Positions 1 to 32,351 of a DNA stretch of 32,351 bases are shown here, piece by piece. The notes beneath the pieces were generated by a model that had not been told where the DNA came from, ran no database searches, and was given only the letters and a program-made list of their open reading frames with translations. The DNA comes from an uncultured Candidatus Saccharibacteria bacterium. GTDB lineage: Bacteria > Patescibacteriota > JACPGU01. Where the stretch lies: NCBI GenBank assembly GCA_964355795.1, contig CAYHEQ010000002.1, positions 1 through 32,351 on the forward strand. The letters run 5' to 3'. Within the stretch, counting starts at the first letter, position 1, and each line of letters opens with the position of its first letter. The position numbers were made by a program, and so were the translations under genes.

Positions 1-444
1 TCTCAAATTAAAAATTATAAATCTAAAATTCGAAATTCCAATCTGCAATCTGCAATCTGCAATCTGCAAAGCTCCTCTCCTCGTCTTTATGTTGTCAAGC
101 TAGATGGCAAGAATAATCGTGTGATAATTGGCGAAGACAAGGACTTATTTGTCAAAAAATTGGTGGCCACGGAGGCCAATATCTTGGATACAGGTTTGCT
201 GAATATGCAGGGAAAAAAAGTTCTCGCCCAGATTCGCTCGGGTCAGGAACCACAGTTAGCTACCATAAAGCGAATCGCTACTGATTCTTCTCGCGTGAAT
301 CCCCCGATGTCCCAATCGGGGCAGGCGCGTGGTTCCGCGCTCGAACTAATGTTTGAGAAGCCAGTGCGCGCGGTGACTCCGGGGCAGAGCGTGGTTCTCT
401 ACGATAAATCAGGGAAGATGTTGGGGGGAGGGGTGATAAGCTAA
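1..444 (+). CDS. mnmA: tRNA 2-thiouridine(34) synthase MnmA, C-terminal part (5'-truncated by window edge)
   Basis: Frame 1 is open from base 1 (…PRLYVVKLDGKNNRVIIGEDKDL…) and ends with the MnmA C-terminal signature FEKPVRAVTPGQSVVLY…LGGGVI; TAA at 442-444. Confidence 0.88.
   Translation, partial: SQIKNYKSKIRNSNLQSAICNLQSSSPRLYVVKLDGKNNRVIIGEDKDLFVKKLVATEANILDTGLLNMQGKKVLAQIRSGQEPQLATIKRIATDSSRVNPPMSQSGQARGSALELMFEKPVRAVTPGQSVVLYDKSGKMLGGGVIS
39..69 (+). repeat. 7-bp tandem repeat (CAATCTG)x4 + CAA inside mnmA frame
   Basis: caatctg at 39, 46, 53 and 60. Confidence 0.9.
302..321. repeat. CCCCGAT…ATCGGGG hairpin element inside mnmA
   Basis: ccccgat-gtccca-atcgggg; same cccgatgt…aatcggg ends as the intergenic hairpin at 1112-1140. 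Confidence 0.6.
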
Positions 445-453
445 GAAACTAAG

Positions 454-526
454 CCCGCCTGCGTTTAATCTCTTGGCGAAATAGGTGATTATTCCTCTTC
501 GCCAAATAGATTTCACTTTTGGCGGG
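454..526. repeat. Long imperfect hairpin downstream of mnmA
   Basis: Nested inverted repeats cccgcc/ggcggg, aatct/agatt and ttggcgaa/ttcgccaa. Confidence 0.6.
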
Positions 527-635
527 TCGCACGAGACTATTGTATAGAAATCAAAGTGTGCGAAAAATAAGAAATTAAGAAATTATTTGGAATTAACCCC
601 TTAGGGCTTCAAAATTCTGAAAGAATTGAGTTCGC

Positions 636-714
636 GTAGGGGTGGGGCTTGCCCCCACCCTCGTAGAAAGGGCGACCGCAAATTAAAAAAGGCGACCGCA
701 AGGGTCGCCCCTAC
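636..714. repeat. GTAG-type REP inverted doublet (REPIN-like), second sequence family
   Basis: GTAGGGGTGGGGCTTGCCCCCACCC at 636-660 and GGCGACCGCAAGGGTCGCCCCTAC at 691-714; partial duplicate ggcgaccgcaa at 671. Confidence 0.8.
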
Positions 715-860
715 GTAATTTATTTTCTTATTTCTCCGCTTATTAAAGCGGTAAAAAAATAACGATTTGACATAAAATATAACTCGTATAAAATTGTATC
801 AGCATTATGATATGTGGGAAAATACTCTGGTAGCCAAAGAAAATTTTGTGGAAAACATAA

Positions 861-888
861 TTGACTTGATTATCAGGAAGTATATAAT
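861..888 (+). promoter_or_regulatory. Putative sigma70 promoter upstream of the S-layer-like gene
   Basis: TTGACT (861-866), 16-nt spacer, TATAAT (883-888). Confidence 0.55.
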
Positions 889-1111
889 GAATGATAGTTA
901 CGTTTGCAAAGGAGGATCCGGAGGCTACGATAAAACAATCGCAAAAGGCTGTTAAAGCCTTTGTAATGTTTGTCTGTAAAGCCGTTTTTTTGTTGATATT
1001 GGCACCTTAAAAACACGTGAAAAAAGTCTCAAAGATAACTAGTTGAAGTTGTGGAAAACTGTTGCTTTTGGTTGCGAAAGTTGTTGTGAATGAGATGGCT
1101 AAGAAATTAAG

Positions 1112-1179
1112 TCCCGATGTTCGCTATCGCGAAATCGGGATTCCGACTTCATTATATTAAAAAATATAGTGCGTCGGAA
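1112..1179. repeat. Tandem hairpins TCCCGAT…ATCGGGA and TTCCGAC…GTCGGAA
   Basis: Inverted repeats 1112-1118/1134-1140 and 1141-1147/1173-1179, each with further internal pairing. Confidence 0.65.
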
Positions 1180-1192
1180 AAAATTAAAAAAA

Positions 1193-1216
1193 TAAGAAAT
1201 TAAGAAATTAAGAAAT
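1193..1216 (+). repeat. 8-bp tandem repeat (TAAGAAAT)x3; two more copies at 568-583
   Basis: Read directly from the sequence. Confidence 0.8.
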
Positions 1217-1435
1217 CAAATTAATAAATTAAATTGATTGGAAGAGACATCGGAAGTTTTCATATCCATACAGTATTGTGTTATCGCTAACACAAAAAGG
1301 TCGAACCTTTCCCTTTTGGGGAAATATCGTATGGCAGAGAGCAGATGTCATGGAAGATCAGAAGAAAAATAAAAAATATAACTAATCCTAAATTTGCTTC
1401 CGAAATATTCGGAGCAAAAGGAGGTTACACATATT

Positions 1436-4400
1436 ATGCAATTAACTCTCAAATTACAAAAAGTGATCTATGGCGCTATGGTGGCGGCTATGGTCTTGGG
1501 CTTGTACTTCGCGTACAGCGCTCCAAAGGCTCTTGCCGCTCCCGCCTATGATTACAAATACATCACCCAGTCCCCATACCCTAGCAATTTGACCCCTGGT
1601 CAAGTGGTTAATGTCTGGGTTGAGGTGAAGAACACAGGCACCAAGACTTGGAAGAACGATGGGGTGAACCCAGTTCGTCTAGGCGCTGGTTCCTCATTCG
1701 GTTCATCCAGTCAGTCAAGAGACTACTCTTCCGAGTTTTATAACTCTGCAGGCTGGCTCTCTGCCAATCGCACTGTTGCTATTCGCGATGGAGTTATTCT
1801 CCCCGGTTGGCACACCAGATTTGAATTCACGATCAAGGCTCCTTCCGCTAACGGTTCCTACAAGGCCTACTTCACTCCAGTCGCCGAAGGCGCAACATGG
1901 ATGAAGGATATTGGTATGTACTGGGGCGTTACAGTTGGTGGCGGTTCTAGCGATACAGTTATTACTCCTCCTACTGGGACTGGCCTTGCTGTGTCCTTGG
2001 CTTCTGACAGCCCAGTGGCTGGTTCAGTCGCGCAAGCGGCTCAAAACGCTGTTTTCTCAAAAATCAATTTGACAGCCGGATCCGGTTCTGCCGTGACGGT
2101 CAGCTCCATCAAAGTAAAAAGAGGAGGCGTCAGCACTGATACGAGCATCTCTTCTATCAAGCTTTATGATGGTTCCACGCAAGTTGGTTCGACGCAATCG
2201 TTGAATACAATGTATGCGACATTCTCTCAATTGGCTCTAGCAATTCCAGCTGGGACCACAAAGACATTGTCTATCAAGGCTAATTTGTCTTCTACAGCCA
2301 CAGCTTCCTCTTCTATATCTTTGGGTATCAATGCTGTTGCCGATGTAGTATTGTCTGATACGGCTATCACTGTTTCTGGCTCATTCCCAGTAACCGGCAA
2401 TACCAAGACGGTAGCCAACTTTGTCGCTGGCGATGTTGATGTGGCCGCTTCTAGCACCACTCCAACTATTGCTCCTGGTTCAACCGACAACAATCTAGGT
2501 ACTTTGACTTTCACCGCTACTTCGGCTACTGAAAATATCTACCTAGATGCAGTCACTTTGACTAGTTCCGGTTCAGCTCCTGATGCTAATATTACCAATA
2601 TCACCATCAAGGACGGAGCGACTGTTTTGGGTAGCGCTTCATCTCTATCAAGCAGAAAAGCAATCATCAACCTCAACCCTGATGTCAAGGTAGTCGCTTC
2701 CGGCACCAAGACGTTGACGGTTTACGCTGATGTTTCATCTTCAACCGAAGACGCTAGAACAGTCATCCTCGGTGTTAACAAGAAAACCGATATTACCGCT
2801 TACGGCGAGGCTTCCGCTGGTGATATTACGGTTGACACCAACAGTTCGTTGACCTTCCCGGTCAATCTGGGCACTTCCACGACCAATATTGGCTCTCTGA
2901 CGGTAGCTGATGGCGCCAACAACCCATCTGCCTTGAATTATGTCAAGGGTACTACCGACAGAACTTACGAAGGAATCAAGTTCACGGCCGGTTCTGACGA
3001 GGGGATCAAGATCACCGAGCTGACCCTGACTTGTGTGGACGGAGCCACCGGTGATTGTAACGTGGACTTGAATAGCATCAAGCTATTTGACGGCGCAACG
3101 CAAGTCGGTTCCACTGGTTCATTCTCTGGCGACACCACTACCTTCTACTTGAACACGCCGATTGAAGTTGCTAAGGGCGCTTTCAAAGAGATTTTGGTCA
3201 AGGCTTCCGTTTCTATCGGCGCTACGACCAACGCTGTAACTGGTCCGCTCGTCAAGATTAACAATGTAGATACCGATATCACAGCCTATGGTCTAGCTTC
3301 CGGTATTGAATTGGCCGACGCCGCTGTTTCCGGTACTCCTACCGGCAACGCCCACACTATCGCCGCTAAGGGAACTCTCGTAGTTTCTCTGGCTTCTGGT
3401 AGTACCGCGACGGCTACTATCTCTCCGGGTATCACTGGTGTCACTTTCACGAAATTCGACCTCACGGCTGGTTCCGGTGAGGATGTCGATGTCAGCTCTA
3501 TCACTGTTCGCGCTTACGAAGTTGGCGACACTACCAACGCTGATGTTGTTGATACTAGTGAATTAGCCAATGTGAAATTGATGGACGGGACGACGCAAAT
3601 CGGTTCAGCTGTGTCCAACCCAGCCTCTGGGGTGGCTAGCTTCGCCGCTAATTTGAGAATCCCCGCTAGTAGCACTAAGACTTTGAGTATCATTGGCGAT
3701 GTGCCTTCAAGTCACGCAGTTTCAGCCACGAACACAAATTACATCAAGTTTTCTGTTCCTGGCGCTGGTACCATTGCTGACGACATTACTTCTACTGGCG
3801 TGATGTCTACTGCAGATGTCGTGGAGACTGGCGCGGCTACCGGTAATTTGATGACTGTTGCCGTCGGTACAATTGCGACTTCTATGGGAGCAACCCCAGT
3901 AGCTAGCAATATCGTTATCGGCTCGGCGGATGTGACTCTAGGCAATATTATCTTGACGGCTGGCACCGCTGAAAATGTGGTCGTCAATTCGGTCATCATC
4001 TCTAACGGTGGCGCTACTGGTGGCACTGGAGTTACTACTACCTATACTGATGTCACCAATGTAAAACTCTTCGATGGCTCTACACAAGTAGGTGACACAG
4101 TGGCTTCGCTCACCGATGTTGTCGGTGAAGATACGGCCACCTTCTCTGGTCTGGCCTTGACGCTCACTGCTGGTGGCCAGAAGGTATTGACCATCAAGGG
4201 TACTATCCCTTCTTCTGCTACGAACGCCAATAAGGTCAGCTTCGGTATCAATACTGCGGGAGACATTGATGGCACTGGTGTGAAGTCTAATACGGCGATT
4301 AGTTCTAGCGGTACCGGGTACTCTCCTATTCAGACTATTACTACCAGCACCACCTTGACTATCTCGCAACACTCTTCTACCGCAGTTACCGCGATAGTCG

Positions 4401-5446
4401 TTCCTGGCACTTCCAAGGTGGACTACACTGTGTTGAACTTGTACACCAACAACGAAGACGCAGTCATTACCGAAATGACCGTAACCAGGACAGACACTAC
4501 TGGTTCTGGCGCTGGCGATTTCTCTGGTCTCTACATCACTGACGGCTCAACCGTCTATGGCCCAATTGTTTCTGCTGGCACTACCTACGCCTTCAACAAT
4601 CTGGCTATTCCGGTCACTAAGGCTGTCAATAAGCAGATCAAGATTAGCGCTACTTTGAACGGTGTTGGTTCTGGCGCAACCTCTGGTAACGCAGCCAAAT
4701 TCGGTATCGATTCTATCGGTAATGTTGTCGCAAGAGGCGCCCTGTCAAATATTAGTGCTACCATCTCTGGCACGCCTAACGGCAATGAATTGATTGTCAG
4801 AAAAGGCAAGCCAGTAGTAACGCTCAATGCTTTGCCAACTACGACCTTGAGCAACACCACTGTAACCTTGGCGAAATTCACAGTCTTGGCTTCTGGTGGT
4901 GATATTGCTATTAAGAAAATGCAGTTTGGAACTCTTGTCATCTCTGGTACAACCCCAGCTATTACGGGTGCCGTAACGATCTATGATATGGCTAACTCCG
5001 GTACTGCTCTTACTGCTACCATCACAGATGGAGCTGCTAATGCTCCTGGTAATACTACCGGATTTGCAAATACCGAAGACATAATCATTGTCTTTGGCAC
5101 CATGCAAGAAATAGCAGCTGGTCAATCCAAGACCTATGAAGTCAAGGCGACCGTCAGTGGTTCGGCTACGGCTGGAGACACAATTCAGACAAGATTCGCC
5201 GCTTTGGATGTCGATGAGGATGCATTGGCAGAGAATGTGACTGAATTCGTGATAGATGATACTCTCACCGAAGGATCTGTGTTGTCTTCTGCCATCGGTA
5301 CGATAACAAGCAGAGATGACTCCGTCTTCATCTGGTCTGATAAATCTGCCGCTACGACTACTCCTACTACGGGTGCCTCCTCTACTGACTGGACGAACGG
5401 CTACGCGCTGAATCTGCCAACCGACTATCAGTCATTGACGAGATAA
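1436..5446 (+). CDS. Large secreted S-layer-like surface protein (1336 aa): N-terminal NBR1-Ig-like-type domain plus about 7 beta-rich repeats
   Basis: ATG 1436 follows an AAGGAGGT RBS; signal peptide ending PKALA-A; T/S/G/A/V-rich; recurring motif (S/N)(I/V)KL(Y/F/M)DG(S/A/T)TQ(V/I)G; codon usage strongly skewed to GCT/ACT/ACC/GGT/TCT, as in highly expressed genes. Confidence 0.8.
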   Translation: MQLTLKLQKVIYGAMVAAMVLGLYFAYSAPKALAAPAYDYKYITQSPYPSNLTPGQVVNVWVEVKNTGTKTWKNDGVNPVRLGAGSSFGSSSQSRDYSSEFYNSAGWLSANRTVAIRDGVILPGWHTRFEFTIKAPSANGSYKAYFTPVAEGATWMKDIGMYWGVTVGGGSSDTVITPPTGTGLAVSLASDSPVAGSVAQAAQNAVFSKINLTAGSGSAVTVSSIKVKRGGVSTDTSISSIKLYDGSTQVGSTQSLNTMYATFSQLALAIPAGTTKTLSIKANLSSTATASSSISLGINAVADVVLSDTAITVSGSFPVTGNTKTVANFVAGDVDVAASSTTPTIAPGSTDNNLGTLTFTATSATENIYLDAVTLTSSGSAPDANITNITIKDGATVLGSASSLSSRKAIINLNPDVKVVASGTKTLTVYADVSSSTEDARTVILGVNKKTDITAYGEASAGDITVDTNSSLTFPVNLGTSTTNIGSLTVADGANNPSALNYVKGTTDRTYEGIKFTAGSDEGIKITELTLTCVDGATGDCNVDLNSIKLFDGATQVGSTGSFSGDTTTFYLNTPIEVAKGAFKEILVKASVSIGATTNAVTGPLVKINNVDTDITAYGLASGIELADAAVSGTPTGNAHTIAAKGTLVVSLASGSTATATISPGITGVTFTKFDLTAGSGEDVDVSSITVRAYEVGDTTNADVVDTSELANVKLMDGTTQIGSAVSNPASGVASFAANLRIPASSTKTLSIIGDVPSSHAVSATNTNYIKFSVPGAGTIADDITSTGVMSTADVVETGAATGNLMTVAVGTIATSMGATPVASNIVIGSADVTLGNIILTAGTAENVVVNSVIISNGGATGGTGVTTTYTDVTNVKLFDGSTQVGDTVASLTDVVGEDTATFSGLALTLTAGGQKVLTIKGTIPSSATNANKVSFGINTAGDIDGTGVKSNTAISSSGTGYSPIQTITTSTTLTISQHSSTAVTAIVVPGTSKVDYTVLNLYTNNEDAVITEMTVTRTDTTGSGAGDFSGLYITDGSTVYGPIVSAGTTYAFNNLAIPVTKAVNKQIKISATLNGVGSGATSGNAAKFGIDSIGNVVARGALSNISATISGTPNGNELIVRKGKPVVTLNALPTTTLSNTTVTLAKFTVLASGGDIAIKKMQFGTLVISGTTPAITGAVTIYDMANSGTALTATITDGAANAPGNTTGFANTEDIIIVFGTMQEIAAGQSKTYEVKATVSGSATAGDTIQTRFAALDVDEDALAENVTEFVIDDTLTEGSVLSSAIGTITSRDDSVFIWSDKSAATTTPTTGASSTDWTNGYALNLPTDYQSLTR

Positions 5447-5485
5447 TTGTTGAAATGAACGTTTCCGGATAGCGCAGAAATCCGC

Positions 5486-5517
5486 CAAGACCCCTTCGAG
5501 CAATCGGAGGGGTCTTG
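5486..5517 (+). terminator. Strong hairpin after the S-layer-like gene (terminator or 3' stabiliser)
   Basis: caagaccccttcga-gcaa-tcggaggggtcttg; U-tract is weak. Confidence 0.6.
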
Positions 5518-5521
5518 AGTT

Positions 5522-5582
5522 GGGGCGTGATTAATCTTTATTGTATTGATTTTCGTAGGGGCGCGATTAATCGCGCCCCTAC
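5522..5582. repeat. Composite REP unit: degenerate half REP + TATTGTATTGATTTTC linker + full 28-bp REP (5555-5582)
   Basis: GTAGGGGCGCGATTAATCGCGCCCCTAC is a perfect palindrome. Confidence 0.92.
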
Positions 5583-5616
5583 GGGGAAATTAATGTATAG
5601 ATTTCAGACAACAATT

Positions 5617-6258
5617 ATGCAGAAAGAAAAAATCCAATATATTTTCATCTATTCTATTATAGGGTTGGTTATCCTGGGCATTATCGCTGTGGGGATTTAT
5701 TTTTTCGTAGGCTATATGAAGTGGCAGGGATACAAGAGCAACCCGAATAAAAAGACATTCGCAGAAATGGTAGAAAAAATCTATCAAAAACCAAGGGGGG
5801 AAAGGACAGGGGACGACTATCTTTCTCTCGGTGGCGCTTACTATTCTTTGGGGATGTTTGGCCACGCCATTAATGCCTATAAGACTTCGGATGAGATAAC
5901 GACTAGTCCCGTGGCGCTTCGTAATATAGGCAATGTCTATAAAGATACGAAGCAATATCCAAAGGCAGAAAAATATTATCTCCAGAGTATGGAGCTGGAC
6001 CCTTCAGAAACGCAGACCTTCGTAGATCTTTTTGAATTGTATAAAATCCCATGGAATGGTCAAAAATATAGTTCTGAAACGATTTTGCAATTAGGGATTG
6101 GCAAAATGGCCGATAATACTAGTCTTTTAGCCACATTAGCTAATTATTATAAAGAAATTGGCAATAAAGAAAAAGCCATAGAATATTACCGAAAGGTCTT
6201 AAAGGTGAAGCCCAGCAATGAAGCGGCAAAAAGGGAATTGGAGGAATTATTATTGTAG
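5617..6258 (+). CDS. Membrane-anchored tetratricopeptide repeat protein
   Basis: N-terminal TM helix (YIFIYSIIGLVILGIIAVGIYFFV); TPR motifs YLSLGGAYYSLGMFGHAINAY, ALRNIGNVYKDTKQYPKAEKYY and LATLANYYKEIGNKEKAIEYYRKVL. Start at 5617 or 5593; the stop TAG is part of a REP GTAG. Confidence 0.85.
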   Translation: MQKEKIQYIFIYSIIGLVILGIIAVGIYFFVGYMKWQGYKSNPNKKTFAEMVEKIYQKPRGERTGDDYLSLGGAYYSLGMFGHAINAYKTSDEITTSPVALRNIGNVYKDTKQYPKAEKYYLQSMELDPSETQTFVDLFELYKIPWNGQKYSSETILQLGIGKMADNTSLLATLANYYKEIGNKEKAIEYYRKVLKVKPSNEAAKRELEELLL

Positions 6259-6321
6259 GGGCGCGATTAATCGCTATTGTATTGATTTTCGTTGTAGGGG
6301 CGCGATTAATCGCGCCCCTAC
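6255..6321. repeat. Composite REP unit: half REP (6255-6274) + same 16-bp linker + full REP (6294-6321)
   Basis: Near-identical direct repeat of 5522-5582. Confidence 0.92.
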
Positions 6322-6334
6322 GGAGAAAAAAATA

Positions 6335-6353
6335 GGCCCCCATTCTGGGGGCC
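6335..6353 (-). terminator. Intrinsic terminator between convergent genes
   Basis: ggccccca-ttc-tgggggcc with an A-run on the left (U-tract on the minus strand) and a short T-run on the right. Confidence 0.65.
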
Positions 6354-6379
6354 CTTTCGGTTGCTAATGAAAAATCCTC

Positions 6380-8497
6380 TTAACGGAGCTGATATTTCTT
6401 GATTTGTCCGTCGAGGATGAAGACGCGACTATTGCCACTCCCGTCTCCGTAATTGCCGGAAGTGACCAGAGCTTGGGGGTCGTCGAGGTGGCCAGTGCCA
6501 CTTTCTTGGCCGAACTCTCCTTTGACCACGCCTTGGTCGTCAAAGACCTGGACACGGGTTTTTTCCAGGACGAAAACCATATCGTCCTTATCCACGGTGA
6601 TGTCCACCATATCGTCGCCGAACTGGCCGGCACCGGTTCCCGGGGATCCCCATGTTTTCAGGAGAGTGGGAGCGTATGGCCATACGCCCCTACTAATCTT
6701 GACGATGCGGTGGTTTCCCGCATCCAAGATGTAGATGTCGGTCGCATTCGTGGCGGAAGCCTTGGGGGTGTCCAGATCGGCGGAATACGTCCAGATGAAA
6801 GTCCCGTTCGGTTCGTACTTCCTGACATTGCCGGCATCAGGATCGGTAATGATCCAGTTGCCATCCATATCGCATTCCAGACGGGCATTGTCTCCCGCTT
6901 CCGCGCTGAAATTTAGTTTGCGGGAGAGCGAAGAACGGTAGAAGACCGTTAGGCGATCCTGGTAGGTATCCAGGAACCCAATGAGACCTTGCGTCGCGCA
7001 GGCCGCTATGGTTGTCGGCGCCGTCACGCTGTATGGTCCGGGGCTGGTGATGTTGTAAGAGCTCCCGCCCCCGTCCACTCCGTCATCCCACAGGTAGCCA
7101 CCCGAGGGATTGCCGTCCGTGTCCTGGATGGCAAAAACATTGTTGTAATTGATGCTTTCGACAGTGCCGAAAAATCCGGCGATGTCGTTGGCGGTGCGAC
7201 CCCAGCCGAGCTCGTACTCGTATAGTCCCGTTTCCGTTCCCCCTCCGCTCGTTACCACTGTGACCGTGGTCGTGCAGGTGTTGCTCCCGCCGGTGCCGGT
7301 GACCGTGCCGGTCGCTGTGTAGGTGCCGGTCGCGGTGTAAGTCTTGCTCGTGCTCCCGCTTGCGCTGGAGTTGGAGTAAGCATTCGACCCGTCGCCGAAG
7401 GAAATGCTCATCCCCGTGAAGCCCGATCCGCTCACTGTCCAACTGATGCTGGTGGCCGAATTGACGTTCGGATTGCTGGGGCTGGCCGAGAGACTGCAGG
7501 TCGGAGCGGACGGGTTGGAAGTCTCTCCGTAGTAGATGCTGGTTGCGACTTTCGTCTGGGAATTATTCGGATCTTCCGAACTCCAGCCGGCATCGTCCAC
7601 GCACCAGATCTTGATGTTGTTGTCGCCGGAAATAAGAGAGATCTCTTGATCCCAGGAGATCCAGACATCTTGTCCGATCTTGTCGGGATCGTCGTAACTC
7701 ACCATTTCCGCTGTGGCTGAACCGATTTGCAACCATAGGTTGCAGTCGGGGCGTTTGTTGCCCCCGATTATCGGAGTGGAGTCGGTGGTTGGTGATTCCA
7801 CCGTGTCCACAATGGGTGGATCGGGGCGGGTGGTGTCCAGCGTTGTGTCAAAGATCGTTCCGCCACTGGGCCTGTTGGAGCTGTCGCGACAGACGAAAAT
7901 ATGATGATTGGGTCCCTCCACCAGGGTCAAAGAATAGACCGACTGAGTGGAGCCATCGCGATTGACAATGATCTCTTGCCCGTCCATCTCCAAAGTGGGA
8001 CAATTGCTCCCCGTTTTGAAGGTGAGGGTCATGGACGGAGTTGTCACCACGGTCGGAATCGTCCCTACGAATCCGGGCGCCGAAGGACCGCCTTCAGGGC
8101 GATTGTTGACGATGATGGTGGCCGTGTAGGGTCCGGCAGTGTTGGTGCCGTCCGTCAAGGTCGCCGAGACGCCGAAGGTGCCGGTCTGCGCGTAAAGGTG
8201 GTACTTGTTGCAGGTCGCACCTTCGATTTTTCCGCCGTCACCGAAGCTGAAGTTGCAGGACAAAGAAGCCCCCTGTTTGCCTCCTGACGGTGTGCCGGAA
8301 CAGCGAACGGAATCGTTCTGATAGATGCTGGTCGGCTCACAACCCCAGTCCAAGAGCTTCAAGGGCTTTTCTTCCGTTGGAGGTGGAGCGGAAGCGCCAC
8401 CGCCTCCGCCACAGCCGACCAGAAACAGGGAAAAAACAAGCGTCAAAATGCCCGCGACCCGGGCAGGGGTCCAACCGAAATGGTTGAATTTCTTCAT
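6380..8497 (-). CDS. Putative lipoprotein with two PKD domains, Ig-like segments and a C-terminal NHL-repeat beta-propeller
   Basis: ATG 8497 after a GGGAGG RBS; lipobox LVG-C followed by a Gly linker; PKD motifs FSFGDG…YAQTGTFGV and ISFGDG…YTATGTYTA; NHL motif WGSPGTGAGQF…DITVDKDDMVFV; visibly GC-richer than its neighbours. Confidence 0.8.
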   Translation of the reverse strand: MKKFNHFGWTPARVAGILTLVFSLFLVGCGGGGGASAPPPTEEKPLKLLDWGCEPTSIYQNDSVRCSGTPSGGKQGASLSCNFSFGDGGKIEGATCNKYHLYAQTGTFGVSATLTDGTNTAGPYTATIIVNNRPEGGPSAPGFVGTIPTVVTTPSMTLTFKTGSNCPTLEMDGQEIIVNRDGSTQSVYSLTLVEGPNHHIFVCRDSSNRPSGGTIFDTTLDTTRPDPPIVDTVESPTTDSTPIIGGNKRPDCNLWLQIGSATAEMVSYDDPDKIGQDVWISWDQEISLISGDNNIKIWCVDDAGWSSEDPNNSQTKVATSIYYGETSNPSAPTCSLSASPSNPNVNSATSISWTVSGSGFTGMSISFGDGSNAYSNSSASGSTSKTYTATGTYTATGTVTGTGGSNTCTTTVTVVTSGGGTETGLYEYELGWGRTANDIAGFFGTVESINYNNVFAIQDTDGNPSGGYLWDDGVDGGGSSYNITSPGPYSVTAPTTIAACATQGLIGFLDTYQDRLTVFYRSSLSRKLNFSAEAGDNARLECDMDGNWIITDPDAGNVRKYEPNGTFIWTYSADLDTPKASATNATDIYILDAGNHRIVKISRGVWPYAPTLLKTWGSPGTGAGQFGDDMVDITVDKDDMVFVLEKTRVQVFDDQGVVKGEFGQESGTGHLDDPQALVTSGNYGDGSGNSRVFILDGQIKKYQLR

Positions 8498-8595
8498 CAC
8501 AAACCTCCCAGCCGGCAAGCCGGCGTTTTTTTGGTTTTTCTCGCTTATAAAAGGGCGAGCGAGAGGGCGCTAGGCGCACTCTCCTTTCATGGCTT

Positions 8596-8624
8596 AATTT
8601 AGCATTTTTTTCTGATTTAGTCAA
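8596..8624 (-). promoter_or_regulatory. Putative sigma70 promoter for the lipoprotein gene
   Basis: Minus strand: TTGACT (8624-8619), 17 nt, TAAATT (8601-8596) with an extended -10 TG. Confidence 0.5.
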
Positions 8625-8731
8625 GCAGTTCGCGAGTTAATGGGCGAATCTGGCAAATCAGACGCGAAACGGGGCGAAATCAGGTTTAGATAAAGCTAGA
8701 GGAAGAGGCTGGAAAATGGTAAGATGCTTTT

Positions 8732-9997
8732 ATGCTCAAAATGTTTTTTTCTTTTCTCAAAGACAATCCTTTGGCGCGGGGGAGCCTGATTCTTTTTGTG
8801 GGTTCTTTTTTGGCCGGGGTCTTGAGCTATATTTTCAATGCCATTATGGGACGAATGTTGGGGCCAGAAGATTATGGCGCTTTCGCCTCCTTGGTATCTC
8901 TCACTTACATTACCGGGGTGCCGGCGGGAACTATCGCAGTAGTAGTAGCCAAAAAAATGGCCGAATTGCAGGCTAAAAATGAGATGACCAAAAGCCGGCC
9001 GTTCGTTGGTTATGTCGCCAAGCAATCGGCCATTTTTGGCGTTGTAGTCTTTTTGATTTTTTTGGTTTTGATCCCATTGATAATGGGGTTTTTGAAAATT
9101 GAATCTTTCTGGGCGGTTTTAATTTTGGGGCTAAGTCTTTTGGTCTCTTTCGTCTCCGCTGTGCCATCGGGAGGTCTGCGGGGGTTGGAGAAATTTTTTG
9201 AGATATCTTGGAGCTCAATTTTTTCTGCGCTAACGAGAATTGGTCTGGGCGTCCTTTTCGTTCTGGTTGGCTGGAGAGTGGCGGGAGGTCTTTTCGCCGC
9301 TTTGTGCGCTGATATTTTGGTGACCTTAGTTATTTTTCATTATTTGAGATTGCCCAAAGAAAGGACTGTTTTAGCTCGTGAAGATACGAAACTGTCGTCT
9401 TTTGCTCTGCCCGTTTTTTTTGTCACCTTATTTATGGCGGTTTTGTATAATGCCGATGTGGTCTTGGCGAAGCATTTTCTGGACACTACTAACGCCGGTT
9501 ACTACGCCATTCTTTCCTTGTTGGGCAAAATAATATTTTTTGGCACCGCCTCTATTGGCGTCGTTATCTTCCCTATTACAGCTAAAAATCATTCCTTGGG
9601 ACTAGACAATAGTCGCATCTTGAAGCTTTCCCTTTGGCTCACCTTCATCGCTTCGGCGATGGTGACCGCGATTTATTTTGTTTTTCCGGACTTGGTTATC
9701 AAGATACTTTTTGGCGCATCATACCTGCCTGTCAGCCCCTATGTGGGGCTAATGGGTATAGTCTTCGTCTTTTATTCTTTGCTCAATATTCTAGTCTCTT
9801 ACGCGCTTTCTTGTGGTCGAACGGGCATCTCTTACATTCTGGCCGGGGGCGCCTTAGTCGAGATTTTGGCGCTTTTTCTCTTTCACGGTAGCCTTGGGGA
9901 GATAATTTATGCTATGATACTGGTAATGGCGATGACGCTAGGAGGGCTGGTAATATATCTAAAGTACGGAAGGATGGTCAAAAAATGGATACTTTGA
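8732..9997 (+). CDS. Wzx/MOP-family oligosaccharide flippase
   Basis: About 12 TM helices; typical motifs GRMLGPEDYGAF, NADVVLAKHFL…AGYYA and ILFGASY. Confidence 0.88.
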   Translation: MLKMFFSFLKDNPLARGSLILFVGSFLAGVLSYIFNAIMGRMLGPEDYGAFASLVSLTYITGVPAGTIAVVVAKKMAELQAKNEMTKSRPFVGYVAKQSAIFGVVVFLIFLVLIPLIMGFLKIESFWAVLILGLSLLVSFVSAVPSGGLRGLEKFFEISWSSIFSALTRIGLGVLFVLVGWRVAGGLFAALCADILVTLVIFHYLRLPKERTVLAREDTKLSSFALPVFFVTLFMAVLYNADVVLAKHFLDTTNAGYYAILSLLGKIIFFGTASIGVVIFPITAKNHSLGLDNSRILKLSLWLTFIASAMVTAIYFVFPDLVIKILFGASYLPVSPYVGLMGIVFVFYSLLNILVSYALSCGRTGISYILAGGALVEILALFLFHGSLGEIIYAMILVMAMTLGGLVIYLKYGRMVKKWIL

Positions 9998-10944
9998 GAA
10001 AACTGATTTCTATTATTGTGCCTGTTTTTAACGAAGAGAATAATATCGGTCTTATTCATCAGGCGCTAACGAAGACCCTCCTTGAAATCCGTGATCGGTA
10101 TGAGTACGAGATATTATTCGTCAATGACGGTAGTCGAGACAATAGTGGGCTAGTTATCAAAGATCTGGCGCGGATAGACCGGAGGGTTCGTTATCTGGAA
10201 TTCTCGCGCAATTTCGGCAAGGAAGTGGCGACAACCGCCGGCATCCACCATGCTCGCGGACACGCGGTGATGATGATTGACGCCGACCTCCAGCATCCGC
10301 CGGAGCTCATCCCGGAATTTATCAAAAAATGGGAGGAAGGCGCGGAGGTGATTATTGGCGTTCGCTCCTCTTTGCGGGCCAAAAGATTAAAAAAATTAGG
10401 CTCTGTATTTTTTTACAAAATAATTAATGTTATAGGTGAGAATATCCACTTGACTCCCTTTGCCACCGATTTCAGTCTCTTGGATAGGCGAGTGGTCAAG
10501 GAATTCAACAGATTCACCGAGAGGAGCAGAATGACGAGGGGGTTGGTCAATTGGCTTGGTTTCAAAAGGGATTTCGTCTACTTTGACGCGCCCGAGAGAG
10601 CCGACGGGAAACCCGGGTACGGTGGTTGGAGGCTAATCGGGTTGGCGATGAATACTTTCGTAGCGCACAGTCTTTTTCCCTTGAAATTGGCTGGCTATCT
10701 AGGGGTTTTCATCGTTTTGATTTCTGGCGTTTTGGGTTTCTATATCTTGCTTGGTAAGTATTTTTTTCACTGGGTTTTTGCTTTGAGTTTTTCTGGACCA
10801 GCGCAATTGGCAATCCTTATCATCTTTCTGGTCGGAATCATTTTGAGCTGTCTCGGGCTAATCGCTCTTTATATCGGCGGTATTCACAGCGAGATTCTTA
10901 ATCGGCCGATTTATGTGATACGGGAAAAGCATAATTTTGAATAG
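9985..10944 (+). CDS. GT2 polyprenol-phosphate glycosyltransferase (GtrB/DPM-like)
   Basis: SIIVPVFNEE, FVNDGSRD, FSRNFGKE, IDADLQHPPE, two C-terminal TMs and RPIYVI. Confidence 0.9.
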   Translation: MDTLRKLISIIVPVFNEENNIGLIHQALTKTLLEIRDRYEYEILFVNDGSRDNSGLVIKDLARIDRRVRYLEFSRNFGKEVATTAGIHHARGHAVMMIDADLQHPPELIPEFIKKWEEGAEVIIGVRSSLRAKRLKKLGSVFFYKIINVIGENIHLTPFATDFSLLDRRVVKEFNRFTERSRMTRGLVNWLGFKRDFVYFDAPERADGKPGYGGWRLIGLAMNTFVAHSLFPLKLAGYLGVFIVLISGVLGFYILLGKYFFHWVFALSFSGPAQLAILIIFLVGIILSCLGLIALYIGGIHSEILNRPIYVIREKHNFE

Positions 10945-10950
10945 GCGATT

Positions 10951-10978
10951 GTAGGGGCGCGATTAATCGCGCCCCTAC
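10951..10978. repeat. REP, 28-bp palindrome upstream of RAYT
   Basis: GTAGGGGCGCGATTAATCGCGCCCCTAC. Confidence 0.95.
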
Positions 10979-11000
10979 GGAGGATATGATAAAATAAGAT

Positions 11001-11546
11001 ATGCAAGGACAAAACAAAAACAGAAAATCTATTCGTCTCAAGAATTATGATTATTCCGAGCCAGGGGATTATTTCGTCACTATTTGTACGCAAGGAAGGA
11101 AATGTTTGTTCGGAGAAATACAAGAAGGCAAAATGATCTTGAATAGTATTGGAAAAGTAGCGGAAAAATGTTGGTTAGAAATACCCAAACATTTTCCTAA
11201 TGTAGAATTGGATATTTTTCAGATAATGCCAAATCATATCCATTTCATCTTGAGGATTTTAGATTGTAGGGGCGCGATTAATCGCGCCCCTACGGATGCG
11301 GTAAACGGTGGTTTTGCCAGTAGAAAAAGTCCAATGTTGAATCCAAATTCATTATCAAAAATAATTAGGTGGTTCAAGGGTAGAACAACATTCGAGATAC
11401 ATAAATTAGGATTTAATTTCCAGTGGCAACGTAATTTCTACGAACATATTATCCGCAACGAAAAATCATATAATGAGATCTATGCCTATATTGAATCCAA
11501 CCCCCAAATGTGGGATAGAGATAAAGATAATCCGGCCTATTCGTAG
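11001..11546 (+). CDS. REP-associated tyrosine transposase (RAYT/TnpA-REP, Y1 HUH, IS200/IS605 superfamily)
   Basis: RKSIRLKNYDY, YFVTICT, HUH motif IMPNHIHFI, and WQRNFYEHIIRN…YIESNP with the catalytic Tyr; REPs on both sides and inside the gene. Confidence 0.93.
   Translation: MQGQNKNRKSIRLKNYDYSEPGDYFVTICTQGRKCLFGEIQEGKMILNSIGKVAEKCWLEIPKHFPNVELDIFQIMPNHIHFILRILDCRGAINRAPTDAVNGGFASRKSPMLNPNSLSKIIRWFKGRTTFEIHKLGFNFQWQRNFYEHIIRNEKSYNEIYAYIESNPQMWDRDKDNPAYS
11266..11293. repeat. REP inside the RAYT coding sequence
   Basis: Consensus palindrome, translated as CRGAINRAPT. Confidence 0.95.
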
Positions 11547-11570
11547 GGGCAGAAAATCTTCTGCCCCTAC
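11543..11570. repeat. Variant REP providing the RAYT stop codon
   Basis: GTAGGGGCAGAA-AATC-TTCTGCCCCTAC; TAG at 11544-11546. Confidence 0.9.
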
Positions 11571-11594
11571 AGGGAACATCTAGGTCAACGCCAT

Positions 11595-12629
11595 ATGAAA
11601 TATAGTTTCATTATTCCAGTCAAAGCCATCAACGACTATATCAGGGAGGCGATCCCGGAGATTTTGAAAATCGCCAGAAACGATTACGAGATAATCGTCT
11701 ATCCGGATAGCGTAGGGGCGCAATTAATTGCGCCCCTACCGCCGGATGATCGTAGGGGCGCGATTAATCGCGCCCCTACGAGACAAATTGGCACGGGGGC
11801 GATGGGCCCAGCGGAAAAAAGGAGTCTGGCGATCCGCGATGCCAAAGGTGAGATTTTAATTTTCATAGACGATGACGCCTACCCTGAAAAAAACTTTCTG
11901 GATATTTTGGCCAAAGATTTTGAAGACGAAAGTGTGGTGGCGGTGGGCGGACCAGCGATCACGCCGAAGAATGATTCTTTTTGGCAAAAGGTTTCCGGAG
12001 CATTTTTTGTCAGCGCGCTTTCCGGTGGTTATCCCGAAAGGTATGTTTCAAAAGGCAAAAAAAGATTGGTTGACGACTGGCCGTCGGTCAATCTGTCGGT
12101 GCGCAAGAAATCTTTTGAAGAAATAGGTGGTTTCAATTCTTCTTATTGGCCGGGGGAAGATACGAAATTGTGCCTAGATTTACTGGCAAAAGGCGGAAAA
12201 ATTATTTACGATCCGGAACTGGTAGCCTATCACCACCGTCGCGCTGGCCTCTTGAAGCATTTGCGACAAGTCGGAGGGTACGGCATTCACAGGGGATTCT
12301 TTGCCAAGAAATATCCGCAGACTTCGCTCAAATTCAAGTATTTCCTGCCGAGTTTTTTTCTGCTTTTCAATATCTTGTTTCTTATTGATTTGGTGGCTTA
12401 TTTTCTCTATCCGAGCATTTTTGATTTGGTGACGGGAATATTTTTGCTGGGTTATGGCCTTTACTTTTTGGCTCTTTGCGTGGCCTTTTTTGACATTTAC
12501 AGATATGAAAGAAATTTTCTCATCAGCCTTTGCGCCTTGCCCTACATATTTTTTTCCCACCTGTATTACGGATGGCGATTTATCCAGGGTTTCGTCTTCA
12601 CCAAAGAGCTGAAGAGTAAATTGAGGTAA
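11595..12629 (+). CDS. GT2 glycosyltransferase with C-terminal TM helices and an in-frame double REP insertion
   Basis: YSFIIPV, IFIDDDA, IGGF…GED and a hydrophobic C-terminus. Confidence 0.88.
   Translation: MKYSFIIPVKAINDYIREAIPEILKIARNDYEIIVYPDSVGAQLIAPLPPDDRRGAINRAPTRQIGTGAMGPAEKRSLAIRDAKGEILIFIDDDAYPEKNFLDILAKDFEDESVVAVGGPAITPKNDSFWQKVSGAFFVSALSGGYPERYVSKGKKRLVDDWPSVNLSVRKKSFEEIGGFNSSYWPGEDTKLCLDLLAKGGKIIYDPELVAYHHRRAGLLKHLRQVGGYGIHRGFFAKKYPQTSLKFKYFLPSFFLLFNILFLIDLVAYFLYPSIFDLVTGIFLLGYGLYFLALCVAFFDIYRYERNFLISLCALPYIFFSHLYYGWRFIQGFVFTKELKSKLR
11712..11779. repeat. Two tandem REPs inside the GT2 gene
   Basis: GTAGGGGCGCAATTAATTGCGCCCCTAC (11712-11739) and a consensus copy (11752-11779). 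Confidence 0.95.
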
Positions 12630-12631
12630 AA

Positions 12632-12660
12632 TTATAGCCCGGGATTTTCCCGGGCTATAA
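12632..12660. terminator. Perfect 13-bp inverted repeat between convergent genes (probable terminator)
   Basis: ttatagcccggga-ttt-tcccgggctataa. Confidence 0.65.
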
Positions 12661-12676
12661 GGTTTCTTCAAAAAAG

Positions 12677-13450
12677 TTAAAGCGCGTTGTCTTCGACGAG
12701 CTGGCGCATAGCGCGTAGCATTTGTCGAAGCTTCCAGAGCGTAATGCCCTTGGCGCCCAGGGTAGCTTCAACCATGAAGTGGCCGGAGAAACCATTTTGC
12801 CTTATGAATCTAAGCATCTTGTGAAGCTCCGTATCTTCGCCCCTCATAATTTCCGACAATTCATCCCCTTGATTTGGCTGAACATGGACTACCTTGACGA
12901 AGGGAAGCAGGCGGGGGATTAAGAGTTGCCATTTTTCAAGCGGCATCCCTCTCTCATCCAAATGCTCCCAGACCGATCGACGAAGGTGATATGTGTCTAA
13001 TACGAGTTGGGCACGATGTTTTTTCGCCCAGCTGGCAATCTCACTCGTCTCCATATTGATTCTGGGGGAGACTTCGAGCAATCTTCCTTTTTGCCATTCT
13101 TCAATCGAATGGACGACGATGACCGGGGGAGGCTGGCGGATTTTCATCGCTTCAAAAATCTCCTGTGAGCGCTCCGGATTGGGGAAGAAAAGCCAGTCGG
13201 CGATATTGGGCACCAGGCCTTGGCCAGTTGGTTGACCGGACAAGGCTTCTCGGAGACTTCGCACCGGATTCCACGCTCCCTCTAAGTAACTAATCGGCAA
13301 GGAGGGCGTTATCCCTACCGATCCTCGAAGGGGCAACATACCTATAAAGCCGAACCCATCTTTTTCTGCCCACCGGGTGGCTTTTCTCGTAAAAAAAGCC
13401 GACCAAGGCAGGTAAGACGCCAGTGATACTCCGATTCTGTTTCTGGGCAT
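12677..13450 (-). CDS. Divergent xylose-isomerase-like TIM barrel protein (sugar phosphate isomerase/epimerase / AP endonuclease 2 fold)
   Basis: Metal-ligand pattern LLEV…LVLDTYHL…VVHVQ…FMVEA; GGGGAGG RBS upstream. Confidence 0.6.
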   Translation of the reverse strand: MPRNRIGVSLASYLPWSAFFTRKATRWAEKDGFGFIGMLPLRGSVGITPSLPISYLEGAWNPVRSLREALSGQPTGQGLVPNIADWLFFPNPERSQEIFEAMKIRQPPPVIVVHSIEEWQKGRLLEVSPRINMETSEIASWAKKHRAQLVLDTYHLRRSVWEHLDERGMPLEKWQLLIPRLLPFVKVVHVQPNQGDELSEIMRGEDTELHKMLRFIRQNGFSGHFMVEATLGAKGITLWKLRQMLRAMRQLVEDNAL

Positions 13451-13542
13451 TGCGAGTCGCCTCCCCTTGGATTTTCTGTCTGATTGACAAAGGACATCTT
13501 TGGCACTACTATGGAATAACCATATTGCCGAGATTAGAGAAT

Positions 13543-13571
13543 ATTATACATGGCATTGTTTTTTTTGTCAA
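13543..13571 (-). promoter_or_regulatory. Perfect-consensus sigma70 promoter for the antisense TIM-barrel gene
   Basis: Minus strand: TTGACA (13571-13566), 17 nt, TATAAT (13548-13543). Confidence 0.8.
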
Positions 13572-13586
13572 TATAAATTCAAAGAA

Positions 13587-14444
13587 ATGAGCAATAGGCC
13601 ATTACTTTCTGTCATTATTGCTACTAGGAACGAAGAAAAAAATATAGGCAACTGTATTCGCTCGATTTTGGGGCAAAGCTACAAAGATGTCGAGATTATC
13701 GTGGTGGACAAAGGATCTTCTGACAATACCGTAGAGATAGCGAGGTCTTTGGGCGCGACGGTATTTCCTTTGGCGGGCTATGTGGATATGGACGGTGTCA
13801 AAAACTTCCGAGGCGCGCAGGTCAATCTGGGGGCGAGAAAGGCTAAGGGAGATATCATCTTTTTCCCAGATGCGGATATGACTTTTGAAGAGGGTCTTTT
13901 GACGGAAGCAGTTGAAAAAATGGCCGAATATGACGCTCTTTATATCCCAGAGATAGTAATGGGCAAGGGATTGATGGGGCGGATCAGGAAGTTTGAGCGC
14001 AGTTTTTATAACGAAACGCCGATAGACGCCGTTAGGATTGTCAGAAAAGATATTTTCAAAAAAGTGGGCGGATTTGATGAAAAAAACATCGCTTTTTCTA
14101 CCGATGATTGGGATTTGACGAAGATGATTAAAAAAGTGACAGAGAAAATTTCTATTACCAAAAGCAAACTGTATCACAACGAAGCGCAGATTTCTCTCCG
14201 GAAATATTTACAGAAAAAATTGCAATACGCCGATACTTTTGCCGATTATATCGCTAAATGGGGTCAAGACGATCCTGATATCAAAAAGCAATTTGGTTTT
14301 TCCTACCGTTTTTTCGGAGTATTCTGGGAAAAAGGCAAATGGAGAAAATTACTTTGTCATCCATTCTTGGCTTTGGGGATGTATTCTTTGAGGGTGTTAG
14401 TAGGGGTGCGATTAATCGCACCCCTACGGGGGATAAATTTTTAG
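13587..14444 (+). CDS. GT2 glycosyltransferase; C-terminus encoded by a REP
   Basis: ATG 13587, LSVIIATRNEE, VVDKGSSD, FPDADM, VGGFDE; the tail VGVRLIAPL is the REP. Confidence 0.88.
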   Translation: MSNRPLLSVIIATRNEEKNIGNCIRSILGQSYKDVEIIVVDKGSSDNTVEIARSLGATVFPLAGYVDMDGVKNFRGAQVNLGARKAKGDIIFFPDADMTFEEGLLTEAVEKMAEYDALYIPEIVMGKGLMGRIRKFERSFYNETPIDAVRIVRKDIFKKVGGFDEKNIAFSTDDWDLTKMIKKVTEKISITKSKLYHNEAQISLRKYLQKKLQYADTFADYIAKWGQDDPDIKKQFGFSYRFFGVFWEKGKWRKLLCHPFLALGMYSLRVLVGVRLIAPLRGINF

Positions 14445-14491
14445 AAAACCGTAGGGGCGCGATTAATCGCACCCCTACAGGGGATAAATTT
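14400..14491. repeat. Tandem REP pair (51-bp period), each followed by GGGGATAAATTT
   Basis: GTAGGGGTGCGATTAATCGCACCCCTAC (14400-14427) and GTAGGGGCGCGATTAATCGCACCCCTAC (14451-14478). Confidence 0.93.
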
Positions 14492-14496
14492 CATAC

Positions 14497-15189
14497 ATGA
14501 GAAATATTGTTGAAGAAAAACCTACTGACGAGATCCACGGTCGAGCGCTTTACAACACTCTTTTTGTCGACGATGAAGATATTGAGGGGAAAAATATTCT
14601 TGATATTGGTTGTGGTTTTGGCTGGATGGAACTAAATCTTTCTCAAAGGGGGGCGAGGAAAATTACGGCGATGGAAAATACAGAAGAAAGTTTGGCAACG
14701 GTCAAAAAGTATATTGATGACGAAAAGATAGATTTTCGAGTTGGCTCAGCGATTGATCTGCCTTTTACTGAAAAGACATTTGACACAGTAATAGCCTGGG
14801 AAGTAATAGAGCATATCCCCAAAAATATGGAAACAAAAATGCTCTCGGAGATTTATCGAGTCCTAAAACCTCAGGGGGTGTTTTGTCTCTCCACGCCCCA
14901 CCGTTCTTTTTTTGCTAATATCTTTGATCCAGCTTGGTGGTTGACCGGGCATCGACATTACACTAAGGGAAAACTGATCAAAACGGGAGAAGCAGAAGGC
15001 TTTGCCGTTGAGAGAGCAGAGACTCGCGGTGGCTGGTGGGAGATATTGATGATGGCGAATCTTTATGTGGCCAAATGGGTTTTTCGCCGGCGACCATTTT
15101 TCCAAAATTTTTTTTACCAACAACTAGACAGAGAATATAGGAGAGAAAAAGGATTTGCCGAAATATTTTTAAAGTTCAGAAAAAAATGA
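14497..15189 (+). CDS. Class I SAM-dependent methyltransferase
   Basis: ILDIGCGFG, LPF…FDTV…EVIEH, RVLKPQG…LSTP. Confidence 0.9.
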   Translation: MRNIVEEKPTDEIHGRALYNTLFVDDEDIEGKNILDIGCGFGWMELNLSQRGARKITAMENTEESLATVKKYIDDEKIDFRVGSAIDLPFTEKTFDTVIAWEVIEHIPKNMETKMLSEIYRVLKPQGVFCLSTPHRSFFANIFDPAWWLTGHRHYTKGKLIKTGEAEGFAVERAETRGGWWEILMMANLYVAKWVFRRRPFFQNFFYQQLDREYRREKGFAEIFLKFRKK

Positions 15190-16091
15190 ACCCTCTTGTT
15201 TCTATTATCACAGTCACCTACAATAGGGAAAAAGACATTGAACTATGCCTGGATTCCCTCTTGGCCAGTAGCTTTTCCGATTACGAGGCGATAGTCGTGG
15301 ACAATGCCTCAACGGACAAAACGAGGGAATTGCTGGAAGAAAAATACGCCGGCAAAATCAGATTGATAAAAAGCGAGACCAATCTGATGGCCGGAGGAGG
15401 GCGTAATCTTGGCGCCAAATACGCCACTGGCGACTTTTTGCTTTTCGTTGACAGTGACAATGTTGTTGATCGGGAGATGGTGGAGGAATTGCTCCATGGT
15501 TTTCGGAATACAAAAAAAGCTGGTTTAGTGGGGCCATTGATGTATTATTATAATGATAAGGGCAGGATCTGGTGGGCGGGCGCCGACATCAATCTGCTAA
15601 CTAGCAAGACAAGATACATCGGCATTGACGAGATAGACGAAGGGCAGTATCAGAATATAGTTGAAGTCGGGCATATCCCCAATTGTTTTATGACGACAAG
15701 AAAAATCTGGGAAGATGTCGGGGGGATAGAGAGCTCCTTTGTGATGCATTATGAGGAATCAGACTTGGCGGAGAAGATAAAAAAAGCAGGTTGGAGGGCG
15801 TATCTGATCCCGCGCGCAAAAACTTGGCACAATATACCCTCATCCTTTGAAAAAAATATCCGCAATTATGGAGGAGAAAGTCATCAGAGAACGTATTATA
15901 CCGCCAAAAATAGAGTTCTTTTCATGAGGCGTAATACTACTAGATGGAAGTTTTTGATTTTTCTCCTCATTTTTAATAATATTTTTCTAGTAGCCTACAT
16001 CGTCAATCTCTTGAAAAACAAGAAATATGACTTGGCCAAAACTTACCTCAAAGGCTCCTTTGACGGAGCAATAAATAGAAAGGAACAATGA
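15186..16091 (+). CDS. GT2 glycosyltransferase
   Basis: VSIITVTYN, VVDNASTD, LFVDSDN, VGG…YEESDL; ATGA overlap with the upstream gene. Confidence 0.9.
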   Translation: MNPLVSIITVTYNREKDIELCLDSLLASSFSDYEAIVVDNASTDKTRELLEEKYAGKIRLIKSETNLMAGGGRNLGAKYATGDFLLFVDSDNVVDREMVEELLHGFRNTKKAGLVGPLMYYYNDKGRIWWAGADINLLTSKTRYIGIDEIDEGQYQNIVEVGHIPNCFMTTRKIWEDVGGIESSFVMHYEESDLAEKIKKAGWRAYLIPRAKTWHNIPSSFEKNIRNYGGESHQRTYYTAKNRVLFMRRNTTRWKFLIFLLIFNNIFLVAYIVNLLKNKKYDLAKTYLKGSFDGAINRKEQ

Positions 16092-17545
16092 AAATACTTT
16101 TTATCAACCCATGGATGAAAACCTTGTTTGGCGACGAGAGGTCCAAACCGGGTCATCCGCATCTGGGAATCGCTTATCTCATGGCGGCTCTCAAGGAAAG
16201 CGGTTTGGGCGAGTCGTATATTTTCGATCAAGGCGTTGAAGATAACGATGCCTTGCTCTACCGGAAAATAGACGAAATAAAGCCGGATATGGTGGGCGTC
16301 ACGACATTCAGCTATTGTTTCCCTTACGCCGATGATTTGATAAAAAAAATAAAAGAATATACCGACATCCCCATTATTATTGGTGGCCCGCATGTTTCAG
16401 CGGTAGTGGGGCAAGTTTTGAAAACAACCAGCGCCGATTTTGCCATGCAGGGCGAATCCGAAACCAGCTTCCTGGACTTTCTTAGAGAATTTTCCGGCAA
16501 CAAAGATTATAGCAAAATAAAAAATCTCATCTGGAGGAACAAGGATAACGCTATTGTTATTAACGAAAAAGAAGTTCTTATCTCCGATCTTGACGCTATT
16601 CCCTTCCCTTATTATGAAAATTTTGATTTTCACAGATACAATTACTTCGCGACCAAAACTTTGCCTATTATTACCTCGCGCGGATGTCCCTACGGTTGCA
16701 ATTATTGTTCCGTCAAGCTGTCTATGGGGAGAAAATTCCGAACGAGAAGCCCGGAAAATGTGATTGCCGAGATGAAGCACTGGATCAAAACTTATGGCAT
16801 AGAAAAGTTTGAAATAAACGACGACTGTTTTTCTTTGGACCTGGAAAGAGCGGAGAGAATTTGCGACTTGATGATTAGCGAAAATCTCAATATCAAATAC
16901 GAAATGTATAACGGTATCAGGGCGGACAGAGTCTCCGAACAGCTTTTGCAAAAAATGAAAGATTCGGGATGCGTTTTCGTTTCCTATGGTTGCGAATCGG
17001 GGAATCAAGATATAATCTACAATATGGGCAAGGCTTTGAAAATCGAAACAGTCAGAGAGGCGGTAGAGCTGACCAACAAGGTGGGCATCAGGAATTCTGT
17101 CAATTTCATCATTGGGCATCGAGGCGAAACATACCAAACGGCTATGGAGACGATAAAATTTGCCAAGTCTCTGCCAACCAATTTTGTCAATTTTTACAAT
17201 GTTATTCCTTATCCAGGGACAGAGCTTTACGACTGGGTGAGCGAAAACGCTTCGTATATGATGCCGGTGGAAGACTATCTGGGCAAGATCGGTAGCAGAG
17301 ATGTTACGCCCGTTTTTGAGACGAAAGAATTTTCTCGCGCAGATAGAATCAAGGTGCTGAAAAAAGGTTACGCTCTATACGAAAGAACAGTGCTGGAATT
17401 TCGTCTCGGGAAGGCCTTGGGCTATCTGGCCTATGTCATCGCGAGGAATAGGAGACTTTTCTCCATAGGCAGAAAATTGGCCTTGAGCAACAAATTTGGT
17501 TTTTGGATTTATAGCAGATTTTCTATTAGATCAAGAAAGGTATAA
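16088..17545 (+). CDS. Cobalamin-binding radical SAM protein
   Basis: N-terminal B12-binding domain (HLGIAYL…IIIGGPHVS), SRGCPYGCNYC, GCESGNQ and PYPGTELY. Confidence 0.92.
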   Translation: MKILFINPWMKTLFGDERSKPGHPHLGIAYLMAALKESGLGESYIFDQGVEDNDALLYRKIDEIKPDMVGVTTFSYCFPYADDLIKKIKEYTDIPIIIGGPHVSAVVGQVLKTTSADFAMQGESETSFLDFLREFSGNKDYSKIKNLIWRNKDNAIVINEKEVLISDLDAIPFPYYENFDFHRYNYFATKTLPIITSRGCPYGCNYCSVKLSMGRKFRTRSPENVIAEMKHWIKTYGIEKFEINDDCFSLDLERAERICDLMISENLNIKYEMYNGIRADRVSEQLLQKMKDSGCVFVSYGCESGNQDIIYNMGKALKIETVREAVELTNKVGIRNSVNFIIGHRGETYQTAMETIKFAKSLPTNFVNFYNVIPYPGTELYDWVSENASYMMPVEDYLGKIGSRDVTPVFETKEFSRADRIKVLKKGYALYERTVLEFRLGKALGYLAYVIARNRRLFSIGRKLALSNKFGFWIYSRFSIRSRKV

Positions 17546-17559
17546 AATAATGTTCACAT

Positions 17560-18258
17560 ATGCACCTAAGGTCATTAGAAGAAAGACTGGATACCTCCAA
17601 AAGGTTGAGTCAATTGGACAATTTTATTGATATGGTCAAAGAACTGGACTTTCCGGATAATTCTCTGGCTCTTTCCGTGTCGGTTGGCGATGGAATCTGG
17701 GACTATTTGATGTTAAAGAATAATCGGTCTATAAAAAAAATAATAGCTACCGACATCATAGACAACCCCGTAAAGCCATCCGATCAACTACTTTTGAAGG
17801 CCAAAGGGGAATGGGAATTTGTTAAAATCCAGTCAGAGTCCAGACTGCCATTTACAGACGAAACATTTGACGTGGTGTTTCATCAGGATGTTGTGGAGCA
17901 TGTCAAGAATACTTTTTTCTTTCTCAAAGAGCAGCATCGTGTTCTAAAGAAAGGTGGAATATTGCTTCTCGGAACCCCGAATTTGTTTAGGCCCGCCAAT
18001 ATTTTGAAGCTACTTTTTGGGAGATTACAATTTCCTGTAAAAATAGGGTCTAATGAGGAGGTTGGTGATTATATTCATGTCCAAGAGTTTTACGAGCAAC
18101 AGATAATACTTTTGTTGAGAGAGGTAGGCTTCATGAATATCTCTGTGCGCCACGGTTTTTGGGGGATTGGCTTTCTCCGCATTGTGTTTTCAAGACATCC
18201 GAGGGGTCGTTTAGGGAGATCGATGACGCAGTATCTAACACTTAGGGCGCAGAAATGA
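17560..18258 (+). CDS. Class I SAM methyltransferase-like protein with a degenerate motif I
   Basis: LPFTDETFDVV…VVEHV…RVLKKGG…TPN; motif I reads LSVSVGDG. Confidence 0.8.
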   Translation: MHLRSLEERLDTSKRLSQLDNFIDMVKELDFPDNSLALSVSVGDGIWDYLMLKNNRSIKKIIATDIIDNPVKPSDQLLLKAKGEWEFVKIQSESRLPFTDETFDVVFHQDVVEHVKNTFFFLKEQHRVLKKGGILLLGTPNLFRPANILKLLFGRLQFPVKIGSNEEVGDYIHVQEFYEQQIILLLREVGFMNISVRHGFWGIGFLRIVFSRHPRGRLGRSMTQYLTLRAQK

Positions 18259-18268
18259 GAATATTTTT

Positions 18269-19459
18269 ATGAGCACAATAGCCATTGTCAATCACAATGT
18301 CAAAGAGGTGGGCACTTATCATCGGTGTTTCGGGTTTGCTAAAGAGTTGGCCAAAAAAGGCCATCAGGTCTATTTTTTTTATCTCAATCCAAAAAGAGGC
18401 GCTTGGATTAGAAAGGTAAAAAATGGCAGTATTACGGCCATTGAATTGCCGTGGCGTAGCGAGGGTGGATTCCATGCTCTGGTAGAGCATTTTTTTCGCG
18501 GGATGTACATATTCTTTTTCATATCAAAAACTAGGAGGCTAGATATCGTCCATAGTTTTAACACTGCTTCTCCTATGGTGGGATTTTCTACTATCCTGTT
18601 TGCTCTAGTTAAGAAGATTAAGGGGACTAGGCTGGTAGTAGACTGGGACGATTGGTGGGGCAGGGGCGGGCTGACTACATTAAATAATCAGGGGAGATTA
18701 CAAGAGGCGGTGGCAGAGTTCCTGGAGACGAAGGTGCCACTTTTAGCAGATCATCTTACTCTGCACAACGAAGTCATCAGGGAAAGAGCAATAAAACACG
18801 GTGTTGGGAAAGACCAAATATCCAAGATATATAACGGTTGTAATTGGGATGCCTTCAAGAGCTTCTACGAGGTGGGGTATGATAGAGAGAAAGCGCGCAA
18901 CGAATTAGGTCTTCCTTTTGACAAAAAAATATTATTTTTCGGCGGAGCCGTGGTGGTTAGCGTTCCCTTTCTTTTGGAGGTCATAAAGCAGATAAACAGA
19001 AAGGATATCATCATGATTATTGTCGGTCCAGAGAAAAAAGAATTCAAAATTCTGGCAGAAAAAATGGGGCTAATAGACAAAGTTTTTTTTGAGGGTCTGG
19101 TTGATTATGACAAGTTCAAAAAATATCTTTTTGCTTCAGATGTGCTATTATTGCCAAGGAGCAATAGGCATCTTCTGGATCGTTGTACTTTTCCCGGGAG
19201 GATAGGGGACTACATGCTTTCTGGGAGGCCTATAGTTGCCAGTAGCGTAGGAGAACTACCCAGTTTTTTTGGAGAGAATGATATTGGATCCTTGGCGGAA
19301 TCGGATGACTATAATGATTTTGCTAAAAAAATACTTTTTCTTTTAGATAATGAAGATATAGCCGAGGAAATGAGCAAAAAAGCTTTTGAGGTGGGAAAAA
19401 ACAAGTACGGCTGGGATATCATGACAGAATCGCTTCTGAAAAATGTCTATCTATTTTAA
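18269..19459 (+). CDS. GT4 (GT-B fold) glycosyltransferase
   Basis: LAKKGHQV, IYNG, ASDVLLLP…DYMLSGRPIVASSVG. Confidence 0.9.
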   Translation: MSTIAIVNHNVKEVGTYHRCFGFAKELAKKGHQVYFFYLNPKRGAWIRKVKNGSITAIELPWRSEGGFHALVEHFFRGMYIFFFISKTRRLDIVHSFNTASPMVGFSTILFALVKKIKGTRLVVDWDDWWGRGGLTTLNNQGRLQEAVAEFLETKVPLLADHLTLHNEVIRERAIKHGVGKDQISKIYNGCNWDAFKSFYEVGYDREKARNELGLPFDKKILFFGGAVVVSVPFLLEVIKQINRKDIIMIIVGPEKKEFKILAEKMGLIDKVFFEGLVDYDKFKKYLFASDVLLLPRSNRHLLDRCTFPGRIGDYMLSGRPIVASSVGELPSFFGENDIGSLAESDDYNDFAKKILFLLDNEDIAEEMSKKAFEVGKNKYGWDIMTESLLKNVYLF

Positions 19460-19476
19460 AAAATAACGCAAAACAA

Positions 19477-20304
19477 ATGCCTATAAGTAAAGACGTTTTT
19501 TTCAAAAGAATAGAAGAGTTTCGAAAAAAAATACTCGAGATGAATGAGCGCAGGAGAGATGAACATCTTTCGAGCGTAGACTATATGTTGTCGTCGAGGA
19601 TATATATGGATACCGTTCTAGAGGACATCAATTTTTTTTCAGAGCATATCGATTCAGGTAGGAATATCCTAGATTTTGGCGCTGGGAGTGGGTTTCTGTC
19701 CGACATGCTATCACTGGAGTTTGAGAATGTTCACGGTCTGGATATAGAGGAAGCCGACAAAATGGACGGATATGCAGACGGTGGAAGGAAAGAGAGAACT
19801 TTCTATGAGGCTATAGAGGACAAAAAAGAGATATGGAAATGGGTGTCAGAGAGGAACCCCAATGCCAGTATTTCTTTTTATGATGGTGAAAAAATCCCAT
19901 TTGCGGATGATTATTTTAATGCGATCTGCGCCTATGCCGTGATAGAACACGTTCTAGAGGGGTCGGCGGAGGCTATCCTTCTAGAGTTACGCCGTGTGAC
20001 CAAAGATGGTGGCAAGATTTTTATCTCCAAGCTCCCACAGACATTTTCTATCACGGAATTCATGGCCGGTGTTCTGGGGATGGATAGGCACGACAAGAAA
20101 TTTTCAAAAAAAGAGATAACTAGTTTGTTGTCAGAAACTGGCTGGAAGATAGAGAAAATATTCTATTCCGATTTTGTTTTCGAGTTTCCGCCCAGTGTTA
20201 CCAACAGGCTTTATTATTTACTGAAGGTGATCAACTGGGTAGTTATCAGAACTCCTTTGAGATTACTAAGCCACAATCTGACTGTTCTGGCCACTAAAAA
20301 ATAA
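19477..20304 (+). CDS. Class I SAM-dependent methyltransferase
   Basis: ILDFGAGSG, IPFADDYF…VIEHV, RVTKDGG. Confidence 0.88.
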   Translation: MPISKDVFFKRIEEFRKKILEMNERRRDEHLSSVDYMLSSRIYMDTVLEDINFFSEHIDSGRNILDFGAGSGFLSDMLSLEFENVHGLDIEEADKMDGYADGGRKERTFYEAIEDKKEIWKWVSERNPNASISFYDGEKIPFADDYFNAICAYAVIEHVLEGSAEAILLELRRVTKDGGKIFISKLPQTFSITEFMAGVLGMDRHDKKFSKKEITSLLSETGWKIEKIFYSDFVFEFPPSVTNRLYYLLKVINWVVIRTPLRLLSHNLTVLATKK

Positions 20305-20310
20305 AGCTTC

Positions 20311-21294
20311 ATGGAAAATAATGCTGTTTCGAAAAACAAGACTGATCTAACTGATCTAGAGGATGTGGTTTGTGGTGTTTGCGGTTCTTCTGACCGGGCT
20401 CATCTTTTTGGTAACCTCGACAGGCTCCATGGTTTCCCCGGAGAATTCCAAATCAATAGTTGCCAAAATTGTGGCTTGGTCTTTCTCTCTCCTCGACCCA
20501 AAGATATTAACAAATTTTACGCAGAGGAATATGCGCCATACAATATCGATCTGAAAAATTTTCACCAGAGCCTAACTAGCAGACTGATGGAAGCTTATTA
20601 TAGCGAAAAAAAAGATTGGCCCCAAAGATTGCGGGCTGGGGCTTATCGCCTGCTTTACAATCCTTTGCCGGACAAATATCGGGGGGCAAAGATATTGGAT
20701 GTGGGTTGCGGTAATGGAGTTTTCCTTTATAATCTAAAAAGGTTTGGAGGTTTTGATCCTTACGGAGTAGACTCTTCTCAATATGCGATTTCTCAAGCGC
20801 AAACAAAATTGGGCCTGAAAAATGTTCAAGCGGGAACACTTGAGGAGTGTTTTTTTCCAGATAATTTTTTTGATATCATTACTTTGAATCATGTCGTAGA
20901 ACATCTGACTAGCCCGACAGATACCATCAGAGAAGTTAAAAGAATCTTAAAGCCTGGCGGCTCTTTGATGATGACGACGCCTAACGCCAGTAGTTTGCTT
21001 TTTGCTATTTTCCGAAAGTTTTGGTTTGCTTTGGAGACTCCCAGGCACCTCCAGATTTTTTCAGAGAAAACCTTGTCTATGATGATTGATTCAGTCGGGG
21101 GACTAAAGATTGAAAAAATCGATTATAATATATCTAATTATGTTTTTGCTAAGAGCTTGATTTATCGTTTTCATCTGGGAGATTCCTTCATGGCTCGTTT
21201 TCTAATGAAAATAAAATTCATCTTTTTGCCCTTATTTTACCTTTTGCCAAGGAAAAAACGAGATTTTGTGACAATTTATGCCAGGAAAAAATAA
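20311..21294 (+). CDS. Class I SAM methyltransferase with an N-terminal Zn-ribbon
   Basis: CGVC…CQNC, ILDVGCGNG, FDIITLNHVVEH and PRHL. Confidence 0.9.
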   Translation: MENNAVSKNKTDLTDLEDVVCGVCGSSDRAHLFGNLDRLHGFPGEFQINSCQNCGLVFLSPRPKDINKFYAEEYAPYNIDLKNFHQSLTSRLMEAYYSEKKDWPQRLRAGAYRLLYNPLPDKYRGAKILDVGCGNGVFLYNLKRFGGFDPYGVDSSQYAISQAQTKLGLKNVQAGTLEECFFPDNFFDIITLNHVVEHLTSPTDTIREVKRILKPGGSLMMTTPNASSLLFAIFRKFWFALETPRHLQIFSEKTLSMMIDSVGGLKIEKIDYNISNYVFAKSLIYRFHLGDSFMARFLMKIKFIFLPLFYLLPRKKRDFVTIYARKK

Positions 21295-21344
21295 CATGTA
21301 ATATATAATCGTATTGTTCACACTTTGGCAGATATCTCTGATAA

Positions 21345-21385
21345 GAGGTTCGACCTTGAGAATTGGCTGTTTAAGGTCGAACCTC
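21345..21385. repeat. Inverted doublet GAGGTTCGACCTT / AAGGTCGAACCTC
   Basis: Perfect 13-bp IR with a 15-nt spacer. Confidence 0.85.
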
Positions 21386-21498
21386 GGATCGGGAGCAAGG
21401 TCTTTTACAGACTAAACTATCATCCAGCCATTAAACAATTTCTAAAAGTGTAAACAACGCGACCAATTCTTACAAATAGTATTAACTTAATAGACAGC

Positions 21499-22530
21499 AT
21501 GAACAATACTCTCATCAGAATAAAACATAAATATTATCTTTACCTGGTATTTTGGGTCAAATACTTCTCTTTCAAAAAACTTTTCAATGTAGCGCTCAAC
21601 ATATACGAGAAGAAAACAAAAAAGACGACGATTCGTTCCGTCCCTTTTGTTATGCATTTTGACATCTCCAACGCTTGCGTGCTGAATTGTCCTCTCTGCC
21701 CCACCGGGAGAGGAGAACATCAAGCCAAGGGGGTGATGAAATTTGAGGATTTCAAAAAAATGTTTGACAAGGTCAAAGATTATTTGTTTGATGTGAAGCT
21801 TTTTAATTGGGGAGAGCCCTTCTTGTGCAAAGATGTTTTTCAGATAGTTGAATATTGTCACCAAAATCGCGTGGGGGTTAGATTTCACTCCAATCTCAAT
21901 TATTATACGGATGAAATCTTGGAGAATATCGTCAAATACAAGGTGGACTATCTCCATCTTTCTATTGACGGATATTCGCAAGAAGCTTACGAATTTTATC
22001 GAGTGAATGGCAATATCGCCAAAGTTTTCAAAGGAATGGAGAGGATTCAGGAATTGAAAAAGAAATATCGAAGTAGATATCCCATTATCCATTGGGGTTA
22101 TTTGATCAACAACAAGAACAAGCATGAAATAGGGCAGGCGGCCTCTTATGCGAAAAAGATAGGCGTGGAGGTCTTTGAAGCTTTCGATCTCTCCCTCTTC
22201 ACTTCTCTGAAGGATAGATACAGCAAAGAAAGCTACAACAAGTTTTTGTCTGAAGTTAATGACGAAAAACATTACAATATTATGCCGATGAAGGGCGCTT
22301 GCCCATACATCTGGATTGATTTTGTCGTCAATCCCAATGGCTCGTGTTATCCTTGCGGGATAGTCTATGAAGACGAAGACATTTTCGGCTGGGTTAATGA
22401 CGAAAAGAATATTCACGAAATTGTTAATTCTGAAATATTTGTGGAGTCTAGAAAATTATTCAAAAACAAAGATTACAAACCAAAATGCTACACCGCTTGC
22501 GATAAATGTATCTGGTTTACCAAATCTTAG
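21499..22530 (+). CDS. Radical SAM protein with a C-terminal SPASM/twitch domain
   Basis: CVLNCPLC, NWGEPFL, SIDG, and auxiliary Cys motif CPYIW…NPNGSCYPC…CYTACDKC. Confidence 0.9.
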   Translation: MNNTLIRIKHKYYLYLVFWVKYFSFKKLFNVALNIYEKKTKKTTIRSVPFVMHFDISNACVLNCPLCPTGRGEHQAKGVMKFEDFKKMFDKVKDYLFDVKLFNWGEPFLCKDVFQIVEYCHQNRVGVRFHSNLNYYTDEILENIVKYKVDYLHLSIDGYSQEAYEFYRVNGNIAKVFKGMERIQELKKKYRSRYPIIHWGYLINNKNKHEIGQAASYAKKIGVEVFEAFDLSLFTSLKDRYSKESYNKFLSEVNDEKHYNIMPMKGACPYIWIDFVVNPNGSCYPCGIVYEDEDIFGWVNDEKNIHEIVNSEIFVESRKLFKNKDYKPKCYTACDKCIWFTKS

Positions 22531-22589
22531 GGCCTGTTCAATATCTCCCTTCTGTCATTTTCGGCTCGACTCTTAATCCATTACCCCTA

Positions 22590-22634
22590 AGAGGTTTGAC
22601 CTTGGAGATGTCCAGAAGTTAAGGTCGAACCTCT
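22590..22634. repeat. Second copy of the AGGTTCGACCT / AGGTCGAACCT inverted doublet
   Basis: agaggtttgacctt (22590-22603) and aaggtcgaacctct (22621-22634); one mismatch (G-U compatible). Confidence 0.85.
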
Positions 22635-22672
22635 AATTACTTATAGCCCCCTCTACAGAAAGGACGACAATA

Positions 22673-25438
22673 ATGGATCGCATTTGTAGCCTCACGAAGA
22701 GATATTGGGTCGTAGTTATTATTTTTCTCGTCCCTATCCCGAGCCTTTTTTGGTTGCCAGGCGATAACTATATAGCTCGCGACAATATACACCCTGTGGC
22801 TTATGATTTTCCTTCTATGTTTATACAGGCTACGCGATATTTGTATTCATGGTCTTCTGGTGGGTTGGGAACCACGAATACTGAGCCATCAGGATTTATA
22901 TTCAATTTTATTACATCCTTGCTCTTTGGGGTCGGAGGCAATGCTCACAACGCTCAAGTACTAAGCCTATATCTTGGGTCTGTTGGGGCTATATTTGGCA
23001 TGTATCTTCTTGCCAGAACGTTGAAGTTTAGCCAGCTATCCTCTATCGTGGCTGGGGTTTTTTATTTAATAAGCCCATTCGTCTTTACCGGTATGCCACT
23101 GGGTCCGGCCAATCTTAGATTAATTCCATACCACATCATAACGCCCATCATGCTAGCTGTTTTTATTAAGGCGTTGAGGTCCGAGTTTTTTAGAAAATAT
23201 TTAGCTTTATTCGGTGTCGTTTCTCTTTTTGCGACCACTAGCTATGGTAGTCTGCAATATTTCATCTTGCACCTATTGATACTTTCTGTTTATGGCTTAT
23301 TCGCCATCTTTTTGGTAATAAAGAATAGAAAAAAGCTTTTCAGGGTAGTCTTCAGATTAATAGCGCTTTTTGCGGTCTTTTTTCTAATTAATTATTATTG
23401 GCTGAGTCCGTTGGTTTTTAATTTGCAAAATGTCTACGATTCACGGAACGAACCGGGGTTCTCCGCCAATCATGACAGCGACATGACAATTGGCACAAGC
23501 GCGCAAATCGTTGACGCTCTACAAATGATGCCATATATGGCTCAAAAATATATCTCCCCCTGGATGCAGTATTACGACGAGTTTTTGCCCACAGTTGCCC
23601 TTTTCATATTTTTGATGACAATACCCCTCATCTTTTTTGATAAAGAAAAGAGAAAACTGGCTTTGTTTCCAGGTCTTCTGTTGATTGTCTCCCTGTTCCT
23701 AACAAAAGGCGTCAACGAGCCCCTTGCTTTTGTCGGGAAGGCCATATTTTCTATTAGCCCTTACTTTACTCGTCTTTTTCGCAATGTGACATATTTTGAG
23801 CTAGTGGTCGTTTTGTCATTAGCTCTGTTGGTTGGTCTATCCGTGGGGGTTGTCGCGCGTAGGATAAGGCAAAGATGGCTATTGCAATCCAGTATAATAA
23901 TTATTATAGCCATGCTGATAATACTGGGGGGGCCATTTATTACGGGTATTGTCGTTAGGCAGGTCAATAATAACGGTTCATCACAATATAATCTGGTTCC
24001 TGACTATTTCAGGGAAGCAACGGACTTTTTGAAGAACAAAAGAGAGCATAGCCGTATCAATTCAGTACCGACATTCGCTTTTCAAGATGTCGTCAATTAT
24101 TATAAGTGGGATTTCATTTATGGAGGTAAATCGCCATTCGAGTCTTTTTCCGGAAAATCTGTCTATAGACCACTATACCCCCAGTTGATCGGTATGGTCG
24201 ATCCTGTGTTAGTCAAGATTCTGCATCCACGAGACGATAATATATCAAAAGAAGAATTCAACTTTCTTTCTGCAACTGCGAATGTTCGCTACGTTACTTT
24301 CCATAAGGATACAGCCTGGGACTTCATTCGCAAAATTGATCCGGTAAAATTTTCTAATCTTGACGTAGCAGATATAGAAAAATTTCTTTCTGATGATGAA
24401 GCGCTAGAAAAGATAAAAACATTTGGAAAGATTGACGTTTATAGATTTTCAAATGACAATTTTCTTCCCCAATTCTATACGGCAAAAAACATTTTCGTTT
24501 TTGACAAGAATGATCCAGATTTTATACCAAAAACATTGTCAGACATCAGTTACCAAGTTCGTTCGGCTATTTATTTAAAGGATCGGAACAGTGGCAACTC
24601 TCCGATTGATATTTTGCTGGAGCAACAAAAAGGTGAGGACAACAAGAAGGCGGACATCAAAGAAATAGAAAGTAAGATAAGCGGTTTAGAAAAAAAACTA
24701 GCTCTTTCTCGGCAAACATCAAGCATCAAGTATGAAATTGTCAAACTGAAATCGGATTTAGAAAAAGAAAAAAGTTCTCTCCGGGATCTTGTCGTGGCGC
24801 GAACTTTGAAGCTCCCGGTTTTGGAGTTCAAAAAAATTAATCCAACAAAATATAGGGTTATGGTTCATGGCGCCAGTGACATTTTTCCTTTAGTTTTTAG
24901 CGAGAGTTTTCAGGGAGGCTGGAAGGCATACCTGGCGGATTTGGAGGCCGAGGCCTACAGAGTTAACAAAAAGGCTATAAATAATTATAAGATTTGGGAT
25001 GAGAATAGCAGAGAGCAAGCAAACAGGAAAGAGCTAGGGGAATACATAAATAGTGGCTGGATCACTAGGTTGGGGGGTGACAATATCAAGTTTATTTCTA
25101 GAAATTTTGGTGGCACAATCCAGAATGATAATTTGCCGAACGGTAGTTTTCGTGAGACATGGTTCAAGAACCCCATTGTTGGCGAGGACAATCATATTTT
25201 GACAAATATTTATGCCAATAGCTGGGTGATCAATCCAACGCAGATATGCCAGGGGAGTAACCAGTGCATCAGAAACTCCGATGGTAGTTACGATCTGGAA
25301 TTGGTGGTAGAATATTGGCCACAGAGAGTATTCTATCTTGGAATGGTTGTTTCTGGGGTGACTCTCATGGGATGTTTAGTGGCCTATTTGATGACGCTAC
25401 GGGTAATTAGCAAAAAGAAAAAGAGAAAAAAGCTATGA
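22673..25438 (+). CDS. Large polytopic membrane protein, putative GT-C fold glycosyltransferase (AftD/YfhO-like architecture)
   Basis: About 12-13 N-terminal TMs with an Asp in the first loop (ARD), a large soluble domain, a final TM and a KKKKRKK tail; family assignment is from architecture only. Confidence 0.6.
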   Translation: MDRICSLTKRYWVVVIIFLVPIPSLFWLPGDNYIARDNIHPVAYDFPSMFIQATRYLYSWSSGGLGTTNTEPSGFIFNFITSLLFGVGGNAHNAQVLSLYLGSVGAIFGMYLLARTLKFSQLSSIVAGVFYLISPFVFTGMPLGPANLRLIPYHIITPIMLAVFIKALRSEFFRKYLALFGVVSLFATTSYGSLQYFILHLLILSVYGLFAIFLVIKNRKKLFRVVFRLIALFAVFFLINYYWLSPLVFNLQNVYDSRNEPGFSANHDSDMTIGTSAQIVDALQMMPYMAQKYISPWMQYYDEFLPTVALFIFLMTIPLIFFDKEKRKLALFPGLLLIVSLFLTKGVNEPLAFVGKAIFSISPYFTRLFRNVTYFELVVVLSLALLVGLSVGVVARRIRQRWLLQSSIIIIIAMLIILGGPFITGIVVRQVNNNGSSQYNLVPDYFREATDFLKNKREHSRINSVPTFAFQDVVNYYKWDFIYGGKSPFESFSGKSVYRPLYPQLIGMVDPVLVKILHPRDDNISKEEFNFLSATANVRYVTFHKDTAWDFIRKIDPVKFSNLDVADIEKFLSDDEALEKIKTFGKIDVYRFSNDNFLPQFYTAKNIFVFDKNDPDFIPKTLSDISYQVRSAIYLKDRNSGNSPIDILLEQQKGEDNKKADIKEIESKISGLEKKLALSRQTSSIKYEIVKLKSDLEKEKSSLRDLVVARTLKLPVLEFKKINPTKYRVMVHGASDIFPLVFSESFQGGWKAYLADLEAEAYRVNKKAINNYKIWDENSREQANRKELGEYINSGWITRLGGDNIKFISRNFGGTIQNDNLPNGSFRETWFKNPIVGEDNHILTNIYANSWVINPTQICQGSNQCIRNSDGSYDLELVVEYWPQRVFYLGMVVSGVTLMGCLVAYLMTLRVISKKKKRKKL

Positions 25439-27108
25439 AAAAATTATTAAAAAAGATTTTTTCAAAAAAAGCATGGGGATATGCCCCGTACTTTTTACTT
25501 GTCTTGACGGTTGTTTTGCCTTGGTTTTTTCACTCCGGTTATCTTTTTTTCACTGATTTTGTTGTGGGGCCAAACCTACAGATCAATTGGCTTACCTCTA
25601 GTATTATATCTGATTTATTTTTAAATTTTTTTGGTCTTTTTCTTCCGCCTGATTTAGCCCAAAAATTTCTTATTACGACGATATTGCTATTTTTGGTTTT
25701 TGCCGGCAAGAGGCTCGGTTCTGTCTTATTGCCCAAAAAGCCAGCTTTAGTTTTTTTGGTTAGCGCTTTTTTTATTTTTAATCCTTTCGTCTATGATCGG
25801 ATGGGGTACGGACAATTTGGCCTTGTCTTGGCGATGGGGCTTATGACTTTTGCTGTCAGCTATCTTGTTGAGTATTTAGAAAAAAAGCAAAATAAGCAGA
25901 TTTTGCTAGCCGGTGTCTTTTCTGGCTTCTCTATACTTTTTGTTGTTCACTTTGTTTTTTTCAATCTTATTTTTTATTCCCTATTTCTTATTATCACCAT
26001 CATCAGGCGCAGAGAGTATGCGTGGAAGAAGCTCATCCCTAGTCTTTTGTTAGTTCTGTTGATTGTCTCGGCTATAAATTTCAGCTTAATTGTCGGTTTT
26101 TTTCTCAATTATTTGGGTGGCAAAGATTTTTTAAACACGGAGATTACCAGGCAAGACTTTATCGCTTTTCAAACAGTCGGTCGCGATATTTGGCAGGCTT
26201 TTTCTAATGTTTTCCTAATGGGAGGATTTTGGGGTAAAGACCAGTACCGCTATATTGATCTAACCCTTATGACTCAAAGTTGGGGCAGGAGCTTTATCAT
26301 CCTTTTGCCTATTATGATGTGGGGGGTCATCGCTACTTTTCGAGACAAAAAAAGAAAAAACTTTGCCATCGGCTTAGTGATTATAGCCCTTGTCGCGATA
26401 TTCCTAGCTCTTGGAGTTAGAACGGGCATTGGGGAGAAAGTTACTTTTTTCCTCTTTGATCGCCTGCCTTTTTATAAAGGTATGCGCGAGACGCAAAAGT
26501 GGGTTTCGGTGTTGGTAATTTGTTACGGGATGTTTCTCGCTTGGGGATTGGATGCTTTGTTCTCAACAAAGTTGGTAAAGAAGCATAGCTTTTTGTTTGT
26601 AGTTATTTTGCTAGTTACTATTGCTATGCAAGCGCCCCTGATGTTCTGGGGTATGAGAGGGCAATTTCAGCCCACCAATTATCCTGCCGATTGGCAGGAT
26701 ATAAATAAGTTTATAAAGCTAGAAAGCTACAAAGCTAAAAGTAAAGAATGCGATGAGAAGATTTTGTTCTTACCGTGGCACACCTATATGAGCTTTGGAT
26801 TTACCGGCAGAATAGTTGCAAATCCTGCTCGGAATTTTTTTCAATGCCCAGTCATTTCTGGCACCAACATGGAGTGGGGGGGGATTTATGATAATAGTGG
26901 AAAAAAGGAAGGAGAGCTAGTAAGTAAATGGTTGGACGCCAAGGGGGACACAGACCTTTTGAAGAAAAATGAGCTCAATATCGGTTACGTTATCTTGGCC
27001 AAAGATGTTGACTGGGCTAATTATTCTTGGCTGAAAGAGAGAAAGGAACAAATGATGGCTATCAGGGAGACAGATCATTTAATCCTCTATGGGGCTATCA
27101 ATGAATAA
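25435..27108 (+). CDS. Polytopic membrane protein, putative GT-C fold
   Basis: GYLFFTD first loop, FNPFVYDR, MRETQKW, C-terminal soluble domain (YPADW…ILFLPW); ATGA coupling. Confidence 0.6.
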   Translation: MKKLLKKIFSKKAWGYAPYFLLVLTVVLPWFFHSGYLFFTDFVVGPNLQINWLTSSIISDLFLNFFGLFLPPDLAQKFLITTILLFLVFAGKRLGSVLLPKKPALVFLVSAFFIFNPFVYDRMGYGQFGLVLAMGLMTFAVSYLVEYLEKKQNKQILLAGVFSGFSILFVVHFVFFNLIFYSLFLIITIIRRREYAWKKLIPSLLLVLLIVSAINFSLIVGFFLNYLGGKDFLNTEITRQDFIAFQTVGRDIWQAFSNVFLMGGFWGKDQYRYIDLTLMTQSWGRSFIILLPIMMWGVIATFRDKKRKNFAIGLVIIALVAIFLALGVRTGIGEKVTFFLFDRLPFYKGMRETQKWVSVLVICYGMFLAWGLDALFSTKLVKKHSFLFVVILLVTIAMQAPLMFWGMRGQFQPTNYPADWQDINKFIKLESYKAKSKECDEKILFLPWHTYMSFGFTGRIVANPARNFFQCPVISGTNMEWGGIYDNSGKKEGELVSKWLDAKGDTDLLKKNELNIGYVILAKDVDWANYSWLKERKEQMMAIRETDHLILYGAINE

Positions 27109-27772
27109 AAAAAAGTTTTCAAAAATATTTCAATTATTGTCCAATGATATAGCGGAATTCTTTCCCTATTTTTTCGTTTTTTATTTGATTGCCCTTATTG
27201 TTTCTGCCCTTAATGAGTCTTGGCATCTATTTTTTTATTGGCCAGCTTTCCATTTCTTTATTGTTTTATTCGCCTTAATCGCTGTTTTTTCCGAAAATGT
27301 TCGCGAACCAATCTACAGAAAAGTAAAAAGGAGCGAACAGTTAAGGCGCGACACATTATATTTTTTTTGGTCCCCCTTTGTTCTTTTTGCCTATTCACTA
27401 AGGATATTTTTCTATATGGCGACCAAGATGGCCAAGAGGCTATACCTACTTTCTATTGAGGGGTTGACCAAAAAGAATATCTTTAGGGTGACCACCATTA
27501 TTGTTGTTTTGGCCTTTGTGCTTTACGTTGGTACCGGAGTTCTGGATTCTATCACTATATTTTACGCTCTTGTAGCAATCTTTTTTCTACTAGACCTTCG
27601 CATTAGCGCGTGGGCGACATTGATACTGCTGGCTATTTGTTCAATAGCTCTAGTCTTTAAAAAAAATGGACTGGCAGAAATCAGCGCGATTTACGCTTAT
27701 TATTTTCTGATAATTACAGTGGTATCGCAGATAAAAGAAGTCTTTTTGGATGGCAAGAGCGACAAAATTTAG
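27101..27772 (+). CDS. Hypothetical integral membrane protein
   Basis: Multiple hydrophobic helices; start at 27101 overlaps the upstream stop. Confidence 0.75.
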   Translation: MNKKKFSKIFQLLSNDIAEFFPYFFVFYLIALIVSALNESWHLFFYWPAFHFFIVLFALIAVFSENVREPIYRKVKRSEQLRRDTLYFFWSPFVLFAYSLRIFFYMATKMAKRLYLLSIEGLTKKNIFRVTTIIVVLAFVLYVGTGVLDSITIFYALVAIFFLLDLRISAWATLILLAICSIALVFKKNGLAEISAIYAYYFLIITVVSQIKEVFLDGKSDKI

Positions 27773-27919
27773 GACTTACGCGCACCCAACCTTTTCCGCA
27801 AAGATGTCCGACATCAAAGGATGCCCAGATGTCGGACATCAAAATACGCACCGAGTTTTTAGAAACAAACTAACAATCGCACGGTAATCAAAAGATAAGA
27901 TTAGGCGCGTAAGTCCTAA
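27769..27919. mobile_element. MITE-like element, 151 bp, with perfect 15-bp terminal inverted repeats
   Basis: TTAGGACTTACGCGC (27769-27783) / GCGCGTAAGTCCTAA (27905-27919); no long ORF; internal 13-bp IR. Confidence 0.7.
27803..27840. repeat. Inverted doublet GATGTCCGACATC / GATGTCGGACATC
   Basis: Perfect 13-bp IR with a 12-nt spacer; each arm is itself self-complementary. Confidence 0.85.
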
Positions 27920-27967
27920 GATTAAGAGCTAGCCAAAAAAAAGGGTGGGGATTTAGATTTTTTGGTA

Positions 27968-27995
27968 TTGCGCAGTAAGTTGTTTGTGCTATAAT
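27968..27995 (+). promoter_or_regulatory. Putative sigma70 promoter for the second surface protein
   Basis: TTGCGC, 16 nt, TATAAT with an extended -10 TG. Confidence 0.5.
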
Positions 27996-28079
27996 TTATT
28001 TAAGTATATTTTATTTTTTGTAGCACTTATTTTAATGCTTGAAAAAATGAGCTTATTTTACGAATTATTTTGTTAATAT

Positions 28080-28088
28080 TTATCCACA
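28080..28088 (+). promoter_or_regulatory. Perfect DnaA box sequence
   Basis: TTATCCACA. Confidence 0.4.
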
Positions 28089-28192
28089 GGAGACTCTTTT
28101 AGATTTGCGTCAAGTCTCAAAACAATAGTATAAACTACAAAATAATAAATTAATATAAAAATAGTTTTTAAATTAAAATAAGGGAGGTAGCC

Positions 28193-30223
28193 ATGAGGTT
28201 TAATGTTAAAGAATTTTTCAGACAAGACAGCAATTTCGCGAGAATTATTTTTTCAACATTCGTTTTGATTGCGTTTTTGTTGGTCTTTAGCCCAGCGATA
28301 GCGCAATTTTTGCGTTATGACGGGGCTACCGGTGGTTGGGGTTACGGTTATGGTTACGGTTATGGTTACGGCTATGGGACCGACGCCGGATTGCTTAGTG
28401 GCTACAAGACCGACTTTAGTGATTCAGATAAGAGTGTTTATGGTCTCGGTTATGGTTATGGTTATATGGTGGCAGCTCCTGCGGGTGGCGTGGGTGGCAC
28501 CTATACTATAACTAGCGCTGATTTGGGCAATCTGTATGTTGCCGGTTTGGTTAGTATCCCTGGCACCGACCCTACGGCGGTTGCTTCGGTTACCTTCAAT
28601 GACGCTGTGACAGTAACGGCCACTGCTAGCGCAGGCACTATATCCGTAGCTATTCCCGATGGAGCTGTTTTTACAAAGACAGCTGGTGGTAACTTTGATT
28701 TTTCTTCTGTGGCCTCATCAGACCAAACTACGGCTGCTTCTGGAGCCATCAGCAACAAGACTACTCGAGGAGCCATACAATTTGGTATTTCAAGTGTAGG
28801 TCTTACTTCTAGTGTGGCTACTACCATCAATATACCGGTTGGCGCGAGTCACGATGGCACTCTTATGACTGTTTATCAGAGTGAAACGGCCGCTTCCTCC
28901 GGGTATAGTAGCGCTAGCACTTGCATCATCGGCGCTGTGACGAGTGGTTTCTGTACCTTTACTACTACCACTTTCTCCTACTTTGCTGTAGCTGAGACTC
29001 CAAGCGGTGGCGGTGGCGGAGGCGGTGGAGGTGGAGACAGTACGGCTCCAACCGGCACTATCACTATCAATAGTGGCGATGCCAGCACCACTTCAAGAAC
29101 AGTCACCCTATCCTTTACGGCTACCGATAGTGGCGGATCAGTGCCAATCATGGGTGTATCCGCTACCTCAGATTTTGCCAACGTTTCATGGGAAGCCTAT
29201 GCTTCTAGTAAAACATGGACATTAACAGAAGGGAATGGCGTCAAGACTGTTTATGTCAAATTCAAAGATTCTTCCAGCAATATCTCTTCTGCTTTCTCTG
29301 ACACCATCACGCTTGGTAGTCAAGCTACCGATCAGGTAGTAGTGGTGCCTCCAACAACGGATACCGTGGTAGTCCCACCGGAGACCACTGTTATCCCAGT
29401 AGCGCAAAGAGTGGAAAACGGCACTTATTCTTATGAATATGTCGGTCAATCCGCTTATCCGTCCAATCTTACTCCTGGCGCTACTACTGATGTCTGGATT
29501 GAACTCAAGAATACAGGTACTTCTTATTGGTACAATTCTGGTAATAGAGTAACGCGTCTTGGAGCTGGTTCCAAATTCGGCAACAAGAATCAACAGAGAG
29601 ACTATGCGAGCGAATTTAATGACATTTCATGGGTTTCCAAGAATAGACCGGTTCAAGCGAGCAAAGCCGAGACCAAGACTAATGAAACAACCAAATTTGC
29701 TTTCAAGATCAAGGTTCCTGACAAAGCAGGTACTTACAAAGCTTACTTTACTCCAGTGGTAGACGGTTATATGTGGCTAAATGATATCGGTATTTATTGG
29801 CAGGTGACGGTATCTGGGACAGCCAATACCTATGATTGGCAGTATGTTACTCAATCTCCATATCCTGCCACAATGGCTCCTGGTGCAGAAACGGATGTCT
29901 GGGTTGAGGTCAAAAATACCGGCACAAAGACCTGGATGAATAGTGGAGGTAACCCAATTCGTCTTGGCGCCGGCAGTAGCTTTGGCAACAAGAATCAGGC
30001 GAGAGACTACACCAGTGAATTCGTGGCCGGCAATTGGCTTTCTGCCAATAGGCCAGTCTCTATTCGCGACGCTTCAGTGGCTCCTGGCGCGACTACCAAA
30101 TTTGAATTCAAGATTAAGGCTCCTTCATCAGCTGGTACTTATAAGGCCTACTTTACTCCGGTAGCCGAATTCGCTACTTGGATGAGAGACATTGGCTTGT
30201 ACTGGGAAGTGAAGGTTCAGTAA
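28193..30223 (+). CDS. Secreted surface protein (676 aa): GYGYGY tracts, beta-rich domain, poly-Gly linker, Ig-like module and two C-terminal NBR1-Ig-like-type domains
   Basis: GGGAGGT RBS; signal peptide ending SPAIA-Q; the C-terminal repeats align by eye with the N-terminal domain of the 1436-5446 protein. Confidence 0.85.
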   Translation: MRFNVKEFFRQDSNFARIIFSTFVLIAFLLVFSPAIAQFLRYDGATGGWGYGYGYGYGYGYGTDAGLLSGYKTDFSDSDKSVYGLGYGYGYMVAAPAGGVGGTYTITSADLGNLYVAGLVSIPGTDPTAVASVTFNDAVTVTATASAGTISVAIPDGAVFTKTAGGNFDFSSVASSDQTTAASGAISNKTTRGAIQFGISSVGLTSSVATTINIPVGASHDGTLMTVYQSETAASSGYSSASTCIIGAVTSGFCTFTTTTFSYFAVAETPSGGGGGGGGGGDSTAPTGTITINSGDASTTSRTVTLSFTATDSGGSVPIMGVSATSDFANVSWEAYASSKTWTLTEGNGVKTVYVKFKDSSSNISSAFSDTITLGSQATDQVVVVPPTTDTVVVPPETTVIPVAQRVENGTYSYEYVGQSAYPSNLTPGATTDVWIELKNTGTSYWYNSGNRVTRLGAGSKFGNKNQQRDYASEFNDISWVSKNRPVQASKAETKTNETTKFAFKIKVPDKAGTYKAYFTPVVDGYMWLNDIGIYWQVTVSGTANTYDWQYVTQSPYPATMAPGAETDVWVEVKNTGTKTWMNSGGNPIRLGAGSSFGNKNQARDYTSEFVAGNWLSANRPVSIRDASVAPGATTKFEFKIKAPSSAGTYKAYFTPVAEFATWMRDIGLYWEVKVQ

Positions 30224-30244
30224 AGATAAAGACAATTGAAACGA

Positions 30245-30284
30245 AAAACCCCCGCCTATTCAGCAAACTCAAGGCGGGGGTTTT
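30245..30284 (+). terminator. Intrinsic terminator
   Basis: aaaacccccgcct…aggcgggggtttt, a perfect 13-bp IR. Confidence 0.75.
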
Positions 30285-30389
30285 GATTATAACAATCAAG
30301 GTGAAAAAGGATATATCCCTCTTTTGTTTTTCGGGGAGTATAGTATACTCTAATAATCACTATCATAAAGGGAACAATCGGGTTGTTTC

Positions 30390-30635
30390 ATGCCAGAAGA
30401 TAATATCCAAATAATAAAACAGGATAATGTCGAAATACGGATTATACGAGATGAGTGTATCAGCGCCGCTATATGCTTGGTTTACGCTCCGAAGACATTT
30501 GACCTAGACGAGAAAGAGATTGCGATAATCAGAGAAGAAGCGTGGGACGATCTAGGCAAAATCATCTCGGCGGCCAAGGCCTGCCCCACCCTGGCTATTG
30601 AAGTCTACAAAGACGGGCAAAAAGTCTTCCCGTAG
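30390..30635 (+). CDS. Single-cluster ferredoxin, probably [3Fe-4S]
   Basis: CISAAIC…AP..F…AAKACP; the second Cys of CxxCxxC is replaced by Ala. Confidence 0.85.
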   Translation: MPEDNIQIIKQDNVEIRIIRDECISAAICLVYAPKTFDLDEKEIAIIREEAWDDLGKIISAAKACPTLAIEVYKDGQKVFP

Positions 30636-30647
30636 TAATTATTTTTT

Positions 30648-32351
30648 ATGGAAAAGGCTCCATCTCAAACCCAAAATACAGCGACACAAAGCGATGTCTC
30701 GCATATTGCAGTGGCGGTGGGATACCCGCCTATTCAGTCTGACAAGGGCACTCCGCTTTTGAGTCAAAATAGACAATTTCAATTCTTTAATTCCCCGACC
30801 TATATTTACCCCATGGTGCCGGCCTACGCCGCTTCCAATCTCCAGGACAAGGGCTACAAGGTCTATTGGATGGACGGTACGGCCGAGAGGAAACATTACG
30901 ACCAATGGGTAGAAGAACTTCGCGCTACGGGGGCTAATTATTTTTTACTGGAGACAAAGGCGCCGGTGGTCAAGCGACACTGGAAGATAATTGACGATCT
31001 GAAGAAAAAGATACCAGAATTAAAGATTATCTTGGTCGGCGATCATGCCACTTTCATGCCTCTGGAGAGTTTCGAAAATAGCGCGGTTGACTATATTATC
31101 AAGGGCGGGGACTATGATTTCGCCATTGTCAATCTGCTCAATCATCTTTATCGAGGAGAGGCGCTGGAAGGGGGGATATACTGGCGGGAAGGCAATTGTG
31201 ACATCCAAACTGTCTCTAGTGGCGAGACGATACTGCCTAGCGGAGAAAAGATTTACGATTCTGGGCCACTTTTGCTCAAGCATCGTCTGGACGATCTGCC
31301 CTTCGTTGATCGCGATCTGACCAAATGGAAGCTTTATGCTTACGAAAACGGCAATTACAAATACACGCCGGCCACTTATATGTATAGCGGTCGCGATTGT
31401 TGGTGGAATCGTTGCACCTTTTGTGTCTGGGATCACACGATTAATCCCGTAGGATCATATAGGAGCTTTTCTCCGGAGCGTCTCTTTGCTGAAGTTAAAT
31501 ATGTCGTGGACAATTATGGCGTCAAAGAAATCTTTGATGATGCCGGCACTTTGTTTATCGGGCCAAAACTCAAAAAATTTTGCGAATTGCTCATTGACAG
31601 CGGTTATAACAAAAAAGTTGTGTATGGTTGCAATATGCGTTTTAACGCTCTCACTCAAGATTATTACGATCTGATGAGGCGAGCTGGATTTCGCTTCATC
31701 CTCTACGGGATGGAATCGGGCAATCAAAAAACGCTAGACAAGCTCGATAAGGGGACGCAGGAGGCCGATACTATCAATGGCTCGCGTATGGCCTCCTCGG
31801 CCGGGCTGGAGCCTCACGCCACTATCATGCTCGGCTACCCGTGGGAGAGCTACGAGGATGCCAAAAGAACGATTGATGTGGCGAAATATTGCTTCAAAAA
31901 GGGCTATTTTCATACCATGCAGGCGACTATCGTGATACCTTATCCCGGCACGCCATTATGGAAAGAAGCCAAAGAAAAGGGTTGGTTACTCACGGAAGAT
32001 TATGAGGAATATGATATGCGCGGACCGGTGCTCCAGATTCCTTTCGAGGAAAAAAAGCTCATGGATCTAACGCAGAGCCTTTACTCGTCTTTTTTCTCCC
32101 CGCAGTTTATCCTTCGCAAAATTTTCAGTATTCGCAGACCGAGTGATGTCAAATTTTTCGTAATTGCAGGCAAGAAATTGATAGGACATTTGCTGGATTT
32201 CGACCCGGCGCAAACCAAGGTCAGCTTTCGTTCAAAAAGATTTTGGAAAAATGCTCTCTCAAAGTTGTTTGGCAATTTTGTCAAAAACAAGACCTCTGTT
32301 GACAAAGAAAAAGATCTCGTCAAGCTGGAAGACAGCGCCGTCAATCAATAA
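30648..32351 (+). CDS. Cobalamin-binding radical SAM protein
   Basis: B12-domain motif IILVGDHAT, GRDCWWNRCTFC (CX4CX2C), GMESGNQ and PYPGTPLW; TAA at 32349-32351. Confidence 0.9.
   Translation: MEKAPSQTQNTATQSDVSHIAVAVGYPPIQSDKGTPLLSQNRQFQFFNSPTYIYPMVPAYAASNLQDKGYKVYWMDGTAERKHYDQWVEELRATGANYFLLETKAPVVKRHWKIIDDLKKKIPELKIILVGDHATFMPLESFENSAVDYIIKGGDYDFAIVNLLNHLYRGEALEGGIYWREGNCDIQTVSSGETILPSGEKIYDSGPLLLKHRLDDLPFVDRDLTKWKLYAYENGNYKYTPATYMYSGRDCWWNRCTFCVWDHTINPVGSYRSFSPERLFAEVKYVVDNYGVKEIFDDAGTLFIGPKLKKFCELLIDSGYNKKVVYGCNMRFNALTQDYYDLMRRAGFRFILYGMESGNQKTLDKLDKGTQEADTINGSRMASSAGLEPHATIMLGYPWESYEDAKRTIDVAKYCFKKGYFHTMQATIVIPYPGTPLWKEAKEKGWLLTEDYEEYDMRGPVLQIPFEEKKLMDLTQSLYSSFFSPQFILRKIFSIRRPSDVKFFVIAGKKLIGHLLDFDPAQTKVSFRSKRFWKNALSKLFGNFVKNKTSVDKEKDLVKLEDSAVNQ

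Follow-up and report, generated by a model that had tools for sequence, protein, structure and literature searches.

Genes of the locus

The window, the whole 32,351-nt stretch of DNA that was analysed, comes from a groundwater bacterium of the Patescibacteria, a tiny organism with an 830-kb genome. Two of its genes encode one and the same Ig domain, FW (four-tryptophan, NBR1-like), and they flank a series of flippase, GT2, GT4, methyltransferase, radical-SAM and GT-C genes that share a strand (8732-27772; Table 1). The three FW copies translate to 130, 129 and 129 residues with zero stops; copies 2 and 3 align end to end with copy 1 at 54% and 67% identity, and the mean column identity of the three is 77%. 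Copy 1 occupies residues 52-181 of a 1350-aa S-layer-like protein, immediately after its signal-like N-terminus, while copies 2 and 3 occupy residues 412-540 and 547-675 of a 676-aa protein. The initial annotation had described a repeated domain bracketing a glycan cluster, and both the three copies of about 129 aa and the bracketing were confirmed. Also inside the bracket, and absent from that annotation, are a TPR gene, a minus-strand PKD gene, a transposase-like gene and a minus-strand TIM-barrel-like gene.

Table 1. Coordinates and characteristics of features in the window
Feature	Coordinates	Strand	Description
S-layer-like protein, 1350 aa	1394..5446	+	signal-like N-terminus, one FW, acidic Thr/Ser/Ala/Gly-rich body, six repeats of ~150-165 aa
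FW/NBR1-like domain copy 1	1547..1936	+	subtype A, putative N-terminal anchor position; PF16158 E 2.1e-4, 22.2 bits
TPR membrane protein	5515..6258	+	TPR_1 E 8.7e-19; conserved downstream partner of S-layer-like gene
Exported PKD-domain protein, 712 aa	6380..8518	-	PKD_4 E 2.9e-10; lipoprotein-like N-terminus
Wzx/MOP-type flippase	8732..9997	+	Polysacc_synt E 2e-16; 55% identical orthologue in syntenic G004 locus
GT2 with C-terminal membrane part, PgfS/ArnC-like polyprenyl-phosphate sugar synthase type	9985..10944	+	Glycos_transf_2 E 3.7e-29
Transposase-like gene	11001-11546		within bracket
Variable part of glycan cluster	11595..22530	+	3 GT2, 1 GT4, 4 SAM methyltransferases, 1 B12-binding radical SAM, 1 radical SAM/SPASM
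TIM-barrel-like ORF	12677-13450	-	within variable part of glycan cluster
AftD-like GT-C glycosyltransferase, 921 aa	22673..25438	+	PF11847 GT-C_AftD E 2.7e-8, 32.7 bits, above cut-off 26
MmpA-like polytopic membrane protein, 557 aa	25435..27108	+	NCBIfam MmpA E 9.5e-28, 97.1 bits, below equivalog cut-off 210
Polytopic membrane protein, 227 aa	27089..27772	+	no family; conserved after MmpA-like gene
Exported protein, 676 aa	28193..30223	+	signal peptide, GYGYGY motif, Thr/Ser-rich body, poly-Gly linker, Ig-like domain, two FW
FW domain copy 2	29426..29812	+	subtype A; PF16158 E 1.6e-5, 25.9 bits
FW domain copy 3	29831..30217	+	subtype A; PF16158 E 3.8e-7, 31.1 bits; copy used for AlphaFold model

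The whole S-layer-like protein matched no Pfam family at E<=0.01. Its body carries a repeat motif six times at a spacing of 148-165 residues, is 16% Thr and 11% Ser, and has 94 acidic (D+E) against 56 basic (K+R) residues; a bipartite build (anchor plus body), an export signal and an acidic, low-Cys composition, used as criteria for S-layer proteins, were all found. Homologues of the body number 86, one of them with three SLH domains. The FW domain of this protein is 59-68% identical to its orthologues in four other genera, and the body 27-30%. The S-layer-like and TPR genes adjoin in three related genomes (G002, G003 and G004), a 59% identical orthologue of the PKD protein lies beside the pair in G002, and in G002 and G003 the S-layer-like gene is present without a glycan cluster beside it. 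We read the S-layer-like gene as part of a separate S-layer-like/TPR(/PKD) module, apart from the glycan cluster.

The glycan cluster encodes a GT2 (9985-10944) with a 65% identical counterpart in G004, whose best NCBIfam match is PgfS (E 2.3e-65, 220.8 bits, below the cut-off of 500) and which also matches a model of the Und-P-Ara4FN transferase (ArnC-type; E 7e-34); from these scores it is assignable as a polyprenyl-phosphate sugar synthase type only, not as a PgfS equivalog. Gene content of the variable part, called from Pfam and NCBIfam, differs between the host (G000) and G004 and among 44 related loci, in many of which the AftD-like GT-C gene is found upstream of the MmpA-like gene. At E<=1e-10 the MmpA-like protein has 223 homologues, most of them carrying a Patescibacteria label, and it is possibly a GT-C relative; a preprint suggests, in the part drawn on here, that MmpA may be a glycosyltransferase and that it is similar to the 11 N-terminal membrane helices of AftD (10.64898/2026.07.31.741767). 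The 227-aa membrane protein had zero Pfam or NCBIfam matches, and a protein atlas yielded unnamed clusters only.

In 32 of 41 loci the AftD-like GT-C, MmpA-like and 227-aa membrane genes are followed by a gene for a protein with a signal peptide and a GYGYGY motif; across those 32, just the first ~100 residues of this protein, comprising these two elements, are conserved. FW domains are nearly always absent from the GYGYGY proteins of those loci, and a post-cluster gene with FW occurs at one of the 41. The 676-aa gene of the window retains its position after the GT-C core in G004, the sole cluster-bearing relative. It is the body of the 676-aa protein outside FW, not FW, that is linked to the cluster, and the tight synteny of this body with the GT-C core would fit a role as substrate or partner. 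The aftD-mmpA locus of the Mycobacteriales, which encodes the GT-C arabinofuranosyltransferase AftD, MmpA and the methyltransferase MtrP, likewise has an AftD-like gene adjoining an MmpA-like gene with methyltransferases near. The window proteins score low in this comparison, however (32.7 bits for AftD_N; 97 bits against a 210-bit cut-off for MmpA), the mycolate pathway is absent in the host, and the Patescibacteria cassette has in addition a flippase, the 227-aa membrane protein and the exported GYGY protein.

Family and fold of the FW domain

The repeated domain is a bacterial FW Ig domain of Pfam family PF16158 (N_BRCA1_IG), which the whole 676-aa protein matched at E 5.6e-12 and 46.6 bits, above the 28-bit cut-off; scanned singly, copy 3 lies above that cut-off and copies 2 and 1 below it. 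Across an alignment of 24 sequences, W35, W117 and W125 do not vary and W69 occurs in at least 90%; these four conserved tryptophans, numbered in the bacterial alignment, may correspond to the four of NBR1. Polar residues K28, N29, T30, D59, N73 and R74 are invariant or nearly so. The 24-sequence alignment separates subtype A, with a 7-residue insert, to which the window copies belong, from an enzyme-linked subtype B without it, and the two could differ in ligand.

A structure prediction had been proposed by the initial annotation, and the AlphaFold model of copy 3 (pLDDT 95.4) is an Ig-like sandwich of seven strands whose closest folds are solved FW domains. Foldseek ranks 1-4 were 4OLE (human NBR1) and 6VHI (human ILRUN) at TM 0.62-0.73, with 4OLE the best PDB match (E 4.6e-6, TM 0.63/0.67), and Chaetomium Nbr1 bound to Ams1 (7VQO) ranked seventh; Fn3-like accessory domains of GH3 and GH123 enzymes were matched as well. 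Identity to solved FW domains is just 13%, and a search with profile A2 found zero solved FW chains by sequence, so the link to eukaryotic FW domains is drawn from the Pfam model and fold similarity. On these grounds the earlier label "NBR1-Ig-like" was borne out. The window domain shares with NBR1-type FW domains the Pfam match, the four conserved tryptophans and the seven-strand Ig-like sandwich, but the eukaryotic domains are cytosolic and protein-binding, whereas those described here are exported and found on wall enzymes and surface proteins. Bacterial members have been called "strikingly diverse in domain structure" and often have the domain near the C-terminus (PMC3357945); the bacterial examples named in the cited passages of the FW literature are cytoplasmic XRE regulators, and those passages state no bacterial function.

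Carriers, positional exchange and co-distribution

A profile of the three window copies found 14 copies in the host genome (E 2.6e-77 to 1.6e-4) and 3007 representative proteins at E<=1e-3 among 1.84 billion, numbers that put the recurrence of FW far beyond chance. The 14 copies, counted genome-wide as the initial annotation had suggested, lie on 8 exported proteins, with the domain at the N-terminus, at the C-terminus or between catalytic domains, and fusion partners include Amidase_2 with SpoIID (4 copies), YkuD (L,D-transpeptidase) and Peptidase_S8 (S8 protease). All seven complete FW proteins of the host open with a signal or membrane segment, as do 140 of 158 M-starting FW homologues by a crude hydrophobicity measure that is weak alone, passing 252 of 550 proxy genes of the host genome. 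Among 117 family members scanned out of 170, Amidase_2, SpoIID, CHAP or M23 occurred in 20 and LysM in 2, with a recognised wall enzyme absent from 97. Further carriers are LRR, RHS, dockerin-bearing and fn3 proteins, and arrays of 3-8 tandem copies are frequent among carriers. The host genome encodes Mur ligases, indicating that the host makes peptidoglycan.

In two unrelated protein families FW fills a terminal slot that in homologues is held by PG_binding_1 or SLH. At the C-terminus of the GYGY family, where the window's 676-aa protein carries FW, 8 of 30 proteins scanned with Pfam had PG_binding_1 at E<=1e-3 (7 of them above cut-off) and one, the G004 orthologue, had FW; when a local profile was applied to all 32, 9 had an unnamed tandem repeat. 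In homologues of the S-layer-like body another module is present at residues ~50-185, the FW slot of the window protein: among 34 scanned, PG_binding_1 occupied this N-terminal slot in 14 (9 above cut-off) and three SLH domains occupied it in one, and local profiles run on all 86 identified 3 with FW and 18 with a PG_binding_1-like module. Such positional exchange indicates an equivalent position and is not proof of an identical ligand. PG_binding_1 is a small helical domain, and SLH binds a secondary polymer, not peptidoglycan. PG_binding_1 (PF01471), a peptidoglycan-binding domain of wall hydrolases, shares these slots with FW, and both are fused to amidases in bacteria, but FW is a beta-sandwich of twice the size with no sequence similarity to it.

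The SLH and CWB2 domains of Firmicutes S-layer and wall proteins offer a further comparison. Like FW, they are terminal portable modules that an S-layer-like protein and exoenzymes encoded in the same genome have in common, better conserved than the exposed body and swappable with other anchors; S-layer anchoring domains are described in a preprint excerpt as swappable modules common to other surface proteins (10.1101/2025.04.02.646754). They have no sequence relation to FW, which is present in 1-2 copies in the window proteins rather than the usual three, and SLH (PF00395) and CWB2 (PF04122) had zero matches in any window protein or isolated domain, even at E<=10. The portable terminal module of SLH/CWB2-like behaviour envisaged at the outset is supported by the exported carriers, the sharing of FW between the S-layer-like protein and wall enzymes, and the exchange with PG_binding_1 and SLH. 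Cognate polymer genes would be expected to co-distribute with anchors of the SLH/CWB2 class; the glycan cluster of the window does not co-distribute with FW. Within the order, FW occurs in all six genomes (11-22 matches each) and GT-C plus MmpA-like genes in two of six, family profile included; the genomes lacking a GT-C/MmpA-like match are 88-99% complete, and the contrast, which concerns the GT-C and MmpA-like genes of this cluster, is between kin of a single order and does not amount to a statistical test. Other FW genes examined in the host genome, on contigs C12 and C14, have no adjoining glycan genes.

What the FW domain may bind

The glycan made by the enclosed cluster was the ligand first proposed, with the bracketing genes and the cluster forming one system in the manner of SLH on a pyruvylated secondary wall polymer. 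Both FW genes do flank the cluster, the 676-aa gene follows the GT-C core in G004 too, the SLH domains of one S-layer-like homologue make a polymer-binding anchor plausible for that family, and polymer synthesis genes are described as co-distributing with their cognate anchors in the cited part of the preprint above (10.1101/2025.04.02.646754). We nevertheless regard this explanation as improbable, given the presence of FW in genomes of the order without the GT-C/MmpA-like genes, its near absence from post-cluster genes, the C12 and C14 genes without glycan neighbours, and the S-layer-like gene whose conserved neighbours are TPR and PKD genes rather than the cluster; neither the proposed binding nor the single system was upheld, and the expected co-occurrence of domain and cluster was not found. 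A protein O-glycosylation system, its substrates the adjoining Thr/Ser/Tyr-rich exported proteins and chiefly the GYGY-motif protein, is a possible though doubtful function for the cluster, and can be compatible with an anchoring role for FW. In the proposed route a lipid-linked sugar made by the PgfS/ArnC-like GT2 would cross the membrane by flipping, and the GT-C enzymes would then transfer it on the outer side. PgfS is part of the protein glycosylation machinery of Streptococcus mutans, GT-C enzymes work on the outer side of the membrane, and tyrosine glycosylation of S-layers is known in Paenibacillus; the best NCBIfam match of the GT2 and the conservation of signal peptide plus GYGYGY in the downstream protein are consistent with this route. 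Against it, the PgfS score falls well below cut-off and the ArnC-type model matches too, and AftD-type GT-C enzymes and MmpA of Mycobacteriales are described, in the part of the preprint cited, as acting on wall glycans and lipids, not proteins (10.64898/2026.07.31.741767).

FW could instead be a protein-protein docking module, as in NBR1, that tethers exoenzymes and surface proteins to one another or to the S-layer lattice or, as these bacteria presumably live fixed to other microbes, contacts surface proteins of a host cell. Every partner known for an FW domain is a protein (Ams1, MAP1B and TAX1BP1, in the portions cited of PMC9233695 and PMC9582228), and the LRR, RHS, dockerin-bearing and fn3 carriers, typical of adhesion or contact, and the tandem arrays would also suit such a role. 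Docking appears unlikely to us, as homologues fill the FW slots with the wall-glycan binders PG_binding_1 and SLH, peptidoglycan is the substrate of the catalytic partners recognised most often, and the S-layer-like protein bears FW itself and cannot simply be its receptor. That FW is a ligand-free structural spacer multiplied by duplication, an idea consistent with the Ig-like fold, the common tandem arrays and the matches to Fn3-like accessory domains, seems very improbable indeed: in both window proteins FW is terminal, not internal, its conservation is twice that of the attached body, its polar positions are invariant or nearly so, and it is exchanged with known binding modules.

We favour, with moderate confidence, a joint reading in which FW is a portable envelope anchor, the two FW genes and the glycan cluster are not one system, and the 676-aa gene belongs to the GT-C cassette. 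The conserved order of this cassette would be AftD-like GT-C, MmpA-like protein, (flippase), 227-aa membrane protein and exported GYGYGY protein, with the 676-aa gene last; the N-terminal part of the exported protein would be the conserved portion, and its C-terminal anchor interchangeable (FW here, PG_binding_1 or the unnamed repeat elsewhere). FW itself probably anchors proteins to the cell wall rather than reading the sugar that neighbouring genes produce, an idea supported by the comparative evidence new here. In this Patescibacteria lineage it would tether proteins to the cell envelope as a portable, non-covalent anchor: once a protein has been exported by Sec, its terminal FW domain would bind a wall component common to all relatives, most likely peptidoglycan, and so keep the remainder of the protein on the cell surface. 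Proteins anchored in this way would include the S-layer-like repeat protein, the peptidoglycan amidase/SpoIID, the L,D-transpeptidase and proteases.

FW domains on exported proteins

Three stop-free translations of 130, 129 and 129 residues, alignable over their full length, confirm that the same domain occurs once in the S-layer-like protein and twice in the 676-aa protein (table). Compared from end to end with the first copy, the other two show 54% and 67% identity. The initial annotation had called this domain NBR1-Ig-like, and the label is borne out by both sequence family and predicted fold. The Pfam model PF16158 (N_BRCA1_IG, the FW domain of NBR1; cut-off 28 bits) matched the 676-aa protein with 46.6 bits and the isolated copies with 31.1, 25.9 and 22.2 bits, and an AlphaFold2 model (pLDDT 95.4) forms a sandwich of seven strands whose top matches in the PDB are FW structures of human NBR1 (4OLE; E 4.6e-6, TM 0.63/0.67) and ILRUN (6VHI); Chaetomium Nbr1 (7VQO) comes in at rank 7, and sequence identity is 13%. 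A 24-sequence FW profile searched against the sequences of solved structures reached only a legume lectin (E 0.71) and so gave no link by sequence to 4OLE or 6VHI. In that 24-sequence alignment, tryptophans W35, W117 and W125 are invariant, and at least 90% of the sequences have W69. Little or no variation is seen at the polar residues K28, N29, T30, D59, N73 and R74, and a seven-residue insert marks subtype A, which includes all three window copies, while subtype B, the form on enzymes, is without it.

Positions of the features discussed (in the window unless another genome or locus is named)
Feature	Position	Strand	Remarks
S-layer-like protein, 1350 aa	1394-5446	+	
FW copy 1	1547-1936	+	Residues 52-181 of the S-layer-like protein, right behind the signal-like N-terminus
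676-aa (GYGY) protein	28193-30223	+	
GYGY N-terminus	28193-28480		
FW copies 2 and 3	29426-29812, 29831-30217	+	Residues 412-540 and 547-675 of the 676-aa protein
Glycan cluster	8732-27772		
AftD-like GT-C and MmpA-like genes	22673-27108		Overlap by 4 bases; four methyltransferases upstream
Two B12-binding radical-SAM enzymes and one radical-SAM/SPASM enzyme	16088-17545, 21499-22530, 30648-32351		Within and just past the cluster
Transposase-like gene, 181 aa	11001-11546		
GT2 gene with palindrome	11595-12629		
30-bp palindromes	5554-5583, 6293-6322, 10950-10979, 11265-11294, 11751-11780, about 14444-14473		GCGATTAATCGC core
GYGY-family proteins ending in the ~55-aa repeat	L048:13768-15234, L041:13095-14552, L059:14356-15888		Six more loci
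3289-aa ORF of genome G003	G003:C1:568069-570606		Three subtype-A FW copies
1302-aa protein of genome G005	G005:C1:226001-246000 (L025 4791-8699)		C-terminal FW

The window's own genome, whose relatives bear the label Patescibacteria, spans 830 kb across 55 contigs (98% completeness, 43.8% G+C), and a profile search of it found 14 FW copies in 8 ORFs. In addition to the two window genes, these encode a 455-aa protein that has a signal peptide and two copies, a 1260-aa protein combining Amidase_2, four FW copies and SpoIID, an S8 protease of 771 aa with two C-terminal copies, a membrane-anchored YkuD L,D-transpeptidase of 336 aa that has a single copy, a weak candidate resembling a lipoprotein, and a fragment cut by a contig end. 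Each of the seven complete carriers has a signal or membrane segment at its start; export was judged from direct reading of the N-termini, because a crude N-terminal hydrophobicity measure proved unspecific, with 252 of 550 proxy genes (46%) also passing. In a library of 1.84 billion representatives the FW profile matched 3007 proteins at E<=1e-3. Among the 117 of 170 collected family members that were scanned with Pfam, 20 carry Amidase_2, SpoIID, CHAP or M23, 11 carry S8 (without SpoIID), Trypsin_2 or C39-like peptidases, three carry GSDH and two LysM, and the majority have no further named Pfam domain.

Elsewhere in the order we also noted a 3289-aa ORF with FW copies and a stretch resembling residues 221-377 of the 676-aa protein, and a 1302-aa protein that ends in FW and has an unrelated body (table). 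Judged from these two architectures, the module shifts between termini and between carriers inside the order. A limited literature search on the bacterial function of the domain returned eukaryotic work plus mere mentions of bacterial copies; the accessible portions of three articles note only the existence and diversity of FW domains in bacteria (PMC3357945, PMC9582228, PMC9233695).

Exchange of FW with wall-binding modules

The two window carriers belong to unrelated families, and in both the position of FW is filled in relatives by other modules. Among proteins that share the N-terminus of the 676-aa protein (the GYGY family), PG_binding_1 forms the C-terminus in 8 of 30 scanned with Pfam at E<=1e-3 (seven above cut-off; one further case is weak) and FW in one of the 30, from genome G004 of the same order; a local profile placed an unnamed tandem repeat of ~55 aa at the C-terminus of 9 of 32. 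The body of the S-layer-like protein, which contains six repeats of ~150-165 aa and is Thr/Ser/Ala/Gly-rich, acidic and nearly Cys-free, has 86 homologues that carry another module straight after the signal peptide, at residues ~50-185. In the 34 homologues scanned with Pfam this slot holds PG_binding_1 in 14 (9 above cut-off) and three SLH domains in one, and local profiles over all 86 found FW in three and a PG_binding_1-like module in 18.

Two unnamed modules were observed in the same slots. The ~55-aa repeat (rough consensus GRILLQVE..G.AWYVNP......YLG.P.DAF..MR..GLG) fills the PG_binding_1/FW slot of the GYGY proteins, has no Pfam match, and is a candidate for a further wall-binding module. 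Many of the 65 remaining S-layer-like homologues (among P0315-P0376) share a module of ~110 aa behind the signal peptide, with the rough consensus AGDLIK...VYY...DGKRYVFPNE.TYFSWY.

The initial annotation had proposed that the domain is a portable surface anchor, and this idea gained strength. FW fits what is expected of a wall anchor because two unrelated families place it where their relatives put known wall-binding modules, because it is fused to peptidoglycan enzymes, and because it is far better conserved than the surface-exposed parts of its carriers: when genera of this order are compared, identity in the S-layer-like protein is 59-68% for FW, versus 27-30% for the body. On these patterns, FW would bind the cell wall. 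The anchoring domains of Firmicutes S-layers are described as swappable in a study whose main text mentions neither NBR1 nor PG_binding (10.1101/2025.04.02.646754), and the FW pattern fits that description.

FW and the enclosed glycan cluster

Between the two FW genes, on the same strand, lie a flippase, four GT2 and one GT4 glycosyltransferases, four methyltransferases, radical-SAM enzymes, and the AftD-like GT-C with two further membrane proteins; also inside the bracket are a TPR gene, a PKD-domain gene and a TIM-barrel-like gene (both on the minus strand), and a transposase-like gene. The initial annotation had proposed that FW binds the glycan made by the cluster or, alternatively, that the cluster glycosylates these proteins. 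The comparison of genomes largely rejects the first of these readings: FW matches occur in all six genomes of the order (11-22 each), whereas the GT-C and MmpA-like genes were found in only two, the window's own and G004, with the same distribution from single-protein queries and from a 16-sequence profile; completeness is 88-99% for the four genomes that lack a match. Because of this distribution, and because the FW genes on two other contigs of the window's genome (C12 and C14) have unrelated neighbours, FW appears independent of this cluster. Nor is the bracket a conserved unit, since G004 has the cluster on another contig than the S-layer-like gene, and in G002 and G003 no cluster adjoins that gene. 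The S-layer-like gene instead stays with the gene of a small TPR membrane protein, which comes after it in G002, G003 and G004, with the PKD gene also behind it in G002 (window counterpart 1394-8518).

The FW ligand must exist in all six genomes, and the cluster product is therefore an unlikely one. Peptidoglycan would be the simplest candidate, because the window's genome encodes Mur ligases. A secondary polymer is also possible, given the SLH domains of one homologue, and subtypes A and B could differ in ligand.

Around the transposase-like gene we observed a 30-bp palindrome six times (table). The gene product resembles a REP-associated tyrosine transposase (E 5.1e-15; 55.6 bits, cut-off 80), and 8 of the 10 genome copies of the 12-base palindrome core fall in the window. 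Copies lie in frame within the transposase-like ORF and a GT2 gene, where they encode GAINRAPT, a peptide also present in a protease (P0015) of another Patescibacteria genome.

A conserved cassette and its significance

G004 repeats the gene order of the window's cluster, namely the flippase, a PgfS/ArnC-like GT2, more glycosyltransferases and methyltransferases, the GT-C, the MmpA-like gene and a 227-aa membrane protein, and its cassette ends with a 531-aa orthologue of the 676-aa protein that carries one FW. We gathered 44 MmpA-like loci from public genomes. Of these, 41 leave 600 bases or more downstream, and in 32 of them the next exported protein belongs to the GYGY family. In its members the signal peptide ends in a Y-A/Q-F type cleavage site and a GYGYGYGYG motif comes next, and conservation is confined to the first ~100-270 residues, the middles varying among Big_2, ice-binding-like, fn3, DUF11, YDG and TSP1 domains. 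In the window and 32 related N-termini, a basic stretch and a hydrophobic helix precede the cleavage site, and GWGYGYGYGYG and a short Tyr/Gly/Asp-rich stretch follow it. This N-terminus is the only part of these proteins retained across Patescibacteria classes, and may serve as a motif for recognition or as an acceptor.

The cluster resembles a system for outer-face glycosylation or glycan assembly, and the GYGY protein may be its substrate or partner. The best models for its polyprenyl-phosphate sugar synthase-type GT2 are PgfS and ArnC-type, each below cut-off, and the MmpA-like protein, the 227-aa membrane protein, the non-FW part of the 676-aa protein and the S-layer-like body had no usable Pfam match at E<=10; a protein atlas search with the 227-aa protein gave unnamed clusters only. 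The two B12-binding radical-SAM enzymes have C- and P-methyltransferase-type and HpnJ-type best models, all under cut-off, and the presence of radical-SAM enzymes beside four SAM methyltransferases points tentatively to a sugar or lipid product with unusual modifications. The pairing of AftD-like GT-C and MmpA-like genes recalls Mycobacteriales, where, according to the accessible part of the source, aftD and mmpA lie in one conserved locus together with mtrP, a methyltransferase gene, and the function of MmpA is unclear (10.64898/2026.07.31.741767). The pairing may be far older than the mycolate envelope.

The FW domain family is already known; what appears new from these comparisons is the double positional exchange of FW with PG_binding_1 and SLH, the S-layer-like protein with FW as its putative anchor, and the conserved GT-C/MmpA-like/GYGY cassette. 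A joint reading of all of these, which taken whole we consider possible but somewhat doubtful, would make bacterial FW a peptidoglycan or cell-wall anchor of a class not recognised before, which PG_binding_1 and SLH could fully replace and vice versa, and the chief anchoring system for S-layers and exoenzymes in some Patescibacteria lineages; it would derive the cargo-binding domain of the autophagy receptor NBR1 from a bacterial wall-binding module; and it would see in the AftD-like GT-C/MmpA-like/227-aa/GYGY cassette a conserved Patescibacteria envelope-assembly system, related to the aftD-mmpA locus of Mycobacteriales, that yields the GYGY protein in glycosylated or wall-tethered form.

Ultra-small Patescibacteria are abundant, nearly all uncultured, and have a distinct surface layer by cryo-EM. 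A limited literature search found no account of how their surface proteins are retained. The positional exchange with PG_binding_1 and SLH indicates where the function of FW should be sought. If the anchor role is confirmed, FW would add one more anchor type to the short list of wall-binding modules, provide a handle for recognising surface proteomes in Patescibacteria genomes, and indicate where the FW domain of eukaryotic NBR1 may have come from. The conserved cassette is a separate lead, which bears on the poorly understood mycobacterial MmpA.

Follow-up and report, generated by a model that had tools for sequence, protein, structure and literature searches.

A RAYT gene and nearly its whole double-foot REP family clustered in a surface-glycan locus of a Candidatus Saccharibacteria genome

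Why does almost an entire family of palindromic repeats lie around one RAYT (TnpA_REP) gene in a sugar-coat (surface-glycan) gene cluster, and did the enzyme place it there? The locus belongs to a Candidatus Saccharibacteria genome, that of an ultra-small groundwater bacterium with a Patescibacteria-type (CPR) genome of 0.83 Mb, and was studied in a window of 32,351 bp (contig CAYHEQ010000002.1, positions 1 to 32,351), by which we mean the whole stretch of DNA that was analysed. A first-pass annotation of this window had proposed that a cis-preferring HUH nuclease spread the repeats locally, possibly diversifying a surface-antigen locus. By comparing the window with the rest of the genome, with orthologous loci, and with published RAYT systems, we arrive at a reading that we consider fairly probable, namely that the locus is a REPtron of subclass 2.4 (group 4) with a young REP family seeded locally at short range.

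The window was scanned with the pattern GTAGGGGCGCGATTAATCGCGCCCCTAC, allowing up to 3 mismatches and using dinucleotide shuffles as the chance control, and 8 matches were obtained against 0.00 expected. Five copies, at 5555, 6294, 10951, 11266, and 11752, are exact and identical; those at 11712 and 14400 carry 2 changes each, which are compensatory and leave the palindrome perfect, and that at 14451 carries 1 change, which leaves one position unpaired. The ninth, at 11543, shares the feet of the others and differs in its inner stem (GTAGGGGCAGAAAATCTTCTGCCCCTAC). All nine are 28 bp long, open with GTAG, and close with CTAC, and together with two half copies they span positions 5524-14478, which agrees with the count originally reported. 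The same pattern searches returned nothing more of this sequence class from the rest of the window, so the earlier statement that the remainder is free of copies stands for this class; a two-hairpin, GTAG-footed element at about 635-714 belongs to a different sequence class. REPs are often paired, with pairs (11712/11752 and 14400/14451) that can fold as one long hairpin, and there are single copies too. On folding, the DNA hairpin of the copy at 5555 gives -18.4 kcal/mol (z -7.0).

Most copies had been described as lying at or near gene ends, and this is true of some of them. Furthest upstream, a TPR gene (ORF 5515-6258; gene at about 5594-6258) is bracketed by two direct copies of a 59-67-bp composite of half REP, 19 nt, and REP. 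The first copy (5524-5582) is degenerate and consists of a half REP at about 5524-5541 (GGGGCGTGATTAATC...), the spacer TATTGTATTGATTTTC, and an exact REP at 5555-5582, which lies 12-36 nt ahead of the ATG codons at which the TPR gene probably starts. The second (6255-6321) consists of a half REP equal to the exact left 20 nt (6255-6274), whose GTAG gives the TAG stop of the TPR ORF, and of an exact REP at 6294-6321, between the TPR gene and a convergent PKD-domain gene. Within the conserved flippase-GT2-GT2 module of the locus, an exact REP (10951-10978) lies 7 nt past the stop of the glycosyltransferase gene GT2a (9985-10944, forward strand; Pfam PF00535, 3.7e-29) and 23 nt ahead of the start of the RAYT gene (11001-11546, forward strand; 181 aa). 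It forms the left end of a REPtron, in that the RAYT gene is bordered by recurring GTAG-footed hairpins, of which the other is the variant double-foot REP at 11543-11570; here too the GTAG gives the stop codon, that of the RAYT. The copies at 6294, 10951, 11543, and 14451 lie just past stop codons. Three others are in frame within ORFs, contrary to the gene-end description: the exact REP at 11266-11293 encodes CRGAINRAPT, residues 88-97 of the RAYT, just past the HUH strand, and in the GT2 glycosyltransferase gene GT2b (11595-12629, forward strand; profile search) the copy at 11712-11739 (GCAATTAATTGC) reads VGAQLIAPL and the exact copy at 11752-11779 reads RRGAINRAPT. A fourth translated copy, at 14400-14427, makes up the C-terminal tail (VGVRLIAPLRGINF) of a further GT2 gene (13500-14444), and the copy at 14451-14478 occupies the spacer ahead of a methyltransferase gene.

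The gene at 11001-11546 is a RAYT, as first annotated, on the combined evidence of profile, alignment, and fold. The profile PF01797 passes its cut-off of 23 bits only marginally (24.2 bits, E 3.8e-05) because the match spans the C-terminal part only (residues 116-167). The HUH motif is H79-I-H81, and in 36 aligned sequences H79, H81, and N167 are invariant and Y163 nearly so (at least 90%). The sole sequence match in the PDB is 4ER8, the E. coli TnpA_REP; the segment YAYIESNP aligns with VDYIYINP, which puts Y163 and N167 on the catalytic Y and N of 4ER8 (the roles of E. coli Y115 and N119 are described in PMC6006769), and W142, Q143, E148, H149, and R152 align with the GTAG-contact residues in WQPRFWEHAIR, which correspond to the E. 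coli recognition residues W94, Q95, E100, H101, and R104 (PMC6006769). An AF2 model (pLDDT 83.5, with residues 91-111 under 50) retrieved 4ER8_A as the top Foldseek match (E 2.9e-07, TM 0.59/0.64, rmsd 2.7), followed by the IS608, ISDra2, and IS200 TnpA proteins. The protein ends 14 residues past N167. We found 3866 homologues, several of which are called RayT by their sources; the best, at 67% identity, are labelled Patescibacteria by theirs. Among the matches listed, the shortest has 108 and the longest 265 aa, and the whole of this variation falls at the site of the in-gene insert. A similar insert stands at the same place as the REP at 11266, in some homologues with tandemly expanded REP-coded peptides, and in the loci of 5 of the 11 best relatives the in-gene palindromes differ in sequence yet stay perfect. 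Lying both beside and within the gene, the palindromes of the window are best taken as the cognate REPs of this RAYT.

Judged by these features, as opposed to the published profiles or tree, the element is already known in kind and appears to belong to RAYT/TnpA_REP subclass 2.4, which is group 4 of Bertels et al. The hallmarks of that subclass are 'double foot' REPs (5' GT[AG]G, 3' C[TC]AC) and an in-frame REP between HuH and Y (Quentin, Siguier, Chandler, Fichant 2018; PMC6006769). In the annotation of the window, the inclusion of GTAG and CTAC in one palindrome had been set apart from canonical REPs; the description is correct, but the arrangement is a known variant, the published double foot (PMC6006769). 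Our locus has double feet, an in-gene REP between H81 and Y163, the variable insert, and the W/Q/E/H/R residues. It further shares with the subclass an HUH/Y1 core that lacks a C-terminal extension (PMC6006769; Bertels et al. 2017, PMC5581495), an insert of variable length and sequence that follows strand beta3 (HuH) and precedes helix alphaC, REPs that flank the gene and sit in frame inside it, and a patchy spread over phyla (PMC6006769). The phyla named for subclass 2.4 are Cyanobacteria, Bacteroidetes, Chlorobia, and Caldilineae (PMC6006769), whereas the present host is a member of the CPR/Patescibacteria with 0.83 Mb of DNA, and its REP family is tiny (10 copies), with nearly all members within 9 kb around the RAYT. 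In the literature examined, no biochemistry of subclass 2.4 enzymes was found.

Other known systems resemble the locus in part. With the E. coli REPtron (4ER8) it shares the fold, the HUH motif, the catalytic Y with N four residues on, the W-Q...E-H..R residues, and a GTAG foot immediately 5' of the hairpin; however, sequence identity to E. coli TnpA_REP is about 20%, and E. coli REPs are imperfect, bulged, dispersed, and number hundreds, whereas those described here are perfect palindromes with a second, complementary foot. Perfect-palindrome REPs are cut and strand-transferred in vitro by their cognate TnpA_REP (Corneloup et al. 2021, PMC8266576). As in the REPIN-RAYT system of Pseudomonas (Bertels and Rainey 2011, PMC3116915), non-autonomous hairpin repeats are tied to a single RAYT gene, but REPINs are two inverted REPs copied as one unit and form large dispersed populations, and their RAYTs, of groups 2 and 3, are vertically inherited and single-copy (PMC3116915), whereas relatives of the present genome have several RAYT paralogues. 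We rejected membership among REPINs, given that each REP is self-inverse, single copies occur, there are 10 copies, and these are not dispersed. GTAG REPs are likewise concentrated at few loci in the GTAG-23 blocks of Thermomicrobium roseum and the GTAG-1 arrays of Thauera sp. MZ1T, where they flank EPS genes (Di Nocera et al. 2013, PMC3733652); in those cases the arrays are large and the genomes rich in REPs, and the available part of that report mentions no RAYT inside the cluster, whereas the present cluster is centred on the RAYT and includes almost every member of the family. Intragenic REPs and Rickettsia palindromic elements (RPEs) are also in-frame palindromes, often dimers coding 20-30 residues and tolerated in loops, but RPEs are longer and have no transposase gene nearby (PMC3733652); here 166 nt separate the insert from its source gene. 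The IS200/IS605 elements (IS608, ISDra2) have a related Y1 HUH enzyme, a hairpin-bordered gene, and a guide tetranucleotide 5' of the hairpin. An assignment to these insertion sequences was also rejected, as there is one full unit, the other is a fragment with 83% DNA identity, and it is the hairpin and not the gene that is repeated.

Comparison with orthologous loci reveals which parts of the locus are additions. None of 80 orthologous GT2b loci contains a RAYT. Of the 63 orthologous metagenome loci that reach far enough upstream for the spacing to be judged, 23 have GT2a ending within -60 to 150 nt of the GT2b start. The 23-residue REP-coded stretch of GT2b is absent from all 25 aligned orthologues, and no perfect double-foot palindrome was found in 890,163 bp of orthologous loci. 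In an AF2 model of GT2b (mean pLDDT 88.9), the REP-coded stretch falls in residues 41-60 (10-residue block means 55 and 50), between strands 31-36 and 62-64, so that the pair is predicted to lie in frame in a loop. Relative to the REP-free orthologous loci, the insertions are clearly derived. A REPtron between glycosyltransferase genes that abut in 23 related loci, an in-frame pair within GT2b, and extreme clustering are what is particular to this locus.

The clustering was assessed by mapping REPs genome-wide. In the draft genome (830,592 bp in 55 contigs; REPs on unassembled or unbinned DNA would escape such a search), only one more copy was found, at 7308-7335 of contig C16, giving 10 in total, 9 of which lie inside 8.9 kb (1.6e-14 by a scan-statistic approximation). 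With the REPtron treated as a single event, and every pair likewise, 5 of 6 events remain clustered, and 2 of 2,000,000 simulations reach such clustering, so the local concentration noted earlier is real and extreme. Six of the 10 copies are identical; the others show 1-2 changes or a different inner stem. The tenth copy adjoins a second RAYT piece, which is 5'-truncated, covers residues 89-178 with 83% DNA identity, and is cut exactly at the REP. Twelve perfect double-foot palindromes of other sequence occur on 10 other contigs, and the genome thus tolerates double-foot REPs outside the window.

Related genomes do not display such a halo as a rule. Two of them (G029 and G003) have one cognate REP each, the in-gene copy. 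In G004, with 3 sites, the two besides the first lie 172 and 398 kb off; G025 has 3 sites over three contigs; in G014 four of 6 sites are 44 kb away or on another contig; and in G002, 4 of 12 sites share a contig with the RAYT bearing that REP. Public genomes of many phyla carry the exact 28-mer, in at least 119 stretches and in unrelated contexts; in Fluviicola genomes it is dispersed over many contigs. These matches lie singly in separate stretches, as opposed to about one copy per kb here. Because six related genomes show the in-gene copy only or dispersed copies, the cis-preference suggested by the first-pass annotation is not a general trait of the family, and short-range copying is therefore not its rule. 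The accompanying suggestion of surface-locus diversification finds no evidence: a search for strain-level relatives returned none, neither joints nor paralogues were found, and REP-free loci vary too.

The local-seeding reading may be set out as follows. A 620-bp REP-RAYT-REP unit (10951-11570) has inserted in the short spacer between GT2a and GT2b. As single-stranded DNA, either strand of the 28-bp palindrome folds to a GTAG-footed hairpin, which, by analogy with characterised TnpA_REP enzymes, would be the substrate cut and rejoined by the HUH/Y1 nuclease. Copies in and beside the RAYT would then have seeded a small family nearby (four pairs or composites, at -5.4, -4.7, +0.2, and +2.9 kb), with at least one pair probably enlarged through plain tandem duplication, and copies would have persisted where harmless, i.e. 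between genes, at gene tails, and in a GT2b surface loop. The anatomy, the family membership, the derived insertions, and the clustering are shown by the comparisons above, whereas the role of the RAYT as maker of the copies, the short range of copying, and the young age of the family are inferred. According to the available part of PMC8266576, cleavage and strand transfer have been obtained in vitro for a few TnpA_REP enzymes and dissemination in cells has not been seen. Besides the related genomes that lack a halo, two observations count against seeding: the 14400/14451 pair is explained by tandem duplication with no transposase, and the half-REP composites are not like the product of simple 28-mer cut-and-paste.

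In a rival account, which we consider unlikely, the halo arose not by transposition of REPs but from local rearrangements (deletion of former RAYT copies between REPs, tandem duplication, and gene conversion from the in-gene copy) and the RAYT has no current role. The composite at C16:7269-7335 is in frame with the C-terminal half of the truncated RAYT, and the same composite stands RAYT-less at 6255-6321 and, degenerate, at 5524-5582; the 14400/14451 pair looks like a tandem duplication of about 51 bp, with the 3' flank GGGGATAAATTT after each copy; and REP-coded peptides are tandemly expanded within homologous genes. However, tblastn with the RAYT gave REP-length matches only beside the window composites, with no residual RAYT similarity, the GT2b pair lacks repeated flanks, and decay of a RAYT could hardly account for a REP pair in a conserved enzyme loop. 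It is highly improbable that the hairpins are instead kept for the host, as local terminators, mRNA stabilisers, or protein-binding sites of the glycan operon. Several do stand just past stop codons, and REPs 3' of genes have been proposed as RNA elements, and GTAG-1 arrays flank the Thauera EPS genes (PMC3733652), but four copies are translated, orthologous operons work with no such hairpins in 890 kb, no T run follows any copy in the sequence inspected, and the same 28-mer recurs in unrelated contexts. Import of the segment from a REP-rich donor, whose density it would mirror, seems the slimmest of prospects: the wide distribution of the 28-mer, its many dispersed copies in Fluviicola, and the uneven G+C over 6-9 kb of the window would fit, but flippase, GT2a, GT2b, and GT2c find their best relatives in similar loci, with gene order preserved, these loci are REP-free, the density here far exceeds that of any genome with exact 28-mer matches, and the best RAYT homologues are assigned to Patescibacteria.

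REPs might also serve as break points, RAYT-dependent or recombinational, that move or swap genes and diversify the surface-glycan and protein locus, which we regard as very unlikely. The TPR gene between direct composites, the RAYT truncated exactly at a REP, and the G+C content of the REP-adjoining PKD gene (53-58% against 43.8% for the genome) are in keeping with it, as is the absence of counterparts to the TPR, PKD, and 257-aa genes in orthologous loci (tabulated for the 48 loci with a match and a length of 9 kb or more); in addition, IS200/IS605 enzymes excise any DNA between two end hairpins (PMC6006769, PMC8266576). Against this, a paralogue search found no second copy of the TPR, PKD, or 257-aa gene in the genome, most REPs here bracket no gene, and gene content varies just as much around the flippase-GT2a-GT2b core, including downstream of the conserved genes, in REP-free related loci. 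In the contigs of four runs from three studies, which cannot reveal rare forms, there were no joints, circular or deletion forms, or REP presence/absence variants; loose contig ends from these metagenomes carry the REP in other contexts. A specific form of the idea, by analogy with IS200/IS605 'peel and paste', is that REPs are portable cassette ends, any two same-strand copies acting as left and right hairpins for the RAYT, so that REP-bounded genes such as the TPR gene would be excised and reinserted. We consider this distinctly unlikely; if true, an ultra-small bacterium would have a private system that reshuffles surface-structure genes beside the enzyme. In a milder version, the in-gene REP would be a founder that moves along with its gene and starts a new family close by, and G029 and G003 (in-gene only), the halo of this genome, and the dispersed copies of G002, G014, and Fluviicola would be successive stages.

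The locus alone reveals no new kind of element, nor does it offer evidence that the glycan genes gain from the repeats or are diversified by them. This genome offers a rare natural snapshot, with nearly the whole REP family at most 5.5 kb from the enzyme gene, and would make a convenient test case for short-range copying of hairpins by RAYTs. It also shows that, in a genome of 0.83 Mb, REP hairpins can enter a glycosyltransferase loop and gene tails in frame and leave them unbroken.

The open reading frame at 11001-11546 (+) encodes a Y1 HUH protein of 181 amino acids, and the first-pass annotation was correct in naming it a RAYT (TnpA_REP) gene. The protein matches PF01797 (24.2 bits, cut-off 23), and 4ER8, the TnpA_REP of E. 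coli, is its only sequence match in the PDB. Residues Y163 and N167 align with 'DYIYINP' of 4ER8, and W142, Q143, E148, H149, and R152 with its 'WQPRFWEHAIR'. Across 36 aligned sequences H79, H81, and N167 never vary, and Y163 shows almost no variation. Structurally, the AlphaFold model (pLDDT 83.5) is matched best by 4ER8_A and then by the IS608, ISDra2, and IS200 transposases. A total of 3866 homologues were found.

The exact 28-bp palindrome GTAGGGGCGCGATTAATCGCGCCCCTAC occurs at 5555, 6294, 10951, 11266, and 11752, with two changes each at 11712 and 14400, and with one change at 14451. In both doubly changed copies, 11712 and 14400, one change compensates for the other and the palindrome remains perfect. 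The ninth copy, at 11543, has the same feet (GTAGGGGC...GCCCCTAC) around a different inner stem, an exact 20-nt left arm (half copy) lies at 6255, and a degenerate left arm at about 5524. Folded as single-stranded DNA, the REP copies give -13.7 to -18.4 kcal/mol (z about -7). Shuffled sequence contained no match to the palindrome, and exactly one further copy (C16:7308-7335) was found outside the window, which forms the first 32,351 bases of contig C2, in the draft genome (830,592 bp in 55 contigs, 43.8% G+C, 98.4% complete by marker genes). Nine of the ten genomic sites thus fall within 8.9 kb (p 1.6e-14, scan-statistic approximation), and when the RAYT unit and each REP pair are counted as single events, clustering of five of six was reached in 2 of 2,000,000 simulations. 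The nine-copy cluster previously noticed around the RAYT is real. That the rest of the window is free of REPs holds for this sequence class, but a GTAG...CTAC element of another class is present at about 635-714. It is built from GC-rich hairpins that differ from one another, two to three in number (GTAGGGGTGGGGCTTGCCCCCACCC ... GGCGACCGCAAGGGTCGCCCCTAC), and has relatives on contigs C5, C8, C9, C22, and C31 of the draft genome.

Three of the copies flank the RAYT gene or lie inside it. The REP at 10951 lies 23 nt before the start codon, that at 11543 spans the stop codon, its GTAG providing the TAG, and that at 11266 encodes in-frame CRGAINRAPT immediately behind the HUH strand, where residues 91-111 of the model have pLDDT below 50. 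At this insert position, 35 aligned homologues carry CRGAINRAPT, CRDAINRVST, CRGLINQTPT, VGAGLKPAPT, or tandem expansions of such peptides, and at the DNA level 5 of the 11 best relatives' loci contain in-gene palindromes that differ in sequence, each of them perfect. These data agree with the description of TnpA_Y1 subclass 2.4 (Quentin, Siguier, Chandler, Fichant 2018, PMC6006769), which equals group 4 in the RAYT scheme of Bertels et al. 2017. For the subclass that paper describes canonical and 'double foot' REPs (5' GT[AG]G and 3' C[TC]AC), in-frame REP insertions that fall between HuH and Y of the tnpA_REP genes, variation in the insert that separates beta3 from alphaC, the absence of a C-terminal extension, and a patchy distribution over phyla. 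The window RAYT shows every subclass 2.4 trait that was tested, the assignment being one by features against this published description. The palindrome, first noted as unlike canonical REPs, is of the double-foot type already published as a variant for this subclass (PMC6006769). Cognate TnpA_REP enzymes process perfect-palindrome REPs in vitro (Corneloup et al. 2021, PMC8266576).

The genes around the RAYT encode a flippase-type polysaccharide exporter, four GT2 and one GT1 glycosyltransferases, methyltransferases, radical SAM enzymes, and a GT-C-like protein, and constitute a cell-envelope glycan cluster. Several REPs are built into its genes. A TPR membrane-protein gene has the REP at 5555 upstream, its stop codon is supplied by the half REP at 6255, and the REP at 6294 lies in the spacer after it. 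The glycosyltransferase gene GT2b (11595-12629, +) contains a pair, with 11712 read as VGAQLIAPL and 11752 as RRGAINRAPT. In a further GT2 gene (13500-14444) the last 14 codons are formed by the REP at 14400, and the REP at 14451 lies in the spacer following it. Intragenic REPs and REP dimers encoding 20-30 residues have been reported, as have blocks of REPs in Thermomicrobium roseum and arrays of them around EPS genes of Thauera (Di Nocera et al. 2013, PMC3733652). Among the papers listed by keyword searches of the literature, none on RAYTs or REPs in CPR bacteria was found. Two other genes of the locus have their own peculiarities. The PKD-domain protein gene at 6380-8518 (-; 712 aa) encodes a signal-peptide-like N-terminus, has a G+C content of 53-58% versus 43.8% for the genome, and lacks a counterpart in orthologous glycan loci. 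A 257-aa ORF without Pfam match (12677-13450, -) lies antisense between the GT2 genes GT2b and GT2c, is absent from the tabulated orthologous loci, and has no paralogue in the genome.

Comparison with orthologous loci reveals that the insertions are the derived state. A metagenome scan with the GT2b protein yielded 459 relatives, the closest with only 64% protein identity and none at strain level, and 80 loci were compared. None of these 80 orthologous GT2b loci contains a RAYT, and no perfect double-foot palindrome was found in their 890,163 bases. Of the 63 loci that extend 1.1 kb or more upstream, 23 have the end of the preceding glycosyltransferase gene (GT2a; 9985-10944, + in the window) within -60 to 150 nt of GT2b; in the window the gap is 650 nt and is occupied by REP-RAYT-REP. 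Within GT2b, the stretch from 'YPD' to 'TRQI' is about 8 residues long in all 25 aligned orthologues, versus 23 in the window, where it is almost wholly REP-coded. The GT2b model has a mean pLDDT of 88.9, dropping to block means of 55 and 50 over residues 41-60, which include the REP-coded stretch. Because this stretch is modelled without secondary structure, with a strand on either side and a confident fold elsewhere, the REP pair has probably left the enzyme intact.

Several arrangements bear on how copies arise. The 14400/14451 pair has a repeated 3' flank (GGGGATAAATTT) and a right-arm variant (GCACCCC) common to both copies, as expected if 51 bp had been duplicated in tandem and a compensating change had come later. 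A composite in which 19 nt separate the leftmost 20 nt of a REP from a full REP is found at 6255-6321, at C16:7269-7335, and, in degenerate form, at 5524-5582, the window's two composites forming direct repeats that bracket the TPR gene. The composite on contig C16 shares its reading frame with a second, 5'-truncated RAYT copy (C16:7269-7594, residues 89-178) that starts exactly at the REP and lies between genes for a 537-aa membrane protein and a GTPase. Adjoining decayed RAYTs were considered for the window composites as well and rejected, since tblastn gave only REP-length matches there. While the coding DNA of the C16 fragment is 83% identical to the window RAYT (224/271), its REP is identical at 28 of 28 positions, and the same 28-mer occurs in RAYT genes whose proteins are only 45% and 60% identical; the hairpin is thus maintained or restored far more strictly than the gene. 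Together, these arrangements fit cutting or recombination at REPs, the agent of which could be the RAYT, replication slippage, or homologous recombination.

A cis-preference of the nuclease, as suggested by the first-pass annotation, is not general. Sites of the cognate in-gene REP, at a tolerance of 3 mismatches, were mapped in each of six related genomes. Two of these (G003 and the single-contig G029) have the in-gene copy alone. Of the three sites in G004, two lie 172 and 398 kb away, and of the three in G025, one lies 246 nt upstream of the RAYT and two are on other contigs. G014 has six sites (in-gene, one about 1 kb off, one 44 kb off, and three on another contig). G002 has 12 sites on 9 contigs, four of them within 15.3 kb on the contig of the RAYT carrying the REP; three more lie 8-15 kb from other RAYT paralogues, a modest excess noticed post hoc. 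None of 16 RAYT neighbourhoods (up to 20 kb, seven genomes) approaches the density of the window, each holding 0-5 perfect or near-perfect double-foot palindromes. As REP sites in related genomes are mostly unique or distant, short-range placement is no rule of the family, and the window is an extreme case of it. Nor is the clustering explained by a small genome that is generally intolerant of REPs elsewhere, since the draft genome holds twelve perfect double-foot palindromes that differ from it in sequence, of which ten begin with GTAGAGAC, dispersed over ten other contigs (C5, C6, C8, C11, C14, C27, C30, C36, C53, and C54). No RAYT in the draft genome carries a GTAGAGAC-type palindrome in-gene, and these palindromes therefore appear to be orphan REPs whose RAYT was lost or not assembled. 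A distant Y1 transposase-like gene at C48:4132-4572 (-; motif YVIMPNHIHLL) was rejected as a member of the same family, being 25% identical to the RAYT and without a GTAG REP; a palindromic repeat of about 27 nt stands just downstream of it in two tandem copies.

The exact 28-mer is present in at least 119 stretches of public genomes, with hosts given by title as Fluviicola, Flavobacteriales, Prevotellaceae, Fibrimonadaceae, FCPU426, Deltaproteobacteria, Methylomirabilis, Gemmatimonas, Nitrospirae, Chloroflexi, Uhrbacteria, Peribacteria, and others. Fluviicola genomes have many copies on different contigs, and among the matches listed only 2 of 119 stretches have the 28-mer inside a RAYT gene. 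Four or more mirrored bases extend beyond the palindrome in 67 of the 119 listed stretches and six or more in 46, the flanks being otherwise variable and A-rich/T-rich; the window's nine copies have 0-2. Logan contigs from four runs and three studies (depth about 2-7) break at REPs; no joints are listed, and these contigs say nothing on mobility. One low-depth contig of X6 has a 3-nt deletion at 6291. Loose contig ends at REP borders place the REP in other contexts in the same metagenomes, one matching the C16 locus; contigs from three runs and two studies track the RAYT to 11453 and then continue into unrelated sequence, and others carry REP variants with different flanks. Given this divergence at 11453 and at REP borders, the same metagenomes contain further RAYT/REP contexts, in other organisms or unbinned DNA.

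Diversification of the glycan locus, which had been raised as a possible outcome of REP spreading, has no support so far. A tblastn search of the genome with the TPR, PKD, 257-aa, and GT2 proteins found no close paralogues, and duplication of a gene cassette was rejected on this basis. The boldest reading, which we consider very improbable, has the RAYT moving whole genes of this locus with REP pairs as their ends. In a milder one, the in-gene REP may be the founder, and REP families may arise from it by short-range seeding. The element in the window is a REPtron of subclass 2.4 that sits in a CPR glycan operon, and its REP family is small, strikingly local, and probably young.
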